From positions 32,633 through 96,632 of the forward strand of contig JAGFCB010000022.1 of the NCBI GenBank assembly GCA_022394775.1: 64,000 bases of DNA, written 5' to 3'. The position numbers and the translations under genes are program-made. The notes under the pieces were generated by a model. The model saw nothing but the letters and a program-made list of their open reading frames with translations. It was not told the DNA's origin and did not search any database. Positions within the stretch are counted from its first letter, which is position 1. Each line of letters starts with the position of its first letter. Shown here piece by piece: positions 1 to 64,000 of this stretch. This DNA comes from Candidatus Poribacteria bacterium (GTDB lineage Bacteria > Poribacteria > WGA-4E > WGA-3G).

Positions 1-1
1 T

Positions 2-880
2 CATAACGTTCCCTATTTTGGCTACGGTGTGTGGCATCCATCAGCAGATTGGATTGACGAGAAATACGAATCACTCTATAATAACATCAACGAAAATGAC
101 GAGGCTTTAAGACTCAGCGTTCGCCGTGGGGATGAGATATTTACGCTCGAAATGCCGGTGGAGTGGCGTGTGATCGCAGCTGTTCAAGAAGAGGGCATTG
201 CTGAAAACGCTGGCATTCAGGATGGAGATGTACTCCTTACGCTTAACGGAGAAACCGTAAACGAGACGACGCTCTACTCACAACTCATTGCGGCAAACCA
301 ACCGATTGAAATCGAATTGATGCGGCAGGGTAGCCTGGAACAAGTAACTCTTTCGGGCGAGACGGAAAGTTCAGAGACGGATCCTAAACATATTATGTTC
401 GGATTGATATGGCAGACCTCTCTCAGCGGTCTGCAGCTCGATGCAAAGGAGCCACCTTTGCCAGAATATGGTATTTTCGCAGCGTTTGAGAAAGGTGTTG
501 AAGCGACATGGTTGACCTTTACAGCCATTGGCAGAACGCTCCAGCAGTTGATAGGTGGTGATGTATCGCCGAAACACCTCGCGGGTCCCGTCGGTATTGC
601 GACCGCAACGAGCAACATGTTTAATCGTCTCGGCTTGAGCAGTGTAATCTTTTTTATCGGGTTTATCAGTATTAATCTTGCTATTGTCAATCTGCTACCG
701 ATTCCGATTGCTGATGGCGGGCAGCTGCTCTTTTGTGCCGTTGAAAAGTTGCGGGGCAAGCCTATGCCCCGAAAGGCACAAGAAATTGTTCAGCAGGTTA
801 CCATTGTTCTTATGATTGCGTTTTTCTTGTACGTCACGTGGTTCGATGGTCTGTCGGTCATTGACAATCTGCGGAATTAG
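2..880 (+). CDS. rseP: RIP metalloprotease RseP, C-terminal part (5' end outside window)
   Basis: PDZ-like segment (AENAGIQDGDVLLTLNG), GPVGI motif and NLLPIPIADGG M50 motif; frame is open to the window edge. Confidence 0.9.
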   Translation, partial: HNVPYFGYGVWHPSADWIDEKYESLYNNINENDEALRLSVRRGDEIFTLEMPVEWRVIAAVQEEGIAENAGIQDGDVLLTLNGETVNETTLYSQLIAANQPIEIELMRQGSLEQVTLSGETESSETDPKHIMFGLIWQTSLSGLQLDAKEPPLPEYGIFAAFEKGVEATWLTFTAIGRTLQQLIGGDVSPKHLAGPVGIATATSNMFNRLGLSSVIFFIGFISINLAIVNLLPIPIADGGQLLFCAVEKLRGKPMPRKAQEIVQQVTIVLMIAFFLYVTWFDGLSVIDNLRN

Positions 881-1007
881 TAGAATAGTCATCGGTTATC
901 AGTTATCAGTTAAGAGACATGCTGTGGCTGGTACAACAAAGCAACTGCCACAAGATGTTAACTCTCACTGCGAAGCATGAAGACTGACGGCTATTAATGG
1001 ATGAAAA

Positions 1008-1727
1008 ATGGATAGAGACAGTATTAAAAAAGAATACATAGAACTCGTTGCAAGTGTGAGGGAATACATGGAAGAGCAACTTCAACTCGGCTTCATAGAA
1101 ACGGAATCCAGCGAGCCCCAAAAACCGTCGCCTTATGCCGATTTCGATCTGCCAGCGTTGGCAACAGATGCCGGAGCCTGCACGAAATGTAGGTTACACG
1201 AGACCCGCAAGCGTGTCGTTTTCGGTGTCGGGAATACGAGTGCTGATCTTATGTTCATCGGTGAGGCACCCGGGGCCGATGAGGATGAACAAGGCGAACC
1301 TTTTGTCGGTAGGGCGGGTCAATTGCTAACACAAATCATTGAGTCAGGGATGAAGCTGAAGCGCGAGGATGTGTATATCGCGAATGTGCTTAAATGCCGT
1401 CCTCCTGGCAACAGAAACCCTGAACCCGATGAGATTGCGTCTTGTAGTCCGTATTTAATCCGTCAGATAGAACTCATCCAACCGAAAGTGATTGTAGCGT
1501 TAGGAAGTTTTGCAGCACAGATGATGATCGGTACAAATATAGGGATTACTAAACTTCGCGGTGAGTTCCATGCGTGTAAGCTTGAGGGATTGCACGTTCT
1601 TCCGCATAAAAAGGCGCCGGTTGTTATGCCGACTTTCCATCCAGCCTACCTTCTCAGAAATCCAAATGCGAAACGCGATGTGTGGGAAGATATAAAAAAA
1701 GTCCTGGCATTTTTGGCGCGAGGATAG
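1008..1727 (+). CDS. Uracil-DNA glycosylase, family 4 (4Fe-4S)
   Basis: Cxx[23 protein letters not shown] and FHPAYLLR motifs. Confidence 0.93.
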
Positions 1728-1856
1728 AATAGGAAATGGCTATCGGCTATCAGTTAAGATAAGAGAGTTACGCTAACCCTTTTGTCTTTTGCTAACTTCT
1801 GAAAGGTTTTTCGCAGAAAAACCGCCCTGACTGCCGAAAGCCATATTTGAAAAAAT

Positions 1857-4412
1857 ATGAGTTATGCGAACGTTGCTTTTCCACTATCCGTAGATCAGGT
1901 GTTTACCTATGGCGTGCCGCGAGATTTGGACGCGGTTTTGCAACCTGGGGTTCGAGTATTAGCACCGTTTCGCCGAACAAAGCAGGAAGGCGTTGTCGTT
2001 GAACGTGTAGATGAAACCGATCTCGCTCCGAAACTTATCAAGAATGTCTCTGACTGTCTGGATGAGACTCCGATGTACTCTCGTGAGATGCTCAACCTTA
2101 CAAAATGGATGGCGGACTATTATGTCTGTCCGTGGGGCGTTGCGCTCTTTTCAGCAGTGCCAGCTGCTGTCCGCAGCCAGAAAAAGGAGCAGGTCGAGAT
2201 TTTACCCGAATTCTCCGCATCCCTCGGAAAAATCGAAGAAAAATTCGTCGCATTATTAGAAGCAGAAGGCAAACTCTCGATGCGTCAACTTGCCAGACGG
2301 ACTGGGTTGAGTTATCAGGATGTGCGTCCAAAGATTACAGCACTCTCCAACAAAGGTGTTGTTAAGATTGATGTTTCCCATAAACCGAAAGCGACCACGC
2401 AAAAAACGACTGTAGCGGAATTAGCGTTACCGATTGCTGATATTGAGGCAGAAATTGTGCAACTCAAGAATGAGGGAGCAGACGGTTCCAATAAGCGTCG
2501 CCATGCAGGAGATGCGAAACGCGCAGAAGTTCTCGAACTGCTTCTTGCTGAAAGTGCCCCGTTAGCAACGGCGGACTTGATAAAGCGGGTAAATGCGAGC
2601 AGTTCATTGTTACGCCCCTTGGAAAGACGCGGATTTATTCAGATTACACGCGCAGAAACGGTGCGGAATCCGCTGAACTCTGAGTCTGTTGCGCCGACAC
2701 ACCCCCTCCGGTTGAACTCGACGCAATTGACGGCGTTCTCGGAAATTCAAAAAGTCCTGGCATCAGACCCTGTAGGAGGGGTTTGTCCCCCCGATTCTTT
2801 GAACAAAGCTAAGCGGCCGCCGACTTTTCTCTTACACGGGGTAACCGGCAGCGGAAAAACAGAGGTCTATATGCAGGCGATGGCGGAAGTGTTGGCGAAT
2901 GGAAAGTCTGTGATAGTGTTGGTCCCAGAGATTTCACTTACACCGCAAACGGCTTCTCGATTTGTTGGACGCTTCGGGGAACGGGTCGCATTGTTGCATA
3001 GTCGGTTGAACGATGGCGAACGCTATGACCAATGGCATCGCATTCAGAAAGGTGAAGCGGATATTGTTATCGGTCCGCGTTCTGCTGTCTTTGCCCCAGT
3101 CAAAGCACTCGGCATGCTGATTATAGACGAGGAGCATTCGGACTCTTATAAATCGGATAACGCCCCGCGTTACCATGCGCGGGAAGTGGCGCAAAAACGG
3201 AGCGAACTCGCGAATTGTCCTGTTCTGCTTGGAAGTGCGACCCCATCTCTTGAGAGTTTCCATCATGCGAAAAATGGGAGTTATCGGCTTCTCAATTTAC
3301 CGAACCGTGTTTTTGATAGAAAGATGCCCGATGTTCACATCGTTGATATGCGAACCGAACTGAAAAAGGGCAATCGCACGATCTTCTCCGAGATACTCCG
3401 AAGTTCTATTGAAGAGCGGCTTGTCCGGCGAGAGCAAATTATTCTGTTCCTTAACCGGCGTGGACACTCCACTTATGTCTTCTGCCGAACGTGCGGCTAT
3501 GTTGAACAGTGTGACAATTGTTCTATCTCGTTAACCTACCACCGTGAGACGCAACTGCTTGTTTGCCACCACTGTGGTGCCAAACGTCCGACGCAGCCTA
3601 CCTGTCCGCAGTGCGGCAGTGAGGCTATCCGCTTTTTTGGTGCGGGAACAGAGGCGGTTGAGCAAGAGGTGCACAAGGCATTTCCAAAGGCGAGTGTCCA
3701 GCGATTTGATGCGGATTCGACGGCGCGAAAAAATGCGCATCAGCAGATTTTGAAAAGATTTGAACAGCAGAAGATTGACATCCTGATCGGTACACAGATG
3801 GTATCAAAAGGGTTAGACTTTCCGAACGTTACACTTGTCGGGGTTATCGCAGCGGATACGGCTTTAAATCTACCGGATTTCCGAGCGAGTGAGCAAACGT
3901 TCAGTCTGTTAACGCAGGTTGCGGGACGCTCTGGACGTGCTGAACTTGAGGGTAAAGTTGTCATCCAGACGTATATGCCGGAGCATTATTGTATCGCGGC
4001 TGCACAGAAGCACGACTACCTTGATTTCTATCAGCAGGAGATTGAAGCGCGCGGCGCGTTACAGTATCCACCGTTCTCGCATGTCGCAGTGCTCTTACTG
4101 CGGGGTAAAGACGAAAAAGAGGTCATTGATACCGCCCATGCTGTGCGCGATCAACTTGAGATATGGCAGACAGATCAAGCGCGTCCTTCGCGGGCACCTG
4201 ATACGCAAGAACTGGCAGTGGAAATCCTCGGTCCTGCCCCGGCACCGCTCTCGAAAATTGAAGGAAAATTTCGGTGGCATCTCTTGCTCCGAAGCCCTGC
4301 GGCGGAGAAAATGGGGCACCTCCTTAGACGTTTAAGTGACGATCCGCCTGTCAGCATTAAATCAAAGGCTATTGAATTTGTGATAGATATTGATCCAACG
4401 AATACACTCTAA
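1857..4412 (+). CDS. priA: Primosomal protein N' (replication restart helicase)
   Basis: GVTGSGKTEVY, DEEH, four CxxC pairs, QVAGRSGR, terminal IDIDP. Confidence 0.97.
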   Translation: MSYANVAFPLSVDQVFTYGVPRDLDAVLQPGVRVLAPFRRTKQEGVVVERVDETDLAPKLIKNVSDCLDETPMYSREMLNLTKWMADYYVCPWGVALFSAVPAAVRSQKKEQVEILPEFSASLGKIEEKFVALLEAEGKLSMRQLARRTGLSYQDVRPKITALSNKGVVKIDVSHKPKATTQKTTVAELALPIADIEAEIVQLKNEGADGSNKRRHAGDAKRAEVLELLLAESAPLATADLIKRVNASSSLLRPLERRGFIQITRAETVRNPLNSESVAPTHPLRLNSTQLTAFSEIQKVLASDPVGGVCPPDSLNKAKRPPTFLLHGVTGSGKTEVYMQAMAEVLANGKSVIVLVPEISLTPQTASRFVGRFGERVALLHSRLNDGERYDQWHRIQKGEADIVIGPRSAVFAPVKALGMLIIDEEHSDSYKSDNAPRYHAREVAQKRSELANCPVLLGSATPSLESFHHAKNGSYRLLNLPNRVFDRKMPDVHIVDMRTELKKGNRTIFSEILRSSIEERLVRREQIILFLNRRGHSTYVFCRTCGYVEQCDNCSISLTYHRETQLLVCHHCGAKRPTQPTCPQCGSEAIRFFGAGTEAVEQEVHKAFPKASVQRFDADSTARKNAHQQILKRFEQQKIDILIGTQMVSKGLDFPNVTLVGVIAADTALNLPDFRASEQTFSLLTQVAGRSGRAELEGKVVIQTYMPEHYCIAAAQKHDYLDFYQQEIEARGALQYPPFSHVAVLLLRGKDEKEVIDTAHAVRDQLEIWQTDQARPSRAPDTQELAVEILGPAPAPLSKIEGKFRWHLLLRSPAAEKMGHLLRRLSDDPPVSIKSKAIEFVIDIDPTNTL

Positions 4413-4554
4413 GAGTAGTTATAAGTTATAAGTACGGTTTTTCTGCGAAAAACCTTTAGGTTATAAGTAAAGAGCGGTCGGGAGTTTCTGAACCCTCTTA
4501 ACTTATAACTTATAACTGCGTACTCGCTAACTAATTACAAGGAATTAATTATAG

Positions 4555-5514
4555 ATGGGTAACCGGATATTTGAGAAACTTGCTGATCCAGACCTGCTTG
4601 CACAAAACCCGATCCTGGTTTTTGCGGCGGATCCACTTGCATCCGCTGGCATTAAAGGACTCGGACAGGTGCAGCATCCAAAACCACACTATCGTACACA
4701 CGCAGAGTTCTTGCAGCTTCAACGCGACCTCGTCGCTGATGGGCAATTAGATGGACTTCTGATGACACCTGCCGATGCAGAAACGCTTGCGCTTGAAGAA
4801 GACCTGCTTGAGAGCTCGCCGATCACACCGATTGTCCGGATGAATTCAGAAACCGCCATCTGGAACCCACGATTTGGTGTCTATACCTCACACCCGTCGA
4901 TGCCGTTTCAGACGGTATTTCCGGAGGATATGCAACGCTATTGTGAGGCACTTATCGGTCCCGCGCTGGAATGCAAGGTTAATCTTGGGTTGTACTCCAT
5001 TACACTCAACAACGATCCAGCCGCAGATGAACGGATGCTGCAAGCGTATGTACAATTCGCGCATGTCGTCGGTGAAATTGAAGGCTTCGATCATCTCTTA
5101 GAGGTGTTTTTACCGAACGTTAAACTCCCCGGCATGGACGAGGAAAAACGGGGTATGTACGTTGCGGATTCAATTGTTCGGACGATGAGTTACCTTCGGA
5201 AACACCAACGTCCCCGCTTTATTAAGACAGCGTATACGACTGGCGATGTCTGGGCTGAGTTGTGCCAATTCGATACGACGCTGGTGATCGGTGCGTTGGG
5301 CGGTCCTCGTCAAAACGCGCGTAGCACATTCACCTTGGCGCATAATGTCGTCAGTAACGGCGGACGTGCTATTCTGTTCGGACGCACCATCTTTGGAGAG
5401 GATGACCCGATCGGCTTTGTGCAATGCCTGCGTCGTGTGCTTGATGGCGAAGAAGATGCCCAGAGTGCCCATGCGTCGTATCAGAAGTTGTTGCGAGGTG
5501 TCCGTACGGGTTAG
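4555..5514 (+). CDS. Putative class I aldolase-like TIM-barrel protein
   Basis: HLLEVF, FIKTAY (candidate Schiff-base Lys), ALGG and GGRAILFGRTIF resemble the DeoC/FbaB/LacD-like barrel. Confidence 0.6.
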   Translation: MGNRIFEKLADPDLLAQNPILVFAADPLASAGIKGLGQVQHPKPHYRTHAEFLQLQRDLVADGQLDGLLMTPADAETLALEEDLLESSPITPIVRMNSETAIWNPRFGVYTSHPSMPFQTVFPEDMQRYCEALIGPALECKVNLGLYSITLNNDPAADERMLQAYVQFAHVVGEIEGFDHLLEVFLPNVKLPGMDEEKRGMYVADSIVRTMSYLRKHQRPRFIKTAYTTGDVWAELCQFDTTLVIGALGGPRQNARSTFTLAHNVVSNGGRAILFGRTIFGEDDPIGFVQCLRRVLDGEEDAQSAHASYQKLLRGVRTG

Positions 5515-5659
5515 CAAGGCTCCGTTATTCCTGAGGTCTGGTAGGCGCGCTTTGTAAATGTGCTTACCAGACAATCCAGCACAGTCTAACAGGCTATGCT
5601 ATAGCGGATCAAGAACACAGCCCAACAGGCTATGCTACAGCGGATTAGGAGATTTCTAA

Positions 5660-6964
5660 ATGCAGCATCAACCGTTAGAAACGCCGCGTATTCTCCTGCT
5701 CCTTCCAACACGCACATATCGGGCTACGGACTTCCTTGACGCTGCATTGAAACTTGATGTAGAGATCGTTATCGCTTCAGAAGAAGCCGCGACGACGGCG
5801 GATCTTTCGCCGCGCCAATGGCTTGTGTTGGACATCGCTGTGCCGAGCGTTGCGACCCAGACAATCCTTGAATTTGCTGAAACATACCCTATCACAGCGA
5901 TAGTTGGTGTTGATGACGATACTACGTTGCTTGCCACAACTGCCTCAGCGGCGTTAGGGCTTCCACACAATCCTGTTGCTTCAGCGAAAGCCACACGCGA
6001 TAAATACCTCTTACGGGACACATTAGCAACAAACAGTGTATCGGTCCCTGCTTACCAACGCTTCTCTATCTATGATGACGCTGTTGAAATAGCGCAGAAG
6101 CTCGGAACGGACATACCGATCACTTTCCCGTGTGTTATTAAGCCGTTATCCCTCTCCGCAAGCCGCGGTGTCATCCGTGCAGACACGCCTGCTGAATTCG
6201 TCGAAGCCTTTCAACGGACCACCAAACTCTTGCACGCTTTACAGGAAACCACTAATGCAGGCGGGGATTGTAACCCCGATTCCTCGGGGCACCCCTCGCA
6301 ATACCTACTCGTTGAAGACTATATCCCGGGGATAGAGGTAGCACTTGAGGGGATTCTCTTAGATGGTGAGCTGAAGGTGCTCGCGCTCTTCGATAAACCA
6401 GATCCGCTTGAGGGTCCTTTTTTTGAGGAGACACTCTATATCACGCCTTCCCGTTTACCGACGGATACCCAGGCAGCATTACATCATGCGACAGCAGAAG
6501 CTGCAGATGCTTTAGGGCTGCAGCACGGACCCGTTCACGCCGAATTGCGCTATAACGAGGAAGGCGCGCATCTCATCGAAATCGCTGCCCGAACGATTGG
6601 GGGCCTTTGCTCTCGGACCTTACGGTTCGGAACGGGGATGTCATTGGAGGAACTTGTTATCCGTCATGCGATTGGGCAACCGGTGGAAACATTACAGCGA
6701 GAACAACAAGCGGCAGGGGTCATGATGATTCCGGTGCCAAAGGCTGGTATCTTAGGCGAAGTGCGTGGCAAAACGCAGGCGTATCACGTAGACGGAATTG
6801 TAGAGGTTAACATCACGATCCCTATCGGCGGAGAGGTTGTGCCGTTACCGGAAGGGGCGCGGTATCTCGGTTTCATCTTTGCGCGTGCTGAAACACCCGA
6901 AGCGGTGGAGGCAGCATTGCGTGAAGCACATCGGCAGTTGGAATTTGTGATTCTGGCGGAGTGA
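5660..6964 (+). CDS. ATP-grasp domain protein
   Basis: RDKY, PCVIKP, SASRGV, VEDYIPG, HAELR and IEIAARTIGG motifs. Confidence 0.88.
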   Translation: MQHQPLETPRILLLLPTRTYRATDFLDAALKLDVEIVIASEEAATTADLSPRQWLVLDIAVPSVATQTILEFAETYPITAIVGVDDDTTLLATTASAALGLPHNPVASAKATRDKYLLRDTLATNSVSVPAYQRFSIYDDAVEIAQKLGTDIPITFPCVIKPLSLSASRGVIRADTPAEFVEAFQRTTKLLHALQETTNAGGDCNPDSSGHPSQYLLVEDYIPGIEVALEGILLDGELKVLALFDKPDPLEGPFFEETLYITPSRLPTDTQAALHHATAEAADALGLQHGPVHAELRYNEEGAHLIEIAARTIGGLCSRTLRFGTGMSLEELVIRHAIGQPVETLQREQQAAGVMMIPVPKAGILGEVRGKTQAYHVDGIVEVNITIPIGGEVVPLPEGARYLGFIFARAETPEAVEAALREAHRQLEFVILAE

Positions 6965-6989
6965 GCGACAGCAAGTTTAGGATGACGGT

Positions 6990-8651
6990 ATGCTGACAAA
7001 ACCATCCATTCTAATTCTTATTGTTATTATGGGCTTTCTCAGGACAGCACACGCGGAGAAAGATACACCCTTATTTACGGAAGTAAGCACTGCGCTCGGT
7101 TTTCCGCAACCGGAGACTTCTTGGTCTGCAGGCACATACGCCCTACCTGAGGTTATCGGTAGCGGGGTTGCAGTCTTTGATTACAATAATGATGACGCGC
7201 TGGATATTCTACACATTCGATTCCCGCCTCCGGGTGTGAGTGCCCCCGCGCCAAACCGACTTTTTCAACAACAACGGGATGGGACATTTGTTGACGTTAC
7301 AGCAGCCTCCGGCATTGGACATGAGGGTTACGGACAAGGGGTCGCAATCGGAGATGTGGATAACGATAGGGATATGGATGTCTATGTGACGAACTACGGT
7401 AGCGATGCTTTCTATCGAAACAAGGGTGATGGGACATTCGCCTTAGAGGAAGTAGGTCTCTCAAATGCGGCGTGGGGAACGTCTGCGACTTTCGGTGATT
7501 ATGACAGGGATGGCGACCTCGATCTCTATGTCGCGAACTACGTTGCGTTTGAGCCAGAGAGCGTCTGTCGTGGGAAACATGGTGCCCCAGATTACTGTAA
7601 CCCACAAGTTTTTGAGGCTGCCCCGGATCGACTTTTTCGGAACGATGGCAATGGTTCTTTCACCGATGTAACCGAGCCGTCGGGTATTGCTGCAATGTCC
7701 GGCAGGGGTCTCGGTGTTGTGTGTTTGGATCTGACGGGTGATGGTTGGTCGGATTTTTTTGTTGCCAATGACGGCGAAGCGAACCATCTGTGGGTCAATC
7801 AGACCGACGGTACTTTTGCTGAGGAAGCCATATTGCACGGGCTTGCGTTTAACACTTACGGTCAACCCGAAGGCAGCATGGGTATCGCTGTCGGGGATGT
7901 CAACGGCGATACACTGCCTGACCTATTTGCGACGCATTTGTCTGGCGAGACAAATACACTCTATATCGCCTCTAACCACTCCGTATTTACAGATATGACT
8001 GAAATAGCAGGTTTCGCAGGACGCGACCTACCTTTTACAGGCTTTGGATGTGGTTTCCTTGATTTCGACAACGATGCCTATCTTGACATCGCGCTCGCCA
8101 ATGGAAGGGTGAAGCGCGGAGAGATTTTAGATGGTTCAGACGTTGGAGAATTCTGGAATTTTTATGCCGAACCCAATCTCCTCTTTCAAAATAGCCATCA
8201 GCCGATAGCCCATTTTACCGATGTGAGTTCCCGCGCGCCTGACTTTACGAGACGCGTTGAGGTGAGCCGCGGAATGGCTTTCGGTGATATTGACAGGGAC
8301 GGCGATGTTGATATGGTAATGAGCAGTCTTGATAATCGGCTTCGCGTTTTCCGAAACGACGCGCCACCACCTGAGCACCATTGGCTATTTGTGCAAGCGA
8401 TTACGCAAAATCGAGATGCGCTCGGGGCACAAGTGACACTCCGAACTGAATCACGCACTTTGACAGGTTACATGCTGTCGGGGACGAGTTACCTCAGTAG
8501 TAGTGAACCGAGTGTACATTTCGGTCTCGGAACAGTTGATAAAATTCAAGCGATTGAGGTGCATTGGCCAGACGGAAGTCGCGAAAGCTTCCCGGGGACA
8601 ACTGCGAATCGACGTGTAAAGGTTTATCAAGGAAAAGGCAGGGTATTTTGA
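6990..8651 (+). CDS. CRTAC1-like FG-GAP repeat / ASPIC-UnbV protein
   Basis: Signal peptide, repeated DxDxDGDxD motifs, C-terminal SYLSS..VHFGLG..WPDG. Confidence 0.9.
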   Translation: MLTKPSILILIVIMGFLRTAHAEKDTPLFTEVSTALGFPQPETSWSAGTYALPEVIGSGVAVFDYNNDDALDILHIRFPPPGVSAPAPNRLFQQQRDGTFVDVTAASGIGHEGYGQGVAIGDVDNDRDMDVYVTNYGSDAFYRNKGDGTFALEEVGLSNAAWGTSATFGDYDRDGDLDLYVANYVAFEPESVCRGKHGAPDYCNPQVFEAAPDRLFRNDGNGSFTDVTEPSGIAAMSGRGLGVVCLDLTGDGWSDFFVANDGEANHLWVNQTDGTFAEEAILHGLAFNTYGQPEGSMGIAVGDVNGDTLPDLFATHLSGETNTLYIASNHSVFTDMTEIAGFAGRDLPFTGFGCGFLDFDNDAYLDIALANGRVKRGEILDGSDVGEFWNFYAEPNLLFQNSHQPIAHFTDVSSRAPDFTRRVEVSRGMAFGDIDRDGDVDMVMSSLDNRLRVFRNDAPPPEHHWLFVQAITQNRDALGAQVTLRTESRTLTGYMLSGTSYLSSSEPSVHFGLGTVDKIQAIEVHWPDGSRESFPGTTANRRVKVYQGKGRVF

Positions 8652-10234
8652 TGAAATGGCTTCTCTATCTTCTCCTCATACTGACGAGTCATTTTGTATT
8701 TGCGGACGGTAAGATTGATATTCCGCAGCCTGCCGATCTCGATTTGGTTGAAGAAGAACTGCTTTTAGAGGCGATTAGCGCTGCACAAGATGCAGTTCGG
8801 AATTCGCCTGATGATGCAGAAGCGTGGGGATACTTGGGACACGTCTACCTCAGCCATGGTTGGGAGGTACCAGCGATCCCGTGTTATAGCCGAGCCAGTA
8901 GCCTCGCGCCTGAGGAATTCAAGTGGTTATATTTCCTTGGACGTTTGACGCAGCAGCGTCATCCCGAAGCCGCTGTGAAACATCTCACCCGTGCCCTTAC
9001 TTTAGATGCGACTTATGCCCCCGCGCATCTCTATCTTGCTTCTGCCCTCCGCATTTTGGGGAAGTTTGATACAGCACAGCAGCATTTGGTGCGCGCGAAA
9101 CGCCTCCAACCCGATAACCCATTTTCTGAACTCTGGCTCGGCGAAATAGCACTTGCAAAGCAAAACGTGAAACTGGCGCGAACGCATTTAGAAGAGGCAC
9201 TTCGTTTGAACCCTGGACAAAGTGAAGCACACGCGCTGATGGCACAGATTGCTCTCACACTCGGGGATAAACAGGTGGCAAAACAGCACGCGCAAGCGGC
9301 TCGGCGCGCCAGTCAATATGGCGAATTATCTGATCCGATGTGGTGGGATGTGCTGCAAGCGGGTGTTACTACTTCTCTGTATGCGGAACGTGGTAGACGT
9401 TATATGTCAAAAGGCGACTATGTGAGTGCTGTTGCGGAATTTGAGCTGCTCATTTCAGACGATCAGAAGGATGCGGACCTATGGCTTGATTACGGCATCG
9501 CTCTGCTTCATACAGGGAAATATAGTCAGGCACTCACTGTGTTAGAACGTGTAAAAACACTCCTCCGCTCGAATAAAAATGTCCAGAAACAGAAAAAACC
9601 TGATGAGATAGCCTATTTGAAAGCGCAGGTCTACTACTATATAGCGCAAATCTACTATGAAACTGGACACCCTGACGCAGCAATCCGTACCGGTCAAAAG
9701 GCTGTTCAGCTGCTCCATAACCTCATTGAAAAATCACAAGCATCGGAGGAAATTGGCGATTCAAGGCATCTCACGTTTTTGACGAACGTTTATGCGAACC
9801 TTGCCCTGGTATACGAAGATGCAGAGCAGTTGGGACAAGCAATAATACAGTATCAGAAAGCACTCGAACTGTTGCCAACGGAACCTTCACTGCACCGAGA
9901 CCTCGCTGGTGTCTATTGGAAAGAACGACGTTATGCTGAAGCGAAACCGCATTACGCAGCAGTTATCGCCGATAACGCAACGGACGTACAGGCGATTTAT
10001 AGACTTGGGCTCATTTTTCTGACAAAAGGAGACTATAAAGACGCTGTCGCGCAGTTTGAGCAGGTTATTGCGCTTGAGACAGGGCACGTCGGAGCGTACG
10101 AGGCGTTGGGAATTGCTTACCAGAAACGTGGGGCTAATTCAAAGGCAATTGAAGCGTTTGAAAAGGCGTTACAGTTAGAACCAAATAACAAGAATGTATT
10201 GAAGATGCTCAAGCAGCTTCACGAAGTGAAATAG
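8651..10234 (+). CDS. Secreted tetratricopeptide repeat protein
   Basis: ATG at 8651 overlaps the upstream TGA and gives a signal peptide (MKWLLYLLLIL); many TPR units; commonly paired with CRTAC1-like genes. Confidence 0.88.
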   Translation: MKWLLYLLLILTSHFVFADGKIDIPQPADLDLVEEELLLEAISAAQDAVRNSPDDAEAWGYLGHVYLSHGWEVPAIPCYSRASSLAPEEFKWLYFLGRLTQQRHPEAAVKHLTRALTLDATYAPAHLYLASALRILGKFDTAQQHLVRAKRLQPDNPFSELWLGEIALAKQNVKLARTHLEEALRLNPGQSEAHALMAQIALTLGDKQVAKQHAQAARRASQYGELSDPMWWDVLQAGVTTSLYAERGRRYMSKGDYVSAVAEFELLISDDQKDADLWLDYGIALLHTGKYSQALTVLERVKTLLRSNKNVQKQKKPDEIAYLKAQVYYYIAQIYYETGHPDAAIRTGQKAVQLLHNLIEKSQASEEIGDSRHLTFLTNVYANLALVYEDAEQLGQAIIQYQKALELLPTEPSLHRDLAGVYWKERRYAEAKPHYAAVIADNATDVQAIYRLGLIFLTKGDYKDAVAQFEQVIALETGHVGAYEALGIAYQKRGANSKAIEAFEKALQLEPNNKNVLKMLKQLHEVK

Positions 10235-10303
10235 ATTTTATAGAGGCGCGCTTCACATGCTGCCAAACGCGCCTACAAGCCTCAAAAACCAGACGATTAT
10301 CGC

Positions 10304-11074
10304 TTATTTGTAATGGTGGGTTGACTTAATATGTCCCCAAGTTGTACCGAGTTTGTTCTTCGGATCGACTGCTAAATAGTTCTTAAACCCTTTTTCCATG
10401 AGTTCCTGAATATCTTCTTGTTCCAAGGCGGAATGGAAGATAGCGACTTCGTCCATTGCTCCCGGAAAGAAGTTTCCAGCGGCATCCCAGACCCCGCAGC
10501 CCCCGATATTGACGTTAAAGTTAGATGAACCGTGATTTGCCCAACCGCCTTTTTTCTCGGTGTATTCACCATCAATATAGGTATGGACGTACTCTGTTGT
10601 AGCAACGCACCCGACGTGATGCCATTCACCGTTATCGTGTTTGTGTTCCCAAGGACGCGCCGTTCCGCCTGCAGTAGGTGTCCAGAGGTTTACGGATTGC
10701 GGGTTAATAAAACCGAACTCAGGAGAATCGTTTTGTCCGACGAGTCCGGTACGGTTCGCGTTAACATCACCGGTCTGGACCCAACAGAGAATGGTGAACT
10801 CTTCGAGACCATCCAAGAGTTTTTCATGGGTTGAGACACAACTGGCTTTTCCATCGAATTCAAGCGCTTGACCGAATTTACCTTTTACCCATTCAGGAGA
10901 TTTGATAAGTTCGCCATCGTTTCCGCCATCGGAGAGATCACCCGCGGTATTCCCTTTACCTTCATCAAATAACCAGATACCGACGGCGGTTTCGAGATCA
11001 ATTTCGGCGGTGGTGATATGAACAGCGATGAGGCTGAAACACATTACGCCGAGCGTTAATAAAACTTTTTTCAT
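10304..11074 (-). CDS. Secreted LamG-like jellyroll protein with conserved C-terminal tail
   Basis: Signal peptide; WLFDEG, GKFGQALEFDG, WHHV, MDEVAIF; tail AVDPKNKLGTTWGHIK. Confidence 0.88.
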   Translation of the reverse strand: MKKVLLTLGVMCFSLIAVHITTAEIDLETAVGIWLFDEGKGNTAGDLSDGGNDGELIKSPEWVKGKFGQALEFDGKASCVSTHEKLLDGLEEFTILCWVQTGDVNANRTGLVGQNDSPEFGFINPQSVNLWTPTAGGTARPWEHKHDNGEWHHVGCVATTEYVHTYIDGEYTEKKGGWANHGSSNFNVNIGGCGVWDAAGNFFPGAMDEVAIFHSALEQEDIQELMEKGFKNYLAVDPKNKLGTTWGHIKSTHHYK

Positions 11075-11148
11075 GGTGTTCCTCTCTAATATTTACCGTA
11101 AGCGTGTTTGATAGACGCTATAGTATTAAGATTCATTCTCAATTTAAC

Positions 11149-11268
11149 AGGACTTACGCAATTTGGGTTGTAGGCGGTTTTGTTAGATGAAATGTTTCTG
11201 ACAACACAGCGTTTCTGGTAGCACAAACTGGAAGTTTGTGGTACAAAAGAGCATCATGCGTAAGTCCT
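11149..11268. mobile_element. MITE-like element with 12-bp terminal inverted repeats AGGACTTACGCA / TGCGTAAGTCCT
   Basis: Perfect IR at 11149-11160 and 11257-11268; related ends at about 45916-46038, 50673-50763, 51593-51674 and 60437. Confidence 0.65.
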
Positions 11269-11408
11269 ATTTAAAACTTATAGTAAGGTAAAGCGCGAAA
11301 AATTGCAACAAAAAACCTGATTTAGTTATAACTTTCCGCATACAGACGCAGGAAAACTTATCTAAATCAGGTTTGATGACTTATAGCTACACCAAGTGTA
11401 GGGCAATT

Positions 11409-11461
11409 AAACCCCCTAACCCCCCCTTATCAGGGGGACTTTAAGAGGAAACGCGTAAGTC
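11409..11461. repeat. AACCCCCTAAxxCCCCTTATCAGGGGGACTTTAAG dispersed repeat (hairpin CCCC-TTATCA-GGGG)
   Basis: Copies near 11409, 14294, 14325, 19533, 41318, 45999 and 60397; degenerate at 52873. Confidence 0.85.
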
Positions 11462-12252
11462 TAATAGCTATCTTTCAGATGTCCCCAGATTGTGGGAAGT
11501 TTGTTGGCAGGTTCAACGGCGAGCGCTTGCCCATTAAGGAGTTTTGCGTCACCGATTGCGGAATGATCACAACCGATGCCGTCACCGCCATCACCCATGA
11601 CGATTTCCAACTCTTTCGCGCCTGATGGAATATCAAATTCTACTTTTAGAGCGTCAACGTTCTTTCCGCCATCAGTGCCTTGGAGTGTTTCAGATTTGAA
11701 GACCTGTTTCCCGTCAATACTGAAGATGAAATCGCTGCTTCCGCCGTGCCCGCAATCTCCGGGATCTTTCTCATCTGACATACCGACATACCCCTCAAAC
11801 TTGAGGTACTTATCACCACTAAGATCGTAAACGAAGGTGCCAATAGCGTGTGAGCCAATTCCACGTTCAAAGTAGATACCGCCGATGACAATATGATTAC
11901 GGGTTCCAGCACCTTCACCAATTGTGGCGTTGTCTACGTCAAGAGGACCGCCCCAGCCTGTCCATTCGGCTTCGGGGTTCTTCGGGATAAGTCCACACTT
12001 ATTCGGTTTCGGTTGGCTACCGCCAATCAAGGCAAGATACGTAACGCCATTCCGGTCATCTTCTTCGACAACCTCATCATAGTCGTTTTGTGTAGCGTCT
12101 CCCTCTTTACCGACTTCTTTAATAGGTTTCGCGCCATCGCCATCTATATTTTCACAGTCGTCTTTGGCTGCGTGAACACTGAAAGCCAACCCAAAGATCA
12201 GCATAACGATCAATGTCAATTTACTAACAAGTTTCATTTTTTTGACCTCCAT
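11461..12252 (-). CDS. Secreted NPCBM/NEW2 domain protein with conserved C-terminal tail
   Basis: Signal peptide; GIYFERGIGSHA, YLKFEGYVG, DGIGCDH; tail AVEPANKLPTIWGHLK. Confidence 0.82.
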   Translation of the reverse strand: MEVKKMKLVSKLTLIVMLIFGLAFSVHAAKDDCENIDGDGAKPIKEVGKEGDATQNDYDEVVEEDDRNGVTYLALIGGSQPKPNKCGLIPKNPEAEWTGWGGPLDVDNATIGEGAGTRNHIVIGGIYFERGIGSHAIGTFVYDLSGDKYLKFEGYVGMSDEKDPGDCGHGGSSDFIFSIDGKQVFKSETLQGTDGGKNVDALKVEFDIPSGAKELEIVMGDGGDGIGCDHSAIGDAKLLNGQALAVEPANKLPTIWGHLKDSY

Positions 12253-12333
12253 CAGTATATTTTTTTCCCAGAATTTTGGATAAGATTCTGAGCACTTATG
12301 TATAGCGAAAAAACGCAGGGTGCTGCGTTTAAG

Positions 12334-12798
12334 TTACACGGCTTTAACATGAAGCGTATCTTCATCTGCCCGGTTATATTGGTAACGTTCGTCAGATGCG
12401 AACACGATATCCAGTTCGCGCTGTGCATTCCTCCGCGAGTCGGATGCGTGCACAACATTATGCGTTATATCCACAGAGAAATCGCCTCTGATACTTCCGG
12501 GTTGAGATTTCTTTGGGTCGGTTTCTCCGTTAAGGATACGCACCAATTCGATAGCGTTCCGTCCTTCAATAGCTAAGGCAATAATAGGTGCCGATGTCAT
12601 GAATTCTATGAGTATATCGTAAAATGATTTCCCGTGATGGACAGCGTAGAGTGCTTCCGCTGTGACGCGCGGAAGCTGCAGCAGCTTCATCGCAGCAATT
12701 TTGAGTCCTCTGCGTTCATAGCGGGCGATAATTTCACCGACCAACCCCCGCTGAACGCCATCCGGTTTGATTAAAACCAGTGTCTGCTCTATTTCCAT
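12334..12798 (-). CDS. ndk: Nucleoside diphosphate kinase
   Basis: TLVLIKPDGVQRGLVGEII, PGSIRGDF, NVVHASDS. Confidence 0.97.
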   Translation of the reverse strand: MEIEQTLVLIKPDGVQRGLVGEIIARYERRGLKIAAMKLLQLPRVTAEALYAVHHGKSFYDILIEFMTSAPIIALAIEGRNAIELVRILNGETDPKKSQPGSIRGDFSVDITHNVVHASDSRRNAQRELDIVFASDERYQYNRADEDTLHVKAV

Positions 12799-12863
12799 GG
12801 TCCCTCCATTTGAATCTCTGCACGCGCCTCCATAGCACGCTCAGCCATACAAGCATTCAAGGC

Positions 12864-12913
12864 TTGACATCAAGCCTTTTTAAGTATACCATATTTTCAG
12901 TGCATTTGCCAAT
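12864..12913. promoter_or_regulatory. Overlapping divergent sigma70-like promoters (GNAT gene on +, ndk on -)
   Basis: + strand TTGACA-17-TACCAT (12864-12892); - strand TTGGCA-18-TATACT with extended -10 TG. Confidence 0.5.
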
Positions 12914-12936
12914 TTTATTTTTTTAAAACCGATCTA

Positions 12937-13926
12937 ATGGAGAGAGTTATGTACGATAAACTTGGGGCAGCCCTACTCAAGACAAAAGAGCGAATGGAAG
13001 TCGGCGTGATTACCGCACCAGATGGAAGTCATGCCGAAGCGGTGAAGCAATTCCTTGGGCATAAACCGGGCAACTATAAGTGGCATATTGAACGTTGTGT
13101 CACAGAGGTACTGGACGCGTTAGAGACGCGTTTCTATGTGGGTAAACTCGACGGTCAGGTGATTACGAATATCATGACTGTTGAATATGAAGGGATCGGT
13201 ATTTTAGGGCATGTCTTTACGCTCCCGGAGCAGCGCAGAAAAGGTGCGTGTAAAGGTGTGATGGCGTATCAGATGGAGAATTTTCGGCAGCGTGAGGGTC
13301 GAGCTCTCTACCTGGGTACAGGGTACAACAGCCCGCCGTATTATATCTATCACAGTTTCGGTTTTGAGAGCGTATTTTCAGAATCCGGTTTCATGAAATA
13401 CTTCGTAAATGAAGATTTTGAAGAACGCTATTTCGCGCCTACGTCAGCACACCCGAAACCTGTTGAATGGCACGATTGGCCGAAAGTTACGGCACTCTCA
13501 GGTATCGTCGGATGGGATGCGTTACGGAGTCTGACATGGAATGTTTATGGTCCCACGAATCTTGAAGGCGGTTTTCTGAGTTTCAAACACGCTTTGGAAA
13601 CAGAAGATAGTTATGATGACGCGAAGTTACTCGTTTCGTCGGGCGGTGCGATTGTCGGTTGGGCAACTGTGAACCGTGATACGCGCTGGCGACCTGCGAC
13701 TGCGGTGTTGGATCTCTTTTTTCATCCGAATTTTGCGGAGAGTGTTCCGGCGTTGCTTTCAGCAGTGAATTTTCCTGATGCGAAAGTTCAGTGCTATGTT
13801 GACAGTGGTGCTGAAAAGAAGGCGGCGGTTTTAGAAACCGCGGGGTTTAGTTGTGAAGGGCAGCTGAAAAATCAGTTTACATATAGCGGACAGGGTTACG
13901 ATGTTTTGGTGTTTGCGCGTGGATAG
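12937..13926 (+). CDS. GNAT family N-acetyltransferase
   Basis: VFTLPEQRRKGAC acetyl-CoA motif and YHSFGF; second degenerate GNAT-like half (LETAGFSCEG). Confidence 0.8.
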   Translation: MERVMYDKLGAALLKTKERMEVGVITAPDGSHAEAVKQFLGHKPGNYKWHIERCVTEVLDALETRFYVGKLDGQVITNIMTVEYEGIGILGHVFTLPEQRRKGACKGVMAYQMENFRQREGRALYLGTGYNSPPYYIYHSFGFESVFSESGFMKYFVNEDFEERYFAPTSAHPKPVEWHDWPKVTALSGIVGWDALRSLTWNVYGPTNLEGGFLSFKHALETEDSYDDAKLLVSSGGAIVGWATVNRDTRWRPATAVLDLFFHPNFAESVPALLSAVNFPDAKVQCYVDSGAEKKAAVLETAGFSCEGQLKNQFTYSGQGYDVLVFARG

Positions 13927-13927
13927 T

Positions 13928-14069
13928 TGTCTGAATCGCGGAAGACACGGAGGACACAGAGGACACGGAATTAAGAGATCCTTTGTTACCGCTCCTATCT
14001 CTTACCAAAGGAAATCTAAGAATCCCAATAGCATTTTCCGCGCAATCCGCGTAATCCGCGATTCAGACA
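13928..14069. mobile_element. MITE-like element with 15-bp perfect terminal IR and internal 9-bp tandem repeats
   Basis: TGTCTGAATCGCGGA (13928-13942) and TCCGCGATTCAGACA (14055-14069); internal GGACAC(G/A)GA and AATCCGCG units. Confidence 0.6.
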
Positions 14070-14113
14070 GACAACTGAAACTATGGTAGATTTTAGAATT
14101 ACTTGGACACTCT

Positions 14114-14232
14114 TATAGTAAAACCCGTAATTACTTGAACACCCAAAGAATGGCGGGGTTACAAACCCCGCCTGCAAGGAACAGTGGTTCTGTGTTTCCG
14201 AGAGTGTTTACATATCTTCGGGCTTTACTATA
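14114..14232. mobile_element. MITE-like element TATAGTAAA...TTTACTATA with central REP hairpin
   Basis: Close copy at 19701-19860; relatives at 33637-33773, 41353-41469, 47261-47386 and 61888-62006. Confidence 0.7.
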
Positions 14233-14383
14233 ATGCAAAGTCAACCCCTAAAGAATCAGAATCAACAGTATGAATGCCTTATGGGCATTCACCGCCCCTT
14301 ATCAGAGGGACTTTAAGAAGTCATAACCCCCTAAATCCCCCTTATCAGGGGGACTTTAAGAGCAAATGCGGTGGAATCTACAT

Positions 14384-17300
14384 CTACTTTCGGACGGCGA
14401 TTTTTCCGACTTTCTGTTTGCGGATTGTGTCGCCTTGGGCATTGGTGAATCGGGCGGTGAATTTGTAGAGATAGACGCCGTTCGCAAGCGGTTCACCGTC
14501 GGCATCGTAGCCGTCGTAGTGGAATTCGTTGAAAGAGACGGATGCGTCAAGTGTGTCAACGGCGAGGATGCGGCGACCTGTTATCGTGTAGATTTTCAGA
14601 CTGACCTCGTCGGCACCTTTGGTGAGGTAGTAGGCGAAGTGGGTGCCGCTTCCTGGGACGAAAGGGTTCGGGAAGTTGGCGATGTTTTTGATTTCAAATT
14701 CGCCTGCTACGGTGGCAGTGCTCGTTGCGTCGGATGCGATACCGTTTGCGTCTTGTGCCTGTAACCGAATGCGGTATTCACCGGGTTCTAAAACAGGTGT
14801 GTAAGTTATGAAAAGTAGATTGGTGTTGGTCGGCGATGCGGCAATAATATATTCATCTTCTGGCACACGCTGTCCATTTTGGGTGAGGATTATGTGCTCA
14901 GGGCGTGTATCAATGCCGTTGGCATCCTCAATCCGTGCCGAAATCGTTGGGGTATCAGAGATATAATCACCATCGACGAAACCTTGATGTTCAAAGGTTA
15001 ACTCCAGTGCGGGTGGACTGGTATCGCTGTGAGATAATAAGGCGAAGGTTCCGGGCAGTTTAACTTCCGCAGAGATCGTCTCTTCATTCGTTGTTTCCTT
15101 GTTTCCAACCAGAATCCAGTTTCCGTTGTCGTCGCGCCGATAGACATGCGGATTGTCGCTTTCCGACTTTAAGAAACTGGCGGTCGCTGTCAACTCGGTT
15201 TGTTCGCTCAAGTCGAGTTGATAGACGAAAGCCGATGAAGGCGTTGCCCCTACAATATCGGGTTGATTGGTGATGGCAAGTGCCTCTTCGGTGTAAGTTA
15301 GCACCGTGGTGGTTTGAATGCTTCCGGTCGGAAAAGTTACTTGGAAGTTCCCGTCTCGGCTCTGAATTAGCGGATTCTGCGTTTCAGGCGTAAGAATGAT
15401 ACGGTTGCCAGTAAACTGGCGGGATCCTCTATTATTTCTTTCCAATCTTTCAATGATACTGCCTTTTGGCAATTCGGTAGAGGGCATATCAACGTAAACT
15501 GTAATCAGATAGTTTCCGGGTGCTGGTTGCCACGGCACACTTACGGTAACTTGCTCATCAGGCTGGATTTCGGAGATTATCTGAATACCTTCAATCGGGG
15601 CGGTGTTCTGTAGTTCCGTAAGAGGGACGGTAGATGCCTCGGTTTCAGCATTTAAGGCTTTCTCGAAAAAGTACACAGGCACATTTCGGGCGGTTTTGTG
15701 TCCTGTATTACGGATTTGTGCGGAGAGCATAAACGGTGGCGTGGCTCCCCATGCGATCGTTTGCTCCAAGAGGGCAAGATCGATTTCAGGTTCAACATAC
15801 CCGACATCATAAAAGGTAGTTGCGGTTTGCAATGTTCGCCCACCTTTTACTTTTACCTCTAAGTAATAGTCAATAAGCGTGAATTCAGGGTATCCGGGGA
15901 TGGGTTGCTCACTTCTATAGGTTGTGCCGGTGTGAGGTACGACTGGGATCGTGAAAAATTTCTCACCGTAGTCTTCACTCCAAAAAAAGTTTAATTCTTC
16001 AATGCCACTTTCGTCCATAACTTCTGTGTAGAGATAGACGGGTTGGTTCGGTTCAACTGGAAACGGCGCGATACGGACGTTATCAACATAGCGAGATAGT
16101 ATATTATAGGGGGCAGCCCCAATTGCATCGGTGTCTGTATCCCATGCGTAGGCTTGCACGCTGCCCGTATCAAATTCGGGGTCTGTTGGAAGTTGTATTT
16201 GTGTGGTGAACTGACCGTTAACGACAGAGATAATCTCGTCTTTAGACGAAATGTCGTCGTCGGTTTCAGTCGTCGGCACTACACTAATTTCGACATCTCC
16301 GTTAAAACTCCGATCAGGTAGCGTTCCAGAGACGGTGAGTAGCGTCTCTGGTTCAAAAGAGCGTTGGGTAGAGGGGTTCGTGAATTCTACTGTCATTTCG
16401 ATCTGTTTATTTGGTATTTTCAGCTGTGTTGCAGGGTCCCCGAAGAGGGTAAAAACTTCAGTCAAATCGAGGAATCCGGGCGAGTTTATAAGGAACTGTG
16501 TTTTGGATTGCGCGAAGATTGCACCGATATTCCGGGTGTGTCCTTTGAAGATAACGTCGAAAATTTCGCGGTTGAGAATGTAATCGCCTACTAAAAGTCC
16601 GATGCTGGTTGCTCCGATGACAGCGACAGCACCGCCATTTTCCGAACGGAGCAGTTCTTCAGCGAGGCTGTTTTTGTTGCCATCAAAGGCACCTGTGTAG
16701 CAGGTCATGCTGATGACCAATGGCAGTTGTGAAATATTGGTTAAGTTCTGTTCAGGGTCTTCAAAGTCAAGCATCCGGCTGTCTGACCAGATGCCGCCGC
16801 CGCCGTGTCCAATATAGTTGATAAGACTTGCGCCGTTGTTGAAGCCGTCAATCACCCGTCTGGCGATAGGTGTAGTAATCCCCTCGTCGATACTCAGATC
16901 CAGTTCATCTTTATAGGGTGCGTAGATCCGTTCGGTTTCATATCTGCTGCTGAGTTGACTGTGTGAGACAAGTTGATTAACCTGAAAATGAAATATGGAA
17001 TCCGAACCTGCGAGCATTAAAAGCCGTTTATGCCACGGACCGACGGGAGAAGTGGTTTCATGTTGGATAGTGCGTTCGACGAATATACGTGCATCGACAC
17101 GGGTATTGGCGGGCATCCGCCCGATGAGCATGTCTGGGAAGTTGTCTTCACCTCGGAATGTGACGAATTGGTGATCACTTGCACTCGACCCGAAACCGGG
17201 TATTTGCACCCGTATGGTCGGTACAAAATTGATTTTATTTTTTATGTCGATATGTGTATCGCCTACGAGGAGGACATAGGTGGGTGCGGGCGGTTGCCAG

Positions 17301-19477
17301 TTATAGTAGGCATACTTAAGGAATTCACGGATGGCATTGGGGCTAAGAATCCCGTGGTTGAATTCGTCATAGATATTTTGGACATCAACAACTTTGGTGC
17401 GCAGTCCTTGTTGGCTGCGAAAGTCTGCGAGCGGCTGAACATCGTGGATGAAATTGTTGTGTGTAATGATGATGTGGTCTGCGCCGTTATGGGTCCCGCG
17501 TAAATCCGATGAGGCATCTAACGCAATTTTCGGTTTTAGGAACTGGTTTCGAGTGAGTGCGACGTATTGGGTTGCGGGATCGTCTACGTCTTTAGGACGG
17601 ATTTGGGTGGATCGGAAGACCGCCCTATAGGTGCCGGGAAAATCTTTTTCATCAACGAGTGGTTTCAAGCCGACATAGCGTGTCCCGTCAACTCCATAAA
17701 TTTCGATGTCGGGGGTAGAGAAGTTCTGTAAAGTCACTTTGAAATTCGGGTTGACAGCACTGGTTTCGTCGAGGACTGGGGTGATTGCAAAGGGCAGGAC
17801 ATCCGATTCGGCATGAAAACTTCGCCAATAATCGACTTGGATCCAGTTGAATAAGATGATGTCGATGAGTTCTTCGGGACTTCCGGGATTCATAATCCGA
17901 AGAATATTGCGTCCATCCTCAAGGAAGGATTGAGAGAGTTGTTGATTCCGAAGTTGGTATTCGGTTTCACCGGTCCACTGTGCTTCTCCGAGTCTAATTT
18001 TATCGTTGAGCCATATATCACAATCGTGTCCTGTGTTGGACATGCCTTGGAGATTGACGCGTACTGTTGCGGGTCGAGCGGTATCTGCGAGCCCCGCGAG
18101 GTCGAAGTTGAATGACTTTGATGAAGGCGCGGTTAATTGTGACCAGAACCAGCTATCGTCTGGGAGTGGTGGTAATTCAGTGAGATTAAATGAGCGTGTT
18201 TGCAGACCTTGACTAAATTCTTGATACGTTTGGTTTTCTCCGAGGTTTATATTACGGAACCGTCTAAAATTTATATCTTTCTCAATATGCGCGCGTGCCA
18301 GAAAAACCTTATAATCTTGTGTATCCCTTATATTCGGAAGTACTGTTTTTGTGGCCATCCGGCTTCCGGGTCCCGCGTTCCATGAGAGCCAATAAATATT
18401 GTCATCGGTAAAAGGGTTAATATAACTGGTTTCTCCGGGGAGGCGTTCACCATAGAAAATAATCTCATCTGTGGGATCAAGCCTATCATCGCTTTCACCG
18501 CGAACAAAGATCGGAATCTGTCTGCCCCGGTTTGTTAACCTTAATGTTCTCGGTTTAATCGTTGCGGTATCAGCCCCTGCGGCTACAAGATCCGATGCAG
18601 TAATGCTATACATCCCGGATTCCGTAACGCTGATTTTATAGTGCGGACGCATAATAGAAGGCGCGCTCGGTGCCGGGGACGTTTGTAAGATAGGAGAACG
18701 CCACTGTATGGCATTTTGTGGATTAATAAGCAGGTTGTTGAAGAACGCATTGTAGGTGTCGGATTCGGTACGCAAACCCATCGGTATTGCAGAGGGTGCG
18801 CGCGTTCCTGTTTCGATGAAACGCACTTCAACTACAATCCGGTGATAAAGCCTCACTTCGCGGCGGACAGGGTTATACTGAACTGGGTTGAGTTGGATAG
18901 GAAGGACACGGTTCTCTCGGATCCAGCCTGCTTCCCTGATTTCAACTACGTCGTTCGGAAAGAAGCGGTCTTTTTCTGGCTGCGTCGCGCTTTGCGGTGT
19001 CGGTGCATACGCAATTCTTTCTATGTTCCTCTGGGTTTTGAAATGTTTTTCGACAATCCGCAATTGGAAATCTACATCAGCGGGGACAGCGATGAGTGCA
19101 GTTTGCACGGGGAGCCGTGGCATCCCCGGTTCAGTCGAGAAACGGCACCCTGGGAAAGAGAGCGTTTTGCTTTCAGCTGTGCCGACTTCCATTTCGGTCG
19201 TGGTGTCATTAAAACGGAAATCGGATCCAGGGATAACCAACTGGATTGTCACACCGACGGCGGTAGCACGCACTAATTCAATTTCTCTTTGGGATGCCAC
19301 GTTGTTCCCTGTAGCAGCACGGGTCTGTCGATCTCTTGATGTTGTCATCGGTGCGGCGACTGCTATTCGATTTAGGGCAGGCAGGAAACTTGTATCCAAA
19401 CAGAGGACGAAGGTTATTAATAGTGTCAGGAGCTGTAGGGACGCGGTGGTGTGCGTTTTTAGGGGACATGTTTTCAT
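14384..19477 (-). CDS. C25 (gingipain/PorU-like) cysteine peptidase with propeptide, CARDB-like and FlgD/CTD-like domains
   Basis: C25 propeptide (PGMPRLP, NPVQYNP), IYDEF, YVLLVGD, IGRMP, catalytic YIGHG and SMTCYTG, LFGDP; C-terminal NFPNPF...LANGVYLY. Confidence 0.88.
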   Translation of the reverse strand: MKTCPLKTHTTASLQLLTLLITFVLCLDTSFLPALNRIAVAAPMTTSRDRQTRAATGNNVASQREIELVRATAVGVTIQLVIPGSDFRFNDTTTEMEVGTAESKTLSFPGCRFSTEPGMPRLPVQTALIAVPADVDFQLRIVEKHFKTQRNIERIAYAPTPQSATQPEKDRFFPNDVVEIREAGWIRENRVLPIQLNPVQYNPVRREVRLYHRIVVEVRFIETGTRAPSAIPMGLRTESDTYNAFFNNLLINPQNAIQWRSPILQTSPAPSAPSIMRPHYKISVTESGMYSITASDLVAAGADTATIKPRTLRLTNRGRQIPIFVRGESDDRLDPTDEIIFYGERLPGETSYINPFTDDNIYWLSWNAGPGSRMATKTVLPNIRDTQDYKVFLARAHIEKDINFRRFRNINLGENQTYQEFSQGLQTRSFNLTELPPLPDDSWFWSQLTAPSSKSFNFDLAGLADTARPATVRVNLQGMSNTGHDCDIWLNDKIRLGEAQWTGETEYQLRNQQLSQSFLEDGRNILRIMNPGSPEELIDIILFNWIQVDYWRSFHAESDVLPFAITPVLDETSAVNPNFKVTLQNFSTPDIEIYGVDGTRYVGLKPLVDEKDFPGTYRAVFRSTQIRPKDVDDPATQYVALTRNQFLKPKIALDASSDLRGTHNGADHIIITHNNFIHDVQPLADFRSQQGLRTKVVDVQNIYDEFNHGILSPNAIREFLKYAYYNWQPPAPTYVLLVGDTHIDIKNKINFVPTIRVQIPGFGSSASDHQFVTFRGEDNFPDMLIGRMPANTRVDARIFVERTIQHETTSPVGPWHKRLLMLAGSDSIFHFQVNQLVSHSQLSSRYETERIYAPYKDELDLSIDEGITTPIARRVIDGFNNGASLINYIGHGGGGIWSDSRMLDFEDPEQNLTNISQLPLVISMTCYTGAFDGNKNSLAEELLRSENGGAVAVIGATSIGLLVGDYILNREIFDVIFKGHTRNIGAIFAQSKTQFLINSPGFLDLTEVFTLFGDPATQLKIPNKQIEMTVEFTNPSTQRSFEPETLLTVSGTLPDRSFNGDVEISVVPTTETDDDISSKDEIISVVNGQFTTQIQLPTDPEFDTGSVQAYAWDTDTDAIGAAPYNILSRYVDNVRIAPFPVEPNQPVYLYTEVMDESGIEELNFFWSEDYGEKFFTIPVVPHTGTTYRSEQPIPGYPEFTLIDYYLEVKVKGGRTLQTATTFYDVGYVEPEIDLALLEQTIAWGATPPFMLSAQIRNTGHKTARNVPVYFFEKALNAETEASTVPLTELQNTAPIEGIQIISEIQPDEQVTVSVPWQPAPGNYLITVYVDMPSTELPKGSIIERLERNNRGSRQFTGNRIILTPETQNPLIQSRDGNFQVTFPTGSIQTTTVLTYTEEALAITNQPDIVGATPSSAFVYQLDLSEQTELTATASFLKSESDNPHVYRRDDNGNWILVGNKETTNEETISAEVKLPGTFALLSHSDTSPPALELTFEHQGFVDGDYISDTPTISARIEDANGIDTRPEHIILTQNGQRVPEDEYIIAASPTNTNLLFITYTPVLEPGEYRIRLQAQDANGIASDATSTATVAGEFEIKNIANFPNPFVPGSGTHFAYYLTKGADEVSLKIYTITGRRILAVDTLDASVSFNEFHYDGYDADGEPLANGVYLYKFTARFTNAQGDTIRKQKVGKIAVRK

Positions 19478-19700
19478 TAAACGGGTAACTCCAAGGTGCG
19501 AGACTTACTGAACAGGTCGTTATTTTATTTTTAACCCCCTAAATCCCCCTTATCAGGGGGACTTTAAGACAGGCTCTGCAGGCGGGGTTGTGTAGGTCCT
19601 ATTTAAATATTCGTGAGCGGGTGAGCTTTTCGTGGTGTTTGTTGTCGGTTGCCTCGTTTTTCTTTGAAAAATGTGGAATTTTTAATTAATTGGGCACTCT

Positions 19701-19860
19701 TATAATAAAACCCCTAATTACTTGAACACCGAAAGAATGACGGGGTTACAAACCCCGCTTGCAATGGATAAGAAAGAATGACGGGGTTACAAACCTCGCC
19801 TGCAATGGATAAGGATTCTGTGTTTCCGAGAGTGTTCACATATCTTCGGGCTTTACTATA
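19701..19860. mobile_element. MITE-like element, copy of 14114-14232 with duplicated central hairpin
   Basis: Same ends; AAAGAATGACGGGGTTACAAACC.CGC.TGCAATGGATAAG unit present twice. Confidence 0.7.
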
Positions 19861-19966
19861 AACAGTCTGAATGCCTATTATAGGCATTCAGACTGGAAAC
19901 CCAAACTAAAAGGTTTGCGGCGTACACGCCCAGATGGGAAGTGCATCATGCTACAAAGATATCTAT

Positions 19967-20557
19967 TTATTTTTCGGCGAGATGGTAGACCTCGATTTCT
20001 CGGATTTGCGCGATCGAGGGTTGCATGACGCGAAAATGTGGATAGTACCTACCCGCAAGGGTTGTCCGCCGGTTAAGGACTTTGTCTCCGGGTTCTGTCG
20101 TAATTTTGTTCACGATGACATCGTCAACGGTCCGCGTAACAGCGATACGCAGCATCTTTGTCCGGAAGTTCAATCTATCAAAAATGTACTCCGCTTGTGC
20201 TCTGTCATCACCAACGTTGCGCCGCTGAATAACTGTATGGAAAGTCTCCCATTTACCGGTTTCTTCATCCAAATAGTGCATCTCAAACCGAAATAGGTTT
20301 CCATTGTGAATAACGATTTTCCGAACGGGATGTGTGTCCGAAAATCGGATAACGAAGTAGCGTTCATTTTGTGCTGGCAGTGTGGCGAGTGTTTCCAGGT
20401 TTCCATCGTTCATGCCGGGATGGTTTGCTTCGGTCCCATAGGTGACACTCGCTATGTTTTGACTATATTGTGTAGATAGCATTTTTGAGACCCTACACGC
20501 ATTAAGGTGTAGAACTATGAATAGCAAACAAGAGATAGATAGGGCAGTGCGTCTCAT
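19967..20557 (-). CDS. Hypothetical lipoprotein, possibly discoidin/F5-8-like fold
   Basis: Lipobox-like LNAC; DGNLET, VRKIVIHN, terminal IREIEVY; stop/start overlap with the upstream eutN-like gene. Confidence 0.55.
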   Translation of the reverse strand: MRRTALSISCLLFIVLHLNACRVSKMLSTQYSQNIASVTYGTEANHPGMNDGNLETLATLPAQNERYFVIRFSDTHPVRKIVIHNGNLFRFEMHYLDEETGKWETFHTVIQRRNVGDDRAQAEYIFDRLNFRTKMLRIAVTRTVDDVIVNKITTEPGDKVLNRRTTLAGRYYPHFRVMQPSIAQIREIEVYHLAEK

Positions 20558-20841
20558 TCTTGTTCCTCCTGAAATGTTATGTCAACCCGATCTACAATTC
20601 CCATAATGAGTTCACGGATAGGCGCGTCTTCAACACCGAAAACTTCTTGTGCGACACCGGGTCCAGCCCCAACAATCACGGTATCCCCTTCGCCAGCCCC
20701 GACGTAGTCAACAGCGATTGTTGGCGTGCGAACGAGTTGAGATCTGACGCTCAACGGTTGGATGAGCAGCAGTGTGCGGTTTTGGTATGCAGGATGTTTA
20801 ACGACAGAAACGGCTTTTCCGATTACTTTAGCGATATACAT
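20554..20841 (-). CDS. EutN/CcmL family microcompartment vertex (pentamer) protein
   Basis: MYIAKVIGKAVSVVKH, AVDYVGAGEGD, IMGIVD. Confidence 0.92.
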   Translation of the reverse strand: MYIAKVIGKAVSVVKHPAYQNRTLLLIQPLSVRSQLVRTPTIAVDYVGAGEGDTVIVGAGPGVAQEVFGVEDAPIRELIMGIVDRVDITFQEEQE

Positions 20842-20845
20842 TTTT

Positions 20846-21160
20846 TTAAGACTCCGTTTCGGAGGGTGCTTTCGCAGGCGTGCTTGCCGTGTCAATCAGC
20901 GAGAGAGAATCGACGATGCCAACAATAGCGACATCGACAGGCATGCGCCTTCCGGGTATAACGCTGACAGCATCGCCGCCGGTGACGATATAGACGATTT
21001 CGCCGACCCCGGCATCGTTTAACGTGTCAACTGCGACGAGTGGTTCAGAAATGGGGTTCTGTTTTTCGTCTAACGGTTGGACGACGAGGAGACGCGTTCC
21101 TTCTAAAGTTGGGTCTTTTCGCGTTGCGACAACGGTGCCAATAATTTTTGCTAAATCCAT
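20846..21160 (-). CDS. EutN/CcmL family microcompartment vertex (pentamer) protein
   Basis: MDLAKIIGTVVATRK, VAVDT, AGVGE, PVDVAIVGIVD. Confidence 0.93.
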   Translation of the reverse strand: MDLAKIIGTVVATRKDPTLEGTRLLVVQPLDEKQNPISEPLVAVDTLNDAGVGEIVYIVTGGDAVSVIPGRRMPVDVAIVGIVDSLSLIDTASTPAKAPSETES

Positions 21161-21250
21161 TCGTTTTATTTTCCACTATGATTATGAAACAAGTTTCGTG
21201 TGAAGCAGACGGGGTTTAAAACCCTGCCTGCAGTGGAGCTTCCGCTATGA

Positions 21251-22669
21251 TTATGAAACAAGTTTATACTCAACAAGTTTCGTGTGAAGTGTATTCCGGT
21301 TAATGCCGAGTATATCTGAGGCTTTACTTCGATTTCCGTTGGTGTGTTCAAGGACAATTTTAAAGAGAGGTTTCTCAAAAATTTCTCGGATTTCAGCGTA
21401 GAGTTCGCCTGGTGGTGCCTCGGATTCCATATACTGTTCAATGTGTGCTTTGAGCATGGCATATACCTTGGCATCGAGTTGACCTGGTTCGCTGATGGGC
21501 GTTGATTTTTCTAAGATTGGATCGAAGTGTTCAGGTAACAGCATTTGCCCTGAACACATCACGAGTGCGCGTTTGATGGCGTTTTCTAATTCGCGGACAT
21601 TACCGGGCCAATCGTAAGCCGTAAGTTGTTTGACGACCTCAGTGGAGATACCGATTTCAGGCAATCGGTATTCGTCGACGAACTGGCTTGTGAACAGATC
21701 TATGAGTTCCGGTATATCCTCTTTTCGCTCGCGTAGGGGTGGGAGCGAAATCGGGATGACGTTGAGACGGTAGTAGAGGTCTTCTCTGAATGTTTTCTGG
21801 GCAATAGCGGCTTCGAGTCGGCGGTTGGTCGCAGCAATGATGCGGACATCGACAGCGTGTGTTTCAGTGCCACCCATAGGTTCTACTTCCCGTTCTTGTA
21901 AGGCCCGTAGCAGTTTCATCTGGACTTCAATTGGCAATTCACCGATTTCATCAAGGAAGATTGTGCCGCTGTCAGCCTGTTGAAATTTTCCTTTTCTTGG
22001 GCTGTGTGCGTCGGTATAGGCACCTTTGACATGCCCGAAAAGTGCGCTTTCAATAAGGCTTGAAGGCATGGCACCGCAATCGACAACGACAAAAGGATTA
22101 TGAACCCGTCCGCTGTTTTGATGGATTAATTGGGCGACGAGTTCTTTACCGGTTCCGCTTTCACCTAAAACGAGGACGGTTTCGTCGCTGACAGCGGCAC
22201 GTCCGATTTTATGGTAGACATCTTGCATTGCGGGGCTTTGTCCGACCATTTTCCCGTGTCTGTCGAAATCAGGTGATGTTGCTGCTTTGATGTTTTTCGT
22301 CTGACTCGTTGCGGAGGCGGCGCGCGACACGAGATCGAGCAATTGCTTCTGGTCAATCGGTTTGGTGAGATAGCCATAAGCGCGTTGCTTTGCCGCGTCA
22401 ATAGCGGTTTGGGTTGTACCGTGTGCTGTGATTATAATGATTGAGGCGGTGCTGTTGTGTTGCTGGATGTCCTCGATTAATTCAAGTCCATTCGCGTCGC
22501 CTAACCAGATATCCAGTAGGATGACATCGACATTTGTTTCTTTGACGCATGCGAGGGTCTCTACGCCGTTCTGCGCTTTGAGGGTTTCATAGCCTGCTTT
22601 TTCGAGGGCGGCAGCGAGTATGTGGCGTAGGCTATCATCATCGTCAGCAATAAGCACTAAGTTCGACAT
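21251..22669 (-). CDS. NtrC-family sigma54-dependent response regulator
   Basis: Receiver (IADDD, LLDIW), GESGTGKELVA, LFGHVKGAYTDA, FLDEIGE, WPGNVRELEN, Fis-type HTH; start placed at MSNLVL. Confidence 0.93.
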   Translation of the reverse strand: MSNLVLIADDDDSLRHILAAALEKAGYETLKAQNGVETLACVKETNVDVILLDIWLGDANGLELIEDIQQHNSTASIIIITAHGTTQTAIDAAKQRAYGYLTKPIDQKQLLDLVSRAASATSQTKNIKAATSPDFDRHGKMVGQSPAMQDVYHKIGRAAVSDETVLVLGESGTGKELVAQLIHQNSGRVHNPFVVVDCGAMPSSLIESALFGHVKGAYTDAHSPRKGKFQQADSGTIFLDEIGELPIEVQMKLLRALQEREVEPMGGTETHAVDVRIIAATNRRLEAAIAQKTFREDLYYRLNVIPISLPPLRERKEDIPELIDLFTSQFVDEYRLPEIGISTEVVKQLTAYDWPGNVRELENAIKRALVMCSGQMLLPEHFDPILEKSTPISEPGQLDAKVYAMLKAHIEQYMESEAPPGELYAEIREIFEKPLFKIVLEHTNGNRSKASDILGINRNTLHTKLVEYKLVS

Positions 22670-22678
22670 ATCTTTATA

Positions 22679-22695
22679 TTTCCTTGCGGTTCGGT
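22679..22695 (-). repeat. 17-bp motif ACCGAACCGCAAGGAAA (six identical copies)
   Basis: Copies at 22679, 22815, 25094, 36240, 38138 and 38237, all on the - strand. Confidence 0.9.
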
Positions 22696-22841
22696 TAGGT
22701 GGTTTGATGTTTTTATCTCTCTCCGTTAATCTAGAAGAAACACCCAATCAAATAAACCCGGCACGTTGTTTGGGACTACATATCTTTATATTTTTTTTCG
22801 TTCGATTTTTTATATTTCCTTGCGGTTCGGTTAATAAATCG

Positions 22842-24416
22842 CTAATAGGTAGGGAGTGACACGATGAACGCTGTACCGGTTTCGAGGTTCGCATCAATTT
22901 CAATGCTGCCTTGGTGTTCGGCAAGGATTTTTTGGCTGATGTAAAGCCCAAGTCCGGTTCCCTTCTGTTTAGTGGTATAAAACGGATCGAAAAGCATAGG
23001 AATATCTTCAGTCAGGATTCCGGGACCGTCGTCCTGAACCCGCACACGCACGACTTCCGTATCTGAAAGGTATTCCGTCTGAATTGTCAATGTTCCGCCT
23101 GTATCCATTGCTTCAATAGCGTTGTAAAATAGGTTGAGCAGTACCTGTGTGATTCCGTCTTCGTTTATCTTGAGTTGTGGGCAGTTGCTGTCATATTGCG
23201 TGTCTACTTTAATGGCGTGATGCTCCAATTCGGGGCGACAGGTAGCGAGGCTGCTCCCAAGCAGCTGATGGATGTCAACCTGTTTTGCGGCTTGCATGGC
23301 GGGTTTGCTGAAAGCGAGTAGCTGCTCAATGAACCGATTTAGCCTATCCACCTCTTTGATGATGATTGCGGTGTATTCCTTAATCTCTTTTTGAGAGAGT
23401 TGTACTTTGCCGGAATGGGTTCTAACAGGTGCATCGGCTCCGGTTTCAGTGTGCTGGAGCAATTGGGTACCGAGTCGGATACTCCCCAATGGGTTTCGGA
23501 CCTCGTGTGCGATAGTTCGTACCAATCTACCGAGTGTTGCCATCCGTTCTGATTCGACGAGTGCGTCGATTGTCTGCTGGATTTTGACGCGTTGTGCGAT
23601 GGTTGAGGCGATAATTGTTAGGAGTCGTCGGTCGTCCTCTGCTGAAAATTCATCTGATGCCTTGTCGATTGTCAAAGTCCCAATAACATGTTCGTCTACC
23701 ACGATTGGGATACACCAGAAAGCGATAATATCCTTAGATTCGACGCGTTCTGGCTCGAAAAGTTTAACGTAACTGCGTGGACGCCGGGTTTGCGGGACAC
23801 CGATGGCTTTGCCGGAGGTGAGTACCTGTTTTTGAATGTCTTCCATCTGGTCATCTGTGCCACGCTTCATCTCAGCCGGAGTGAGTCCTAAGACGGCTTC
23901 TACGGAAGTGACTACCTTCCCCTTATCGTAGAGATGTAAAGCGCCACGGTATATGCCGAGTCGTTTGGACAGAATTTCAATGATGCGCTGGAAGAGTCCC
24001 TTTAGCTCAAGATCGGTATTTGCCGCTTGGCTCACTTCAAAAAGTGTGGAGATGTCTCGTACCTGTTTTTCTAAATTCGCATTAACGCTGTTAATTTCCT
24101 CTATTTCTTCGACACCGCTACGGCGTTGAGTCTGAAATTGGCGGATGACCCGGATAACACCGAATACGAGGAACGGATAGAGCAGTGCGATAATGATGCT
24201 CTCGGTTTGCTGTGGGTACCGGAAGACGTAGACCCAATTGGCTACCGCTGTGATACCGATCAGGATGTTTTGCCCACGGGGTCGAGCGTATATGACAGCG
24301 AGCATCATCACGCCGTAGTAGGAGTGGCTCGCCGCGGCGTAGTACTCCTGCATCTGGAACAGGTGTGCACTAATATTGATAAGAAATACAAGTAATGCTA
24401 AGAAAAACGTTATCAT
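22842..24416 (-). CDS. Membrane sensor histidine kinase with GAF domain
   Basis: N-terminal TM helices, GAF, H-box AHEVRNPL, N-box NLFYNA, DDGPG, FDPFYTTK, GTGLGL. Confidence 0.92.
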   Translation of the reverse strand: MITFFLALLVFLINISAHLFQMQEYYAAASHSYYGVMMLAVIYARPRGQNILIGITAVANWVYVFRYPQQTESIIIALLYPFLVFGVIRVIRQFQTQRRSGVEEIEEINSVNANLEKQVRDISTLFEVSQAANTDLELKGLFQRIIEILSKRLGIYRGALHLYDKGKVVTSVEAVLGLTPAEMKRGTDDQMEDIQKQVLTSGKAIGVPQTRRPRSYVKLFEPERVESKDIIAFWCIPIVVDEHVIGTLTIDKASDEFSAEDDRRLLTIIASTIAQRVKIQQTIDALVESERMATLGRLVRTIAHEVRNPLGSIRLGTQLLQHTETGADAPVRTHSGKVQLSQKEIKEYTAIIIKEVDRLNRFIEQLLAFSKPAMQAAKQVDIHQLLGSSLATCRPELEHHAIKVDTQYDSNCPQLKINEDGITQVLLNLFYNAIEAMDTGGTLTIQTEYLSDTEVVRVRVQDDGPGILTEDIPMLFDPFYTTKQKGTGLGLYISQKILAEHQGSIEIDANLETGTAFIVSLPTY

Positions 24417-24472
24417 CTTTTAGTTATCAGTTTTCAGGACGATTTTTCTGCGAAAAATCTTTCAGTTATCAG

Positions 24473-25084
24473 TTAAGAGGCGATTTTCAGAAAATTGTTG
24501 AGCATTTTTAGCCCGACGCGTCCGCTCTTTTCGAGATGGAACTGTGTTGCGATGAGATTATCTTGGGCAATCGCGCTACAGAATTCAAGCCCGTACTGCG
24601 TCTTCCCTATCACAATGTCCTCTTTTTTCGGTTCAGGATAGTAGGAGTTGACGAAATAGAAGTGTGCGGGATTCGGGACACCGTGAAAGATGGCGTGTGT
24701 CCTTGTCTGATACACTTCATTCCACCCGATTTGTGGGACTTTTAGCGTCTTTGTGTCTGTTGGGTATTTCTTTACCTGTCCGGTTAGGAGTCCGAGGCAT
24801 TCGGCATCTTCCTCTTCGCTGTGTTCAAAAAGGATCTGGATACCGATACAAATACCGAGCATCGGTTTGCCTGTGCGGTAGAAGTCTGTTAGTACATGAT
24901 TAAGTCCGCGCTTCTGTAACGTTTGCATCGTGGCTTTTGCGGCACCGACACCGGGAAAGATGACGCGATCCGCCGCGAGTATCGTTTCGGTGTCGGATGT
25001 AATCTGATTTTTGTAGCCGAGGTGTGTTAATGCGCGTGCAACGCTGGTGAGGTTGCCTGCGTCATAATCTATAATTGCGATCAC
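24473..25084 (-). CDS. hisH: Imidazole glycerol phosphate synthase glutaminase subunit
   Basis: IIDYDAGNLTSV, PGVGA, GICIGIQ, QFHLEKS. Confidence 0.95.
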   Translation of the reverse strand: MIAIIDYDAGNLTSVARALTHLGYKNQITSDTETILAADRVIFPGVGAAKATMQTLQKRGLNHVLTDFYRTGKPMLGICIGIQILFEHSEEEDAECLGLLTGQVKKYPTDTKTLKVPQIGWNEVYQTRTHAIFHGVPNPAHFYFVNSYYPEPKKEDIVIGKTQYGLEFCSAIAQDNLIATQFHLEKSGRVGLKMLNNFLKIAS

Positions 25085-25180
25085 TCTTTTATATTTCCTT
25101 GCGGTTCGGTTAGGGTTTGTTTAGGGTTTGAAGCACATTTCCGTACATCTATGAAGAAACACCCCAGCAAAACGCCTCCA

Positions 25181-25788
25181 TTTTGCGGCGTACTCGCCCA
25201 TAAGCGATCTGCTTCATTACGGGCTAAGTTTCGTTTTGATTTAGGGTTTTTTCAATTGTTTTATAGAGGTTTACTGTCTCGATGCCAGCAATAGCGGCTT
25301 CGGCACCTTTGTTTCCTGCCTTGATACCGGCGCGTTCGAGTGCTTGCTCTATTGTATCTGTGGTGATGACCCCGTAGATGACTGGGATCCCAGTGTTGGC
25401 AGATAGATGGGAGATCCCCTTCGCGCTTTCGGCGGCAACATAATCGAAGTGGGGTGTCGCGCCTCGGATAACTGCGCCGAGGCAGAGCAGGGCGTCGTAT
25501 TTTTTATTTTCCGCGAGGCGTTTAGCGACTCCGGGAATCTCGAATGCACCCGGTGTCCAAAAGACATCAACTGCATCCAAGTCAACGCCGTGTCGTTTTA
25601 GTGCGTCTAACGCGCCAGCGAGAAGTTTTTCGGTAACGAAGCTATTGAATCGGCTGACAACAATACCGAAAGTGAGACCTTCGGCGATGAGATCACCTTC
25701 GTAGACGTTTGGCATTTTTTTACCTATTAAATCTGGTCACCGTTCCACTACGTTTTGCGGCGTACTCGCCCATAAGCGATCTGCTTCA
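25181..25788. repeat. Identical 36-bp direct repeats flanking ribH
   Basis: TTTTGCGGCGTACTCGCCCATAAGCGATCTGCTTCA at 25181-25216 and 25753-25788. Confidence 0.85.
25224..25715 (-). CDS. ribH: 6,7-dimethyl-8-ribityllumazine synthase
   Basis: [33 protein letters not shown]. Confidence 0.97.
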
Positions 25789-25894
25789 CGGTGGTTTCTG
25801 GTTAAGTTCAAACCGGTCAGGGTTATGAAAGGGTTTCCGAATAATTCAAATTAGGACGTTGTCAACAACTTGATGCCCCATCGCAGACAGAAAT

Positions 25895-27127
25895 TTATTC
25901 CTCGTCGAGGAGGAGGTGTCCAAGTTTGGAACGTTTTGTTTCCAAATATCTGCGATTAAAAGAATTGGGTTTAGTTTGAAGCGGCACCCGCTCAACGATT
26001 TCGAGTCCGTGTCCATCCAATCCTTTGACCTTTTGAGGGTTGTTTGTCATCAGTCGCATTTTTCGGACCCCTAAGTCCGCTAATATCTGTGCCCCGATCC
26101 CGTAATCGCGCAAATCTGCGGGGTATCCGAGGTGTTCGTTCGCTTCGACAGTATCTAATCCATCATTATCTTGTAGTTGATAGGCACGGAGTTTCTCTTT
26201 AAGCCCCATCCCTCTGCCTTCTTGTCGCATGTAGAGCAGCACGCCTCTGCCTTCCGTTTCAATAGTTTGGAGGGCGATTTCGAGTTGCTCGCCACAATCG
26301 CATCTGAGTGAACCAAACACATCGCCGGTGAGGCATTGTGAATGGACGCGGACTAAGAGCGGTGCCGCATCGGCGATATCGCCTTTTGTGAGTGCGATGT
26401 GTGTTCTATCTGTTTCAATGTTCTCGCCTGTTGTATCAGTGCTTTCGTAGGCGTGAAGTTTGAATTCGCCGTGTGCGGTAGGTATATCAGCAGTAGCGAC
26501 GCGTTTAATCAGCGTCTCCGTCTGGCGGCGGTATGCGATTAGGTCAGCGATGGTGATAATTTTGAGTTGATGTTTGGCGGCGAATTCCATTAACTCGGGG
26601 ACACGCGCCATACTGCCGTCCGCGTTGAGTATTTCACAGAGGACACCTGCGGGGTATAACCCAGCCATGCGTGATAAATCAACAGTGGCTTCGGTATGCC
26701 CTGCGCGCCGGAGTACCCCGCCGGGTTCTGCTTCTAAAGGGAAGATGTGTCCGGGTCGAACAAAATCTGAGGGCACAGCATCGGCATCAACAAATTTCTG
26801 TATTGTGTATGCGCGTTCTTGTGCGGAGATCCCGGTTGTTACCTCTTTCGCGTCAATAGTGACAGTGAATGCGGTTTGCATTTGCGCCGTGTTGGCGGCG
26901 ACCATCGGTTGGAGTTCAAGTTCAGCGAGCCGTTCTGAACAGGTGGGTAAACATATCAACCCTCTGCCGTGTGTCGCCATGAAATTAATAGTCTCTGCTG
27001 TCACCTTTTCAGCTGCCATGATGAGGTCGCCTTCGTTTTCACGGTCGGGTTCATCAACGACGATAATCAATTCTCCGTTTGCGATTGCAGAGAGTGCTTC
27101 AGGAATGGTATTAAAATTATTTGGCAT
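25895..27127 (-). CDS. ribBA: Bifunctional DHBP synthase / GTP cyclohydrolase II
   Basis: [50 protein letters not shown]. Confidence 0.97.
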
Positions 27128-27239
27128 AATGGCTATCGGTTATCGGCTATCGGCTGTCGGCTGTCGGTAACAAGAGGTTTCTGATTAACAAAAACCCTCT
27201 TTACCGATTGCTGACTGCTGACTGCCACTCCCCTGACTG

Positions 27240-27911
27240 CTATTCGATGTATCCGTGTTTTGCTAAGAAATTCAGATTGAGTATCTCAGAAGCAGGTTCC
27301 TCAGTCCAATCCTGCTTTATGTTCCCGTTTTTAAGAAGCGTTTCGAGATAACGCGCGATGATGTCAACTTCAAGGTTGACGCTGGCACCGATGCGTTTCG
27401 CGCCTAAAGTGGTCACCTGCTTCGTATGTGGAATCAAGGCGACTTCAAAAGCATCATCAAAGAGACTCGATACGGTTAGACTGATGCCATCGACGGTCAC
27501 GCACCCTTTATATGCGATATAGGGTCTGAGGTTGCGGCTCATCGTCACCTGCATCAGAGAAGCATCGCCTTCGTCTTTCCAAGCGGAGATTGTAGCGACT
27601 TCGTCTACGTGCCCAAGCACGAGGTGTCCGCCGAGTCTATCGCTTAACTGGAGCGAGCGTTCAAGGTTAATTTGTTCACCGACCTTCCGTTCGCCTAATG
27701 TCGTGCGGCGTAGAGTTTCAGCAGATATATCAGCAGTGAACGCCTCCGGTGTCAGTGCCCGGATTGTAAGACAAGCACCGTCAACGGCGATACTATCACC
27801 GACCTTTGCATCGGCGAGGATGTCCCTCGCCTGAATTTCGAGGATGACTCCTTGTGATAGCCGTTGGATATTTCGGATTGTTCCGAGTTCTTCAACGATC
27901 CCGGTGAACAT
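27240..27911 (-). CDS. ribE: Riboflavin synthase (alpha type)
   Basis: N-terminal MFTGIVEE, GDSIAVDGACLT, GGHLVLGHVD. Confidence 0.97.
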   Translation of the reverse strand: MFTGIVEELGTIRNIQRLSQGVILEIQARDILADAKVGDSIAVDGACLTIRALTPEAFTADISAETLRRTTLGERKVGEQINLERSLQLSDRLGGHLVLGHVDEVATISAWKDEGDASLMQVTMSRNLRPYIAYKGCVTVDGISLTVSSLFDDAFEVALIPHTKQVTTLGAKRIGASVNLEVDIIARYLETLLKNGNIKQDWTEEPASEILNLNFLAKHGYIE

Positions 27912-27941
27912 ATTATAGGTACCTCTACCAGTTATCAGTTA

Positions 27942-28080
27942 TCAGTTTCCAGTTATCAGTTAAGAGACCCCTTGTAGTGGGTACAAACCTTGTTACTGCC
28001 ACAAGCATCTTAGTTTTCAGTTTCCAGTTATCAGTTAAGAGACCGCTTGTAGTGGGTACAAACCTTGTTACTGCCACAAG
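27942..28080. repeat. 64-bp tandem duplication between ribD and ribE, containing CAGTTAT heptamers
   Basis: 27942-28005 and 28017-28080 differ at one base; related unit at about 905-955. Confidence 0.85.
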
Positions 28081-28135
28081 AACGGAACTGACAACTCTTC
28101 GCATTTCTTTTAGACAGTTAGGAAACTGAATAGGT

Positions 28136-29236
28136 CTACAGGTACCCTTCTATGAGAAAGTCATCGTCAGGCATCGGTGTGATACGGATGCGTTGTAAAT
28201 GCGGTACATCCTTCAAAGTGGGCACTCCTTCACCCCCGATAGGTCCCGGTGCATTCCGTCCACCGATGAGTTTAGGTGCTACGAAGCACATAACTTTATC
28301 GACGATACCAGCGGCTATAGCGGAGGCATTGATTTCGCCGCCGCCCTCTATTAAGACACTTGTTATCTCGCGTTTTCCCAATGTTTCCATCAAATTCATA
28401 AAACAGACCTTACCGTGCGCAGCTGGTGTCGTTAGCACTTCCGCGCCAGCCTTTTCGAGTGCCTTGATATTCGCCATCGGTGCGTCAGGCGTTACAGCAA
28501 CGATAACACCGGTACTGCTTTCGACGTTGAAAATGCGTGCGTCTGTCGGTGTCCTTCCGTGCGAATCCAGCACAATCCGGGTTGCGTCTTGTCCTTCCCT
28601 ATCTTGAAGTCGGGTTGTCAGTGAAGGATTATCGCGTTCAACTGTGCCTTTACCGACGAGAATCGCATCTACTTCGTCTCGGATCTCATGTCCGCGCAGT
28701 CGCGATGCCTCAGATGTAATCCATTGCGATTCGCCTGCGGTTGTCGCTATTTTTCCATCGAGGCTCATAGCAGTTTTGAGGACAACAAACGGCAGACCGG
28801 TTTGGATGTATTTCTTGTGGACTTCGTTTAATTCCGCTGCTTCGTGCGTACATATACCGACATGAACACGGATGTTGGCTTCCTCAAGTTGGCGAACCCC
28901 TTTGCCTGCGACGCTCGGATTCGGATCGACTTCTGCGATGTAGACGTTCGCGATGCCAGCCTGAATCACAGCCGCTGTGCAGGGCGGAGTGCGTCCCCAG
29001 TGGCAACACGGCTCAAGGTTCGTGTAGAGTGTTGCACCTTTGGCATTTTCACCTGCGGCGTTTAGCGCATGGACTTCGGCATGTGCGGTTCCCGCTTTTT
29101 GATGGTAACCTTCACCAATAACCGTACCGTCTTTTACAATGACTGTGCCAACGAGTGGGTTGGGACTGGTGCGTCCTTTTGCTTGTTTTGCCAACACGAG
29201 TGCGCGTTGCATGAAGGTTATATGTGCTTTGTCCAT
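28136..29236 (-). CDS. ribD: Bifunctional diaminohydroxyphosphoribosylaminopyrimidine deaminase / reductase
   Basis: SPNPLVG, HAEV, LEPCCHWGRTPPC, SLDGKIA, LIEGG. Confidence 0.97.
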   Translation of the reverse strand: MDKAHITFMQRALVLAKQAKGRTSPNPLVGTVIVKDGTVIGEGYHQKAGTAHAEVHALNAAGENAKGATLYTNLEPCCHWGRTPPCTAAVIQAGIANVYIAEVDPNPSVAGKGVRQLEEANIRVHVGICTHEAAELNEVHKKYIQTGLPFVVLKTAMSLDGKIATTAGESQWITSEASRLRGHEIRDEVDAILVGKGTVERDNPSLTTRLQDREGQDATRIVLDSHGRTPTDARIFNVESSTGVIVAVTPDAPMANIKALEKAGAEVLTTPAAHGKVCFMNLMETLGKREITSVLIEGGGEINASAIAAGIVDKVMCFVAPKLIGGRNAPGPIGGEGVPTLKDVPHLQRIRITPMPDDDFLIEGYL

Positions 29237-29386
29237 GCTGAAAACCGAAAACCTTTGCTTGTATAGTATATCATATTTTTCTGGGAAATCAAATTATTTA
29301 TTAAAGTTTCGCTGTTGCTTTTAAGCAGCCCTCTTGCAGGCGGGGTTTCAAACCCCGCTTGCAGGGCTGGGAAATCAAATTATTTA

Positions 29387-29878
29387 TTAAAGTTTCGCTA
29401 TTGCTTTCAAGGATTCGAGGACTTCTGTCTGTTGGACGAGATCGAATTGATGTGTGCCGATATACATATATCTGATAACCCCTGTTTTGTCAATGACAAA
29501 CGTTGACGGACGTGCGATGTTGTAAGCCTCAAGACTGAGCCAGTGGTAGACGCCGTAGTTTTTGATGACGTTCCGCGTTTTGTCTATTAGCAGTGGGAAT
29601 GTGATGCCGTTTTTATCGGCATAGCCGCGGAGTTCGCGGGGCCACTGCCCAGCGATGGCAAGTGGTGTTGCTGTATGCTCGGCGTAGGCTTCAACATTTT
29701 CTTGGACTGCCGACAACTGACGGCGGCTGTTCGGTCACCATGTTCCTCTGAAGAATGTTAGCACGATGTGTTGCGCGTCTCGGTACGCTTCAAGCGAGAT
29801 GTCCACTCGTTGGTGTGATGACAGTGTGAATAGGGGCGCGGTATCGCCGATGTTGAGGATTTTGTTTTTTCGCGGCAT
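29387..29878 (-). CDS. AhpC/TSA (peroxiredoxin-like) redoxin, probable selenoprotein with UxxS motif
   Basis: Frame from ATG 29878 reads GDTAPLFTL...IVLTFFRGTW-TGA-PNSRRQL and continues into the listed 109-aa ORF (FPLLID, RPSTFVIDKTGVIRY); TGA at 29737-29735 aligns with the Cys of WCPxC. Confidence 0.82.
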
Positions 29879-29884
29879 GGGCAT

Positions 29885-29913
29885 ATTGTATGGGATATTA
29901 GGGTTGCTGTCAA
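29885..29913 (-). promoter_or_regulatory. sigma70-like promoter, probably leaderless transcript
   Basis: TTGACA-17-TACAAT, followed 6 nt later by ATG 29878. Confidence 0.65.
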
Positions 29914-30003
29914 GTTTTTAGCGGTTGGCAGTGTAAATATGAGATGGCGTGAGGGATGTCGCGAGGTAGAAGATCACGAGCATAGGAGGATATGAAGCAG
30001 AAA

Positions 30004-30056
30004 GATCGCGAGTACAGATTGAGCCTACAAAGATCGCGAGCACAGCTCGCTCCTAC
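30004..30056 (-). repeat. GTAG-type REP cluster (GTAGGAGCGAGCTGTGCTCGCGATC)
   Basis: Full copy 30032-30056, degenerate copy 30004-30028; same REP at 33847-33959 (three) and 41605-41673 (two). Confidence 0.85.
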
Positions 30057-30082
30057 AGAAGAGGGGTTGGATTCTATAGCCT

Positions 30083-33000
30083 TTACTTTTCCTCTTGATT
30101 GGTCGAAGAAGGGAGTGCATACATGCTTCGCCGCACTTTCACAATTTCACCAGCATCGACAAGCCGTTTGAGTTCGTTTTTTGTGGAACCTGGATGTCCT
30201 TCAATGACATCAATGAGTTCAGATGTTTTTTTCTCGCCTGTGGCAAGAAGTGCGAAGATCTGATCACGGAGCGGGACGCGGAGGGGTTTCCCGCCTCTAA
30301 ACTTCATCAATATTCGATTGGCTTGGCTTCTGGAGATGCCCAAGACGTGTTCTACTTCATCTCTATGGGATTCGGCAGTGAGAGTGTCGCGTTCTGCCTC
30401 AAACTGCTCACGCGTAGCGATGGTTTCAGGGAGTTTGTCTAAGCCACCGGCGACCTCAAAATCTTCCCAATCAAAAAGCAACGTTTCAGGACGATCAGTG
30501 ATATCAGGGAGGGGTACACTCGCAAGCAGGACTACGGTTTTATTGGGTAAGCGGTTCAAGCCGGCGCGTCCGATAACCTGTGAAAATAAGCCTACAGATT
30601 GCCGTTCATGGACGGACCGAATGCGTGCGTCTTTATAGATACCGGATACTGCTTCACCATCATAAGAGAGGGGTTTTTCGTCGTCTCCGAACTGGATCTG
30701 CGATTGTCTCCAAACGTGTTCTGGTGTCCAGAAAGGTCCCCCAACGATCCAAATGACATCTGCCGTTTCAAAAGCGGAGGTTTCTAATGTTGTTAGGTGC
30801 TTAAAGCCCTTAACGAAACAGACGTTCTCTTTTGCTGCGATGTGCTTTAAATGTAGTTTTACCGGTGCGCAGCAGATAATTGCATGCCGAACGTTCGGGT
30901 CCTTCTCAATTTCGGCTTGGATATGGAGAAAAAAGCGTTGCCCCATTTCGGACATGCCGAGTACCCGCCAGTCGGTATCGTAGTTTAAAAGCGTATGTCG
31001 TGGATAGATGCCTGTTCGGATCTGAAAGACTCGATTTCCGGGTACCCATGCTGTCGGTTTGACGTGATGGACTTCAATTTCGGCATCGGGGAACGCTCTA
31101 CGCAAATCGCGTTCAGAAAGCATTGATGACATAAACAAGAGTCGTTTGACGTTCGGATGCAACACCGGCGGCACCCAGAACTTTAACTGTGTCTCATCCC
31201 ATAACATGGGAGCATCGGCATCCCGTAAGTAATATGCGAAGAAACGCGTGAGTTGATGCCAAAATGTCCAGTTCAGATCCTGACAGACAGTTGGAAAGTC
31301 TTGAATTTTCGCAGTAGTTGAGGTATCCAAGATCCCGAATTCAATGGCTTGTGTAATTGAGATAGGGATATTCAGGTCTTGGTTCAATTGAAAAGCCTCA
31401 AGTTCAAAGGCCGGTACTTCTTTTAGGGTGAGTCTATTCGCAGCGTCGGTATCCAAGGGAATGTAGGCAGCGGTGCCGCCGTCAAACTCGATAGCAAAAC
31501 GCGCTAACATCTTTCCGGTTTGATCATCAACAAATTCGCGGGGTACGACTTTAGCGGTTATATTGACTTGCCCCATTTGCTGGGCGAGCGTTGCTTCTTG
31601 TCCTTGAAAGGCTTGCACGACGGCTCGGACGCGCCTGATAGGATTCTCATCCATTTCGCCTTTAATCTCTAAAGCGTTTAGTAAAGCAGTGGTAAAGTTC
31701 CCTAAGGCGTACCCGCGCCAATTCAGGCACCAATTTTCCAAGGTATCTTTTGATATTTTACACTGTATAAACAGCCTACCTGCGTGTGCTTCATCGATGA
31801 CACAAAGTCGTTCTGTGCTGTCCACAGGTTCAAGAATTTCAGCTGCCATTTTTGCGTGTTCTGGATCCAAAAACAGCCGAATAGGATTCAATATTTGTAC
31901 TGCGGCATTTTTTAGCGCGGTAGATTGGGATAAATATCCACGTTGTTGGCATTCAGTATAGACGGGACACTGTGGACAAATACTCTCATTCGGATTTCCA
32001 CCTTTCTCTTCGAGTGCCTTACACCGCTCTGGATCCTCGCAGACATTCCCGTGTTGAAAGGGTGTCGCCATCCGTATCTCGGCAGGTATATCTTTCACTT
32101 TTTGCCACAAGTAATTCCGGGGTCTGAGGTGTACAACCGATGACACATTTCGATCCCGAAAGTGTTGTTCGAGTTTTTGCGTCACCTCGAATTCCGCGGT
32201 TAGACTAACAGTGCCGCCGTCAAGGGCATGGGTCGCCGCAGCGTAGCTTTTACCGCCACCGTCTTCGGCAATAAGTCCAAGAATCCGTACATCCCGATTA
32301 AAAACGCTCTGCATCTGGGTAGCACTTTCTTCAAGCGTTCCATAAACCTTATTCTGCGTTTCTTTTTTAGGTAGGACTGGAGAGGGTCGTTTTATTCCCA
32401 ATGGGCTGAGCTTGGCTTCGCGTACGGCAAGAATATTATCGGTTACAGGTAATCCAGTGGTCGGTATTGCTGGCAGAATACCGGTATCATCCCAGATATT
32501 TGTTAGCGGTGTCGCTTCCATTGGTAGCCCAGTATCAGGCATGGAAGCGCGAACCCAGACTTCTGTATCTTGCTCCCATAGCGAAACGTGTGCATCGCCA
32601 AAACCGCTGTCGGATTGACGCCACTGGTAAATGCCGTCCTTTTGTTGAAGATAAGAAAACCCGCGCTTCAAAAACGCCTCTTTTGCGAGGTTAAGGTTGT
32701 GCGATCCGAAGGACATTGGCACGATAGGCATCTCTTGAACGGCAGCTTCCAAGTCGCTTTCTTCAAGCGATATTGGTTGGTGAAGTGCAGCCCGAAGCGT
32801 ATCAATAGGTGCCAAGAGTACCTCTTTGGCAATGATAGGTGGATCTAAGAGGTTTCCCATCAGAATTTCGTGGCGGCCATCCCAACAACTGTATCCTTTA
32901 TCGCCTAAGATTTCAAGCAGATGCGCGCGATGGTATGGATTTTCGGAGGTCGGTGTGTGTTTGTAAATATACTGTTTGGCTTCATTGGTATTGGGATGGA

Positions 33001-33496
33001 GATAATTCAGGACTCTGCAGGAGAAGCGCAATCCACCAGACTTTGATAGCGTCAATAGTGGGTTCGCGACAGCGTTAAGGAGTGCCTCAACACAGGTGAG
33101 AACGGCATCGGGAGCAGCACAAATAGCGTCATACTTAAACTCGATGTCGTGCCACTGGGCACCCTCACATTCTGAGGGGACACCGGTATATACTTGGATT
33201 CCCCATGATTGATGCCAGAATACCCCAGTCCAGTCTTTTCTGCCTTGGCGTTTCAAGAATCGTTCTTCCTCAAAACCTGACAGACCGTGGTCGTAATCAG
33301 GGACGCGCCTCATCGGCATGAAAGAGATGTTCGCCTGCTCAAGTCTATAAAGGTTTACAGGGTATCTCCAAGCACAATAGGCGGTAAAATTATAAGGAAG
33401 CGCTTTATAGAGTGCTGGTGTTACTCTTGTCTTACGCTGTCGAAGGGGTTTTTTGTGTCGTTGATGACAACGTTGAATGATATCTTTTAAATTCAT
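30083..33496 (-). CDS. Large hypothetical protein: Prim-Pol-like N-terminus, Cys cluster, SF2 helicase-like core, C-terminal HTH/wHTH
   Basis: GIQVYTGVPS, WHDIE, TLSKSGGLR, LEILGDKGY; AEDGGGKS, VIDEAH, QVIGRAGLNR; CEDPERC...CPQCPVYTEC; C-terminal LKRLVDAGEIVKVRRSMY. Confidence 0.7.
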   Translation of the reverse strand: MNLKDIIQRCHQRHKKPLRQRKTRVTPALYKALPYNFTAYCAWRYPVNLYRLEQANISFMPMRRVPDYDHGLSGFEEERFLKRQGRKDWTGVFWHQSWGIQVYTGVPSECEGAQWHDIEFKYDAICAAPDAVLTCVEALLNAVANPLLTLSKSGGLRFSCRVLNYLHPNTNEAKQYIYKHTPTSENPYHRAHLLEILGDKGYSCWDGRHEILMGNLLDPPIIAKEVLLAPIDTLRAALHQPISLEESDLEAAVQEMPIVPMSFGSHNLNLAKEAFLKRGFSYLQQKDGIYQWRQSDSGFGDAHVSLWEQDTEVWVRASMPDTGLPMEATPLTNIWDDTGILPAIPTTGLPVTDNILAVREAKLSPLGIKRPSPVLPKKETQNKVYGTLEESATQMQSVFNRDVRILGLIAEDGGGKSYAAATHALDGGTVSLTAEFEVTQKLEQHFRDRNVSSVVHLRPRNYLWQKVKDIPAEIRMATPFQHGNVCEDPERCKALEEKGGNPNESICPQCPVYTECQQRGYLSQSTALKNAAVQILNPIRLFLDPEHAKMAAEILEPVDSTERLCVIDEAHAGRLFIQCKISKDTLENWCLNWRGYALGNFTTALLNALEIKGEMDENPIRRVRAVVQAFQGQEATLAQQMGQVNITAKVVPREFVDDQTGKMLARFAIEFDGGTAAYIPLDTDAANRLTLKEVPAFELEAFQLNQDLNIPISITQAIEFGILDTSTTAKIQDFPTVCQDLNWTFWHQLTRFFAYYLRDADAPMLWDETQLKFWVPPVLHPNVKRLLFMSSMLSERDLRRAFPDAEIEVHHVKPTAWVPGNRVFQIRTGIYPRHTLLNYDTDWRVLGMSEMGQRFFLHIQAEIEKDPNVRHAIICCAPVKLHLKHIAAKENVCFVKGFKHLTTLETSAFETADVIWIVGGPFWTPEHVWRQSQIQFGDDEKPLSYDGEAVSGIYKDARIRSVHERQSVGLFSQVIGRAGLNRLPNKTVVLLASVPLPDITDRPETLLFDWEDFEVAGGLDKLPETIATREQFEAERDTLTAESHRDEVEHVLGISRSQANRILMKFRGGKPLRVPLRDQIFALLATGEKKTSELIDVIEGHPGSTKNELKRLVDAGEIVKVRRSMYALPSSTNQEEK

Positions 33497-33578
33497 GCTC
33501 TATTTCACTCAAGTAATGTTCTATCAAGACAATACAATAATACAAATTAAACTGGAAAATCTATGTCCTCATGCGAGA

Positions 33579-33607
33579 ATTATACATGAACTCGATTTAC
33601 ATGTCAA
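33579..33607 (-). promoter_or_regulatory. Consensus sigma70 promoter of the 1137-aa gene
   Basis: TTGACA-17 nt-TATAAT, with the -10 box about 80 nt upstream of ATG 33496. Confidence 0.75.
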
Positions 33608-33846
33608 GTTAAATTTGTGTATATTTCAGGACGATTTATAGTGAAACCTGTAATTATAATAAATCCCCTAATTACCTATACACCAACGGGGAGGCGAGGT
33701 TCCAAACCTCGCCAGCGGTGGGGGGATGTTTGTTCCCTGATGAGATGTAAACTTATTTTTGGATTTTGCTATAATTGGGGGTGTTTCATTATTAGCGGAG
33801 GAGACCTCGTACCGCAAACTGTATGAAGATTAAATAAATCATTAGG

Positions 33847-33959
33847 GATCGCGAACACAGCTCGCTCCTATAATAAAAGAAGGATCGCGAGCACAGCTCG
33901 CTCCTACAGAGGAAGACAGCACCAGCTTTTGCAAAATCGTCAGCGCAGCTCGCTCCTAC
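33847..33959 (-). repeat. GTAG-type REP cluster (three copies)
   Basis: Variants of GATCGCGAGCACAGCTCGCTCCTAC at 33847, 33883 and 33942. Confidence 0.85.
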
Positions 33960-34001
33960 GCGGGAAATTCCAACCCGCTATCTACTATAGATGTACTGCT
34001 T

Positions 34002-35126
34002 TTACATCAATTCGACGAAGATTTCGTTTGCGAGAAAGAGTCCACGGGATGTGAGTCGGAGATGCGTGGCGGTTCGTTGGAGTAATTGTAGGTCTATCCA
34101 TTTTTTAAGAATATCCTCGAAAGCGACTTCGATTTCTTCGGCGAAACGGTTTCGGTAATCTTCAAGAGAGATGCCTTCCCGTTTGCGAAGTGCGAGCATG
34201 AGGGTTTCCGCTTTTTCCGCGTGTCCGATCAGGCGTTCTGTGTCGGCGATGGGTTTGTTGCATTTGGAGAGTTTGTTAATGTAAGGTGCAATGCCTCGAA
34301 TATTGGTGTAACGGACACCGTTGACATATCCACACGCGCCTGCGCCGAGTCCGATACAGGGTTGGTTGTTCCAGTAGATGAGATTGTGCCTTGCATAACG
34401 GTTGGGTTTGGCGAAGTTACAGATCTCGTAGTGTGTGTACCTCTGCGCGGTCAAGGTCTCGATTGTGTATTGGAACATATCCGCTTCGGTGTCTTCAGAC
34501 GGGAGCTGGAGTTCACCGGCTTGCCACCGTTGATAAAATGGGGTCGTTTCCTCCATGACGAGGTTGTAGGCTGAAATGTGTTCGGGATCGAGAGAAATTA
34601 CTTCGTTTAGTGTGTGGTGCCATGCTTCCATCGCCTGATTGGGAAGTGCGAAGATGAGATCAATGTTGATGTTTTGAAAGTGATGTTCGCGGGCGAGATG
34701 GTAACTTTCGAGGAACTCGGCAACGGTGTGGATTCTGCCTAACTGTTTCAGGGTCTCATCTTGCATGGCTTGCAGACCGAAACTCAAGCGATTCACACCG
34801 TAGTCTCGCATGACGCTAAGTTTTTCGGTATCTACTGTGCCGGGATTGCATTCTACAGTGATTTCAGCATCTGGTGTTATTTGGAAATGCTGCTGGATGT
34901 CGGTGAAGAGCTGCGCTAAGGCATCGGCAGCGAGGATGGAAGGGGTGCCGCCGCCGATGAAAATCGTTTGTAGGGGTTCGGTTTCTGAAGCGTAAAGTTC
35001 CATCTCTGTGCGGAGCGCGGTTAAGTATGCTTTCGCCTGTTCTTTGTGGAAGGCATAAGTATTGAAAGCGCAGTAGTAGCATTTCGTTGCGCAGAATGGG
35101 ATATGGATGTATATGGAAGATGCCAT
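34002..35126 (-). CDS. hemW: Radical SAM heme chaperone HemW (HemN-like)
   Basis: YIHIPFCATKCYYCAF, GGGTPS, YEICNFA, HNLIYW. Confidence 0.92.
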   Translation of the reverse strand: MASSIYIHIPFCATKCYYCAFNTYAFHKEQAKAYLTALRTEMELYASETEPLQTIFIGGGTPSILAADALAQLFTDIQQHFQITPDAEITVECNPGTVDTEKLSVMRDYGVNRLSFGLQAMQDETLKQLGRIHTVAEFLESYHLAREHHFQNINIDLIFALPNQAMEAWHHTLNEVISLDPEHISAYNLVMEETTPFYQRWQAGELQLPSEDTEADMFQYTIETLTAQRYTHYEICNFAKPNRYARHNLIYWNNQPCIGLGAGACGYVNGVRYTNIRGIAPYINKLSKCNKPIADTERLIGHAEKAETLMLALRKREGISLEDYRNRFAEEIEVAFEDILKKWIDLQLLQRTATHLRLTSRGLFLANEIFVELM

Positions 35127-35127
35127 A

Positions 35128-36231
35128 TTATTCTGTAAATTCCAATCCGATTCGGATGGCTGCGCCTGTGTCTGCGTAAGAGAAGGCTTCGTTAATGTCG
35201 CTGAACGGGAAGGTATCGGAGATAATTTTGTGGAACGGATACTTGTCGCGCGTGCGCACTAAGAAGTCAAGTGCTCGCGGGATGACCCAAGGTTCGTAGA
35301 CGATGACACCGCGAATCGCTTTGCTACACCGGACGATGTTCCCTGGATCAATCTCTGTAGGGAATCCGAGGTTGATGTTTCCGATCCAGAGGTAACGTCC
35401 ACCCCACCGAAGCATCTCTATACCTTCAGCAAGAACGCGTGGCGAACCGACGAACTCCGCGACGAGGTCCGCGCCGATGCCGCCTGTTTGGTCGAGAACG
35501 TATTGGACTCGTGAGTTCATGTCAATTTCGTCGACGTTGAGGGTTTCATCTGCCCCGAACTCCTGTGCCAAAGTAAGACGTGCAGGCAGTCGATCAAGAA
35601 CGATAATCTTACCGGCGCCCATCTCACGTGCGACGGCTGTCGCGTAGAGCCCGAGTCCACCCGCACCTTGGATAACGACGGTATCGCCGAGGGTGATACC
35701 GATCTGGTTTAGCCCGTAGATGACTTCGGATAAAGCGCAGTTGATGGGTGATACGAGTGCGTCTGAGAGTTCGTCTGGAACTTTGAACACCCAATGTCCG
35801 GGTTTCATGTAGTAGTATTCACCGTAGGCACCGTGGAAATGCGGTGGCTGCTCGCTGGAGACACCGAGCCAATCTCTATAGCGGTTCGGACATCCCGGTT
35901 TTCCGTTGAGGCACATCCAACAGTGTTGGCAGGGTTTGAAGTAGGAATAAGCGATCCGGTCGCCTTCGGTGAGCGGTTGTCCGGTGCTATCTGTTGTGAT
36001 ATTGCGTCCCATCGCTTCGATTGTGCCGATCATTTCGTGTCCGAGTACTTGCGGGACACCGCTCTCAATTTTGGGGCCGTGTCCGCGCCAGAAGTGTAGA
36101 TCGGAGCCGCAGATATTTGCCATCCGGATTCGTACGCGTATGTCGTCGGGGGTGACGGATGGGACTGGGTATTCCCTGAATTCCATCGGGGTTTGCGGTT
36201 GTGTAAAAATGGCGACTTTCCCTGTTTTCAT
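35128..36231 (-). CDS. Zinc-binding alcohol dehydrogenase (MDR family)
   Basis: ICGSDLH, LGHE, CxxCxxC...C, GAGGLG. Confidence 0.92.
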   Translation of the reverse strand: MKTGKVAIFTQPQTPMEFREYPVPSVTPDDIRVRIRMANICGSDLHFWRGHGPKIESGVPQVLGHEMIGTIEAMGRNITTDSTGQPLTEGDRIAYSYFKPCQHCWMCLNGKPGCPNRYRDWLGVSSEQPPHFHGAYGEYYYMKPGHWVFKVPDELSDALVSPINCALSEVIYGLNQIGITLGDTVVIQGAGGLGLYATAVAREMGAGKIIVLDRLPARLTLAQEFGADETLNVDEIDMNSRVQYVLDQTGGIGADLVAEFVGSPRVLAEGIEMLRWGGRYLWIGNINLGFPTEIDPGNIVRCSKAIRGVIVYEPWVIPRALDFLVRTRDKYPFHKIISDTFPFSDINEAFSYADTGAAIRIGLEFTE

Positions 36232-36418
36232 TTTTTAACTTTCCTTGCGGTTCGGTAAGGTGGATCTGAAATTTGAGGGGCTGCTCCGTAGACTCGCTTT
36301 CCACTTCGTTTCAAGCTGTATCCTTTTCCCGAAAATTTGATGTTCAACTCCATAGATTCGGCACAAACGGTGTTTTGGAATTCTCAACTGTGCCTTTGCG
36401 GTTTAGAATTGCCTTACC

Positions 36419-36811
36419 TTAATACTCATCAAAATTGACGACTTTCCAGCGTCCATCGATCTGTTCGGTGTGGATTACGACTTTTCGGGTATGCGTTGTC
36501 GCGCCACGGATTTCGATAGTGAGTTTGTAGTTGAATAGCACGTGGGTTGCTTCTTCTTCTTTATCGATGAATTCGTATTCCATCTTCGGTACTTCGTCAA
36601 ATTGTTGCCCTGGCACGCGGACTTCATTGACGCGCGCAATTTCGTCTTCGAGTTTTTGTGCGGCGAGTCCGTGGCTGAGTTGTAGGGATGCCATTTGGTC
36701 TGCTCGCTGGTAATAGTTATAGATAAAATCTTCGCAGACAGCTTGCGGCGTATTCCTATTTGCGCATGCGAGTATTAACAGAGTAGACAGTAGGAGGTAT
36801 TGTGGTTTCAT
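36419..36811 (-). CDS. Small hypothetical lipoprotein (NTF2-like fold suspected)
   Basis: Start MKPQYLLL overlaps the upstream stop; lipobox ILAC; TPQAV and terminal DGRWKV. Confidence 0.65.
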   Translation of the reverse strand: MKPQYLLLSTLLILACANRNTPQAVCEDFIYNYYQRADQMASLQLSHGLAAQKLEDEIARVNEVRVPGQQFDEVPKMEYEFIDKEEEATHVLFNYKLTIEIRGATTHTRKVVIHTEQIDGRWKVVNFDEY

Positions 36812-38127
36812 TTCTTTTTTGCGCGAATCATAGCGACGTTGAAGATCGGACGTTCGTACCCGTGTGCCGGACTGTTCACGACACCGCCTAAAGCCCATAG
36901 CGTTGAAGAGCTGCCGCCATCGAAGTTGATGGCGTGTTCGATACCGAGTTGGCTGAAAAATTTTCCCATATCATAGAGGGTCATTCCCATGCTATATCCG
37001 TGCTGTCTACCATCGACAGCGATAAGGAAAAGTTTATCATCATTAAACCCTAATGCACTGCGCGGATGGCGGGAAGCACCATTACTGTGTGCGTATGCGC
37101 TGCGTCCTCGTGTCGCGCCAAATTCGACGAGCTCCGGTTCAATTTTACCATCACGGACAAGCCGTAGGTTTCCGCCGATTCCTTGCCGAACGCGTTGCCA
37201 TTTTTTCGGTGTAAGGGCGATCTCTAATGTACCTTTCGTAGCTGCTGTGAGTTTCTTGGTCCAGTCGCGTGCTGTGCGCGACTCGATCGCGAGCACTACA
37301 CCGTCAGCGGGGATGTTACTGTTGCCGTACCGATTAACCTCGGTGACGACAAATCTACTTGTATATTTTCCGGTGATTGGCAGCGAGAGTTTTTTAAGCG
37401 TGAACTCGTAGCAGCGGCGTGTCAAAGTCCGGCGTCCGAAGCGTGGTGTGAAGAGGACGACGGGTGCCAACGAGTTACAGATCTGGTTGATGGCGTTAAT
37501 AGGCAGCATATTCGCGTCGCTATTGCCAATACGAATATGTCCATTTAGCTGCACTCTGTCCAAAAGAAACTCGCCGTCAGGGGTGACACCAAAGCTGGTT
37601 TCGCCCCATGGAGACGGCGGCGAATATCCCCATCTATCATGAGCGATGGGTATGCTGATAAGTTCACCGTTTTGGATATGGAGATTAAAGATCATGCCGC
37701 CGCGTCCGTAGGAGTCGCCACGAATCCCAAAACTTCCATTAACGCCAGCGAGCGGTAGGACGTTTTTATTTATCAGTTGCCTGAGTGTCCGCGTAACAGT
37801 TTCACGTTCTAAGATCTGGTCATTGGCAAGTTTGACATCGAATTGTAGGTTCTGTGCCGTTCGGTCCATCTCTGCGACGTAGACGGCTGCCCCTCCTACC
37901 CACCAGTAGCGGTGGAGTCGGAACCCGTCGGGCCATTGTTTGCGTTGGAGTTCATCGCGCTTTCTGACGGTGTCAAGGCGTGCCTCTGGCTGCTTGCTCC
38001 GTGAAGCATTGCCACGGAAAAAGGGGTTTTCAACTGCCCGCAGTGCGCCAATTATGAGAACGGAGAGCAGAATGAGTACACACACCATCGTTAATCGGGT
38101 GAGGTAAGGTCTATTTTCTTGCGTCAT
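36808..38127 (-). CDS. Phosphodiester glycosidase (NAGPA) family protein
   Basis: AGVNGSF, HPRSALG, VDGRQ, AINFDGGSSS. Confidence 0.88.
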   Translation of the reverse strand: MTQENRPYLTRLTMVCVLILLSVLIIGALRAVENPFFRGNASRSKQPEARLDTVRKRDELQRKQWPDGFRLHRYWWVGGAAVYVAEMDRTAQNLQFDVKLANDQILERETVTRTLRQLINKNVLPLAGVNGSFGIRGDSYGRGGMIFNLHIQNGELISIPIAHDRWGYSPPSPWGETSFGVTPDGEFLLDRVQLNGHIRIGNSDANMLPINAINQICNSLAPVVLFTPRFGRRTLTRRCYEFTLKKLSLPITGKYTSRFVVTEVNRYGNSNIPADGVVLAIESRTARDWTKKLTAATKGTLEIALTPKKWQRVRQGIGGNLRLVRDGKIEPELVEFGATRGRSAYAHSNGASRHPRSALGFNDDKLFLIAVDGRQHGYSMGMTLYDMGKFFSQLGIEHAINFDGGSSSTLWALGGVVNSPAHGYERPIFNVAMIRAKKK

Positions 38128-38285
38128 TCCTTTTAACTTTCCTTGCGGTTCGGTGAGGCGGGTCTATGATTTCGGAGTGCCTCTCCGTAGCCTCGCATGC
38201 GCCGGTGTTGCATGCTATATTTCCTGATTTTTCAGATTTCCTTGCGGTTCGGTGAGGCGGGTCTGTGATTGCAGAAACCCGATAT

Positions 38286-39395
38286 TTAAGAACTCGCTTT
38301 TAAGCCGATGCCAGTAAGGATTGAGACGACTTGGTCGCCTAATGTGACAATGCCTGCCTGTAAAAATTTTTGATATGCTTTGACGACTACAGCCGAAGTC
38401 GGTTCGACATAGATCCCTTTAGCTGCAAGCATCGTTAATCCTGTTTTAATGTCTGTATCATCAACGGTGATAAATGCCCCATTTGTGGCACTGATAGCCT
38501 CCAAAATCATGTGTCCGCGGATAGGGAGTTCGGCGGTAATGCCTTCGGCGAGCGTTTTATTGGCTTGCGGCATTCTTGAGACGGACACTGCTTTATTAAC
38601 GTAGGCATTGTAAATCGGGCAACAGACATTAGGTTGAACGCCGAGAAGCCGCGGCATGTTTACGATAATCCCGTGTGCTTGCAATTCGCGGAAGCCGATA
38701 AAGAGTCCTAAATAGATACTTCCGAATCCGACGGGGCAGATAACATGGGTCGGGGCACGCCATCCGAGTTGCTCAACGATTTCATAGGCAAGTGTTTTTG
38801 TGCCTTCCAAGAAGAACGGGTGCCAGTTGTGGGAGGCATAACAGGTCGTCTCGGCTGCAAGTTTCACGGCTTCTGTTGTCGCCATACGGTTTCCAGGAAC
38901 CAGTTTCAACTCGGCACCGTAAGCGGAAATTTGTTTTAATTTCCCTTGCGAGGTAGACTCAGGACAGTAGATGGTGCAGTGGATGCCTGCCCTTGCACTA
39001 TAGGCGGCTATTGCTGCACCGGCATTGCCTGATGAATCCTCAACAATTTCCTCAACGCCGAGAGCTTTGAGATGTGTGAGTAAGACAGCTGCCCCTCTAT
39101 CCTTATAGGATCCAGTTGGACAAAGATAGTCCAATTTGACAAAGTGTTCGGGCGTATCCACATCAATCGGTACAAGCGGTGTCATACCTTCGCCGAGCGT
39201 AACAATATCTGTATCTGCGTTGATTGGCAGTGCCTCTCGATACCGCCAGAGTGACATCGCTGCTGGTACCTGTGCGTTCGGCAAGATACGTGAATCCGCA
39301 ACAAGATTCAACGCGCTGCCGCAATCGCACTTATAACGCAACGGCGAGATTTGATATGTGTTATTGCATTTAGCGCATTGATATTGCATTTTCAA
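38286..39395 (-). CDS. thrC: Threonine synthase-like PLP enzyme
   Basis: N-terminal Cys knuckle, LGEGMTPL, PTGSYKDRG, SSGNAG, EPTSA, LTGIGLK. Confidence 0.85.
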   Translation of the reverse strand: MKMQYQCAKCNNTYQISPLRYKCDCGSALNLVADSRILPNAQVPAAMSLWRYREALPINADTDIVTLGEGMTPLVPIDVDTPEHFVKLDYLCPTGSYKDRGAAVLLTHLKALGVEEIVEDSSGNAGAAIAAYSARAGIHCTIYCPESTSQGKLKQISAYGAELKLVPGNRMATTEAVKLAAETTCYASHNWHPFFLEGTKTLAYEIVEQLGWRAPTHVICPVGFGSIYLGLFIGFRELQAHGIIVNMPRLLGVQPNVCCPIYNAYVNKAVSVSRMPQANKTLAEGITAELPIRGHMILEAISATNGAFITVDDTDIKTGLTMLAAKGIYVEPTSAVVVKAYQKFLQAGIVTLGDQVVSILTGIGLKASS

Positions 39396-39401
39396 ATCAG
39401 A

Positions 39402-39465
39402 GGCGAGGTTTGAAACTTCGCCAGCAGCATTCCTGCCGATCAGAGGCGAGGTTTCAAACCTCGCC
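39402..39465. repeat. REP-like hairpin GGCGAGGTT-nnn-AACCTCGCC (two tandem copies)
   Basis: Family also near 14152, 19740, 19780, 21205, 29336, 33693, 41390, 50696, 53751, 61926 and 63962. Confidence 0.85.
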
Positions 39466-39487
39466 AGCAGTATGGTGTTTGGTGTTC

Positions 39488-41305
39488 CTACTTTAAAATG
39501 AGCATTCGTCGCGTTTGCTGGAAAGAAGGCGTTGTCAGTTGATAGAAGTAGACTCCGCTTGCGACAGGTTCACCTAACGCGTTGCGTCCATCCCAATAGG
39601 CGGCATGTCCTCGGCTCTGGTAGAAACCTGCGGGTTGGTAGCCGAGCCGAAGTGTGCGGATAAGGTTGCCTGTCGCGTCATAGATAGCCAGAGACACAGT
39701 CCCTGCTTCAGCGAGATGATAAGGAATCCATGTTTCAGGGTTAAATGGGTTCGGATAGTTCTGAAGCAGACGACTCTGTTGTGGCGTGCCGATACCGTTG
39801 AGCGTTACGCTTAGCACAGCCTTTTCGAGATTGGCGGCGTTCACTGTGAAGTTAAATTTTTCTGAGACGATATTTCCATTTGTGTCGGTAACAATTAACT
39901 CTATCGTGTCCCCGATTGCCACGACGCTGCGACGGTTGAAGTCGGCGGTAGCAGCAGCGAAATAATTCTCGCGAACCTGAGATGTCATGACAGTATTTGT
40001 CCGGCGGTTTCGGACTCGGACGCTATAACCGTTAAAATGCTGCAAACCTTCTAAGCGTCCGCTGACGACGAATGCCCACGTTTGATCGGGGGTTGTTGTG
40101 TTCGGTGCTGCAGCGGCTTGTCTCTGATGTGTCCACCCTGTGCCTGTGAAGACAACATCGCGCCCTTTTGGTAAATTGACGATATACCCTTTTGCCCCGT
40201 CGATAGGAAATCCGTCGTCGGGTGCGTTTGGTGTCCATGCAATAAAACTCTGATTATCAGCATCAAGCGTAATGACTGTTGTCGCCCCGGTCTTGACTGC
40301 AAGCGAGCGTGCTGCCATGTGGACAGTCGGTTTCAACGGCACAGACAGCATGTTCAAGCCTTGAGAGAGGTGCATAGAGAAAATATTGCCAAAATCTTCT
40401 CCGTTGCGTTGTGTTTTAGGTCTACCGACAAACCCGTGTCTACTGCCATCTGGTAGGTCGTAAAACCCGATAATACTTCCATCCTGATTAACATTTCGGA
40501 CAACTGTAATAACACTGCCTGGGAGTCGTACTTCATAGAGGCTGCCATCTGGCAGGAGGATATAGGACCGCAGAATATCATCTACAGCCTTGGCTCTGAA
40601 ACCGATAACACCGACATCGGTAATAGTGTTCACAAACAGGAATTGGAGGTTCGGCATTGTTGGGAGATCAATAGTGGTGAAACTGCCATCGGGGTGACGT
40701 ATGAACCCATGGGGCATTCCATCGGCATCCACGTAGCTGCCGACGACAGCACCTGCGGCGTTGACAAAGTCCCCATAAGTATTGACGGCTCCTGGGAATG
40801 TAATTATCAGTTCCCCTGAGAAGGCGTGGGTGGTGCCTGCTGCATCAACGATGTTCCCACTCAGTGCCCCTGTTTCATCGCTAAGACCGTAGATGTGGGT
40901 TTCGGCTGCACCGGGAAAATCGTATTGGCGCAGTTCGCCATTTTCTAAGATAACACCGTGGTAAAGTCCATCTATATCTTTGTAATGTCCGGCTGCTTTT
41001 CCAACGTTGTCGAGCGCATAGAAATAAGTATTCTGCGAGCCGGGGAAATCGTAGGTCGTAAAAACACCATCAATCAGCGTAAAGCCGACTGTTTTTTCAC
41101 CATCCGCACTCCGCGTGTTACCCGCGTAATCCCCAAAATCGTTACTCGCCGCCACTTCCAGAAAATCGACGCCGGGGACTTCAATGGTTTCAAAGATGTA
41201 GTCGGCAGTTGGTGTTTCGGCTTCGACCTGTGTAACAGTGTCTATCATGAAGCAAGTGGTCAGAAATATAGACAGAATAAGTGCGACTTTTATGTAGTGA
41301 TGCAT
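39488..41305 (-). CDS. Secreted beta-repeat protein with FlgD-Ig / T9SS-CTD-like C-terminus
   Basis: Signal peptide; YDFPG and HGF repeats; GLNMLSVPL; LLQNYPNPFNPETWIPY...WDGRN...ASGVYFY. Confidence 0.8.
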   Translation of the reverse strand: MHHYIKVALILSIFLTTCFMIDTVTQVEAETPTADYIFETIEVPGVDFLEVAASNDFGDYAGNTRSADGEKTVGFTLIDGVFTTYDFPGSQNTYFYALDNVGKAAGHYKDIDGLYHGVILENGELRQYDFPGAAETHIYGLSDETGALSGNIVDAAGTTHAFSGELIITFPGAVNTYGDFVNAAGAVVGSYVDADGMPHGFIRHPDGSFTTIDLPTMPNLQFLFVNTITDVGVIGFRAKAVDDILRSYILLPDGSLYEVRLPGSVITVVRNVNQDGSIIGFYDLPDGSRHGFVGRPKTQRNGEDFGNIFSMHLSQGLNMLSVPLKPTVHMAARSLAVKTGATTVITLDADNQSFIAWTPNAPDDGFPIDGAKGYIVNLPKGRDVVFTGTGWTHQRQAAAAPNTTTPDQTWAFVVSGRLEGLQHFNGYSVRVRNRRTNTVMTSQVRENYFAAATADFNRRSVVAIGDTIELIVTDTNGNIVSEKFNFTVNAANLEKAVLSVTLNGIGTPQQSRLLQNYPNPFNPETWIPYHLAEAGTVSLAIYDATGNLIRTLRLGYQPAGFYQSRGHAAYWDGRNALGEPVASGVYFYQLTTPSFQQTRRMLILK

Positions 41306-41352
41306 AGCAATCCTTTTAACCCCCCTAACCCCCCTTATCAGGGGGAACCATA

Positions 41353-41469
41353 TATAGTAAAACTTACAATTAACGAGACATCTATAGAAGGCTGGGTTCC
41401 AAACCCAGCCTGCATTGTGGTAGGTTTGTTATTTTCTAAAGTGTTGATTTATTTTTCGGTTTTACTATA
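41353..41469. mobile_element. MITE-like element TATAGTAAA...TTTACTATA
   Basis: Nearly identical copy at 61888-62006. Confidence 0.72.
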
Positions 41470-41506
41470 AATGCGTTATCCAAATTGATCCGAAAAGGAA
41501 CTTTCT

Positions 41507-41560
41507 ATGGATATTATAGCACTTTTCTGTGATATTGACTACTTTTTCTTTTTATTAAGG
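41507..41560 (+). pseudogene. Possible IS982-family transposase N-terminal remnant
   Basis: MDIIALFCDIDYF resembles the LFCxIDDF start of IS982-type transposases; similarity stops immediately after. Confidence 0.4.
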
Positions 41561-41750
41561 ACAGAGCCATTCAATTGTCAGTTCTTTATGATTTTCGCGG
41601 TGGTATCGCGAGCACAGCTCGCTCCTACTGAGGACACTGCCACCCGAAGATCGCGAGCACAGCTCGCTCCTACGGTGAAGAGACTTTAGGTAGAAAATCA
41701 CAATTACCGGAATTCAGTGGTTTGGAGTTGACAGGTCTTTTTTTTTGGAT

Positions 41751-41793
41751 AAAAAAGGTGTCACAGTTATACCGATAGCATAACTGTGACACC
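41751..41793 (-). terminator. Rho-independent terminator of the 887-aa gene
   Basis: 14-bp perfect stem GGTGTCACAGTTAT/ATAACTGTGACACC followed by T6 on the - strand. Confidence 0.8.
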
Positions 41794-41816
41794 TGCAAGT
41801 TCTCTACGGATAGACG

Positions 41817-44480
41817 CTATTTTACAATGACGAGTCGGCGTGTTTGCTGGAAAGCGGGGGTCGTCAACTGGTAGAAATAGATCCCGCTCGCAACACGCTC
41901 ACCTAAGGCGTTACGACCATCCCAATACGCCGCACGTTCCCGACTGTTGTAGAAACCAGTGGGTTGGAAGCCGAGTTCCAGTGTGCGAATCAACTTACCT
42001 GTTGTATCATAAATGGATACGGATACAGCACTGTCCTCGGAAAGTTGATACGGAATCCATGTCTCAGGGTTAAACGGGTTCGGGTAATTCTGCAGCAACA
42101 GGTTCTGACTCGGTTTACCGATACCATCAAGCCTGACAGATAGAACCGCGTTTGCAAGATGCTCAGGCGTCACTGTAAAATTGGCGGTTTGTGATTCAAG
42201 ATTGCCATTCGGACCGAGGACGCGCAACTCAATCACATCTCCGACTTGGACGACGCTGCGTCGCGTCAAGTCGGCAGTTGCCGCAGCGAAGTAATCCCCT
42301 TGCACGGAAGTGGTTATGACGCTGTTAGTCCTCAGGTTACGGACGATGACTTGGTAGCCTTCCAATGTGGGTTTGCCTGCCAAGTGTCCGCTAACAACGA
42401 ACGCCCACGCTGCTTGGGCAACCTCCCTATCGGTAACAGCAGTGGGTGCTGCAGGGGTTTCTTCGGCGGGATCTGTCCAAGGTGCACCGAAGAAAGCGAA
42501 GTTGCGTGCTTCCGGGACATTGACGATATAGCCTTTGGCACCTTCAATCGGGAACCCGTCATCGGGTGCGCTCGGTGTCCATGCCACGAACTGCTGGCTT
42601 GCCGCGTCAAGCTTAATGACGGTCGTTGCCCCCGTCAAAGCAACAAGTGTCTTGGCAGTCATGGGAGTTATTGGTGCCAATGGCACAGAAAGCATGTTCA
42701 AACCTTTCGTCAGCGTGACGTTGTAGACGTTGCCGAAATAGTCGCTCACTGCTTCAGTAGCGGGTCTAGCGATGAACCCGTGTCTACGTCCATCCGCGGA
42801 TACATAATTCCCTACGATAGAGCCGTCCTGATTGATATTCCAGCCTTCCGTGCTAACGCTGCCCGGTGCCTGTAATTCAGAACGTCCACGTGCTGAGCCG
42901 ATATAGGTGCGCGGGACATCATCGATCCGTTTGGAACGGGCAACGAAAACCCCTGCAGTGTTGATCGCATGAAAAAAATAGTATTCAAGGTTTTCGGCAT
43001 CAGCCAAGTCGATAGATGTAAATTGGCCGTGCGTATGTATATATCCGTGATAAAGCCCCTCAGCATCGACGTAGCTCCCCACGAGTCGCCCTGCAGCCAC
43101 AAAGTCGGCGAAGGTCTCCGAGGCACCAGGGACTTCAATGACGGTATCACCGGTGAACCCACGCCGCACGCCCTGAGCGTCCGTGAAATTCCCTGTCAGC
43201 GCGCCTGTTTCATCAGAAATCCCATATATCTCCGTTTCAACAGCACCCGGAAAATCGTATTGCCTAAGCACACCCTTTTCCAAGATAACGCCGTGATAGA
43301 ACCCCTCACTGTCTTGGTAATGTCCGGCAGCGCGACCATCATTACCGAGTGCGTAGAAATAGGTGTTCTCTGCGTTGGGGAAAGCGTAGGTCGTAAAAAC
43401 GCCGTCAATGAGCGTAAAGGCGACCATCTTTTGACCCTCAGCACTTTTCGTGTAGCCGGCGTAATCCTCAAAGTCACTGCTCGCCGTCAACGCTAAAAAC
43501 TCTATCCCTGGCACATCAATACTCTCAAACGTATAGTTAGAGAAGGTCGGTTGTAGAGCAGGTGCCCCAGCGGGTCTGGCGATGAACCCGTATCTGCGTC
43601 CATCGGCGAGATCGTAGTACCCGACGACAGAGCCATCCTGATTGATGTTCCAACCTTGCGTGCTAACGCTCTCCGGAACTTGTAATTCCACTCGCCCGCG
43701 GAATGTGCTGACATGGGTACGCGTGACATCACCGACCAGTTTGGAGCGGGTAACGTAGACCCCCGCCTTATTGATACCGTGCACAAGAACGAATTCGATC
43801 TGTGCGGCGTTTGGGATGTCAACAGACCGATACTCGCCATCCGGGGTAAGCACGTAAGTGTGATAGAGTCCGTCCGCATCGATGTAGCTGCCGACGAGCC
43901 GTCCTTCAGATACAAAGTCGGCGAAGGTCTCCGAAGCACCGGGCACCGCAATGATAGTGTCGCCTGTGAACCCACGCCGCACGCCCTGAGCGTCCGTGAA
44001 ATTCCCTGTCAGCGCGCCTGTTTCATCAGAAATCCCGTATATCTCCGTTTCAACAGCACCCGGGAAATCGTATTGCTGCAGTTCACCATCTTTCAGAACG
44101 ACTCCGTGGTAAAGCCCCTCGCTATCCTCGTAGTGCCCAGCAGCATTTCCATTATTACCGAGTGCGTAGAAATAGGTGTTCTTTGAACCTGGGAAATCAT
44201 AAGTCGTAAAAACACCATCAATCAGCGTAAAGGCGACGATTTTTTCACCATCAGGACTTTTCGTGTTACCCGCATAGTCCTCAAAGTCGCTACTTGCCGT
44301 CAACACCAAGAAGTCTACACCCGGAACTTCGATCGTCTCAAAAGTATAGTCGGCATTGGCGGGCGCGACAACGGGTTCGGTGTTGTCTTGTGCAGCAGTA
44401 TCCCATAGCAAAAGGGAATTGAAGCACATAAACAACATAAATACGGAAAATAAAAAATGGGTCTTAATTCGAATATGCAT
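41817..44480 (-). CDS. Secreted beta-repeat protein (duplicated domain) with FlgD-Ig / T9SS-CTD-like C-terminus; paralog of 39488-41305
   Basis: Two ~271-aa YTFE(T/S)I(E/D)VPG domains, GLNMLSVPL, NYPNPFNPETWIPY tail. Confidence 0.82.
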   Translation of the reverse strand: MHIRIKTHFLFSVFMLFMCFNSLLLWDTAAQDNTEPVVAPANADYTFETIEVPGVDFLVLTASSDFEDYAGNTKSPDGEKIVAFTLIDGVFTTYDFPGSKNTYFYALGNNGNAAGHYEDSEGLYHGVVLKDGELQQYDFPGAVETEIYGISDETGALTGNFTDAQGVRRGFTGDTIIAVPGASETFADFVSEGRLVGSYIDADGLYHTYVLTPDGEYRSVDIPNAAQIEFVLVHGINKAGVYVTRSKLVGDVTRTHVSTFRGRVELQVPESVSTQGWNINQDGSVVGYYDLADGRRYGFIARPAGAPALQPTFSNYTFESIDVPGIEFLALTASSDFEDYAGYTKSAEGQKMVAFTLIDGVFTTYAFPNAENTYFYALGNDGRAAGHYQDSEGFYHGVILEKGVLRQYDFPGAVETEIYGISDETGALTGNFTDAQGVRRGFTGDTVIEVPGASETFADFVAAGRLVGSYVDAEGLYHGYIHTHGQFTSIDLADAENLEYYFFHAINTAGVFVARSKRIDDVPRTYIGSARGRSELQAPGSVSTEGWNINQDGSIVGNYVSADGRRHGFIARPATEAVSDYFGNVYNVTLTKGLNMLSVPLAPITPMTAKTLVALTGATTVIKLDAASQQFVAWTPSAPDDGFPIEGAKGYIVNVPEARNFAFFGAPWTDPAEETPAAPTAVTDREVAQAAWAFVVSGHLAGKPTLEGYQVIVRNLRTNSVITTSVQGDYFAAATADLTRRSVVQVGDVIELRVLGPNGNLESQTANFTVTPEHLANAVLSVRLDGIGKPSQNLLLQNYPNPFNPETWIPYQLSEDSAVSVSIYDTTGKLIRTLELGFQPTGFYNSRERAAYWDGRNALGERVASGIYFYQLTTPAFQQTRRLVIVK

Positions 44481-44585
44481 AATAGATATTTCTCCAAAAT
44501 AAGCAGATTACCGTTTACAGTTAGAAAGGATATTAGGAAGTATTTTTCAATTATTAGCCTCTAATATTTTGTCCTAATCTAACTC

Positions 44586-44615
44586 ATAATAGCACAAACT
44601 CGATTTATGTGTCAA
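44586..44615 (-). promoter_or_regulatory. sigma70-like promoter with extended -10
   Basis: TTGACA-18-TATTAT with TG at the extended -10 position. Confidence 0.55.
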
Positions 44616-44902
44616 ATGAGATTGTGGGTAATGTCAAAATCGGAGAAAATCAACAGGATGTTTCTGCTGAAAGAGGATGTGAACACCTCTAACCTTTGCG
44701 TCCCAACTTGCGTTAGGCTTAAAAGAGTGTCCCAGTTACGCAACAGCATAACTGAGACACTTCACTTAATTATTTCATTCCCTATAAGTAACACCTATAA
44801 TTAGGCACACTCAAACAGTGTGAATGCCTATAACAGCCATTCACACTGGCACAGGCTAACAGCCTATGCTACAAAAGGAGGTCTGCATAAATCCTATAAA
44901 AG

Positions 44903-45904
44903 TTATTCGTCCCAAGGGAGCGGTACGCCTAATCGTTCACTAACCTCGCGTGCGGATTCTTGTTCTGCTTCCCCGTAACGGATACCTTCGCGGCGATGCA
45001 GTTCTGTGCGTTCTGCTTCAATCGCGCCCGGTAGCAGTGCCCTATCGGTTCCCGGCATCGGTTCGTAAGTTTCACGGACATCATGTACCATGCGGTCAAC
45101 TTCGGTATAGAAAACATCAGGCGGCACAACGGATTCAATATTTATTGCGAGTACCATACCACCCTGTGGGGGTTTCCATTTTGCGGTGTCTTCGGGTGGC
45201 GGTTCGGTAAAGCCGGTGAGTCCACCGCCGAGCAGATGTGCTATAGCAGTATAGCCGATGCTTTTGAAGAAAGCAGCGGGGATCATTGAAAGCAATGCAT
45301 CAAAATCAGGACCGCGTTGGTAATCCGCCATGATACAGGTCGCTGCGTCGAGCACAACGGGTGGTTCATCACCAGAAGGAATCGCGAAACATATCGGTGG
45401 GTTACCAAAATAACCGAGCTGGGGTTTAGGGTCTCGGTTTCCAGCGTTGCCGTGGTTCCGGGATCCCTGTACCGAGAAACCGATGCAACCGGCTTCGTTA
45501 CACATACGTGCATAGTGTCCAGCAGACCCATAGTGTCCGATGTAGCGGACGAGTCCCATCCCGATCCCTACTTCTTTTGCTTTGGCGATGGCGTGTTCAG
45601 TAGCACGCACCATTGGAAGGTAGCCGAGTGTGCCGTTACCGTCAAGCACGACAGCCGTCGGTGTTTCATGGATGACGCGGATATTCGGGTTCGGATTGAG
45701 GCCTCCGCTTTCAAAGCCTCTGCAATACCTGTTAACGGTTTGCGTGCCGTGACTACGGACACCGCGTAAGTCGGAGTTGACGAGTAACCGGCTGATGAGT
45801 GCGGCGTGTTCGTGTGTAAGACCGGCTTTCTCAAAGCAAGCGCTGGAGAAATTGAGAAGTCGCTCTTCATCGACTAAGACGAAATCTTCTGGTGGTCTGT
45901 TCAT
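44903..45904 (-). CDS. Ldh_2 (malate/L-lactate/ureidoglycolate dehydrogenase-like) oxidoreductase, copy 2
   Basis: DLRGVRSHG, GHYGSAGHY, GNPPICFAIP, LDAAT, LLPG. Confidence 0.88.
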   Translation of the reverse strand: MNRPPEDFVLVDEERLLNFSSACFEKAGLTHEHAALISRLLVNSDLRGVRSHGTQTVNRYCRGFESGGLNPNPNIRVIHETPTAVVLDGNGTLGYLPMVRATEHAIAKAKEVGIGMGLVRYIGHYGSAGHYARMCNEAGCIGFSVQGSRNHGNAGNRDPKPQLGYFGNPPICFAIPSGDEPPVVLDAATCIMADYQRGPDFDALLSMIPAAFFKSIGYTAIAHLLGGGLTGFTEPPPEDTAKWKPPQGGMVLAINIESVVPPDVFYTEVDRMVHDVRETYEPMPGTDRALLPGAIEAERTELHRREGIRYGEAEQESAREVSERLGVPLPWDE

Positions 45905-45914
45905 GTTTTTTCCT

Positions 45915-46039
45915 TAGGACTTATGCAAAAAACACCAAGTGCGGTATGTCTAACCCCCTAAAGAATCAACGGTATGAATGCCTTATGGGCATTCCCCGCC
46001 CCTTATCAGGGGACTTTAAGAAACAGTGCATAAATCCTA
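45915..46039. mobile_element. MITE-like element (TAGGACTTATGCA...TGCATAAATCCTA) between the Ldh paralogs
   Basis: Imperfect TIRs of the AGGACTTACGCA family enclosing GAATGCC hairpin and CCCCTTATCAGGGG repeats. Confidence 0.6.
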
Positions 46040-46059
46040 TTCCTTTAAGGATGTAATGG

Positions 46060-47064
46060 CTATTCGTCCCATGGGAGTGGCACGCCTAATCGCTCACTGA
46101 CCCCGCGTGCGGATTCCTGTTCCATCTCACCGTACTGGATGCCTTCGTTGCGATGTTGTTCTGTGCGTTCTGTCTCAATTGCACCCGGTAGTAGTGCTCT
46201 ATCGGTTCCCGGCAATGGTTCGTAGGTTTCGCGGACATCGTGTACCATGCGATCGACTTCTGCGTTGAAAACAGGGGTTGGCACGACGGATTCTATGTCT
46301 ATTGCAAGTACCATGCCGCCCATTCTACCGCCGCTCCATTTTGCGGTGTCTTCAGGGGGTGGTTCAGTAAATCCAGTCAATGCCCCACCGAGCAGGCTTG
46401 CCACGGCGGTATAGCCGACGCTCTTGAAGAAAGCTGCGGGTATAATTGAAAGCAGTGCATCAAAATCAGGACCGCGCTGATAGTCTGCCATAATACAGGT
46501 TGCTGCGTCGAGTATGACCGGCGGTTCATCACCGGAAGGGATGGCAAAGCAGATGGGAGGGTTGCCATAGTAGCCGAGCTGCGGTTTAGGGTCTCGGTTT
46601 CCAGCGTTGCCTTGGTTCTGGTATCCTTGCACTGAAAAACCGATGCAACCGTTTTCGTTACAGATACGCGCATAATGTCCTGCGGAGCCGTAGTGTCCGA
46701 TATAGCGGACGAGTCCCATCCCGATGCCGACCTCTTTTGCTTTAGCAATCGCGTGTTCGGTGGCACGGACTGTCGGAAGGTAGCCGAGTGTGCCGTTGCC
46801 GTCGAGTACGACGGCGGTCGGTGTTTCGTGGATGATTCGGATATCTGGATTCGGGTTGAAACTCCCGTTTTCAAAGCCGCCGCAATACCCGTTAACGGTC
46901 CGGGTACCGTGGCTGCGGACACCGCGTAGGTCAGAATTAACGAGGAGTCGGCTGATGAGTGCGGCGTGTTCGTGTGTGATACCTGCTTTCTCAAAGCAGG
47001 CGGTAGAGAAGTTAAGGAGCCGTTCTTCGTCTACAAGGACGAAATCTTCTGGCGGTCGATTCAT
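46060..47064 (-). CDS. Ldh_2 family oxidoreductase, copy 1
   Basis: Same motifs; colinear with the downstream paralog. Confidence 0.88.
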   Translation of the reverse strand: MNRPPEDFVLVDEERLLNFSTACFEKAGITHEHAALISRLLVNSDLRGVRSHGTRTVNGYCGGFENGSFNPNPDIRIIHETPTAVVLDGNGTLGYLPTVRATEHAIAKAKEVGIGMGLVRYIGHYGSAGHYARICNENGCIGFSVQGYQNQGNAGNRDPKPQLGYYGNPPICFAIPSGDEPPVILDAATCIMADYQRGPDFDALLSIIPAAFFKSVGYTAVASLLGGALTGFTEPPPEDTAKWSGGRMGGMVLAIDIESVVPTPVFNAEVDRMVHDVRETYEPLPGTDRALLPGAIETERTEQHRNEGIQYGEMEQESARGVSERLGVPLPWDE

Positions 47065-47416
47065 GTGTTTCTCCTTCGCGGCGAAATCCGACAGGTGTCC
47101 GTGTTATCACTGGATTTGTTAGACTGATTCACGGGACCCTGCCCAACAAGCTTGTGTTTATGTGATAGACTCTAATAACTATATCATAAAACTTGTCGGG
47201 TGTCACGTTTTTTGTAAAAAGTAGTAGAAACGTGAGTTCGAAAAAAAGATGGACGCAAACTATGGTGAAACTTACAATTAATGGGACACTCTCAAACAGT
47301 CTGAATGCCTATGACAGGCATTCAGACTGGCACAAACTAACAGTTTGTGCTACAAAGATGTCTATTTATTTTTCACGCTCACTATAAAAGTTTACGCTAC
47401 AAATAGGAGTTTTGGA

Positions 47417-49150
47417 CTATTTTTTTTCTAAAGTTGTTTCCCGTTTGGTGATTCGCACAGTGCCATTTTGATGCACGTGTGCAGTCGTCGCGCCATCGGC
47501 GGAATGCAACAACCCCTTGGAACCACTTAGCATGTCAGCAGGCGTTGGGGTAAGTTTCCTCCCAGTTTCGGCATCCCATACCCGCACCTTATTTTTCCAA
47601 TCCCCGGTAGCGATTATTCTTTTACCATCCTTTGAAAATACCACAGTATAAACTGCACCTGGTCCTTTAAATATGACCCGTTTGCGTATTCCCACCCTTG
47701 CATCCCACAAATACACCGTCCCTTTTTCGACGGTATAATAATCGCCGCCCGTAACGATAGTCTTCCCATCGGGAGAATAAGCGATAGAATTTATATCATA
47801 TTCACGGTTTTGAAGTAGCAAAAAAATGGTGTCAATCAACCCGAAATGCTCGAGTGTTGCTTTATGTTTGCCGGTTTTCGCATCTCGTAACAGGACTCGA
47901 TCATTGTATGAACTTACCACAGCGATCGTCTTGCCATCGGGAGAGTATTTGATGTCAAAAATGATACCTCTGTCTCCAGTAAAAGTGTTTTTAAGTTCTC
48001 CAGTGGACACATCCCAAAAGTGGACCATCCCATCTTGATTCCCGGTGACAATTGTTTTGCTGTCGGGCGCGTACGCGGCGGCGTTGATACGCATATATCC
48101 TATGAGTGTCGCTTTCGCTTGACCGGTTGCGGCATCCCACAATCGCACTGTACCATCTGAACTGGCGGTAGCAATAATATTTCCATCGGGTGAATATACA
48201 ACGGATTTGGTTCTCTTTGTATGTCCAGTGAAAGTGGATTTAAGTTTCATTGTCCGTGTGTCCCACAATTGTACGTCCCCGTTCCCCGCTCCACAGACGA
48301 TGGTGTTTCCATCTGGAGAATATCCGATCGATGTTACACTTTCCTTGTCTGAAGAGAGTGTAGTTTTGTGAGTTCCGGTGGTAACATCCCACAACCGAAT
48401 TGTCCCATCGTAGCTGCCTGTTGCGATGGTCTTGCTATCTGGAGAATATGCTGCGCAGGAAACCCGTTTTGTATGTCCAGTAAGCATGATTTTGTGTTTG
48501 CCAGTTTTTCCATCCGACAAGTGTACCGTGTTAACATCCCCAACAGTAGCGTAAGTTGTCCCATCTGGAGCGAATATAACAAAAGTCCCCCATTTCGTCT
48601 GCATTTTATTTGTGAAAATGTTTTCTCCTGTTTGCGCATTCCATAATCGGACTGTGTTGTCACGCTCCCATCCCCCCGTAGCGATGGTCTCTCCATCTGG
48701 AGAATATGCGATTGAATTAACACGCCATAGGTGCCCTATGAGTATTGCTTTATCTTCTCCAGTAGCGACATCCCATATCTCCACTGCTGGTATACTACGT
48801 CCTCTCATCCGTTCCGGTTTATCCCAACTTGTACTCGCAATTGTTTTGCCGTCAGGGGAATATGCGAAAGCGTAAGGACGCGCGAAAGTATAAGGACGCG
48901 TAATGTGTGAACGGCTTAATAATTCCAACGCTTTTCCTGTTTCGGGATCGTGGAACCAGATACCGATAGAGGTTGAAATCGCCAATTGACTACCATCTGG
49001 AGAGAAGTGGACTTCGCCGAGGGCACCTTTGCCGATGCGTGCTACGACCCCTTCGGGTAAGCCGATTTGTGGGTTATCCTGTGCGGTTAATGGGGAACAG
49101 CAGACGCAAGCGATAATTATCGTGAAGATGAAAGAAAAGGAAGTTTTCAT
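47417..49150 (-). CDS. Secreted WD40 repeat protein
   Basis: Signal peptide; LPEGVVARIGKG; many AYSPDG..IAT...DGTVRLWD units. Confidence 0.92.
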   Translation of the reverse strand: MKTSFSFIFTIIIACVCCSPLTAQDNPQIGLPEGVVARIGKGALGEVHFSPDGSQLAISTSIGIWFHDPETGKALELLSRSHITRPYTFARPYAFAYSPDGKTIASTSWDKPERMRGRSIPAVEIWDVATGEDKAILIGHLWRVNSIAYSPDGETIATGGWERDNTVRLWNAQTGENIFTNKMQTKWGTFVIFAPDGTTYATVGDVNTVHLSDGKTGKHKIMLTGHTKRVSCAAYSPDSKTIATGSYDGTIRLWDVTTGTHKTTLSSDKESVTSIGYSPDGNTIVCGAGNGDVQLWDTRTMKLKSTFTGHTKRTKSVVYSPDGNIIATASSDGTVRLWDAATGQAKATLIGYMRINAAAYAPDSKTIVTGNQDGMVHFWDVSTGELKNTFTGDRGIIFDIKYSPDGKTIAVVSSYNDRVLLRDAKTGKHKATLEHFGLIDTIFLLLQNREYDINSIAYSPDGKTIVTGGDYYTVEKGTVYLWDARVGIRKRVIFKGPGAVYTVVFSKDGKRIIATGDWKNKVRVWDAETGRKLTPTPADMLSGSKGLLHSADGATTAHVHQNGTVRITKRETTLEKK

Positions 49151-49325
49151 AAGGTGGTGTCTCCGTTTTGTATGCGCAAATAGTTCATTTTCTCAAAAAA
49201 CCGATTGGGTTCGTTTCCTAACACTATTTTTGTTGTAATGTGTTTCGGCTTCTTTCAGAAAAATCAAGCTTGCTCAACATTGGAGACTCAGCACACACGA
49301 AAACTTCCTATTATGTCCACCACTT

Positions 49326-50483
49326 TTACGGATCAATTTGCTTAAAGAACTGCTTTTGACCGTCTTTGATGGTGAAGATTACCGCACTTTTGGTGGGATG
49401 ACGGTTTTCGCTATAACTGGCGACCCGCGTTGCGCCGATGTAGTTCTCAGTAGCAGCGAGTTGCTTACGTATCTCTTCGGGGTCGAGGCTGCCGGCACGT
49501 TCAACGGCTTCAAAGAGCAGTTTAACAGCGTCGTAACTGACAGCGACACCGCCGGTGGGTGTGGATTCATAGACAGATTCATAAGTGTTGACAAATGCTT
49601 GCGCGTTCGGTTCATCTGTGTCTGGCGAGAAGTGTCCACTGAAAAAACTGCCTTCTATTTCGGCGTTTTCGTTATCAAATAGGAGTTCGCTATCCCACGC
49701 GTCTGCGCCGAGGAAGATCGTAGGGTCTCCATTAGTGCTTTGTAATGGAATTGCCCGTGCCTGTTGTGTTATGAGCGATACATCTTGAACAAAACCGGAT
49801 GTGAAAAGGACATCGGGCTTTGCGGCTGCGATGTTCGTGAGTTGTGCTGTAAAGTCTGAGGTATCTCCTTCATAAAATTCGTGGGCGACGATCTCGCCAC
49901 CGAATTTGCTGAAATTGCGTGCGAAGAATTCGGAAATACCTTCAGTGTAAAGATCACCGCTTCGTGTGATGATAGCAGCGGTGGAAGTGCCGAGGTCCGA
50001 TTTGGCAAACTGTGCCATGACCGCCCCTTGAAAACTATCTGTGAAAGATGCCATGAAGACGAAATTACCGGCGTTGGTTACGTTTGGGTTGGTTGCTGTT
50101 GTGGTAATCATCGGGATTCCGTACTGCTGTGCTATCGGTCCTACGACAACGGCGTGAGAAGAGCGGTTGGGTCCGATGAGTGCGATGATTTTCTCTTCAA
50201 CGATGAGTTGCTCCGCGATTTGGATGGAGGCTTCCGGTCCTGCTTCTTTGTTAATATGTCCAATCAATTCGACGGGTGTGCCAAGCAGTCCGCCGCGTTG
50301 ATTAATTTCCGTGACAGCCATCTCTGCGCCGTTTGGATAGGTAACGCGTTCACCGGCGACGACAAACCCGATTTTGAGGGTTTCTGATTGTTGTTGAGGT
50401 GTAACAATTTGTTGCGCCTTATCACACCCGATTGATATTGCAAGTAGGACGCTAAAACTAATGAGTGCTAAGAATTTTTGCAT
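49326..50483 (-). CDS. Branched-chain amino acid (LivK-type) ABC substrate-binding lipoprotein
   Basis: Lipobox SIGC; AVTEINQRGGLLG, DSFQG, DFTAQLT, YDAV. Confidence 0.88.
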   Translation of the reverse strand: MQKFLALISFSVLLAISIGCDKAQQIVTPQQQSETLKIGFVVAGERVTYPNGAEMAVTEINQRGGLLGTPVELIGHINKEAGPEASIQIAEQLIVEEKIIALIGPNRSSHAVVVGPIAQQYGIPMITTTATNPNVTNAGNFVFMASFTDSFQGAVMAQFAKSDLGTSTAAIITRSGDLYTEGISEFFARNFSKFGGEIVAHEFYEGDTSDFTAQLTNIAAAKPDVLFTSGFVQDVSLITQQARAIPLQSTNGDPTIFLGADAWDSELLFDNENAEIEGSFFSGHFSPDTDEPNAQAFVNTYESVYESTPTGGVAVSYDAVKLLFEAVERAGSLDPEEIRKQLAATENYIGATRVASYSENRHPTKSAVIFTIKDGQKQFFKQIDP

Positions 50484-50826
50484 GATGATAAATTCCTTGT
50501 AAAAATGATTTCTTTTGTTTATGATATTTGATACAATGTTTTCAATCGTGTCGGAACAGCCACAAGCGGCAATGACATCTCAATGCACATGAAAACTATG
50601 TAATGCGACCTCTTAGGTTCGTATAGTACATAATATAATATTAAACATTAAAAATAAACAAGTCAATTTGACAGGATTTACGCAACCCCTCTCCAGGCGA
50701 GGTTTAAAACCTCGCTTGCGGCGTACGGGTTGTAGGTTCTCCTTAGGAATTGGGTAAGCCCTATTTGAGATAAGACGCAGCGGTTATCGGTTGTTCTTAA
50801 GTGCTGATAGCTGCCTGCCATTTATT

Positions 50827-51585
50827 ATGGAAAATTTGATTACAGTGATTGGTCGCGGGCACTCTGGGACGCGTGCCATTTCGCATACGTTATACGCCAG
50901 TGGCGTTTTTATGGGGAGTCAGTTGAACCCTTCCGGCGATAAGATTCCACCGCACGCGATGTATGATGCGTGCCGAGTGATGGCACAATATGTTAAGTGG
51001 GAAGGTGGGCTTTCGTGGGATTTTGATCCATTATTTAGGATGCCGATTGATCCAGCGTTTGAGAAGCTTATCAATACCTACCTTGAGGATGTGCTGAAGA
51101 GTCCGGCACCTCACAAAGGCTGGAAGATTCCAGAGACGACGCTTGTCTACCCGTGGATAATTCGGATGTTTCCAGAGATGAAATATATCCACTGGATTCG
51201 GGATCCGCGAGATTGTATTCGGGGCAGCCACAAAACGGATGACCTTCGGGATTTCGGGGTTGCGTATTCTGAAACGGACGACATTTATGAGCGGCGCGCG
51301 ATTTCTTGGATCTATCAATATAAACTCATGCAAGCGACACCGATGCCCAAGCATGTTATTCAGATCCGTTTTGAGGATTTTGTTTTGGATCAGGAACGGA
51401 CACTTAAGGAACTTGAGGCGTTTTTAGGTATCCCGTTGGGTAGGATTATCGTGCGTCCTGACGCAGTGGATCGGTGGAAAAAAGATGTCGCAGAATTGGA
51501 GCCCGGTGCGTCGTTACCGCACTACGAATTTGAGTTTCTGAAAAAAGCAATCGTTGAAAACGGTTATCCTTTAACAGCAACCTAA
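50827..51585 (+). CDS. Sulfotransferase family protein
   Basis: PAPS-binding GRGHSGTR, GWKIP, WIRDPRD, IRFED. Confidence 0.85.
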   Translation: MENLITVIGRGHSGTRAISHTLYASGVFMGSQLNPSGDKIPPHAMYDACRVMAQYVKWEGGLSWDFDPLFRMPIDPAFEKLINTYLEDVLKSPAPHKGWKIPETTLVYPWIIRMFPEMKYIHWIRDPRDCIRGSHKTDDLRDFGVAYSETDDIYERRAISWIYQYKLMQATPMPKHVIQIRFEDFVLDQERTLKELEAFLGIPLGRIIVRPDAVDRWKKDVAELEPGASLPHYEFEFLKKAIVENGYPLTAT

Positions 51586-51591
51586 CAGAGA

Positions 51592-51675
51592 CAGGACTTA
51601 CGCATTTTTCTATGATAGCTATGTATTACGCACTGCAGGGTTAAAAACCCTGCAAGGGGAGCTGCGTAAGCCCTA
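51592..51675. mobile_element. MITE-like element CAGGACTTACGCA...TGCGTAAGCCCTA with central hairpin
   Basis: TIRs enclose TGCAGGGTT-AAA-AACCCTGCA. Confidence 0.6.
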
Positions 51676-51691
51676 AGAGAAAGGAAGAATT

Positions 51692-52711
51692 ATGTCAACT
51701 ACTTATCGTGTTGGACTTGTCGGGACAGGTGGAATTGCCAATGCCCACGGTAACGCGTGTCAACAAGCACCGAGTGCTGAATTGGCGGCGATCTGTGATG
51801 TGTCGGAAAATGCGTTAGCCAATTTCGGTGAAAGGTTTGATGTAGCACCTGAGCACCGGTATCTTTCGTTAGAAGAGATGTTAGACGCTGAGAACTTGGA
51901 CATCGCTGTTATTTGTACGTGGGGTGCCTTCCACGCGGAGGTCGGTATCCAACTTTCAGAATCCCGGCAAGTTAAGGCGATTTTGTGCGAAAAGCCGTTT
52001 ACGTCAACGGCAGCAGAGGCGGAAGCGTTCGTTGGTGCAGCACAAGAGAACGGTGTTCTGGTAGCGGAAGCGTTTAAATTTCGGCACCATCCGATGCATA
52101 TCAAGGCGAAAGAATTAGTGGATTCAGGCGCGATCGGGGAGTTTATGACGCTCCGCAGCACGTTCTGTACGGGTGGCGGTGGCGGCGGTCCTGAAGCGCG
52201 CAAACCTGAGGCGAATTGGCGGTTTAACAAGGCAAAAGGAGGCGGCAGTATTTATGATCTGGCGTGCTACAATATCCACCATGCGCGATTTATGTTTGGT
52301 GCTGAACCGATTCGGGTGTCAGGTGCGTCTCAAGCCGGGTTAGAAGTAGATGATGGTTCCTATCTACTGTTAGTGTTTCCCGGTGAGCGGACTGCGCAGA
52401 TTTCTACCGGTTTTAATTGTGCGGGTGGACAGTATGCCGAAATGGCTGGACTCGGTGGTATGCTCAGAATTGAGACAGCGTGGAACAATGAAAATTCTCC
52501 TGTGAATATTGTTTTACAGAACCGCGAGGGTCATCAAGTGATCGATTTTGAACCGTGTTTCCAGTTTGCCTTACAATTGGAGCACATGTGCGAAGTTTTA
52601 ACAACAGGTAAACCGCACCGAATCTCACCGGAAAGTTGCGTGAATCAGATGCGCGTCATTGATGCCGCTTTTGAAGCGATGGCGACCGGAAGGACGGTCG
52701 AATTAGGATAG
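51692..52711 (+). CDS. Gfo/Idh/MocA family oxidoreductase
   Basis: GLVGTGGIA, LCEKP, GGGSIYDLACY. Confidence 0.92.
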   Translation: MSTTYRVGLVGTGGIANAHGNACQQAPSAELAAICDVSENALANFGERFDVAPEHRYLSLEEMLDAENLDIAVICTWGAFHAEVGIQLSESRQVKAILCEKPFTSTAAEAEAFVGAAQENGVLVAEAFKFRHHPMHIKAKELVDSGAIGEFMTLRSTFCTGGGGGGPEARKPEANWRFNKAKGGGSIYDLACYNIHHARFMFGAEPIRVSGASQAGLEVDDGSYLLLVFPGERTAQISTGFNCAGGQYAEMAGLGGMLRIETAWNNENSPVNIVLQNREGHQVIDFEPCFQFALQLEHMCEVLTTGKPHRISPESCVNQMRVIDAAFEAMATGRTVELG

Positions 52712-52944
52712 CAGATTTTAATAGTTATCGGTTGTCGGTTATCAGTGTGTGGCGGTTGTGTTCGTTTCGTCTGCTACAAGCAACTCTTAACCGATAACTG
52801 AAACTATGGTAAATTTTAGAATTACTTTTCCATCTTCTGCAAGCACAAACCCCCCTTGGGGAAACACCCAGCAACCCCCCCTATCAGAGGGGAATTGGGT
52901 CACTTGTAGATATCAATATATTTTTCTTATTCACCATATTTATT

Positions 52945-53640
52945 ATGACGAATTTCGCGACGACAAAAGCACTTACGTTTGACCTGTTCGGTACAATCTT
53001 GGATTTAGGTGGTAGTCTGACACCGTTCATCGCTGAATCGCTGGATGCTCGTTCTGCTGATATATCGGCGGATAATTTTTGGGAGCAGTGGCGTTACAGG
53101 CAGCGAATTGAGCAGTACCAAGACACGATTACGATGCTCGGACATAGCGGCTATTTGGAAACGGTGCGGCGCGCTTTGCACTACACACTGAGACGCAACG
53201 GTATTGATGCCTCATCCGAAACAGTGCAAGCGTTTATGCGTGGTTGGCAGCAGCTTTCTCCATTTCCAGAGGTTTTGGCTGCGCTTTCGCAGCTACAGTC
53301 TCGGTATCAGTTAGTGGTATTGTCTAATGGGGATCCATCGTTTTTAGACTATCTCGTTACAGAACGGGTCGTATGGGATTTTGACGATGTAATCTCAGTT
53401 ACATCGGTAGGCGCGTTTAAACCGCATCCGGCGGTCTATCGTGGAGCTGCAGGCAAGTTAGGACTTGAGGTCAATGAGTGCCTCATGGTCTCTGCGAATT
53501 CGTTTGACATCATGGGGGCGCGGGCGTGTGGCTATAAAGGGGCATTTGTCAACCGTTATGAATTGCCATACGAAGATACGCCGTATCAACCTGATGTAAC
53601 GGTAAGGGATTTTACGACATTAGCAGACGCCCTATTGTAA
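52945..53640 (+). CDS. Haloacid dehalogenase type II (HAD)
   Basis: FDLFGTILD, LSNG, FKPHP, VSANSFD. Confidence 0.9.
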   Translation: MTNFATTKALTFDLFGTILDLGGSLTPFIAESLDARSADISADNFWEQWRYRQRIEQYQDTITMLGHSGYLETVRRALHYTLRRNGIDASSETVQAFMRGWQQLSPFPEVLAALSQLQSRYQLVVLSNGDPSFLDYLVTERVVWDFDDVISVTSVGAFKPHPAVYRGAAGKLGLEVNECLMVSANSFDIMGARACGYKGAFVNRYELPYEDTPYQPDVTVRDFTTLADALL

Positions 53641-53832
53641 ACAGTATTTCTTTTTCTTCAGGATCTACGCAAGCAGTATCCCCAATATTTTACCCTTGTT
53701 CCGCCTTATCAGGTGGGCTTTATAGTAAAACCCGTAATTATTTTTACAGCAGCGGGGTTACAAACCCCGCCAGCAGAGGGATGGGGCCTTGTTCTCTTAT
53801 CAGGTGAATTTTAAGAAGCAGTGCGTTGTTTC

Positions 53833-56718
53833 CTACTTCATAATCACCATTTTCTGGGTTGCTGTGAAGTCCCCTGCTGTTAATGTATAGAAATATACGC
53901 CGCTTGCAACGAGCTCACCGAGCGCGTTTTTGCCATCCCAATACGCAGCACGTGTCCGATCGTGATAGATCCCTAACGGCTGATGTCCAAGTTCTAAAGT
54001 TCGCACTCTTTTTCCATCTGCTGTATGGATAGTAAGCGTGACATCTGTAGGTGTTGCCAACTGATAGGGTATCCATGTCTCTGGGTTGAATGGATTTGGG
54101 TAGTTGGGAAGCAGTGCGGTCTCTTGCGGTGTTAGTGCTGCGAGGAGTTGTTGGAGCATTAAAATGCCGCGTTGGAAGGTTGGGTCTACGAGTCCGACTT
54201 GTTGTGCTTCACGGATCCACTGTTGTACATCTCTTCTTGTGAACGGAATTGTCATATTGCTTCTCCACGCTGCTGGTGCGGTTGCGGTGTCGGTTATTGC
54301 ACCAGCGACCAAAGTAAGGTCAACGATATTGACAATCCCATCTCCATTGACATCCGCTAAATTTTCACCTGTCTGCGAAAAGTTTGAGGCGACGCGTACC
54401 AAGTCTTGGACGTTTACGACCCCATTGCCATCGACATCCCCGAGTAAAAGTGACGGTGTTGTTATTTGTCCGGTTTTAACGCGCGCGTAGGAAATCCGAC
54501 CTGCACTATCCGTGAAGAGTACATCAGATAACGTTAGCATAGATGCCTTAGGAGCGATGACCTCAAACGTGAGGGTAACGAGTGTCCCAGAACCGCTGGC
54601 TTCGCCAGCAAGAGATGTCGCCGCAAGTATTACTCTATTCTCTGTAGCAAGAACAGGTATCGCGAACGCGTCCGATAACAGATAGTCGCCATTTGTACTT
54701 TCAAGATAACGGATGGCAGCGGGATCAAACCGGATGGTTAATTGATAACCTGCCACAGCATTTCCGTCTGCGATACTGAGAGAAAATGTTAATTGTTCGC
54801 CGATAGCGGGTGATTGTACTGGCGATGGCGAAAAACTCACGGTTGCGTACATATTGGTTGGCGGCGTAAAGTTCCACAGGAGCACTGTGCCATCTAAGCT
54901 CCCACTTGCGAGCATGTTTCCATCAGGACTGAATGCGTTGTTTAAGACTCCACTTGTGTGTCCAGTGAGTGTTTGAACCTGTTCACCAGAGATCGTATCC
55001 CACAGCCCGATGGTATCATCTAAACTTGCACTTGCGAGCGTATTCCCATCAGGACTGAATACGAGGTTAAGGACATAATCCGTATGTCCCGTAAGCGTCT
55101 GTTTGTGTTCACCGAAGGCGGCATCCCATAGGCGGATGGTGCCATCGTCACTCCCACTCGCAAGTGTAACACCATCAGGGCTGAAGGCAACGCTTCTGAC
55201 ATAATCCGTGTGTCCAGTGAGTGTCTGCAGATGCTGTCCGGAGCCAACATTCCATAGATGAATGGTGCCATCAGCGTTGCTGCTTGCGAGTGCATTTCCA
55301 TCAGGGCTGAACGCGAGGCCTAAGACGGCATTTGCATCCTTAATGAGTGTCTGCTGATGTGCACCTGTGGTAGCATTCCATAAGCGGATAGTGCCATCTA
55401 AACTGCCACTTGCGAGCGTCCGCCCATCAGGACTAAACGCAATATCTCTGACGGCATCTATATGTCCGGTGAGTGTTTGCAGGTGCTGCCCGGCGGTAAT
55501 ATCCCATAGACGAACAGTACCGTCGTCCCCCGCACTTGCGAGTGTATTCCCATCAGGGCTGAAGGCAACCGCCCTGACCCAATCTGTATGTCCGGTCAGG
55601 ATCTGCTGAGATACACCGGAGGTAGCATCCCACAGATGCACTGTGCCGTCCGCGCTCCCACTTGCAAGTGTTTCTCCATCCGTACTAAATGCAACGCCAC
55701 CGATATAATCCGTATATCCTGTCAGTGTTTGTCTGATGCCCCCAAAGACAGCATCCCGTAGGAGGACTGTCCCCTCTGCGCCAGCACTCGCGAGGGTTCC
55801 GCCGCTCGAGTTGAATGCGACGCTCAGCACAGTGCGCGTATGTCCGGTGAGTGTCTGCTGATGCTGCCCTGAAGTCGTATTCCACAAACGGATAGTGGTA
55901 TCAGCACTGCCACTTGCGAGTGTATTCCCATCAGGGCTGAAGGCTATACCTAAGACAGCCCCCGTATGTCCAGTCAATGCCCGTTGCAGCACGCCAAAAG
56001 TAGCGTGCCATAAGCGAATGGTGCCATCCCTGCTCGCGCTTGCGAGGTTCCCAGCAGTTGCATTGAAAGCGACACTATAGACAGCGTCCGTATGCCCTGT
56101 TAATACCCGTTGTTGTTCCCCGGAGGTGACGTTCCACAGCCGGATAGTACCGTCAGCACCACCACTGGCAAGGGTTCCGCCAGTTGCATTGAAAGCGATG
56201 CTGTAAACAGCATCCGTGTGTTCTGAGAATGTCTGTTGTTGTTCACCTGTGGTAGTATTCCATAAATGAATAGTGCCATCAGCACTGCTACTGGCAAGGG
56301 TCAGATTATCCGTGCCAAAAGCGACGCTATAAACAGTATCCGTGTGTCCTGAGAATGTCCGTTGATGTTCGCCTGTAGCGGTGTTCCACAGATGGACGGT
56401 ACCATCCCAACTACCACTTGCGATCATGGTGTTATCGGAACTGAATGCGATACTGCTGGCCCCCTCTGTATGTCTCGTGAGGAGTGCCACTTCCTCAGAA
56501 GTCTGTGTATTATAGAGCCAAATACCGATAGAGGTTGCGACTGCCAAACGTGTGCCATCTGGCGAATACTTTAGTTCGCTGATCCACCCTTTACCGAGGC
56601 GTGCTTTTGCACCTTGCGGTAAATTGAATGCTGAAGACACTTGGGCAAAACTGTTCAGTGGGTATGTGCTTAAAAAGATAAATAACGTCAAAAAAATCGA
56701 AAGTAGTATTTTTTTCAT
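53833..56718 (-). CDS. Secreted WD40 + cohesin + dockerin + FlgD/CTD protein
   Basis: Start MKKILL; about 13 WD40 units; cohesin-like AGYQLTIRFDP...GTLVTLTFEV; dockerin-like GDVDGNGVVNVQDL / ADVNGDGIVNIVDL; NYPNPFNPETWIPY tail. Confidence 0.9.
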   Translation of the reverse strand: MKKILLSIFLTLFIFLSTYPLNSFAQVSSAFNLPQGAKARLGKGWISELKYSPDGTRLAVATSIGIWLYNTQTSEEVALLTRHTEGASSIAFSSDNTMIASGSWDGTVHLWNTATGEHQRTFSGHTDTVYSVAFGTDNLTLASSSADGTIHLWNTTTGEQQQTFSEHTDAVYSIAFNATGGTLASGGADGTIRLWNVTSGEQQRVLTGHTDAVYSVAFNATAGNLASASRDGTIRLWHATFGVLQRALTGHTGAVLGIAFSPDGNTLASGSADTTIRLWNTTSGQHQQTLTGHTRTVLSVAFNSSGGTLASAGAEGTVLLRDAVFGGIRQTLTGYTDYIGGVAFSTDGETLASGSADGTVHLWDATSGVSQQILTGHTDWVRAVAFSPDGNTLASAGDDGTVRLWDITAGQHLQTLTGHIDAVRDIAFSPDGRTLASGSLDGTIRLWNATTGAHQQTLIKDANAVLGLAFSPDGNALASSNADGTIHLWNVGSGQHLQTLTGHTDYVRSVAFSPDGVTLASGSDDGTIRLWDAAFGEHKQTLTGHTDYVLNLVFSPDGNTLASASLDDTIGLWDTISGEQVQTLTGHTSGVLNNAFSPDGNMLASGSLDGTVLLWNFTPPTNMYATVSFSPSPVQSPAIGEQLTFSLSIADGNAVAGYQLTIRFDPAAIRYLESTNGDYLLSDAFAIPVLATENRVILAATSLAGEASGSGTLVTLTFEVIAPKASMLTLSDVLFTDSAGRISYARVKTGQITTPSLLLGDVDGNGVVNVQDLVRVASNFSQTGENLADVNGDGIVNIVDLTLVAGAITDTATAPAAWRSNMTIPFTRRDVQQWIREAQQVGLVDPTFQRGILMLQQLLAALTPQETALLPNYPNPFNPETWIPYQLATPTDVTLTIHTADGKRVRTLELGHQPLGIYHDRTRAAYWDGKNALGELVASGVYFYTLTAGDFTATQKMVIMK

Positions 56719-56930
56719 TATGAGATATAGATGCTCCAATGTTTGGCGGCCGTAGTGTGTTTGCATACAGGTTAGAAACTATTTTTTTTAGTATGCCACG
56801 AAAATAGTTGTTAGTTTTTAGTACGCTTCGCTTTAGGTTATAAGTTAAGAGCACTTCGTAACAACTCTCACTGCGAGGCACTCTTAACTTATAACTTATG
56901 ACTTATAACTATTTAGTGTTTGCGGTAGAT

Positions 56931-57767
56931 TTAGGACCAGACGAACACTTCGTTATCGTCGGGAGAATACCCGATAAAAACCGCCAAGACGATTCTGGCG
57001 CGCGTGCCTTGTACGGGCGGCACTTCATGGATACACCGCGTGTTGAAGAAATAGAGATCACCTTGCTGCAGATCGACCTGATAGTTTTCTATCCCATTTT
57101 CAGCGGCATACCTGTCAAAGGTTTCCTCAGCGATATGGGGTTGAATTTCCTCTGACCAGAGACACCGATGTAGGATGGCTTGCGTGCCTTTTCCGTTTTC
57201 GTCGGCGTTTTGGACGCATAGCACGCCTGCAAACTGGTGCTCAAAGCGATACACTTCATAATTGGTGCGCTGTTCGCGGTACTTGACGTGATCGATGTGT
57301 GGCTTGTAACTATGCGTCTCGTAATGGACTCTGAAGATGGCGGGACCGTAGCGTGCGCCATCGGGTTCCCGCGCAGTTTTTACTTCTTTTCCTGGTGAGA
57401 GTGTAGCAAGCGAGTCGTAGATGAGGTCAACAGGGTTATCAAATCCGTCAAATAGGAAGCTAAAGAGGTGTTCTGTCGCTTCGGCGTGTGCCAAAAATTT
57501 TGCCTTATCACTGCCACGGTTACCGAGGCTGGTGCCGATGTCAATACGGGTGCGTCTGTCAATTGAGTTAACATCGGCTTCATCGCGCATCAAGCCCATA
57601 TTTGTGAACCGATCAATGAGTCCGTGGCACTGGGTGGGAGAGTAGGCGTTTCGGAGAATGATGGCAGGCACTTCCGCTTGGGAGAGGGCATAAATTGGAT
57701 CGCTATAGGTTTGGCAAACCGTTTCAAGATCGGGCTCCGCTGGGAACCAGTTGTTTATGGGATTCAT
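56931..57767 (-). CDS. 2OG-Fe(II) oxygenase superfamily protein
   Basis: HID, LQQGDLYFFN..IHEV and distal R; SD GGAGG precedes ATG 57767. Confidence 0.7.
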   Translation of the reverse strand: MNPINNWFPAEPDLETVCQTYSDPIYALSQAEVPAIILRNAYSPTQCHGLIDRFTNMGLMRDEADVNSIDRRTRIDIGTSLGNRGSDKAKFLAHAEATEHLFSFLFDGFDNPVDLIYDSLATLSPGKEVKTAREPDGARYGPAIFRVHYETHSYKPHIDHVKYREQRTNYEVYRFEHQFAGVLCVQNADENGKGTQAILHRCLWSEEIQPHIAEETFDRYAAENGIENYQVDLQQGDLYFFNTRCIHEVPPVQGTRARIVLAVFIGYSPDDNEVFVWS

Positions 57768-57786
57768 GGTAACCTCCGTCACTTTA

Positions 57787-59463
57787 CTAAGAGAACCGTG
57801 ATTCAGACTGAACCTCTGAAGGGCGTTTTTGCATAACAGGAATAACATAACTGCGAATGGTCAGTCCATCCAAGATGTCTGTTTCTAATTGCGGCTTGGG
57901 GTTTTCTCGATAATCGAAGACGACATAATAGCCTTCCATTGCCCCTTCGGACTTCAGGTATGCGGCGAGCTGATGCTTTCCTACCTGATAGTGTCGTTCG
58001 TTTCGCCATACCTTTGTTTCGATGATGTATTGCTGTCTGTTGTGTGAGATGATAATATCTGCTCTGCCTCTACCTGTAGGAACTTCTAACCGTATTGTAG
58101 CGTGTACAATTTTGACGAATTCATCAAGATAGGCGAACAGAAGGTATTGTCCGACGAATTCCTTTGGTGTATCGGGAACCTGTAATATTCTGAAGCCCGC
58201 GCGTGCGATGAAATTCTTGAAGTTGTTGAGGAGTGTATGCATCTGGATCCGTCCGGTTGCTGCGATGTATCCTGTAAAGTCAATGGGTCCTTCTTCTGGG
58301 AAGTATTGGTTTTCAAGTCCATTGATGAGAGGTCTAAGGGCTTGGATGATGCAATGGAGATAGATAGGATTGAGGATCTGGCACATTCCGTCTTCTCCTC
58401 TCACAATGATCCCATAAGTGGCGAGTTCACTAACGATTTCGTCATGTAGCGTGAAATTAATGCTGCTGCCATAAAAAGCGATTTGCATAAGCATTTTTTC
58501 AAAGCGTGGGTTTCTGCGGATATTTGTAATAAGATGCTCAATGTTGGTATTTCTTTCTTCGATCAGACGGGTATATGCTTGTGAGAAGTGGTGCATCTGA
58601 ATGGTGTCGGTTTTGGGTATGTCAAGTTCCGCTGTAAGAATCTGGGCGCACCTGTTAACAAGAAAGGGTTGCCCTGCGGTCTGTTTATGAAGTAAGTCAA
58701 TTACTTCCGATGCGAAGGCTTGTCCGACATCGTCGGTATACTGTGAGAGTAGTTCGCGGACTTGCGCCGCTGTGAAGTTTGGTAACGTGAATTCATCTTG
58801 TATATTGAAAGGTGAGATTGAGGAATCATAGTTTAATTGCGTTATGTTCTTAACGCCGACAATGCCGACACTGTAAGGGGATCGGATCTCGCGACCTGTA
58901 AGATATATCCGGCGGAGCGTATGGAGAAAATCACTGACGGTGGTTTGTGGGATACCGTCAAATTCGTCGATAATCAGAGCAAGGCGCGGCGGTACGCGTG
59001 TGGAAAGTTCGTCCATAAGCATACGTGGCAATTGCCGAAAGAAACGCCGCATTGCGGCGTGGCTGATCATTTGTGTATGCTCCAAAAATTGGAGGAGTTC
59101 CGGAGAAGGTATGAGGTTGTGGGATGCAAGCCCTTCCTCAATTTCCTCGCGAATATCTTCAAGGAGATCTGCGTAAAAAGCCTCAGGCGTATAATTTTTA
59201 TACATCTCAAAATTGAGTTGGATTGGGAAATAGGCACTTTCGTTTTTCACGAGTACCTTAAGAACTTCTTGGAAGAACGTGGTTTTGCCGCTCTGTCGCG
59301 GGGCGAACAGCACGATGTATCGTCCCTGTTTAACGCGGTTAATGTAATCAGCAAGTTCCTCGCTGCGCGCAACGACATAGTGATCCTTGGAATTGACGGG
59401 ACCTTGCGTTCCAAATTCTCTCACTGCTTTTCCCCTGCTTTTTGGGAGATGGCTTTCACTCAA
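57787..59463 (-). CDS. AAA ATPase fused to a C-terminal PD-(D/E)XK nuclease-like domain
   Basis: APRQSGKTT, IIDEFD, SPFNI, GQPFLV; C-terminal EVPTGRGRADI...IETK...QLAAYL. Confidence 0.85.
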   Translation of the reverse strand: MSESHLPKSRGKAVREFGTQGPVNSKDHYVVARSEELADYINRVKQGRYIVLFAPRQSGKTTFFQEVLKVLVKNESAYFPIQLNFEMYKNYTPEAFYADLLEDIREEIEEGLASHNLIPSPELLQFLEHTQMISHAAMRRFFRQLPRMLMDELSTRVPPRLALIIDEFDGIPQTTVSDFLHTLRRIYLTGREIRSPYSVGIVGVKNITQLNYDSSISPFNIQDEFTLPNFTAAQVRELLSQYTDDVGQAFASEVIDLLHKQTAGQPFLVNRCAQILTAELDIPKTDTIQMHHFSQAYTRLIEERNTNIEHLITNIRRNPRFEKMLMQIAFYGSSINFTLHDEIVSELATYGIIVRGEDGMCQILNPIYLHCIIQALRPLINGLENQYFPEEGPIDFTGYIAATGRIQMHTLLNNFKNFIARAGFRILQVPDTPKEFVGQYLLFAYLDEFVKIVHATIRLEVPTGRGRADIIISHNRQQYIIETKVWRNERHYQVGKHQLAAYLKSEGAMEGYYVVFDYRENPKPQLETDILDGLTIRSYVIPVMQKRPSEVQSESRFS

Positions 59464-59520
59464 AAACCATCAACGAAAAAAGCGGCAACTCTCAAGCTGA
59501 CTGCCAATTCACAGCCGCAA

Positions 59521-60360
59521 TCAGAATCTCGGATTAAAGAGGTAATCGTAATCATCTATTTTCGGGTCAACAAAGTCAAGGAACTCAGCATTATGGTCAA
59601 GCTCGCTATTCTCAAAGGCGGGTTCGCATCCAATTTTATACTTCAGTTTACGGTTGGATCCGAGCCAAGAGACACGGTGAATCATCGCTATCATGTGGCG
59701 AGGCTTGTCAGATGGGTTAGGGACACCCCGGTGCCAGAGTCGCATGTCTCGAATAAGTATGCTTCCCTTCTTCGCATTTCCACGGATAGGTGGCACGATT
59801 TTACGGCGTGCTTCCTCCTCTTCTGCCTCTATCCCACGTCCACTGACCACCAGATGTGAGCCTGGCCAGAGTTCGACACTGCCGTTTTCCTCTGTTGTCT
59901 CCTGAGGTGAAATATTAACAACAACCTCGGTTGTCGGGTGTGCCACCTTTTGATCTGGCCATAGGTGAGCACCGTCTCTGTGAAGCGGTTGGGTGGTGCT
60001 ACCGGGGCAATTCGTATTGCCGTTGTAAAAGTTGTTGTACAGACCGGGACCGAGGAGTTCTTTTGTCACTTGTATGACATAAGGGTTCGCGACGACATCC
60101 TTAAACATGTAGGGCGCGTACGGGGGTGGTCCTTGTTGGAGGTGTCCCTTAAGCCCACCTGCCCCGCCCCATCTCTCAGCATTAATCAGGATCTGGGAGT
60201 CAGCATCCATCCGTTCGCGAAGAATATCCAAGTGTTCATGGCTAACGACATTTTCTAAAATCACGTAGCCATCGGCGCGAATAGCGTCTACAGCTTGCTG
60301 AGTGTGTGTATCCGAGAGTTTTCCTGCGGTTAATTCTTTCGGTTGAACTGTTATTTCCAT
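59521..60360 (-). CDS. Phytanoyl-CoA dioxygenase (PhyH) family protein
   Basis: DGYVIL, QPLHRD, NGSVELWPGSH, WHRG. Confidence 0.9.
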   Translation of the reverse strand: MEITVQPKELTAGKLSDTHTQQAVDAIRADGYVILENVVSHEHLDILRERMDADSQILINAERWGGAGGLKGHLQQGPPPYAPYMFKDVVANPYVIQVTKELLGPGLYNNFYNGNTNCPGSTTQPLHRDGAHLWPDQKVAHPTTEVVVNISPQETTEENGSVELWPGSHLVVSGRGIEAEEEEARRKIVPPIRGNAKKGSILIRDMRLWHRGVPNPSDKPRHMIAMIHRVSWLGSNRKLKYKIGCEPAFENSELDHNAEFLDFVDPKIDDYDYLFNPRF

Positions 60361-60503
60361 TTTTTTACGATTAAACTTTCGCTCCGTATTTTAATTAACC
60401 CCCTAAATCCCGTTATCAGGGGACTTTAAGAGGAAATGCGTAAGTCCTATTAATGAAAAGTTTCCTATTCTGCTCGCTCCAGTAGCAGGCGATCCCTCGG
60501 TTT

Positions 60504-61868
60504 TCAATTTGTTAAGGCATCAAAAAATTCGGCATAGAGTGCTTGAACAGCAGTCTCCATATCTCCAGATTTTATGCCGAACATCATGCTAACCTCGTTG
60601 GAGCCTTGATTAATCATTTCGATGTTCACATTAGCACCGGCTAATGCCCCTGAGGCACGGGAGGCGATGCCGACGGTATGGCGCATCCCTTCACCGACAA
60701 CCATGACTAAAGCCAATCCCTTTTCTACGGAGATGTCTTCAGGGGCAAGTATTTGTCGGATCTGTTCAATAACTCTTTTTTCTTTTTGTGCCGAGAAGTT
60801 TTCTTCACGGATAATGACTGACATGTTATCGATACCAGACGGAACATGCTCAAAAGAGATTTCTTCAGCTTCCAAGATCTGCAGTAACCGGCGCCCAAAC
60901 CCAATCTCTCGATTCATAAGGTATTTGCTGAGGTATATGCAGCAAACGCCTTCCATTGCAGCAATCCCGGCAATCGGAATGTCCGTTGATTTTCGGTTTG
61001 GCAGGATCAGCGTGCCGTCTGCTTTTGGATTATTGGTATTTCGGATGTTAACAGGCACGTGTGCGCGATAGACCGGTTCGAGCGCCTCGTCGTGAAACAC
61101 AGAAAATCCGGCGTAAGAGAGTTCGCGCATCTCACGATAGGTTAACTCAGTAATCGGTGCTGGATCTTTGACGATAGATGGATTCGCTGCGAACACAGAG
61201 TCGACATCGGTGAAGTTCTCATATACCTCCGCGCGAACAGCACTGGCAAGAATAGCACCCGTAATATCTGAGCCGCCGCGCGAAAAAGTGACGACGTTCC
61301 CTTGTTTTGAATAGCCGAAGAAACCAGGGAAGATCGTAATTCCGGGACGTTCGTGTAGATCGCGCAGGCGGTTATACGCTTCTGGTAAGACCTGGGCATT
61401 GCCGGGTTCATCAGAGAGCAATAAACCTGCGTCCTTCGGGTTCACATAATGGGCATCTACACCTCGTGCTTGCAGTACTTGTGCGATGAGGCGAGCGCAG
61501 TTGTCTTCACCCCCTGCTTTCATTGTATCCATATAGAGATCGGCATCGGTTGTGCTGTTCTCCAGCCGTTGTGTTAGATCACGGGCAATGGGTTCAACCA
61601 CCTCAGCAGGCAATCCTAATTCAGCGGCGATGCTACGGTAACGTTCGACGACTTCAGCGCATTCGGATGCCCCGATTTTTCCAGCGAGGCGTTGCGATGC
61701 TGCGGCAATGAGCAGATCCGTCACTTTGATGTCTTGGCTGTGCCGTTTTCCGGGTGCGGAGACAACAATGAGGCGGCGTCCCGGATCAGCGGTGATGATG
61801 TCACAAACTTGGCTCACTTGCTCCGCTGAGGCGAGGGAACTTCCGCCAAATTTTGATACTTTTAACAA
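60504..61868 (-). CDS. lysC: Aspartate kinase
   Basis: KFGGSSLA, VVSAPG, RGGSDITG, TDVD, REMRELSY, ACT domains. Confidence 0.93.
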   Translation of the reverse strand: MLKVSKFGGSSLASAEQVSQVCDIITADPGRRLIVVSAPGKRHSQDIKVTDLLIAAASQRLAGKIGASECAEVVERYRSIAAELGLPAEVVEPIARDLTQRLENSTTDADLYMDTMKAGGEDNCARLIAQVLQARGVDAHYVNPKDAGLLLSDEPGNAQVLPEAYNRLRDLHERPGITIFPGFFGYSKQGNVVTFSRGGSDITGAILASAVRAEVYENFTDVDSVFAANPSIVKDPAPITELTYREMRELSYAGFSVFHDEALEPVYRAHVPVNIRNTNNPKADGTLILPNRKSTDIPIAGIAAMEGVCCIYLSKYLMNREIGFGRRLLQILEAEEISFEHVPSGIDNMSVIIREENFSAQKEKRVIEQIRQILAPEDISVEKGLALVMVVGEGMRHTVGIASRASGALAGANVNIEMINQGSNEVSMMFGIKSGDMETAVQALYAEFFDALTN

Positions 61869-61887
61869 TCCGAATCCTCCAATTTTT

Positions 61888-62006
61888 TATATTATAAACC
61901 TACAATTAACGAGACATCCATAGAAGGCTGGGTTCCAAACCCAGCCTGCATGAGAGGTAGGTTTGTTATTTTCTAAAGTGTTGATTTATTTTTCGGTTTT
62001 ACTATA
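61888..62006. mobile_element. MITE-like element, copy of 41353-41469
   Basis: Near-identical internal sequence with the GGCTGGGTTCCAAACCCAGCC hairpin. Confidence 0.72.
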
Positions 62007-62042
62007 TTTCGTCAAGTCGTTTAGGACTTGAAGGGAACCAAA

Positions 62043-62768
62043 CTATTTTTTCAGATGTGAGACGTGTGTGCCTTCGGCTGGCTGAAACTGCTGTGAATTT
62101 TCACCTTTGTAATGACATATAAAACTCCGCCGCCATCGGTCATGCGTCTTGTTCATATAGGAGCCGTGAATAACCTTACCATCAAAGAAAAGCGCGTCAC
62201 CGGGCGACATGTCGATGCCCAATTCTTCACCGCTCGCCGGTTTGACGGCTTGTACATTTGTAAACGAAATGGCAGTGTCTGCGGCTTCAACAGCAAACAG
62301 TCCGTGTTTATGGGAACGTGGGATAAGCACCATGCGTCCAACAGCGTCGTCGGATGTATCCAATGCGACCCAAACGCCGATGAGAGGATCTATGGTGATG
62401 TACTGTTCATCTTGATGGAGTGCCTGACCGCGTGCACCGGGCGGTTTGAAGTAGATCATTGTTTGTAACAACACCGGCGTATCGTCAATCAGTTGTTCAG
62501 TAACGCTAAGCAGGTTCGTATCCGCTGCCCATTCTTGGGTGAGTTCGTCCCAGTTGTGCATATTAATCATGCGTGGGAATTGGTGATTTGGGTCATCGGC
62601 ATGGTCGGTTGTGCCGCCGGAGTCGCCGGGTTTCGGACCTTCTGCCCGGCGTTTCATGTAATGCTCGCGCATTGACGTCACTGTGGCTATATCAAAGAGA
62701 TTTGGAACGACCACGAAACCCTGCTCTTTGTAGTGGTCTCGTTGTTGAGGCGTTAAGGGCATGGACAC
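62043..62768 (-). CDS. Phytanoyl-CoA dioxygenase (PhyH) family protein
   Basis: QGFVVV, FKPPG, LHQD, WVALD, GDALFF..IHGS. Confidence 0.9.
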   Translation of the reverse strand: MSMPLTPQQRDHYKEQGFVVVPNLFDIATVTSMREHYMKRRAEGPKPGDSGGTTDHADDPNHQFPRMINMHNWDELTQEWAADTNLLSVTEQLIDDTPVLLQTMIYFKPPGARGQALHQDEQYITIDPLIGVWVALDTSDDAVGRMVLIPRSHKHGLFAVEAADTAISFTNVQAVKPASGEELGIDMSPGDALFFDGKVIHGSYMNKTHDRWRRSFICHYKGENSQQFQPAEGTHVSHLKK

Positions 62769-62822
62769 GTTCTCCTGCAGGTTACCAGTCCGGTTTGGAT
62801 ATTGTTTTGAGCCTGTCTTTTA

Positions 62823-62931
62823 ATTTTATGGTAATTTCGGATATTTGTCAAAGTTTTTTATGTATCTGTGCGGGTCGTTTAATTCTCTGTAACACATTCA
62901 ACGTGACTTTCTCAGGAAGATATGCTATACT
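62823..62931. promoter_or_regulatory. Divergent sigma70-like promoters
   Basis: - strand TTGACA-17-TAAAAT (PhyH gene); + strand GTGACT-17-TATACT with extended -10 (ThuA-like gene). Confidence 0.55.
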
Positions 62932-62966
62932 TATGCAAAATCTTATGTTATGGAGTTTATTTTTTG

Positions 62967-63902
62967 ATGAATAACGAATGGGTTGTTTACGAAGGGAACG
63001 AAGGTCCTGGGAAGGGTAAACATATTGTCCTTGTCAGTGGCGATGAAGAGTATCGCTCTGAAGAGGCGTTACCGATGTTGGGGAAGGTGTTGGCTGCACA
63101 CCACGGGTTTAAATGCACGGTGCTGTTTGCGATTAATCCCGATACAGGCGAGATTGATCCAGAGGTGCAGACCAATATTCCGGGACTGCACAATTTAGAA
63201 TCGGCGGATATGATGGTGCTGTTCACGCGTTTCCGCGAACTGCCCGATGAACAGATGAAGTATGTCGTTGATTATACGAATGCTGGCAAACCTGTGATGG
63301 GGCTCCGAACGGCGACACACGCTTTCAGCTATAGCCGTGATCTTGAGAGTCCATATGCGAAATATAGTTTTAACAGCAAAGAGTTTGAAGGCGGCTACGG
63401 TAGACAAGTACTCGGTGAGACGTGGGTTAATCACCACGGACATCACGGGAAAGAGAGTGCTCGCGGCGTTATCGACGAAGCGATGCAAGACCACCCTATT
63501 CTCAAGGGTGTTGATGATGTCTGGGGTCCGTCCGATGTCTACGGCATTAACGATTTGACAGGTGATTCCGAAGTGCTTATCCACGGGCAGGTGTTGGTCG
63601 GTATGGATCCGACAGATGCACCGAAACCGGATACTATCACAATGCCGATGGTGTGGATTAAGACCTATACGGGTGATGAAGGTAACACCTCGCGCGTCTT
63701 AAATACGACAATGGGTGCCTCTGTGGATTTAGAGAGCGAAGGGCTTCGCCGTCTCCTGGTTAACGGTTGCTATTGGTGTATAGGGATGGAGGACGCGATT
63801 CCTGATAAGAGTGTTGTCGATTACGTTGGCGATTATGAACCGACGTTTTTCGGTTTCGGCACGTTTACAAAAGGTGTCCGTCCGGAAGACCATGCCTTGT
63901 AA
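62967..63902 (+). CDS. ThuA-like domain protein
   Basis: SGDEEYRSEE, GLRTATHAF, LGETW, HPILKG, TTMG. Confidence 0.8.
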   Translation: MNNEWVVYEGNEGPGKGKHIVLVSGDEEYRSEEALPMLGKVLAAHHGFKCTVLFAINPDTGEIDPEVQTNIPGLHNLESADMMVLFTRFRELPDEQMKYVVDYTNAGKPVMGLRTATHAFSYSRDLESPYAKYSFNSKEFEGGYGRQVLGETWVNHHGHHGKESARGVIDEAMQDHPILKGVDDVWGPSDVYGINDLTGDSEVLIHGQVLVGMDPTDAPKPDTITMPMVWIKTYTGDEGNTSRVLNTTMGASVDLESEGLRRLLVNGCYWCIGMEDAIPDKSVVDYVGDYEPTFFGFGTFTKGVRPEDHAL

Positions 63903-64000
63903 GACGATTTTTTGTCGGATATTAAATCGTGAAGGTTAGAACTCACGCAAATTACTTTGCAGGCGAGGTTTAAAACCTCGCCTGCGGTGTATGGGCCGGT

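What the first reader, a model, noticed from the sequence alone, without database searches (positions are those of the whole stretch)
2772..6283. REP-like hairpins translated in frame inside PriA and an ATP-grasp enzyme
Seen: priA 2772-2797 GTAGGAGGGGTTTGTCCCCCCGATTC encodes VGGVCPPD. The ATP-grasp gene at 6257-6283 has GCAGGCGGGGATTGTAACCCCGATTCC, encoding AGGDCNPD, which matches the intergenic hairpin at 29336 in 22 of 27 nt. Both are read in the same frame and sit in linkers just before conserved motifs (the PriA Walker A strand; YLLVEDYI). Known precedent: Rickettsia palindromic elements insert in frame into coding genes. Inference: this lineage's repeats add Cys-containing peptide inserts to proteins, even a core replication protein.
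Basis: partly seen in the sequence, partly recalled or inferred. Interest (0 to 1): 0.72.

Follow-up and report, generated by a model that had tools for sequence, protein, structure and literature searches.

The report
Hairpin repeats translated inside housekeeping genes
Small mobile hairpin DNA repeats of this sponge-symbiont genus have landed in frame inside working genes such as priA, adding about eight floppy residues to linker loops; this behaviour is already known from other bacteria, here seen with unusually rich turnover.

Summary
PriA (1857-4412) and an ATP-grasp ligase-like gene (5660-6964) each hold an in-frame copy of a 24-nt repeat, GTAGGAGGGGTTTGTAACCCCGAT ("B-type"). It is akin to the abundant intergenic palindrome ("A-type": 13 loci in the window). 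A and B together have 228 loci in the genome, against 0 in a shuffled genome.

Orthologs from other families of the order lack both segments. Within the genus the inserts are patchy. Both lie in low-confidence loops just before conserved strands.

Four more genes of this genome carry such copies: a UxaA/GarD-like dehydratase, PurL, a DUF255 thioredoxin protein and a siroheme-synthase-like protein. Copies on the other strand encode SGLQTPPT or IGVxNPSY.

The shared reading frame is forced, because the other two forward frames hold TAG and TAA. The Cys comes from the loop TGT and varies (C/S/A/W) among orthologs.

The same slots hold other hairpin types, tandem arrays (five copies in one species) or nothing in sister species. 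In three of four genes tested, hairpin codons show much less synonymous variation than the rest of the gene.

This matches intragenic GTAG-tagged REPs (Di Nocera et al. 2013). The scan has reported the same kind of thing on other DNA. No transposase was linked. Verdict: a new member of a known kind.

The parts
1857..4412 (+). priA (851 aa), the host gene of the first insert
   Evidence: ORF, translation. Pfam gives PriA_3primeBD, DEAD, Helicase_C, Zn_ribbon_PriA and PriA_C. PDB 4NL4 PriA matches at E 1e-132, with the helicase alignment starting at aa 318.
2772..2795 (+). B-type REP copy, 24 nt, read as VGGVCPPD (aa 306-313)
   Evidence: It is 2 mismatches from GTAGGAGGGGTTTGTAACCCCGAT. Contigs of two runs from another study (X2, X3), about 97% alike, read A at 2787 and 2788, which gives the exact consensus. 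It lies in pLDDT<50 coil 305-318, between helix 288-302 and strand 323-327. PriA of 5 of 5 other-family genomes lacks it.
5660..6964 (+). ATP-grasp (L-amino-acid-ligase-like) gene, 434 aa, the host gene of the second insert
   Evidence: Pfam gives ATP-grasp_4, LAL_C2 and ATPgrasp_N.
6257..6280 (+). REP copy with an A-type 5' arm (GCAGGCGGGG) and a B-type 3' end (CCCCGAT), read as AGGDCNPD (aa 200-207)
   Evidence: It is 3 mismatches from either consensus. The nearest species, G005 and G022 (90% identical protein), are 18 nt shorter here. It lies in the pLDDT<50 loop 199-209, between helix 177-199 and strand 215-220. Contigs of 4 runs from 3 studies cover the site with no gap.
14152..14172 (.). 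intergenic A-type palindrome between convergent ORFs
19739..19800 (.). two intergenic A-type copies in direct tandem, 41-nt period
21208..21228 (.). intergenic A-type copy
   Evidence: The RNA fold gives -27.4 kcal/mol, z -5.5.
33693..33713 (.). intergenic A-type variant (GGCGAGG...)
39402..39465 (.). two intergenic A-type variants in direct tandem, 43-nt period
41390..41410 (.). intergenic A-type variant (GGCTGGG...)
50696..50714 (.). intergenic A-type variant
53751..53771 (.). intergenic A-type copy between convergent ORFs
61926..61946 (.). intergenic A-type variant
63962..63982 (.). intergenic A-type variant after ORF 62922-63902

Best explanation
The two segments are copies of a genus-wide family of very small hairpin repeats of the REP type. 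One form is the 24-nt GTAG-headed unit GTAGGAGGGGTTTGTAACCCCGAT ("B"). The other is its strongly palindromic, mostly intergenic relative GCAGGCGGGGTTTnnAACCCCGCCTGC ("A").

Copies land or are copied all over the genome. Inside genes, only copies that add a multiple of three bases, carry no stop in the reading frame used, and fall in a flexible linker survive selection. The survivors are read through as 6-9 extra Gly/Pro-rich residues. In PriA the insert sits in the linker before the Walker-A strand. In the ATP-grasp enzyme it sits in the loop before the YLLVEDYI strand.

The inserts are most likely neutral passengers of working proteins, not functional Cys motifs.

Shown here: family membership, lineage-specificity, loop location, the frame constraint, and turnover of the slots. 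Inferred: the movement itself. A single-strand Y1 (RAYT-like) transposase acting at GTAG is a plausible agent by analogy, but none was linked here. Neutrality is also inferred.
For: Family. 228 genomic loci lie within 4 mismatches of A or B, against 0 in a shuffled genome. There are 13 intergenic loci in the window, against 0.08 expected. The pattern occurs in 24 of 24 other genomes of the genus (16-200 hits each; G000 has 243). It occurs in only 2 of 16 genomes of other families (1 and 6 hits of a variant). The reversed-pattern control gave 0-1 hits.

Lineage-specific inserts:
- PriA: B copies in 9 of 25 genus genomes and 0 of 5 outside.
- ATP-grasp: in-frame copies in G000, G015 and G009, a frame-shifted remnant in G001, out of 22 genus genomes; 0 of 8 outside. 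The nearest species are 18 nt shorter.
- UxaA/GarD-like dehydratase: B in 15 of 24.
- PurL: 4 of 23.
- DUF255 protein: 15 of 24.
- Siroheme-synthase-like protein: 12 of 24 with B, plus 2 with a variant.
- None of the 6-7 outgroup loci of each of these four genes holds the unit.

In the DUF255 gene, G004 versus G006 differ by exactly 24 nt, which is one unit.

Loops. Both inserts lie in pLDDT<50 coil.

Selection against genic copies. 17 of 228 loci lie inside long ORFs by a crude ORF rule: A 5 of 195, B 12 of 33.

Frame. The unit reads G-TAG in frame 2 and TG-TAA in frame 3. This is read directly from the sequence.

Independent samples. Contigs of 4 runs from 3 studies carry both inserts.

Precedent. 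Intragenic GTAG and CGTC REPs, many of them in replication and repair genes, are described in PMC3733652 (passages read).
Against: No mobilising enzyme was tied to the family. None of the 6 Y1_Tnp loci of G000 has an A or B copy within about 1.5 kb. Of 30 such loci in five relatives, only 1 has an exact B copy within that distance, and 2 more hold 2-3-mismatch variants.

Most filled-versus-empty comparisons are not clean insertions. The net differences are +12 or +18 nt with altered flanks. Replacement, later indels or gene conversion must therefore be invoked.

Hairpin codons show far less synonymous variation than the rest of the gene. In UxaA-like the codon diversity is 0.022 against 0.398, with 0 of 354 windows as low. 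In the CysG-like gene 4 of 200 windows are as low, and in PurL 9 of 649. A plainly neutral, once-inserted passenger would not show that.

The coding copies fold no better than shuffles as RNA (z -0.5 and -0.9).

Gene calls were my own ORF heuristics, not an annotation.
Confidence: 0.85

Rival explanations
1. The intragenic hairpins are kept by selection on the nucleotide sequence itself, or are constantly re-homogenised against the repeat pool. On this reading the slots are functional or actively maintained sites. They might be binding or cleavage sites of a REP-specific enzyme, mRNA pause or processing signals at domain boundaries, or sites of REP-for-REP exchange. They would not be inert passengers.
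For: Synonymous diversity of hairpin codons is almost nil across 15 species in the UxaA-like gene, while the neighbouring codons vary (0 of 354 windows as low). It is also low in the CysG-like gene (4 of 200) and PurL (9 of 649), and weaker in DUF255 (24 of 260).

The same slot holds different hairpin families in different species. At the UxaA slot, B is replaced by GTAGGGGCGAGGTCACCTCGCCCCTAC in 4 species that are scattered in both the species tree and the local gene tree. G006 and G023 carry their most abundant variant repeat at the slots where relatives carry B: both in the CysG-like gene, and G023 also in DUF255 and PurL.

Tandem growth occurs inside a gene: 2 copies in three species and 5 copies in G012.
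Against: The PriA copies are clearly decaying. Nine species have nine different versions, and the window's own copy has lost two stem pairs relative to close strains.

Slots are empty in many healthy-looking orthologs.

The carriers in the synonymous tests were chosen by their peptide, which favours well-kept copies.

The low diversity is equally explained by recent independent insertions of consensus copies.
Confidence: 0.11
2. The peptides are native, convergently similar linker motifs of these proteins, and the likeness to the intergenic hairpin is chance.
For: The PriA copy matched the first 19-nt pattern only at 3 mismatches. Linkers are often Gly/Pro-rich.
Against: A shuffled genome gave 0 hits at up to 4 mismatches, against 228 loci in the real genome. 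Other families of the order lack the segments. Close strains carry the exact 24-nt consensus in PriA. The same unit recurs in six unrelated genes.
Confidence: 0.02
3. It is an assembly artefact of a fragmented metagenome bin, with repeat-induced chimeric joins inside genes.
For: G000 has 331 contigs, and its estimated contamination is 3.5%.
Against: The frames stay open. The same inserts stand in single-contig genomes of relatives (for example G006, G008 and G023). They also stand in contigs of four other runs from three studies.
Confidence: 0.01

Closest known systems
Intragenic GTAG-tagged REPs (Di Nocera, De Gregorio & Rocco 2013, BMC Genomics 14:522, PMC3733652; passages read)
   Same: Both are short stem-loop repeats with a GTAG head, in many dispersed copies that are mostly extragenic. 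Some copies lie entirely within ORFs of known proteins, notably replication and repair genes. Different REPs sit at about the same site in orthologous genes (Xanthomonas recB in the paper). The authors also suggest that such copies are tolerated in flexible linkers.
   Different: The unit here is at the small end: 24 nt, a 6-bp stem and 8 residues. The paper says over half of intragenic inserts are dimers or groups encoding 20-30 aa. The host is a lineage the paper does not list (Poribacteria according to earlier notes of this scan). priA is not named in the paper's main text (0 hits for 'priA' and 'primosom'); its Additional file 3 was not seen. No REPtron for this family was found. The abundant A form has GCAG or GCTG, not GTAG, at its end.
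   Same: Selfish palindromic repeats are inserted in frame into working genes and translated.
   Different: RPEs are much longer (RPE-1 is of the order of 100-150 bp, by recall). The short ones are CGTC-tagged according to PMC3733652. They are confined to Rickettsia. There is no sequence likeness to the units here.
REPINs and RAYTs (Bertels & Rainey 2011, PMC3116915; passages read)
   Same: Both are REP-type hairpins thought to be moved by a Y1 HUH transposase. Y1_Tnp genes are present in this genome.
   Different: The two doublets in the window are direct tandems, not inverted pairs. No Y1 gene is flanked by this family.
Cyanobacterial small dispersed repeats (Elhai et al. 2008, Genome Res 18:1484). 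Only its entry in the reference list of PMC3116915 was seen; the content is recalled, because the paper is not held
   Same: Very small (about 21-27 nt) hairpin-forming mobile repeats that, by recall, also turn up inside genes.
   Different: A different phylum and different sequences. Nothing here was tested against them.

Membership tests
GTAG-tagged REP superfamily | Short (about 20-40 bp) stem-loop repeat | tested here: met
   B is 24 nt with a 6-bp stem. A has 14-nt arms.
GTAG-tagged REP superfamily | GTAG tetranucleotide at one end | tested here: met
   B has GTAG in 26 of 33 loci. Other slot occupants (GTAGGGGCGAGG..., GTAGGGGCTGGG...) also start with GTAG. The A form does not meet this: 8 of 195 have GTAG, 127 GCAG and 50 GCTG.
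GTAG-tagged REP superfamily | Many dispersed copies, mostly extragenic, chiefly between unidirectional or convergent ORFs | tested here: met
   There are 228 loci, against 0 in the shuffle. 211 of 228 lie outside long ORFs. Of the 11 intergenic sites in the window (13 loci, two sites being doublets), I read 10 as unidirectional, convergent or downstream of an ORF and 1 (50696) as divergent, from the ORF list. Gene calls are my own heuristics.
GTAG-tagged REP superfamily | A RAYT (Y1 transposase) gene flanked by the same repeats (REPtron) | tested here: not met
   Among 36 Y1_Tnp loci in G000 and five relatives, 1 has a single exact B copy about 400 nt upstream, and 2 more hold 2-3-mismatch variants. 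None is flanked on both sides. Only about 1.5 kb on each side was looked at, and G000 is 94% complete, so absence is not shown.
REPIN (Bertels & Rainey) | Two REPs in inverted orientation forming a larger hairpin | tested here: not met
   The doublets at 19739/19780 and 39402/39445 are direct tandems. Only the window's two doublets were examined.
Rickettsia palindromic elements | Long palindromic unit specific to Rickettsia (short forms CGTC-tagged) | tested here: not met
   The unit is 24 nt with a GTAG head and occurs in another lineage. Only the behaviour (in-frame, translated) is shared.
PriA (primosomal protein N') | 3'BD, two helicase lobes with Walker A, Cys-rich zinc ribbon, C-terminal domain; intact frame | tested here: met
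   The Pfam domains are all over their cut-offs. PDB 4NL4 matches at E 1e-132. The 851-aa frame is open.

The most novel reading that the evidence does not exclude
In this genus the intragenic repeats occupy fixed "slots" that are actively turned over, not hit once. A GTAG-recognising single-strand transposase would swap one REP type for another, add tandem units, or remove them at the same codon. This would keep the hairpin at consensus sequence even at synonymous sites. The slots would then act as built-in generators of short in-frame length variation in the linkers of housekeeping proteins (PriA, PurL, dehydratase and others), with possible RNA-level or enzyme-binding function.
Probability: 0.2. 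Interest if true: 0.6.

Novelty: new member of a known kind. Interest (0 to 1): 0.36.

Why it matters
The finding adds a well-resolved case to the small literature on selfish hairpin DNA that lives inside working genes. Six housekeeping or enzyme genes of one genome are involved, including the replication-restart helicase PriA.

The 25 related genomes form a natural experiment. The same linker codon is empty, holds one of several repeat types, or holds up to five tandem copies. That makes three questions testable by comparison: whether REP units move by replacement at existing GTAG sites, how fast they move, and which protein loops tolerate them.

There are also practical points. Such inserts inflate apparent divergence in linkers. 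They can mislead ortholog alignments, and they can mislead motif hunters, as with the apparent "Cys motif" here.

Tried and rejected
RAYT link. I searched Y1_Tnp (PF01797) in G000 and five relatives and scanned about 1.5 kb of flanks for A or B copies. This gave nothing convincing. One Y1 gene (L063) is flanked by several copies of a different small hairpin, so the genome does have a REPtron-like unit, but for another family.

Cys function. Rejected, because the position is C, S, A or W among orthologs.

"Same frame" as evidence. Rejected, because stops in the other two forward frames force it.

RNA structure of the coding copies. They are no better than shuffles, so I make no claim of a stable mRNA hairpin.

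I therefore did not try search for homologous proteins. "Poribacteria" rests on earlier notes of this scan and on "sponge metagenome" run labels, not on my own test.

Expression. No RNA holder was listed.

Rfam on 4300-4700. No match.

Literature. A search for 'Poribacteria' + 'repeat' + 'palindromic' found 31 papers, of which 15 were listed. By title and abstract start, none of those listed is about REP-type repeats (listing only). The Elhai 2008 paper could not be read. Additional file 3 of PMC3733652, the list of REP-bearing ORFs, was not opened, so PriA may be listed there.

Gains versus losses. A local tree of 100 codons on each side of the UxaA slot follows the species tree and does not group carriers of the same repeat type. 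It cannot separate recurrent insertion from short-tract recombination or old polymorphism.
Full report
**What is there**

The window holds an 851-aa priA (1857-4412) and a 434-aa ATP-grasp, L-amino-acid-ligase-like gene (5660-6964). They are read in frame as VGGVCPPD and AGGDCNPD. The second matches the intergenic hairpin at 29336-29362 in 22 of 27 positions (my count).

**The repeat family**

A 19-nt degenerate hairpin pattern hits 15 loci in the window: 2 coding and 13 intergenic. Shuffles predict 0.08. In the whole assembly (5.9 Mb, 331 contigs), 228 loci lie within 4 mismatches of two 24-nt consensus forms. A shuffled genome gives none.

- Form A (GCAGGCGGGGTTTnnAACCCCGCC...) is a strong palindrome. 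The copy at 29335-29363 folds at -27.4 kcal/mol, z -5.5.
- Form B (GTAGGAGGGGTTTGTAACCCCGAT) has only a 6-bp stem and a GTAG head. GTAG is present in 26 of 33 B loci, against 8 of 195 A loci.

The PriA copy is 2 mismatches from B. The ATP-grasp copy has an A-like 5' arm and a B-like 3' end.

The genome also holds several other GTAG-headed hairpin families.

The A/B pattern occurs in all 24 other genomes of the genus that were drawn (16-200 hits). It occurs in only 2 of 16 genomes of the other three families of the order (1 and 6 hits of a variant). The reversed-pattern control gave 0-1.

**Are the coding copies insertions?**

PriA. The five orthologs from other families that were aligned have a short linker with nothing comparable. 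In the genus, 9 of 25 genomes have a recognisable B copy at this place, each somewhat different. Two more have what may be remnants.

ATP-grasp gene. G000's nearest species, G005 and G022 (90% identical protein), are 18 nt shorter exactly here. G015 and G009 carry GT[AC]GGAGGGGTTTCTAACCCCGAT at the same place. G001 carries a frame-shifted remnant. None of 8 other-family loci has it.

Independent DNA. Contigs of four runs from three other studies cover both sites. Two of them, about 97% identical to the window, read A at 2787 and 2788. That restores the exact B consensus in PriA, so the window's CC (Pro for Asn) is a later change. A more distant contig has 21 extra bases in the PriA slot. All four cover the ATP-grasp site without a gap. 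Assembly artefact is thus excluded.

**Where in the proteins**

AlphaFold2 models were built on alignments of the orthologs.

- ATP-grasp insert (aa 200-207): in a pLDDT<50 loop, 199-209, between helix 177-199 and strand 215-220. Model mean pLDDT is 79.8.
- PriA insert (aa 306-313): in pLDDT<50 coil 305-318, between helix 288-302 and the strand before Walker A. This model is only moderate, with mean pLDDT 68 and pTM 0.48.

The sequence alignment to solved PriA (4NL4) begins at aa 318, just after the insert.

**It is general**

By a crude ORF rule, 17 of 228 loci lie inside long ORFs: A 5 of 195, B 12 of 33. Several of the A cases look like they lie upstream of the true start.

I checked four more genes against orthologs. 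Each carries a B unit that is lacking in every outgroup locus examined and patchy in the genus.

| Gene | Peptide | Genus genomes with the unit |
|---|---|---|
| UxaA/GarD-like dehydratase | VGGVCNPD | B in 15 of 24 |
| PurL | IGVGNASY (unit on the other strand) | 4 of 23 |
| DUF255 thioredoxin protein | SELQTPPT | 15 of 24 hold one or more units |
| Siroheme-synthase-like protein | SGLQTPPT | 12 of 24, plus 2 with a variant |

In the DUF255 gene, G004 and G006 differ by exactly 24 nt, which is one unit.

A secreted protein and three dockerin-bearing paralogs also carry the unit, but I did not check their orthologs.

SGLQTPPT-like peptides occur 4 times, against 0.05.

- Same frame. The forward unit reads G-TAG in frame 2 and TG-TAA in frame 3, so only one forward frame can survive. 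"Same frame" therefore carries no extra weight.
- Other strand. Units on the other strand are open in all three frames, and two of them are seen in use.
- Cys. The Cys is the loop triplet TGT. Orthologs have TCT (S), GCT (A) or TGG (W).

**Slot turnover**

The same linker positions hold different things in sister species.

- The UxaA slot has B in 15 species, the perfect palindrome GTAGGGGCGAGGTCACCTCGCCCCTAC in 4 species, and an outgroup-like short form in 5.
- The four palindrome carriers are scattered in the species tree and in a tree of the 100 codons on each side.
- PriA of G013 holds GTAGGGGCTGGGTCACCCAGCCCCTAC where its sisters are empty. G008 and G015 hold an additional 45-nt hairpin in frame.
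- G006 and G023 hold another dispersed repeat at slots where relatives hold B: both in the CysG-like gene, and G023 also in DUF255 and PurL. That repeat has 55 and 97 hits in them, against 12-30 in three relatives.
- The DUF255 slot holds two units in three species and five tandem units in G012.

**A point against plain neutrality**

I compared codons whose amino acid is invariant among carriers. Codon diversity in the hairpin and in the rest of the gene was:

| Gene | Hairpin codons | Rest of gene | Windows as low |
|---|---|---|---|
| UxaA-like | 0.022 | 0.398 | 0 of 354 |
| CysG-like | 0.155 | 0.375 | 4 of 200 |
| PurL | 0.000 | 0.371 | 9 of 649 |
| DUF255 | 0.227 | 0.411 | 24 of 260 |

Carriers were picked by their peptide, which favours well-kept copies, although it does not act on synonymous sites directly. 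Recent independent insertions, homogenisation against the repeat pool, or selection on the DNA or RNA would each explain this. The PriA copies, by contrast, are visibly decaying.

**Mechanism**

The best-supported reading is that REP-type selfish hairpins spread in the genus and that only frame-preserving, stop-free copies in flexible linkers are tolerated.

By analogy with GTAG REPs, whose GTAG is cleaved by RAYT transposases (PMC3733652, passages), a Y1 transposase is the likely mover. The genome has five clear Y1_Tnp genes plus a short fragment. However, among 36 Y1 loci in six genomes only one has an exact B copy nearby, and none is flanked by the family. This step remains inference.

**Known or new**

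Intragenic GTAG and CGTC REPs are described in Di Nocera et al. 2013. That paper notes many cases in replication and repair genes, different REPs at the same site of orthologous recB genes, and the idea that they sit in flexible linkers.

Earlier agents of this scan reported the same kind of thing in many other lineages, including "fixed slots" with different variants.

I found no paper on such repeats in Poribacteria (listing only). priA is not mentioned in the main text of the 2013 paper, and its supplementary list was not read.

Verdict: real, well supported, a new member of a known kind. The slot turnover and the synonymous conservation are the parts worth a specialist's second look.

Noticed in passing
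window 4413-4520: An element of about 105 nt lies directly after the priA stop codon. It has terminal inverted repeats AGTTATAAGTTATAAGT / ACTTATAACTTATAACT and begins with GTAG. In four sponge or marine metagenome runs its summed contig depth is 62-4394, against roughly 5-30 in the flanks, with many joints and loose ends. The genome has 62 hits of the 17-mer (up to 2 mismatches), 13 of them with an inverted partner 40-200 nt away. There is no Rfam match. It looks like a MITE.
   Followed up: partly
window 29281-29411: A 45-nt direct repeat (96% identical, spacing 86 nt) brackets the A-type hairpin at 29335-29363. The hairpin may sit at the junction of a local duplication.
   Followed up: no
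window 30001-30056: A tandem pair of a 28-nt unit (82% identical) lies just beyond the 3' end of the 1137-aa minus-strand ORF 30083-33496.
   Followed up: no
L008, L009 and L021 (PriA of G008, G015, G018): A different hairpin of about 45 nt (12-bp stem CCCGCGATCACG/CGTGATCGCGGG plus an outer stem) is inserted in frame in the same PriA linker. It encodes TEARDHDDRDRGTSA or similar.
   Followed up: partly
L191 (G012, DUF255 ortholog), slot aligned to G000 contig C263:77178: Five tandem B units with a 27-nt period are read through in frame as (A/E/K)SGLQT(P/L)PT x5. G007, G021 and G019 have two units each.
   Followed up: partly
L207, L208, L176, L115 (G023 and G006 orthologs): A further dispersed repeat (TCGGGGAAACACCCAAGCAAAAACACC..., read as SGKHPSKNT) shares the outer ends of the B unit. 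It sits at slots where relatives hold B: in both genomes in the CysG-like gene, and in G023 also in DUF255 and PurL. It has 97 and 55 genomic hits in G023 and G006, and 12-30 in three relatives.
   Followed up: partly
L063 (G000 contig C266:97455-100799): A 168-aa Y1 (IS200-like) transposase gene is flanked on both sides by several copies of small hairpins (GCACTCC-gct-GGAGTGC and TCACGCC-tcc-GGCGTGA). This is a REPtron-like layout for a repeat family other than A or B.
   Followed up: no
window 19739-19800 and 39402-39465: Intergenic A-type hairpins occur as direct tandem doublets (41- and 43-nt periods), not as inverted REPIN-like pairs.
   Followed up: partly
L047 (G016 ATP-grasp ortholog): The ortholog match contains one in-frame TGA. 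This could be a break, a sequencing error or recoding.
   Followed up: no
window 6273-6300: Right after the ATP-grasp unit, the sequence CCCCGATTCCTCGGGG forms a second small palindrome overlapping the first. The RNA minimum-energy fold of 6251-6305 uses this alternative pairing (-20.8 kcal/mol, z -2.1).
   Followed up: no

What the first reader, a model, noticed from the sequence alone, without database searches (positions are those of the whole stretch)
22679..38253. Invariant 17-mer ACCGAACCGCAAGGAAA at the ribosome-binding position of four unrelated genes
Seen: six identical copies, all in the sense orientation. Four end 8-10 nt before a start codon (NtrC-like 22669, hisH 25084, ADH 36231, NAGPA 38127). 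The other two (22815, 38237) lie just after the upstream stop, 100-135 nt before a second copy. The motif holds a CC-GCAA-GG GNRA mini-hairpin overlapping an SD-like AAGGA, and upstream flanks fall into two subfamilies (GGGTGTTTCTTC...; GCGAG.CTACGGAG...). Inference: a mobile leader that supplies or gates translation initiation, or a site for an RNA-binding regulator or processing nuclease.
Basis: partly seen in the sequence, partly recalled or inferred. Interest (0 to 1): 0.7.

Follow-up and report, generated by a model that had tools for sequence, protein, structure and literature searches.

The report
Mobile gene-leader repeat of Poribacteria
The 17-letter motif is the best-kept part of a roughly 100-base repeat that one lineage of sponge-symbiont bacteria has copied in front of hundreds of unrelated genes, where it takes the place of each gene's own ribosome-binding region.

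Summary
There are six exact copies, all on the minus strand; four end 8-10 nt before start codons.

The 17-mer is the 3' block of a mosaic intergenic repeat of about 95-125 nt:
- YAG plus a covarying stem-loop
- a GGNTNTACGGAGAGG purine box
- an A-rich spacer
- ACCGAA-CCGCAAGG-AAA
- NTTAAAAA

The window's genome holds 66 exact 17-mers, 194 exact cores and about 300 3' modules. In 111 of 194 core copies a start codon lies 8-16 nt downstream, against 5.7% at random intergenic positions.

Copies lie mostly between co-directional genes, including four sites inside the nuo operon. They carry no sigma-70-like promoter. In relatives that lack a copy, a canonical GGAGG site sits in the same place.

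Presence differs between species at orthologous genes, and tandem copy number varies (3 versus 6). The family is restricted to some genera of one Candidatus Poribacteria family.

A sister genus has CGC-YTY-GCG instead of CCGCAAGG, at the same 12-nt spacing and with no Shine-Dalgarno-like bases. The conserved feature may therefore be a mini-hairpin plus an A-rich spacer.

Best reading: a dispersed, co-transcribed, portable translation-initiation leader, closest to Neisseria REP2. Expression, the way it spreads and any binding factor are untested.

The parts
36228..36336 (-). Full repeat copy in front of the zinc alcohol dehydrogenase gene (ATG 36231). It contains YAG plus stem-loop at about 36296-36318, the TACGGAG box at about 36284-36290, the 17-mer at 36240-36256 (CCGCAAGG 36243-36250) and the A-rich tail at 36232-36239.
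   Evidence: Covariance model R1 scores 89 bits, E 8e-19. Sequence read. Pfam domains ADH_N and ADH_zinc_N.
38126..38235 (-). Full repeat copy in front of the NAGPA-domain gene (ATG 38127). Its stem-loop is GCATGC...GCATGC and its 17-mer lies at 38138-38154.
   Evidence: R1 scores 69.1 bits, E 4.5e-14. Sequence read. Pfam NAGPA.
38226..38273 (-). Partial copy holding the 3' module only (17-mer 38237-38253 plus tail). It lies just after the stop of the PALP-enzyme gene (38286-39395), 99 nt upstream of the full copy.
   Evidence: R1 partial match at 38240-38273, model positions 61-94, E 0.0019..
22667..22792 (-). Full copy with the inserted TTTGATTGGGTGTTTCTTC module, in front of the NtrC-like response-regulator gene (ATG 22669). 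The 17-mer lies at 22679-22695.
   Evidence: R1 scores 51.5 bits, E 6.9e-10. Sequence read. Pfam Response_reg, Sigma54_activat and HTH_8.
22803..22841 (-). Partial copy holding the 3' module only (17-mer 22815-22831). It starts 10 nt after the stop of the histidine-kinase gene (22842-24416), 136 nt upstream of the full copy. The string ATATAAAGATATGT occurs at the end of both copies.
   Evidence: Weak R1 match at 22803-22928, E 2.5e-05..
25082..25196 (-). Full copy with the inserted TTTTGCTGGGGTGTTTCTTC module, in front of the hisH-like glutamine amidotransferase gene (GTG 25084). The 17-mer lies at 25094-25110. The upstream gene is ribH-like (25224-25715).
   Evidence: R1 scores 44.9 bits, E 2.5e-08. 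Sequence read. Pfam GATase and DMRL_synthase.

Best explanation
The 17-mer is the most conserved block of a lineage-restricted, dispersed, mosaic intergenic repeat of about 95-125 nt.

Its layout is: YAG plus a covarying stem-loop; a GGNTNTACGGAGAGG purine box; an A-rich variable stretch of about 25 nt; CACCTN; ACCGAA-CCGCAAGG-AAA; NTTAAAAA.

The repeat lies in transcribed DNA, either between the cistrons of operons or downstream of ordinary promoters, and always in the sense of the next gene. Its 3' module serves as that gene's translation-initiation region. That module is a two-base-pair GNRA mini-hairpin holding an SD-like AAGG, followed by 12 unstructured A-rich bases and then the start codon. 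It replaces the native Shine-Dalgarno region.

The 5' stem-loop probably acts on the RNA (3'-end protection of the upstream cistron, or processing) or in propagation. Copies multiply by an unknown duplicative route plus local tandem duplication, and are gained and lost between species.

What is shown: anatomy, strand and spacing bias, distribution, polymorphism between species, and covariation of the 5' stem. What is inferred: transcription through the element, the role in translation, and the roles of the two hairpins.
For: Spacing and strand
- 194 exact cores were found. In 111 a start codon lies 8-16 nt downstream (98 ATG, 8 TTG, 5 GTG), 71 of them at exactly 12 nt.
- Controls give 7.2% in the antisense orientation and 5.7% at random intergenic positions.

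A larger repeat
- Conservation runs from about -50 to +21 around the core.
- Model R1 finds exactly the six window copies.
- The 5' stem covaries: 94.1% of cells pair against 80.7% in shuffles (0 of 500 reach it); 47 double changes against 12.4; slid controls pair 26-45%.

Transcribed, without a promoter of its own
- The upstream neighbour is co-directional in 107 cases and divergent in 12. By the crude gene set about 76% of gene starts have a co-directional neighbour.
- Four copies lie before nuoD, nuoI, nuoL and nuoM in one nuo operon.
- In the window the copies lie between histidine kinase and response regulator, and between ribH and hisH.
- None of the 21 sigma-70-like sites in window 21000-39500 lies inside an element, though perfect TTGACA-17-TATAAT sites occur elsewhere.
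- Among co-directional intergenic regions of 120-300 nt, a 10-of-12 promoter match occurs in 2.9% of 69 with the element and 18.5% of 779 without.
- In two divergent regions (C120, C305) a canonical promoter sits upstream of the element.

Replaces the native ribosome-binding site
- Before nuoI, G002, G008 and G006 have TTGGAGG..N10..ATG in gaps of about 23-33 nt. The own genome, G018 and G007 have the element tail abutting the same ATG, and G007 keeps only the 3' half.
- Before nuoM, G002, G008 and G007 keep AAGGAGGA.

No common function
- Of 60 randomly drawn element-led genes (out of 111), 52 have Pfam hits spread over unrelated families.

Turnover
- 10 of 24 ADH orthologues have CCGCAAGG upstream, 3 have one-base variants and 11 have none.
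- NAGPA: 1 of 5 relatives. hisH: 0 of 5. NtrC: 1 of 5, with six tandem copies; a metagenome relative has three.

Lineage restriction
- The exact 17-mer is in 24 of 24 other genomes of the genus and 0 of 16 genomes of other families.
- The relaxed pattern gives 197 and 397 copies in two genomes of the genus, against 0-3 elsewhere.
- R1 hits: g1 16/16, g12 3/3, g14 1/1, g13 1/1 (one hit), g9 2/17 (one hit each), g10 0/2.

Mini-hairpin
- Stem variants are mostly pair-preserving.
- Genus g12 carries CGC-YTY-GCG at the same 12-nt spacing.
Against: - There are no expression data. No RNA run was listed, so transcription through the element and use of the start codons are inferred.
- Whole-element folds are no more stable than shuffles (z from -0.84 to +0.71). 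The consensus fold is only -3.15 kcal/mol.
- AAGGA is a weak SD match of 5 nt to the canonical 16S tail (read in 8 relatives). It ends 11 nt from the ATG, where other genes peak at 7-8. The g12 homologues lack it.
- A role in translation does not explain why ACCGAA is nearly invariant.
- 55 of 194 cores are neither next to a start codon nor tandem copies.
- No mobility enzyme was identified, and no terminal inverted repeats were found.
- Gene calls are from a crude ORF caller of my own.
- A promoter of a non-sigma-70 type inside the 5' module is not excluded.
- Copies within one genome are related by descent, so variant counts are not independent events.
Confidence: 0.6

Rival explanations
1. 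The invariant block is chiefly the binding or cleavage site of a lineage-specific trans-acting factor: an RNA-binding protein, a small RNA or an endoribonuclease. The repeat would then wire about 4-8% of the genes into one post-transcriptional circuit, with the translation-leader role secondary.
For: - The 17 nt are near-invariant while the flanks average 70% column identity.
- The exact 17-mer is kept in every searched genome of the genus although coding DNA is only 73-88% identical.
- The block is not palindromic and lies in a stretch predicted to be single-stranded.
- Position 12 nt before the start is where a bound factor could occlude or open the initiation site.
- The TAACTGA repeats of Beggiatoaceae, read as regulator sites just upstream of start codons, are a published parallel (abstract of PMC4679880).
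Against: - No candidate factor was found. CsrA (PF02599) was not found in the own genome, which is 93.8% complete.
- The led genes have no common function.
- Genus g12 has a different sequence at this place, so any factor would have to have co-evolved.
- The block is lost or varied at orthologous sites in many species.
Confidence: 0.2
2. The repeat is a complete expression cassette of the Neisseria REP2 type. Its 5' module (GNAAC in the stem-loop, then the TACGG box about 19 nt later) would be a promoter for an alternative, ECF-like sigma factor, and the rest would be its 5' UTR and ribosome-binding site.
For: [quoted passage not shown]
- AAC in the loop and TACG after the stem are the best-kept 5' positions.
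- 2 of 60 sampled led genes encode ECF sigma factors.
- Some copies lie in divergent regions where the scan found no sigma-70 promoter, for example C5 and C126.
- That AAC and CGT motifs mark ECF promoters is recalled, not tested here.
Against: - The stem flanking the putative -35 covaries, which a double-stranded promoter does not need.
- Copies sit inside the nuo operon and between kinase and regulator genes.
- G007 keeps only the 3' half before nuoI.
- Canonical promoters lie upstream of the element at C120 and C305.
- Copies next to divergent genes are under-represented: 12 of 119, where about 24% is expected.
- 2 of 60 ECF genes is not clear enrichment.
Confidence: 0.1
3. The repeat is a purely selfish element of REP or MITE type with no host function. 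Copies would persist next to start codons only because an insertion that brings its own initiation signals is the least harmful kind inside operons.
For: - Copy number differs widely between species: 3-56 exact 17-mers, and only 1 and 36 R1 hits in G097 and G100 of the same genus, where 14 of the 17 g1 genomes scored, the own one included, reach 85-95 hits (at most about 94 candidates were scored per genome).
- Tandem arrays and 25-nt partial duplications occur.
- The 5' start is YAG/GTAG-like and followed by a palindromic stem, as in REP elements.
- Presence and absence at orthologous sites do not follow the rough species grouping.
Against: - At least two differently built copies (own genome versus G018) occupy the same nuoI site with the same spacing.
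- G007 retains just the 3' module where the native SD is gone, which looks like maintenance by selection.
- No hairpin module lies within 3 kb of the five scanned Y1-transposase loci (of six PF01797 matches).
- The tested Y1 homologue is in 17 of 21 other g1 genomes and also 11 of 22 g9 genomes, so it does not track the repeat.
- No terminal inverted repeats were found.
Confidence: 0.1

Closest known systems
Neisseria REP2 repeat (and the similar Borrelia plasmid IR sequences), as described in the review PMC3184786 (passages and section 11 read)
   Same: Both are dispersed intergenic repeats of roughly 100-150 bp without terminal inverted repeats. Both have a stem-loop near the 5' end and carry a ribosome-binding region. 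Both lie immediately upstream of ORFs of different function in a fixed orientation. The review raises the same question of origin from a gene's 5' UTR.
   Different: - REP2 has 26 and 23 copies in the two genomes cited by the review; here there are about 200-400 3' modules per genome.
- REP2 is said to contain a promoter and the ATG. Here no sigma-70-like promoter was found, most copies are intercistronic, and the ATG is usually not part of the unit.
- REP2 marks a contact-induced gene set; here no functional theme appears.
- Sequence relatedness was not tested, because no REP2 sequence was at hand.
REP / BIME elements of enterobacteria and pseudomonads (RAYT-associated repetitive extragenic palindromes). 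Their properties are recalled from general knowledge and from the abstract of PMC3184786.
   Same: Both start with a YAG/GTAG-like motif followed by a covarying palindromic stem. Both have a mosaic build with optional modules, form tandem arrays, lie between co-transcribed genes, and may stabilise the upstream mRNA.
   Different: The repeat here is strictly sense-oriented to the downstream gene, with a long non-palindromic 3' leader abutting the start codon. It does not form inverted pairs. No link to a Y1/RAYT gene was found. The genome has a separate classical REP-like family, GTAGGAGCGAGCTGTGCTCGC.
TAACTGA heptamer direct repeats of Beggiatoaceae, cyanobacteria and Bacteroidetes (PMC4679880; abstract and outline read)
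   Same: Both are abundant sequence motifs within a few nucleotides upstream of the start codons of functionally unrelated genes, and both have been read as post-transcriptional signals. [quoted passage not shown]
   Different: Those are arrays of a simple 7-nt unit. This is a mosaic of about 100 nt with a structured 5' module and one invariant block. TAACTGA arrays also occur in this genome (38 sets) as a separate feature.
MITEs that alter expression when co-transcribed, such as the Neisseria Correia element (mentioned in PMC3184786)
   Same: Both are short, non-coding, multi-copy elements in intergenic DNA that can bring regulatory signals to neighbouring genes and are polymorphic between strains.
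   Different: Here there are no terminal inverted repeats and no recognisable target-site duplication. Orientation is fixed, and the distance to the start codon is fixed.

Membership tests
REP2-type expression repeat (Neisseria) | Multi-copy intergenic repeat immediately upstream of ORFs, in the sense orientation, carrying the ribosome-binding region | tested here: met
   111 of 194 cores have a start codon 8-16 nt downstream, against 5.7-7.2% in controls.
REP2-type expression repeat (Neisseria) | Contains its own promoter | tested here: not met
   This holds for sigma-70-type promoters only. No site lies inside the window copies. Regions with the element are depleted in promoter matches, 2.9% against 18.5%. 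Copies lie inside operons. Other promoter types were not tested.
REP2-type expression repeat (Neisseria) | Sequence homology to REP2 | not tested
Rfam gave no match to the elements.
REP / RAYT system | GTAG-like 5' tetranucleotide followed by a palindromic stem | tested here: met
   CGTAG/YAG precedes the stem in most copies. The stem covaries. Genus g12 copies have GTAG plus stems of 8-9 bp.
REP / RAYT system | A cognate Y1 (RAYT) gene flanked by the repeats and co-distributed with them | tested here: not met
   The own genome has 6 PF01797 matches. No hairpin module lies within 3 kb of the five loci scanned. The tested homologue is in 17 of 21 other g1 genomes and 11 of 22 g9 genomes. Only one Y1 lineage was tested.
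MITE | Terminal inverted repeats and target-site duplication | tested here: not met
   No inverted repeat is shared at the ends of the four window copies. No consistent duplication was seen at junctions. Filled and empty pairs were too diverged for an exact junction.
Known cis-regulatory RNA families (Rfam 15) | Match to a curated covariance model | tested here: not met
   There are 0 matches at gathering score in the window. At E up to 1 over 22500-38400 there are two weak matches, and neither lies on an element.
Shine-Dalgarno site | Complementarity to the 16S 3' tail at the usual distance from the start codon | tested here: inconclusive
   The 16S tail in 8 relatives ends GATCACCTCCTTTCT, and only AAGGA can pair with it. 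AAGGA ends 11 nt before the ATG, against a peak at 7-8 for other genes. The g12 homologues have no SD-like bases.
CsrA/Rsm-regulated leader | ANGGA motifs in the leader and a csrA gene in the genome | tested here: not met
   The element has three ANGGA-like motifs (in the loop, the box and the 17-mer). PF02599 was not found in the own genome, which is 93.8% complete, while the control genomes gave matches.
Integron attC / gene cassette | Arrays next to an integrase, with inverse core sites RYYYAAC and GTTRRRY | not tested
   Considered by inspection only. Copies are dispersed over many contigs, and the position that would be the G of GTTRRRY varies between A, G, C and T. No search for an integrase was made.

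The most novel reading that the evidence does not exclude
The functional core may not be a Shine-Dalgarno site. It may be a tiny GC-clamped hairpin (CC-GCAA-GG in this genus, CGC-YUY-GCG in a sister genus) held exactly 12 A-rich nucleotides upstream of the start codon.

That would be a portable, SD-independent 'ruler' that docks or stops the 30S subunit, or recruits a lineage-specific factor, and so fixes the start site. It might be strong enough to serve genes whose only possible start is AUU, AUA or CUG.

Spread by a mobile repeat, it would have rewired translation initiation of 4-8% of the genes of an uncultivated symbiont lineage.
Probability: 0.15. Interest if true: 0.85.

Novelty: new variant of a known kind. 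Interest (0 to 1): 0.6.

Why it matters
Repeats that bring expression signals to genes are known, but only as rare curiosities such as REP2, with a couple of dozen copies. Here one lineage of uncultivated sponge symbionts has placed the same leader before hundreds of genes. These include internal cistrons of the respiratory complex I operon and housekeeping genes, and the leader replaces their canonical Shine-Dalgarno sites.

This gives three things:
- a natural experiment on how far translation-initiation regions are interchangeable
- a candidate SD-independent initiation signal (mini-hairpin plus A-rich spacer) that can be tested with reporters
- a practical marker and annotation aid, for start-codon calling and binning, in Poribacteria genomes

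If a dedicated factor reads the invariant block, the repeat would define a very large mobile post-transcriptional regulon.

Tried and rejected
- **Extended pairing with 16S rRNA:** the 3' end of the 16S gene is missing from the own assembly. Eight relatives have a canonical tail. Beyond AAGGA I saw no convincing complementarity by inspection, so I dropped the idea.
- **CsrA site:** no csrA was found.
- **RAYT/IS200 link:** no repeat modules lie near Y1 genes, and the distribution does not match.
- **Sigma-70 promoter inside the element:** none found.
- **Rfam:** no match to the elements.
- **Conserved leader peptide:** the triplet after the purine box is often GTG, TTG or ATG but as often TTC or GTC. 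The 17-mer is invariant at the nucleotide level, so it is not a coding constraint. I did not pursue this, although in single copies the region is translated (trpB-like C150; C221).
- **Start-stop mini-ORF at tandem junctions (ATG-TAG):** seen in the window copy only, not general.
- **RNA evidence:** no RNA holder was listed.
- **Phage carriage:** This is uninformative.
- **Metagenome scan for strain-level filled and empty sites at the NtrC-like gene:** 4 loci, all filled. It showed only copy-number variation.
- **Literature:** two searches combining Poribacteria with repeat, intergenic, Shine-Dalgarno, motif or UTR terms listed no paper describing this repeat. The bodies of the listed papers were not read.
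- **Structure, complex and protein-homology tools:** not used, because the feature is non-coding.

Full report
**1. The observation**

The pattern ACCGAACCGCAAGGAAA occurs six times in the window. All copies are exact and all lie on the minus strand; even at three mismatches no further copy appears. Shuffles give 0.20 expected, and 0 of 100 reach six.

Reading the minus strand with the ORF list and Pfam, four copies end 8-10 nt before a start codon:
- ATG 22669, a response regulator with a sigma-54-activator domain
- GTG 25084, a class-I glutamine amidotransferase
- ATG 36231, a zinc alcohol dehydrogenase
- ATG 38127, a NAGPA-domain protein

The other two copies lie just after the stop of the upstream gene (histidine kinase; PALP enzyme). 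They sit 136 and 99 nt upstream of the start-proximal copy.

**2. Genome-wide test**

The window's assembly has 5.9 Mb in 331 contigs at 47% G+C. It holds 66 exact 17-mers, where about 0.0006 are expected from composition, and 204 sites within three mismatches. The 10-nt core AACCGCAAGG occurs 194 times.

I sorted the 194 cores into three classes:
- 111 have a start codon opening an ORF of at least 60 aa 8-16 nt downstream. These are 98 ATG, 8 TTG and 5 GTG, and 71 lie at exactly 12 nt.
- 28 are upstream members of tandem pairs, six at 25-nt spacing and the rest at 78-136 nt.
- 55 are 'other'.

Controls give 14 of 194 for the antisense orientation and 284 of 5000 (5.7%) for random intergenic positions.

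**3. The 17-mer is part of a larger repeat**

Conservation around the core runs from about -50 to +21. The printed copies and an alignment of 41 copies from many species (A1) show this layout:
- a YAG/CGTAG start
- a stem-loop with a conserved loop (G[TA]AAYGNARTGGAG or GCAACAACGGCGC)
- GGNTNTACGGAGAGG
- about 25 variable A-rich bases
- CACCTN
- the 17-mer
- NTTAAAAA

An optional module, TTTTGCTTGGGTGTTTCTTC, can sit between the stem-loop and the TACGG box.

The 5' stem covaries:
- 94.1% of cells pair, against 80.7% in shuffles (0 of 500 reach it).
- There are 47 double changes, against 12.4 in shuffles.
- Slid controls pair 26-45%.

The rest is predicted to be unstructured. The consensus fold is -3.15 kcal/mol, and single copies fold no better than shuffles. 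A covariance model built on A1 finds exactly the six window copies, four full and two with the 3' module only. Rfam has no match to the elements.

**4. Organism and distribution**

Of the 80 rows listed, all but eight are titled Candidatus or uncultured Poribacteria.

| Search | Own genus (g1) | Other groups |
|---|---|---|
| Exact 17-mer | 24 of 24 other genomes, 3-56 copies each | 0 of 16 genomes of other families of the order |
| Relaxed 3'-module pattern | 197 (own) and 397 (G051) | 0-2 in 20 genomes of sister genera g9 and g10; 0-3 in 39 genomes of other families; reversed-pattern control 0-2 |
| Covariance model R1 (at most about 94 candidates scored per genome) | 16 of 16 | g12 3/3 (14-39 hits), g14 1/1 (40), g13 1/1 (one hit), g9 2/17 (one each), g10 0/2 |

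Two g1 genomes have few R1 hits (G097 1, G100 36).

Genus g14 keeps the same 17-mer. Genus g12 has ATCGAA-CGCCTTGCG-AACAACAAAAAN-ATG. This is a different mini-hairpin (CGC-YTY-GCG) with no purine-rich SD-like run, at the same 12-nt distance from the ATG.

**5. Where the copies sit**

I used a crude ORF-based gene set of my own. With it, the upstream neighbour of an intergenic copy is co-directional in 107 cases and divergent in 12. From the background counts about 76% of gene starts have a co-directional neighbour.

A random 60 of the 111 element-led genes gave Pfam hits in 52. The functions are unrelated:
- LpxI, DapB, IlvD and IlvN
- ribosomal protein L25 and EngA
- four enolase-superfamily enzymes
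- transporters and two ECF sigma factors
- NuoD, NuoH, a 4Fe-4S NuoI-like subunit and NuoL

In one nuo operon, four copies precede nuoD, nuoI, nuoL and nuoM. In the window the copies lie between a histidine kinase and its response regulator, and between ribH and hisH.

The promoter evidence is as follows:
- No sigma-70-like site lies inside an element in window 21000-39500. Perfect TTGACA-17-TATAAT sites and terminator-like hairpins delimit neighbouring units.
- Among co-directional intergenic regions of 120-300 nt, 2.9% of 69 with the element have a 10-of-12 promoter match, against 18.5% of 779 without.
- At two divergent sites a canonical promoter lies upstream of the element.

I infer that the element is transcribed as part of the mRNA and does not bring a sigma-70 promoter.

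**6. It replaces the native ribosome-binding site and turns over between species**

Ordinary genes of this genome use AAGGAG-type sites, with AAGGA ending 7-8 nt before the ATG. The 16S tail of eight relatives is canonical.

Before nuoI:
- G002, G008 and G006 have short gaps of about 23-33 nt with TTGGAGG-N10-ATG.
- The own genome and G018 have differently built full elements whose tails abut the same ATG.
- G007 keeps only the 3' half.

Before nuoM, G002, G008 and G007 keep AAGGAGGA and the own genome has the element.

For the other genes:
- **ADH:** I examined 29 orthologous loci and located the start in 24. Of these, 10 have CCGCAAGG upstream, 3 have one-base variants and 11 have none.
- **NAGPA:** 1 of 5 relatives has the element.
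- **hisH:** 0 of 5.
- **NtrC-like gene:** 1 of 5, and that one (G018) has six tandem copies of 118 nt. A metagenome relative has three.

Coding DNA between these species is 73-88% identical, so flanking intergenic DNA is too diverged to read exact junctions.

Some 'other' copies lie just upstream of a retained native GGAGG site. This suggests insertion first and loss of the native site afterwards, but that order is my inference.

**7. The mini-hairpin**

I anchored on the flanks and collected the 8-mers at the core position in the own genome:

| 8-mer | Copies | Effect on the hairpin |
|---|---|---|
| CCGCAAGG | 271 | reference form |
| CCACAAGG | 11 | loop change, no longer GNRA |
| CTGCAAGG | 8 | stem, U-G wobble kept |
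| CTGCAAAG | 8 | stem, compensated U-A |
| CCGTAAGG | 4 | loop, still GNRA |
| CCCCAAGG | 3 | loop change, no longer GNRA |
| TCGCAAGG | 2 | stem, wobble kept |
| CCGCGAGG | 2 | loop, still GNRA |
| CCGCAAGA | 2 | stem broken |

Stem changes are thus mostly pair-preserving on the sense strand. The copies are related by descent, so these are not independent events.

**8. Mechanism**

My best-supported reading is a dispersed, co-transcribed, portable translation-initiation leader. The 3' module is a mini-hairpin, then 12 unstructured A-rich bases, then the start codon. It serves the downstream cistron. The 5' stem-loop may protect or process the upstream RNA, or serve propagation.

What is shown: anatomy, strand and spacing bias, distribution, polymorphism and covariation. 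What is inferred: transcription through the element, its use in translation and the roles of the hairpins.

Three rivals remain:
- The invariant block is chiefly a site for a lineage-specific factor.
- The repeat is a promoter-bearing cassette with a non-sigma-70 promoter.
- The repeat is purely selfish, and only tolerated insertion sites survive.

Tests that bear on them:
- CsrA was not found.
- A Y1 transposase lineage does not track the repeat.
- There are no terminal inverted repeats.

**9. Comparison with known elements**

The closest described class is the Neisseria REP2 repeat. It is 120-150 bp long, has 26 copies, has no terminal inverted repeats and has 5' stem-loops. [quoted passage not shown]

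The present repeat shares the principle. It differs in four ways:
- copy number, about ten times higher
- position inside operons
- lack of a sigma-70 promoter
- the invariant hairpin block

REP/BIME elements share the GTAG-like start, the palindrome, the mosaic build and the arrays. They do not share the fixed orientation or the leader.

The TAACTGA repeats (PMC4679880, abstract) share the position just upstream of start codons.

I found no paper on this repeat in two searches.

**10. Verdict**

This is a real and strongly non-random feature. It is a new variant of a known kind: an expression-signal-bearing dispersed repeat. It is unusual in scale and in its possible SD-independent core. My interest score is 0.6.

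Noticed in passing
window 30036-30050, 33887-33901, 41608-41622, 41653-41667 (and about 48 places genome-wide): A second, classical REP-like family: GTAGGA followed by the palindrome GCGAGC-NNN-GCTCGC. The pattern gives 96 strand-wise matches, 46 of them preceded by GTAGGA. In the window it lies just after gene ends, and scores it as terminator-like.
   Followed up: partly
own genome (38 sets); relatives G002 and G008 upstream of hisH (L179, L180): Direct arrays of the heptamer TAACTGA/AACTGAA lie just upstream of start codons. This is the phenomenon described for Beggiatoaceae and cyanobacteria (PMC4679880), apparently also present in this Poribacteria lineage.
   Followed up: partly
G000 contig C76 about 50540-50700 (locus L368) and contig C27: Two copies of a structured-looking leader lie behind a perfect TTGACA-18-TATAAT promoter. 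They contain the hairpin CGTAACC-GCAA-GGTTACG, which holds the same 10-nt core, inside longer complementary arms. Rfam gives no match at E up to 1.
   Followed up: partly
G000 contigs C52:10444 (locus L406), C31:28740, C95:33113, C149:17895, C170:33084, C212:1595, C324:1527: These are element-led genes with no ATG, GTG or TTG at the usual place. In C52 the frame opens only 27 nt upstream, and the first canonical start falls inside the Rossmann GxGxxG motif, so initiation at ATT, ATA or CTG in the element tail seems required. Several others read M(I)-K-N/K... from the ATT of ATTAAAAA.
   Followed up: partly
G000 contig C150:6829 (locus L405) and C221 about 13346-13388: In single copies the element is translated. 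The trpB-like gene has an ATG 6 nt after the TACGGAGA box, so the box acts as the SD and the 17-mer encodes ..NEPQG.. In C221 an in-frame 42-nt partial duplication of the 3' module adds 14 N-terminal residues, and the same arrangement is seen in two other species (L041, L090).
   Followed up: no
own genome, 14 of the 30 hairpin modules listed (for example C46, C98, C99, C120, C220, C242, C250); relatives G006 and G007: A shorter sister leader has the same loop motif in a longer covarying stem, followed directly by CCAGGAGGCCATAGTTAAAAAAATG (a canonical SD) or by GACCAGATTTAATAGTTAAAA. It lacks the TACGG box and the 17-mer. In 11 of the 14 it abuts an ATG.
   Followed up: partly
relatives G018, G007 and metagenome loci L402/L403 (intergenic regions): Another recurrent intergenic palindrome..CCCGGGGAATGCC-N-GGCATTCATACCGTTGATT.., and simple repeats such as CAGTTATCAGTTATC occur here. 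Intergenic DNA of this genus seems unusually rich in distinct repeat families.
   Followed up: no
window 33579-33607 and 29885-29913 (minus strand): Near-perfect sigma-70 promoters (12 of 12 and 11 of 12) lie in front of the 1137-aa gene and the next unit. They show that canonical promoters are used in this genome.
   Followed up: no

Follow-up and report, generated by a model that had tools for sequence, protein, structure and literature searches.

Selenoproteins related to peroxiredoxins have been catalogued in more than one form. The Prx-like thiol:disulfide oxidoreductases, with domain PF00578 and a UxxC or UxxU motif, are covered in excerpts of PMC13188914, PMC9312934, PMC1088965, and PMC2398784. 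An AhpC/TSA family with a UxxS motif (cd02970/PF13911) is entered in the tables of PMC13188914 and PMC9312934, both of which credit it to a study of Olavius symbionts (PMC1976440). Outside these families, the motif listings of PMC1088965 and PMC13188914 give UxxT for glutathione peroxidase and UxxS for the Sec-type arsenate reductase ArsC, while the motif of the Sec-peroxiredoxins is given as TxxU in the table of PMC13188914. For the Poribacteria themselves, the literature passages on selenoproteins that surfaced hold only a mention of Sec-hydrogenases (PMC13582414).

The locus described here lies in a window of 64,000 nucleotides, by which we mean the whole stretch of Candidatus Poribacteria DNA that was analysed. 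We put a probability of about 85% on its being a genuine selenoprotein gene that is expressed as one piece, with UGA read as Sec at the position of the first Cys in the WCPxC motif of its homologues. The protein joins the known Prx-like selenoproteins as a further member, possibly as a UxxS variant; UxxC and UxxS families of that kind are already catalogued.

The gene occupies the minus strand, in an open frame (29884..29387) that begins with the ATG at 29884, ends with the stop codon TAA at 29389-29387 and has a TGA at 29737-29735 as its sole interruption. The read-through translation is MPMPRKNK...FFRGTW-U-PNSRRQL...AIAKL and holds no Cys residue. A second in-frame ATG at 29878 opens MPRKNK, and since this N terminus is common to all 37 orthologues that were fetched, the gene most likely runs from 29878 to 29387, with 163 codons (the Sec codon included) before the TAA, Sec at residue 48 (29735..29737), and Ser at residue 51. 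The codons of the U-P-N-S redox motif (29726..29737) are invariant in the 37 orthologues, every one of which has TGA at the Sec position. The ATG at 29884-29882 abuts the -10 hexamer of the promoter and is probably unused as a start. The sequence-only reading from which this work set out had described a 163-residue frame without any Cys, with TGA as codon 48 and as the only interruption, in the context FFRGTW-TGA-PNSRRQL; all of this holds on the minus strand when counted from the ATG at 29878. Its observations on the frame, the TGA, and the promoter likewise stand, while the hairpin that it pointed out is present but does not go beyond chance. Its interpretation of the locus as encoding a Sec enzyme is supported by the Sec machinery, the conservation of TGA or Cys at the site, and the truncated gene calls, all of which are in favor.

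An orthologue is present in 53 of 61 related genomes, always with one TGA in it, and, at a threshold of E <= 1e-25, in 135 of an even set of 151 genomes that served as the phylum sample; 134 of these carry TGA and one carries TGT (Cys). With the window's own genome left out, 98 of 99, 10 of 10, and 26 of 26 genomes of three families have the gene (f1, f2, and f3, respectively), and none was found in the 15 sampled genomes from six other families of the phylum. The motif FFRGTW-U-PNSR-(R/C)-QL is shared by all 37 fetched orthologues, among which 54 of the 163 positions are invariant, including RGTWUPNSR, QWPRE, and NIARP. Comparisons within the genus give a dN/dS of 0.068 over the 47 codons that precede the TGA and of 0.073 over the remainder, at a dS of about 1, and this equal purifying selection on either side implies that both parts are translated, in one frame.

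A true stop at the TGA would make the locus either a pseudogene or a pair of small genes encoding a peptide of 47 to 49 aa and a C-terminal redoxin fragment of about 109 aa. Gene callers do report the halves separately, in that 117 of the 120 matches listed are C-terminal pieces (of 96 to 121 aa) and N-terminal pieces of about 49 aa are found among the homologue representatives; the SECIS-like hairpin is weak, and TGA is an ordinary stop elsewhere in the genome. However, 134 of 135 orthologues, including ones as low as 55% in identity, keep the TGA in frame and free of indels, and both halves are under strong purifying selection. In addition, the halves jointly form one intact Prx fold in the structural model described below, of which the C-terminal piece alone would be without the active-site strand and helix. 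Together with the TGT codon in one species, the Cys residues of homologues, and the Sec machinery of the genome, this leaves termination at the TGA a very remote prospect.

The TGT exception belongs to genome G132 (FFRGTW-C-PNSRRQL), whose congener retains TGA. This gene (L060; G132:C1, 289-783, minus strand) is the sole Cys orthologue of 135, and its retained downstream hairpin sequence (-12.7 kcal/mol) suggests that Sec gave way to Cys recently. More distant homologues were sampled with an exhaustive HMMER search; of its 150 best representatives, 123 extend over the motif. In 89 of these 123 a Cys is aligned with Sec, in 85 cases as CxxC and typically in the context RGTWCPNCRRQ, and natural 1-Cys relatives (CxxA, CxxS) also occur. 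Homologues had been expected to show TGA or Cys at this site with conservation on both sides, and that is the pattern found, from near-universal TGA with a single TGT in the phylum to WCPxC in the distant relatives. A further group among the 123 has Ser in place of Sec (17 SxxT and 2 SxxS, with the motif FAPGSW-S-PN-T/S-RRQ); its members (P0138, P0153, P0158, and others) are longer, at 240 to 360 aa, with low-complexity acidic tails, and are apparently redox-dead look-alikes of the same motif.

The means to insert Sec are encoded in full. The genome has selA (603.8 bits), selB (342.2 bits), a tRNA-Sec gene (selC; 77.5 bits) about 70 nt after selB, and selD (360.9 bits), which lies on the same contig as the selenoprotein gene (C309:6008-6931, minus strand) and itself carries an in-frame TGA. 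All four, which the sequence-only reading had proposed to look for, score above their curated cut-offs, and ARAGORN found no tRNA within the window. The combination that would have spoken for a nonsense mutation or a sequencing error, a genome lacking Sec machinery with Cys in every close homologue, is thus not what this genome and its relatives show. TGA closes 294 of the 1,501 open frames of at least 400 codons in the genome, so there is no genome-wide reassignment of TGA.

These data also bear on a reading of the UGA as a standard amino acid, through near-cognate suppression by Trp or Cys or through a reassigned code. Three public gene calls give W at the codon, and no strong SECIS accompanies it. 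Against this, TGA ends many long frames and is not reassigned, the aligned residue in homologues is mostly Cys and not Trp, and the only orthologue without TGA has Cys. Moreover, selA, selB, selC, and selD are all present, and several other redoxin genes of the genome carry TGA at catalytic Cys positions. We therefore regard decoding as a standard amino acid as highly improbable and retain Sec as the residue encoded. Taken together, the lines of evidence above are those by which selenoproteins are classically recognized.

At least five further thioredoxin-fold genes in the genome carry TGA in frame at their catalytic position (C46:16542-16937, minus strand; C145:5259-5705, minus strand; C267:16528-17007, plus strand; C247:5657-6082 and 5183-5629, both minus strand). 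Two are Prx-like with UxxC (FYRGGW-U-PFC and FYRFGT-U-GFC), one has QTY-U-PVC, and two are tandem BCP-type TxxU peroxiredoxins; the true TxxU Sec-peroxiredoxin genes are thus found elsewhere in the genome, on C247. In relatives, many of these TGA redoxin genes lie in open frames of 370 to 500 aa, which suggests fusion proteins.

The protein matches the Pfam domain AhpC-TSA (PF00578) with 96.5 bits (1.4e-27), and Redoxin was also matched. NCBIfam gave sub-threshold matches only, of which ResA was the best (5.6e-15, below its cut-off), along with BCP and a SelL-related redox protein. AlphaFold2, run with an alignment of 50 sequences, produced a model with a pLDDT of 96.3 and a pTM of 0.92, in which, in the numbering of the 165-aa frame, the Sec at residue 50 comes after a strand (39-44) and directly before the active-site helix (51-62). 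The best solved relatives according to Foldseek are peroxiredoxins of the BCP/PrxQ and AhpE types (Bcp4, 3hjp, TM 0.88; AhpE, TM 0.83), and by sequence the best is AhpE (8.7e-16). Among the cluster members of five homologues there was one name, "peroxiredoxin family protein," for a CxxC homologue in a Brevibacillus.

The active site is in a different register from that of these relatives. Peroxiredoxins have the active-site motif PxxxTxxC. When the protein is aligned with AhpE, F-F-R-G-T-W-U-P-N-S pairs with F-F-P-L-A-F-T-G-I-C, which places Sec at the conserved Thr, Ser51 at the peroxidatic Cys, and Arg at the conserved Pro; the aligned residues thus read R...U..S, and a PxxxTxxC motif ending in a peroxidatic Cys or Sec is absent. 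Since Pro, Thr, and Cys are replaced by Arg, Sec, and Ser, classical Prx chemistry cannot be assumed, and, judged by these residues, the protein is not a classical peroxiredoxin despite its Prx domain and fold. The description of the product as a peroxiredoxin-like redoxin with a UxxS motif is accordingly borne out for the AhpC-TSA domain, the fold, and the motif itself but not for a strict peroxiredoxin active site. In the model, Sec48 would instead sit at the thioredoxin-type nucleophile position, just before the first active-site helix. The Sec of glutathione peroxidase occupies the same structural position. In alignments, a stretch RPSTF falls on the cis-Pro region of ResA-type proteins.

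Cys residues are sparse in the whole group. Of 37 orthologues, 24 lack Cys altogether, another 12 carry one in the C-terminal helix (accompanied in 2 cases by a second elsewhere), and the remaining one has a Cys at column 53 only, so that no Cys is conserved and the lack of a resolving Cys, noted earlier for the window's protein, extends to the orthologue group.

Compared with the Prx-like UxxC/UxxU selenoproteins, the protein has the same Pfam domain, AhpC-TSA, is likewise bacterial and from a marine setting, and has its Sec first in a thioredoxin-like xWUPxx motif, not in the TxxU of true Sec-peroxiredoxins. It differs in that the fourth motif position is Ser (37 of 37 orthologues), not Cys or Sec, and in that it has no conserved Cys; the canonical UxxC paralogue of the same genome (FYRGGW-U-PFC) is only about 30% identical to it. 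With the catalogued UxxS family it has in common a UxxS motif in a peroxiredoxin-like protein. PF13911 did not match the selenoprotein even at E <= 1. A distant relative with UPNS (P0141), in whose public gene call the TGA is translated as W, is 35% identical by phmmer and 33% by MAFFT and matches PF13911 with 28.4 bits against a cut-off of 27, which makes a link to the cd02970/PF13911 UxxS family plausible. That the orthologue group is instead a distinct, undescribed obligate-Sec family, separate from the catalogued cd02970 one, seems unlikely to us. The traits that would set it apart are the register-shifted active site (Sec at Thr, Ser at the peroxidatic position), the invariant Q-W-P-R-E loop, the near-universal occurrence in three families of a sponge-associated phylum, and the place of the gene within the genus as the probably leaderless first gene of a riboflavin operon.

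The 1-Cys peroxiredoxins of the AhpE (Rv2238c) and BCP/PrxQ types are likewise small, single-domain proteins with one redox-active residue, but here that residue stands three positions earlier. Glutathione peroxidase and Sec-ArsC each combine a single Sec with a hydroxyl residue three positions on and lack an internal resolving Cys, as does this protein, and regeneration in all three must therefore come from external thiols. Both belong to different families (PF00255 and PF03960, respectively) without a detectable sequence match to the protein, and the likeness to them is mechanistic only.

How the UGA is marked for Sec insertion is less clear than the case for Sec itself. GCCG (29724-29721), UCAGUUGU, and CGGC (29712-29709) follow the TGA after a 10-nt spacer, within a SECIS-like hairpin region at 29706..29730 on the minus strand that is present in the sequence but does not rise above controls. 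A GCC-GCC repeat permits two registers of this short, G+C-rich hairpin, the one originally proposed (29724-29721 paired with 29712-29709) and a 7-pair helix (29727-29721 with 29715-29709) with the loop UCAGU. The 43 nt after the UGA fold with -7.8 kcal/mol, a z of -0.81 against dinucleotide shuffles, 34 of 200 of which were at least as stable. Against resamples of synonymous codons, the mean z in the three families was -0.77 (n = 20), -0.99 (n = 9), and -0.02 (n = 8), values comparable with those of control windows from other parts of the same gene, which spanned -0.95 to +0.68. For 36 of the 37 orthologues, the hairpin was no more stable than in synonymous resamples, and the only one with a clearly strong hairpin was L042 (10 bp, -17.3 kcal/mol, z of about -4). 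Covariation in neither helix register exceeded the shuffle or slide controls, and the small helix predicted by RNAalifold differed from family to family. A search of 27000-31000 against Rfam at E <= 1 returned no family, neither a SECIS element nor an FMN riboswitch ahead of ribD; to our knowledge, Rfam contains no general bacterial SECIS model. The claim of a SECIS-like hairpin is thus upheld for its sequence and its 10-nt spacer, and neither folding energy nor covariation lends it support.

The codons themselves tell a different story. In the seven that follow the UGA (PNSRRQL), the normalised synonymous entropy is 0.41 versus 0.75 elsewhere, the lowest of 64 sliding windows and a value reached by 3 of 20,000 random sets. 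Across the 37 orthologues, Gln is always CAG, Arg is restricted to CGY or CGG, Ser to AGY, and Leu to UUR, whereas Arg, Leu, and Gln codons elsewhere in the gene vary freely. CAGTT is invariant in all 37 sequences, and the CAGUU of the transcript lies in or beside the hairpin loop. On this synonymous constraint, we conclude that the codons after the UGA appear to carry an RNA signal of some kind, though no hairpin of convincing stability. Two paralogous Sec genes of the same genome (on C46 and C145) have near-identical and far stronger SECIS hairpins of 7 bp (GCAACUC-GGU-GAGUUGC).

The gene is preceded by a near-consensus promoter. A -35 hexamer TTGACA (29908..29913, minus strand), identical in 20 of 20 loci of the genus, is followed after 17 nt by a -10 hexamer TACAAT (29885..29890, minus strand), which stands 6 nt before the conserved ATG. 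The promoter scores 11 of 12, against a mean of 1.3 for shuffles, and is the best of four promoter-like sites in 29000-30200. In the 20 genus loci, the -10 hexamer is found in the same register as TACAAT (10), TATAAT (7), TACAGT (2), or TAGAGT (1), and all of them retain the -35 and the -10 as well as the 6-nt gap before the ATG, while the DNA further upstream varies. TTGACA-17-TACAAT 6 nt before the ATG, as noted in the sequence-only reading, is therefore confirmed, and its conserved spacing from the ATG is compatible with a leaderless mRNA. The interval between the -10 hexamer and the ATG is too short for a Shine-Dalgarno sequence. Transcription from sigma-70 promoters usually starts about 7 nt after the -10, which here would make the A of the ATG the first transcribed nucleotide. 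The mRNA, probably leaderless, would be transcribed from this promoter of the sigma-70 type. In four runs, contigs of relatives at a likeness of at least 80% span the TGA position, one metatranscriptome library included; such contigs do not show transcription or its starts and ends.

The transcript may run on into a riboflavin operon. The cluster downstream on the same strand is complete (25224-29236) and consists of ribD (28136-29236), which adjoins the selenoprotein gene as had been stated, followed by ribE (27240-27911), ribBA (25895-27127), and ribH (25224-25715). In all 20 genus loci ribD comes after the gene, and no match to it was found in the 300-nt flanks of 17 loci from the other two families. 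A functional tie to riboflavin synthesis was considered, and the adjacency, seen only in genus loci, is treated as synteny at the genus level with no demonstrated functional meaning. On the other side, an ORF of 1,137 aa lies directly upstream (30083-33496, minus strand); it has no Pfam match at E <= 1e-5, and within flanks of 1.5 kb a homologue at the same position was seen in 3 of 20 genus loci (L023, which is the window's own, L024, and L029).

Repeats surround the gene. Between it and ribD is a palindrome with 14-nt arms (29335..29363), a copy of a dispersed REP-like element with 124 genome matches at up to 3 mismatches (both strands counted, the query being palindromic). It is flanked by two 45-nt direct repeats (29281-29325 and 29367-29411), 86 nt apart and 96% alike, and the second of these takes in the final codons of the selenoprotein gene together with its stop codon, as though the repeat insertion had duplicated its target, the 45 nt at the 3' end of the gene. 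The other copy encloses a promoter-like TTGATT-16-TATACT with a TG extension (29292-29265). A second, different palindromic element at 30031-30055 has 50 genome matches at up to 2 mismatches (both strands counted). Both palindromes look like REP-type repeats, and in other runs from sponges, corals, and marine settings the contig depth over both is very high.

With regard to how the protein might work, SelB with Sec-tRNA(Sec) would recode the UGA under the guidance of an RNA signal within the following 25 nt or so, to yield a 163-aa cytoplasmic protein with a peroxiredoxin fold of the BCP/AhpE type. Ser51 would take the place of both the peroxidatic Cys of peroxiredoxins and the resolving Cys of CxxC proteins, and with no conserved Cys anywhere we infer that the protein must act as a single-selenol enzyme. 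The selenolate of Sec48, with Q78 and W79 as putative neighbors, would by homology be oxidised by the substrate, giving either a selenenic acid or a selenenylsulfide. External thiols, whether of low molecular weight or on a partner of the thioredoxin or glutaredoxin type, would then restore the selenolate, in a manner that may be analogous to that of glutathione peroxidase (UxxT) and Sec-type ArsC (UxxS).

The nature of the oxidant divides the possible functions. A hydroperoxide has somewhat less than an even chance in our judgment, and a disulfide or an S-thiolated or sulfenylated protein is a tentative second candidate; some other oxidant is unlikely. The hydroperoxide is put slightly ahead. 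The relatives by fold are peroxidases, while the motif and the cis-Pro-like RPSTF stretch resemble thioredoxin or ResA. We see it as possible, if not the favored view, that this real selenoprotein is a thiol-disulfide or de-thiolating reductase or isomerase, monothiol and thioredoxin/glutaredoxin-like, and not a peroxidase. The Sec at the N-terminal nucleophile position of a WCxxC motif of the thioredoxin type would fit such a function, as would the match of RPSTF to the cis-Pro region of ResA-type proteins, the sub-threshold ResA match as the best in NCBIfam, and the replacement of Pro, Thr, and Cys of the peroxiredoxin site. However, the fold and the best solved relatives are those of BCP/AhpE-type peroxidases, the gene neighborhood indicates no partner or substrate, and Sec at this structural position in a UxxS/T motif is also a feature of glutathione peroxidase (UxxT in the motif table of PMC13188914).

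Whichever substrate applies, the gene has been largely hidden from view. Among the matches listed, public gene calls either truncate the protein to its C-terminal fragment, which is inactive, or place Trp at the TGA, and the suspicion that standard ORF calling cuts the gene short proved correct. With the gene calls cut or mistranslated in this way, the function is invisible in genome-based studies of these sponge-associated bacteria. The gene also indicates that a conserved Sec codon can occur without a thermodynamically convincing hairpin, which bears on gene finders that rely on SECIS elements. Should the orthologue group be a distinct family after all, it might be a convergent, glutathione peroxidase-like selenoperoxidase or be tied to flavin synthesis. 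As a protein that nearly always has Sec and no conserved Cys, it would give a clean example from nature of catalysis by a single selenol on a peroxiredoxin scaffold, for which the lone Cys orthologue offers a natural comparison.

Follow-up and report, generated by a model that had tools for sequence, protein, structure and literature searches.

Plasmid and virus replication initiators such as pRN1 ORF904 join a primase, a helicase and a DNA-binding winged helix, in that order, in a single chain, and the helicase of ORF904 is of the SF3 type. The abstracts of two papers (PMC3270479, PMC6300356) describe XPD/DinG-family helicases as 5'→3' enzymes that possess an Fe-S domain. A 2025 review distinguishes ten DinG-like subgroups, none of them fused to an AEP or a winged helix-turn-helix (wHTH), and its main text does not use the words 'primase', 'Prim-Pol', 'AEP' or 'winged' (0 occurrences of each). 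The main text of Kazlauskas et al. 2018 (PMC5862659) describes an all3500-like family, tied to mobile elements, whose AEP retains its motif II His and is joined to a domain remotely similar to SF2 helicases and likened to SPbeta and T4-like phage proteins and herpesvirus UL9. The DR0530-like AEP family described there has Arg or Lys instead of His in motif II.

The window analysed here, a stretch of 64,000 nucleotides from a Candidatus Poribacteria bacterium, carries on its minus strand a real, intact gene under purifying selection (30083..33496, stop codon included). The reading frame is complete, starts with ATG and encodes 1137 amino acids (P0001). Compared with its syntenic orthologs it has dN/dS values of 0.21-0.24 and the same dS as the neighbouring genes, which indicates vertical descent under selection rather than decay. 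Its rate of evolution is roughly double that of those neighbours, and the most constrained part of the gene is a cysteine segment with the lowest dN/dS along its length (0.03-0.07). A sigma-70-like promoter, already noted in the first-pass annotation, is predicted by pattern match only at 33579..33607 (minus strand), some 83 nt upstream of the start codon, with 12/12 positions of TTGACA-17-TATAAT. We hold with moderate confidence that the product is a three-part single-chain enzyme made of a Prim-Pol AEP, an XPD/DinG-type SF2 helicase and an HTH/wHTH tail, a fusion that appears to be undescribed in the literature searched. No AEP or helicase family was found for it in Pfam, NCBIfam or PHROGs, and no curated HMM scored above threshold. 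The motifs on which the first-pass annotation had based a similar reading are all present in the translation, namely GIQVYTGVPS (aa 99-108), WHDIE (115-119), TLSKSGGLR (149-157) and LEILGDKGY (194-202) in the N-terminal part and AEDGGGKS (410-417), DEAH (568-571) and QVIGRAGLNR (973-982) in the helicase, and its description of a self-contained replication or DNA-processing protein is a reasonable one.

The N-terminal domain (aa 26-242; 32771..33421, minus strand) is of the Prim-Pol type, with D117-x-E119 as motif I, R157 at the motif II position and E195 as the motif III acid. AlphaFold models residues 1-240 with a pLDDT of about 90, and in VIA comparisons the AEP model resembles the prim-pol of pRN1 ORF904 (Z 11.8, rmsd 3.6, 175 aligned; also Z 11.6) and, at Z 7.5, the NrS-1 primase-polymerase. 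The top nine Foldseek matches of the N-terminal model are all Prim-Pol, with E-values of 1.5e-3 to 2.3e-2, just above 1e-3. By hhalign, the domain aligns to eight PF09250 sequences with E 4.4e-4 and all three AEP motifs in register, against E 0.25 for the reversed control (0.08-0.38 over all reversed and cross controls). These comparisons bear out the earlier proposal of a Prim-Pol AEP with Arg instead of His at motif II, and this Arg is invariant in the 121 closest family members (121/121). It sets the protein apart from both pRN1 ORF904 and NrS-1 and likens it, going by family description in part of PMC5862659 only, to the DR0530-like AEPs.

Between primase and helicase lies a small alpha/beta domain (aa 264-342; 32471..32707, minus strand) recognized in the AlphaFold model. 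Its best VIA matches, KA1 domains and the N-terminal parts of Twinkle and T4 gp61, score only Z 4.8-5.6, too low to assign it to a family, and it shows no similarity to PriCT-2 (E 0.57). The domain is absent from three short forms of the family (P0013, P0014 and P0017). Among distant relatives, Pfam domains BT4734-like_N (4/35) and PriCT_2 (3/35) stand ahead of the same helicase-like module and HTH.

The helicase module (aa 387-1028; 30413..32338, minus strand) consists of two RecA-like lobes with inserted domains and is modelled with a pLDDT of 90.5 and a pTM of 0.81. The 21 top-ranked Foldseek matches are without exception XPD/Rad3, TFIIH-complex, DinG or CasDinG structures (XPD 3crv, E 2.1e-11; DinG 6fws, 4.1e-10; CasDinG 8e2w, 6.1e-9). 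VIA gives Z 15.3 for Rad3/XPD (461 aligned) and Z 12.3 for DinG (491 aligned), and the aligned length is 420-490 residues for XPD/DinG chains compared with 260-300 for SF2 helicases of other kinds. The closest structural counterparts, spanning some 460-490 residues, come from the XPD/Rad3/DinG family of Fe-S SF2 helicases, which includes YoaA, CasDinG and DdmD. Against 30 Poribacteria DinG sequences hhalign returned a probability of 93% and E 3.2e-7 (reversed control, E 0.37), with Walker A, Walker B, SATL, motif VI and three cysteines in register. Walker A (aa 410-417; 32246..32269), Walker B (aa 568-571; 31784..31795) and motif VI (aa 973-982; 30551..30580), all on the minus strand, were located from the translation and this alignment. 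The module nevertheless differs from XPD/DinG enzymes in having no Pfam DEAD_2 or Helicase_C_2 match and in being fused to an AEP and a wHTH, and it differs from the SF3 helicase of pRN1 ORF904 in its family.

The first motor lobe contains a putative four-Cys metal site, C486-x20-C507-x2-C510-x5-C516, followed by GYLSQ (31949..32041, minus strand). All four cysteines are invariant (54/54 and 121/121 sequences), and C507, C510 and C516 align with the C-x4-C-x5-C of DinG, although the spacing of the Poribacteria site is its own. The site most likely holds a 4Fe-4S cluster. The hhalign, VIA and Foldseek results back the earlier view that the Cys cluster lies within an SF2 helicase, at the place where XPD/DinG enzymes carry their Fe-S cluster. 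That cluster had been counted as five cysteines, and C486, C492, C507, C510 and C516 are indeed all present, but invariance throughout the superfamily holds for just four; C492, though variable among distant relatives, is kept in 118/121 of the closest members.

The C-terminal tail is an HTH followed by a wHTH (aa ~1045-1130; 30107..30364, minus strand), modelled as helices and then two strands. It matches Pfam AbiEi_4 at E 5.9e-4 and 20.3 bits, under the 25-bit cut-off; 18/39 family members match AbiEi_4 and 12/39 HTH_5, and the family profile matches MarR/ArsR-type chains at E 5e-4 to 3e-3. A terminal wHTH, as first proposed, is supported by these matches. In the mechanism that we consider most likely, the tail would position the protein at a DNA site, the helicase would travel 5'→3' along single-stranded DNA in the manner of XPD/DinG enzymes, and the AEP domain would prime the DNA thus exposed. 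Combined, these activities would make the protein a one-chain primosome resembling the replication initiators of mobile elements. The explanation as a whole, comprising the fusion enzyme, this mechanism, descent from mobile-element proteins and unrelated REP hairpins, seems to us reasonably probable.

The Poribacteria proteins resemble the all3500-like family in joining an AEP to an SF2-type helicase domain, and the two may be identical. The motif II Arg sets them apart, as far as the main-text description in PMC5862659 goes; 'DinG' and 'Rad3' have 0 occurrences in that text. SPbeta YonV, chosen via an ESM Atlas lead, did not match the family profile significantly (E 0.37), which as a comparison with a single sequence is a weak test.

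The first-pass annotation had treated the gene as an orphan, which is contradicted by a large genus-wide family and by ten gene-sized loci in the source genome, the gene under study and nine further paralogs; the gene is therefore multicopy. To date the family is known only from a single genus of sponge-symbiont Poribacteria, being present in 23/24 genomes of the genus and in 0/16 genomes of the order's other genera. It comprises 474 clusters at 50% identity, and its database relatives number at least 1259. Each genome retains a single ordinary DinG as well. The 1137-aa copy retains all catalytic motifs (D117/E119/E195, GKS, DEAH and motif VI). Among the 121 closest members, K416 of Walker A is present in 106, the DE of Walker B in 84, both together in only 78, R977 of motif VI in 88 and the acid at position 119 in only 85; in close relatives IDEAH is replaced by, for example, INDVE or VDGAD. 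Short forms lacking aa ~260-740 or 454-740 are still open frames. Because catalytic motifs have been lost in many copies, many cannot work as proposed, and the conserved function may not require ATP hydrolysis or priming.

The family, expanded within the one genus, probably descends from replication proteins of mobile elements. No relative was found in plasmid records, phage records or IMG/VR with the queries used, so that this origin is argued solely from the architecture and from structural look-alikes in viruses; in BFVD the helicase module is matched best by two viral proteins of 953-1085 aa (E 1e-14 and 6e-13). The same look-alikes, the pRN1-like domain order with its fold match, the patchy presence at a given site and the many copies per genome, which include tandem pairs, arrays and some with internal stops, would also suit a minimal selfish element, relic or active, the protein being either the replication initiator left behind by integrated plasmids or viruses that have since decayed, or the product of a single gene that mobilises itself. 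We consider this improbable, given that the plasmid, phage and IMG/VR collections gave no match to the queries used, that the paralogs are only 24-57% identical, which indicates no recent burst, and that the orthologs show the vertical descent described above. Moreover, integrases, terminal repeats and other element genes are absent around this copy and among 146 sampled ORFs flanking family copies, which include five transposases but no phage structural gene and no common partner gene. Jointly with the explanation as a whole, we think it fairly probable that family copies are solitary chromosomal genes, vertically inherited yet often gained and lost; in being chromosomal, solitary and multicopy they differ from pRN1 ORF904 and NrS-1.

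The flanking genes are ribD, peroxiredoxin, hemW and Zn-dehydrogenase genes and, as originally reported, integrase and phage genes are absent. What lies between hemW and peroxiredoxin varies among genomes, and 3/13 genomes examined carry the gene in this slot. In relatives the slot holds a Type IIG/ISP restriction enzyme and TnpB (G004), TnpB and LamG (G006) or LamG only (G023), and in G005 the ortholog is directly followed by a Type IIG/ISP restriction-enzyme gene. This setting, together with the faster evolution, the numerous divergent copies and the presence of the defence helicases CasDinG, DdmD and Hna among Foldseek relatives, might indicate a single-gene defence or anti-mobile-DNA factor whose helicase-primase would detect invading DNA or act on it, the paralogs being diversified specificities. 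Such a role is possible but rather unlikely. PADLOC matches were limited to a single weak one to DinG (E 5e-4) and weak ones to the AbiEi HTH, with nothing or HTH only on two other paralogs, and neither a nuclease nor any other effector domain was detected in the protein. The 146 flanking ORFs are mostly housekeeping or metabolic (ArgG 8, LamG 6, PhyH 5, L13 3) without a recurrent defence partner, and several family loci are conserved across species. In the cell, the protein may be a replication relic or may act in defence or repair.

The REP hairpins beside the gene are unrelated bystanders. As described earlier, copies lie on both sides in a single orientation, two downstream (one degenerate; 30005..30063, minus strand) and three upstream (33848..33966, minus strand), with others at 41608 and 41653. 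Each has a 5' GTAG and a hairpin of 6 bp with a 3-nt loop, and the REP 21-mer is matched six times in the window, whereas 100 shuffles give an expectation of 0. The bracketing arrangement could suggest that the protein moves or maintains these hairpins, but this reading is already contradicted and hardly credible, and the first-pass idea of an enzyme that spreads the repeats is likewise unsupported. None of the nine other paralogs has a REP within 3 kb, the hemW-gene gap upstream of the G005 ortholog (~95-120 bp) lacks REP, and four relatives without the gene at the site (G007, G008, G019 and G002) have REP arrays downstream of hemW. The 83 genomic copies (≤3 mismatches) are scattered across 41 contigs, and the protein has no HUH/Y1 domain, while the genome has six Y1_Tnp matches of its own. 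The repeats are like those of REP/RAYT systems in form and copy number, but they are not tied to the primase-helicase family. None lies directly beside a Y1 transposase gene of the assembly, the nearest being a 5-mismatch copy ~770 bp away. A second, distinct hairpin repeat with a 9-bp stem (33693..33713; fold −10.6 kcal/mol) has 191 genomic matches (≤3 mismatches, both strands counted).

The gene under study is a single long ORF, real and intact, at 30083..33496 on the minus strand, and encodes a protein of 1137 aa (P0001) whose translation contains all of the motifs quoted in the first-pass annotation. As that annotation had stated, it stands alone amid housekeeping genes, its neighbours being ribBA, ribE, ribD, a peroxiredoxin gene, hemW and a Zn-dehydrogenase gene. 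A perfect sigma-70-type sequence (TTGACA, 17 nt, TATAAT; 33607->33579) lies about 83 nt upstream of the start codon, where the DNA is AT-rich (GC 0.41), and the proposed promoter of its own is present as a pattern prediction, i.e. a consensus match only. Among curated HMMs, NCBIfam gave nothing meaningful for P0001 and PHROGs gave 0 families, and a phmmer search of PDB sequences with P0001 found no match. PADLOC gave weak matches to typeIV_DinG (aa 481-605, E 5.3e-4, 16.8 bits) and to the AbiEi HTH (E about 0.01). PDB sequences compared with profiles of the family, i.e. P0001 with its paralogs and homologs, returned only the wHTH plus very weak DEAH-helicase rows.

We used predicted structural models, compared by VIA and Foldseek, and profile-profile comparison with hhalign to examine the individual domains, and both the AEP and the RecA-like folds were recovered. 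The N-terminal model (aa 1-400, from a 39-sequence alignment; mean pLDDT 81.9, about 90 across aa 1-240) has the AEP catalytic fold. When it was run in VIA-align against 48,161 chains, the top match was the pRN1 ORF904 prim-pol (Z 11.8, rmsd 3.6 Å, 175/210 residues, model range 26-242), followed by 3m1m (Z 11.6) and the phage NrS-1 primase-polymerase (Z 7.5), with the best unrelated row at Z 5.6. The best nine Foldseek rows were all Prim-Pol (E 1.5e-3 to 2.3e-2, probability 0.77-1.00), and HSV helicase-primase and LigD polymerase domains came after them. At the profile level, the N-terminal family profile (38 sequences) aligned with eight PF09250 sequences from the same phylum at E 4.4e-4 over nearly the entire Prim-Pol domain. 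Motif I (hhhDhD/E) is present, with D117-I-E119 aligned to the DxD of the PF09250 sequences, and E195 is aligned to the acid of motif III; motif II (sxH, with its nucleotide-binding His) is lacking, Arg157 occupying the aligned His position. Fold and in-register profile match agree on the Prim-Pol with Arg at the motif II His that had been read from the sequence. The available text of PMC5862659 reports replacement of this His by Arg/Lys, Gln or Tyr in some AEP families, and Arg157 is therefore best seen as a variant that does not exclude the protein from the AEP superfamily.

The Pfam PF09250 HMM gave no match at E up to 1 for P0001 or up to 10 for 39 family members, and a PF09250 search across the genus matched 0/56 genomes. 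In the ESM Atlas, 25/30 of the clusters nearest to aa 1-350 were in the Prim-Pol (PF09250) set, at 0.96, which we take as a lead only. Comparisons by hhalign of the N-terminus with five BT4734-like relatives (E 0.59) and of the linker with three PriCT-2 regions (E 0.57) both involved very small profiles. The small alpha/beta domain at aa 264-342 had a best VIA Z of 5.6.

The second model (aa 351-1137, from 54 sequences; pLDDT 90.5, pTM 0.81) was closest in Foldseek to XPD (3crv, E 2.1e-11; T. acidophilum XPD, 2.7e-11), then to E. coli DinG (4.1e-10) and CasDinG (6.1e-9), with DdmD and Hna lower. VIA likewise gave Rad3/XPD (Z 15.3, 461 aligned), XPD (Z 14.6) and DinG (Z 12.3, 491/699 aligned). 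Generic SF2 helicases reached similar Z, but with just 260-300 residues aligned, compared with 420-490 for XPD/DinG chains over model range 37-678, and these alignment lengths suggest that the modelled module has inserts in common with XPD/DinG chains, of which the Arch domain in motor domain 1 may be one. The helicase profile (53 sequences) matched 30 Poribacteria DinG orthologs in hhalign (Prob 93%, E 3.2e-7, 1-636 of 651 columns), as did its N-terminal half alone (E 1.8e-8), with Walker A, three Cys, the post-Cys stretch, Walker B, the SATL motif and motif VI in the DinG register. Reversed and cross-domain controls (N-terminus, helicase) gave E 0.08-0.38, and for both the N-terminus and the helicase the profile comparisons agree with the folds. 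The supposed SF2 helicase is thereby placed in the XPD/Rad3/DinG type, with two RecA-like motor domains and SF2 motifs I, II, III (SAT) and VI.

Pfam DEAD_2 and Helicase_C_2 did not match P0001, and the one PF13307 match in the source genome is an ordinary DinG on contig C65; PF06733 (DEAD_2) matched 0/41 genomes, and the DinG set was taken via PF13307 instead. The ESM Atlas clusters nearest to aa 390-1040 were DEAD/ResIII-type or unnamed helicases, again only a lead. In BFVD the helicase module was best matched by two viral proteins of 953-1085 aa (A0A1P8DJ66, A0A1B1IQ42), which offer a lead for a viral counterpart.

The cysteines of P0001 are C486, C492, C507, C510 and C516. Four of them (C486, C507, C510 and C516, in the pattern C-x20-C-x2-C-x5-C followed by GYLSQ) lie between aa 417 and 568, i.e. 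in the Walker A-Walker B interval, and are invariant in 54/54 diverse sequences and in the 121/121 closest family members; C492 is variable among distant relatives. C507, C510 and C516 align to the C-x4-C-x5-C of DinG, which puts the cluster at the XPD/DinG Fe-S position that the first reading had pointed out. By position and conservation this is a four-Cys domain inserted in motor domain 1, and aa 476-530 have the lowest dN/dS within the gene (0.03-0.07). Members of the XPD/DinG family carry an Fe-S cluster, and the four Cys would bind a 4Fe-4S cluster, Zn being possible from the sequence.

At the C-terminus, the Pfam model AbiEi_4 scored 20.3 bits, below the cut-off of 25; among 39 family members AbiEi_4 matched 18/39 and HTH_5 12/39. 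The family profile also matched MarR/ArsR-type chains (E 5e-4 to 3e-3), and aa 1076-1127 are modelled as helices and then two strands. Profile match, helix-turn-helix and wing together bear out the terminal wHTH that had been assigned.

Taken together, sequence and models indicate that the gene product probably combines a primase whose motif II has Arg, a helicase motor of the XPD/DinG Fe-S type and a wHTH in a single protein. In such a protein the wHTH would select a DNA site, the motor would run 5'->3', as is a property of the XPD/DinG family, and the Prim-Pol would prime the exposed strand. The parts would form a one-chain primosome, similar in logic to plasmid/virus initiators and built on another motor class. 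Plasmids and viruses have primase-helicase fusions at the centre of their replication, and the known AEP fusions use, to our knowledge, SF3, MCM or RepA-type motors. Initiators of the ORF904 type pair the Prim-Pol with SF3 (or MCM/RepA) and reside in plasmids and viruses, whereas P0001 pairs it with an SF2 motor of XPD/DinG type and had no match in the plasmid, phage or IMG/VR collections searched. If active, the protein would couple unwinding and priming in one chain in a different way. Movement in the 5'->3' direction is described for the XPD/DinG family in the available text of PMC3270479 and PMC6300356.

The available text of PMC5862659 describes AEP fused to many helicases, including a group "with only remote similarity to SF2" that is compared there with SPbeta/T4-like phage proteins and UL9. 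Neither "DinG" nor "Rad3" appears in that text, and a comparison of SPbeta YonV with the family profile gave no match (E 0.37). According to a 2025 review, DinG-like proteins fall into ten subgroups (PMC11981726), and "Primase", "Prim-Pol", "AEP" and "winged" have 0 occurrences in the text of it that is available. Literature on Poribacteria primase/helicase and on AEP-XPD/DinG fusions yielded no such protein, and no published description of an AEP-XPD/DinG fusion was found, although the supplementary lists of PMC5862659 could contain one.

The gene is no orphan, as it had been called, but one of a large genus-wide family. In the source genome (5.9 Mb, 331 contigs, GC 47%) P0001 matches 10 gene-sized places, itself included, at 24-57% identity, the paralogs being on contigs C239 (two adjacent copies), C309 (second copy), C147, C160, C257, C263, C229 and C29 (weak); a further match is a 22-aa fragment. 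In a library clustered at 50% identity, 474 clusters were related at E <= 1e-3, of which 182 reached E <= 1e-30, and in the 90% library at least 1259 proteins scored E <= 0.001 among 7998 candidates, the only name there being "hypothetical protein [Candidatus Poribacteria bacterium]". At E <= 1e-20, 23/24 same-genus genomes among 40 relatives matched, compared with 0/16 from seven other genera of the order. Many same-genus genomes have 10-20 matches, which are matches and not copy numbers, and tandem arrays. Some copies are shorter but open, at about 980 or about 800 aa, and lack aa ~454-740 or ~260-740. Distant relatives from metagenomes carry the same helicase-like module and HTH behind a Pfam-recognisable front, which is BT4734-like_N in 4/35 and PriCT_2 in 3/35. 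The family is without annotation and clearly merits a Pfam or NCBIfam model of its own.

Five family copies stand head to tail within 13 kb in one related genome (G016:C1:2558654-2571627), an array in which two copies are full-length and ~800-aa forms account for two pairs of matches. A pair made up of a full form and a ~980-aa form is conserved in G014, G018 and G023.

No phage or plasmid record was matched by P0001 in tblastn, and for another protein, P0069, matches to phage or plasmid primases were limited to its N-terminal primase part. A single-protein search for relative loci found none in viral contigs and none in genome contigs. The signature DNA pattern CPxC-x5-C-x3-GYLSQ occurred 0 times in IMG/VR and in at least 116 stretches of genome contigs; among the 80 matches listed, 77 were titled Poribacteria, 2 "uncultured bacterium" and 1 Butyrivibrio. 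The Butyrivibrio match was rejected as chance, being antisense to a polysaccharide gene. As far as searched, the family is confined to one Poribacteria genus of sponge symbionts.

Conservation among the 121 closest members is uneven across the catalytic sites. D117, R157 and D206 are kept in 121/121, E195 in 116/121 and an acidic residue at position 119 in 85/121. In the motor, the Walker A Lys is kept in 106/121, Walker A GK[ST] in 75/121, Walker B DE in 84/121, and Walker A Lys plus Walker B DE in 78/121. INDVE or VDGAD replaces IDEAH in close relatives of the gene; Walker motifs are canonical in distant relatives, and the copy studied here retains every listed catalytic motif residue. Among the paralogs, those on C147 and at C309:113082-116450 are natural Walker-dead copies. 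Three observations speak against a simple role in replication: ATPase or primase residues are gone from about one third of close relatives, whereas the Cys site is constant; the copies are solitary; and no relative was found in the plasmid, phage and IMG/VR searches. The decay of the ATPase motifs beside an invariant Cys site points, at the sequence level, to a function other than textbook replication. A fuller reading, which we put forward tentatively and regard as rather unlikely to hold in all its parts, is that this is the first described AEP-XPD/DinG Fe-S fusion, a 5'->3' one-chain primosome that one genus of sponge symbionts took into the chromosome and multiplied to about ten or more diverging paralogs per genome; these might form a new single-protein system that recognises foreign or damaged DNA and acts on it through the strictly conserved metal site and primase core, ATP hydrolysis being optional in many copies.

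The two best orthologs are at the same site in two related genomes, adjoining hemW in G005 (74% identity) and the peroxiredoxin gene and ribD in G022 (72%). The dS of the gene is 0.69-0.70 versus 0.63 for hemW, and its dN/dS is 0.21-0.24 versus 0.11-0.15 for the neighbours. Because dS resembles that of hemW, dN/dS is low and synteny is kept, the gene was inherited vertically in these three genomes under purifying selection, which is about twice as relaxed as on the housekeeping genes. That the G005 ortholog is a pseudogene was considered and rejected, as the one TGA reported for it is absent inside the codon alignment and is probably its terminal stop.

Presence at this syntenic site is nonetheless variable, being positive in G005 and G022 and negative in ten other same-genus genomes, which lack the gene within 8 kb downstream of hemW; with hemW proteins 82-86% identical, these ten are about as distant as G005. 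The gap between hemW and the peroxiredoxin gene holds only a LamG gene in G023, a LamG gene and TnpB in G006, and a Type IIG/ISP restriction-modification enzyme (Type_ISP_C E 6e-109; PADLOC REase_MTase_IIG E 1e-244) and TnpB in G004; the same restriction-enzyme gene directly follows the ortholog in G005. These differing contents show that the hemW-side site is a variable slot, and it is an integration hot spot in the genus. The restriction-modification gene in the slot (1024 aa) lies at L041:2244-5318 in the G004 locus and at L023:2-1504 in the G005 locus, and the G004 TnpB after it has OrfB_IS605 plus a Cas12f1-like TNB. Other paralogs show a similar pattern: G022 has an ortholog of the second C309 copy at 70% identity, against at most 60% in four other genomes, and copies 65-69% identical to the gene studied here share one other locus in G009, G013, G002 and G019, whose flanks match contigs C60 and C112 of the source genome.

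A census of neighbours covered, for family genes at signature loci in genome contigs, the closest flanking ORF in either direction with a length of 100 aa or more; starting from 115 loci, and skipping those without a tblastn match, 146 ORFs were obtained. No Pfam family was found for 52/146, and the others included ArgG (8/146), LamG_3 (6/146), SNF2 and PhyH (5/146 each), transposases (5/146: Y1_Tnp, IS1595 and three DDE), AP_endonuc_2 (4/146), Ribosomal L13 (3/146), and RRXRR and HSDR_N_2 (1/146 each), the remainder being assorted metabolic genes. Integrase, recombinase or phage structural genes made up 0/146, and no partner gene common to the family was present among the 146. On contig C239 a VWA-domain gene and a SNF2 helicase gene lie directly upstream of the tandem paralogs (L015:5652-8511); the SNF2 gene matches PADLOC ZorD/DpdE helicase models, which may reflect generic SNF2 similarity only.

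The hairpin repeats (REPs) on both sides of the gene read, on the minus strand, GTAG, then a 6-bp stem and a 3-nt loop, with two copies at 30005-30063 (one degenerate) and three at 33848-33966, all in one orientation. Their 21-mer search unit had 6 matches in the window versus 0 expected, and 83 genome-wide at <=3 mismatches, on 41 contigs. The flanking copies noted at first are therefore real, but their association with the gene did not hold up: at up to 4 mismatches a REP lay within 3 kb of 0/9 other paralog loci, and the repeat occurs downstream of hemW without the gene in G007 (10 copies), G008 (3), G019 (3) and G002 (1). In G005 the gap of ~95-120 bp between hemW and the start of the ortholog has no REP. 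The bracket belongs to the intergenic DNA of the genus and not to the gene. The suggestion that P0001 spreads the hairpin repeats was rejected as well, since Pfam found no HUH/Y1 transposase domain in it and the REP is unlinked to the family. The first-pass annotation thus stands in its domains and gives way on orphan status and the REP link; the gene is multicopy and its paralogs are not REP-flanked. Six Y1_Tnp matches occur in the assembly, three of them flanked by hairpin repeats of their own kind, and this REP is directly beside 0/6.

Two further hairpin families were observed. One, at 33693-33713, has a 9-bp stem (GGCGAGGTT...AACCTCGCC), is distinct from the GTAG REP and has 191 matches genome-wide at <=3 mismatches, both strands counted. 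The other, with CCCC/GGGG-type stems beside a ...CTGTGTAG... motif, forms arrays flanking short Y1 transposase genes on contigs C58 (L012) and C226 (L013) of the source genome, which resemble RAYT-REP pairs in their own right.

The interval from ribD to the peroxiredoxin gene contains a 26-nt direct repeat (29300-29411), its two copies 92% identical and separated by 86 nt, and, at 29335-29363, a near-perfect palindrome of 14 nt that may be a terminator. The AhpC/TSA peroxiredoxin gene itself (29387-29884, minus strand) has its own promoter match (11/12, 29913->29885) and an in-frame TGA at 29735-29737, at exactly the position of the peroxidatic Cys (GTW-U-P). The truncated ORF is also found in G004, G006 and G023; G022 is the one relative in which the TGA itself was read. 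Reading through the TGA gives full coverage of the Pfam domain (1-124 of 124, E 1.6e-27), and the gene likely encodes a selenocysteine peroxiredoxin.
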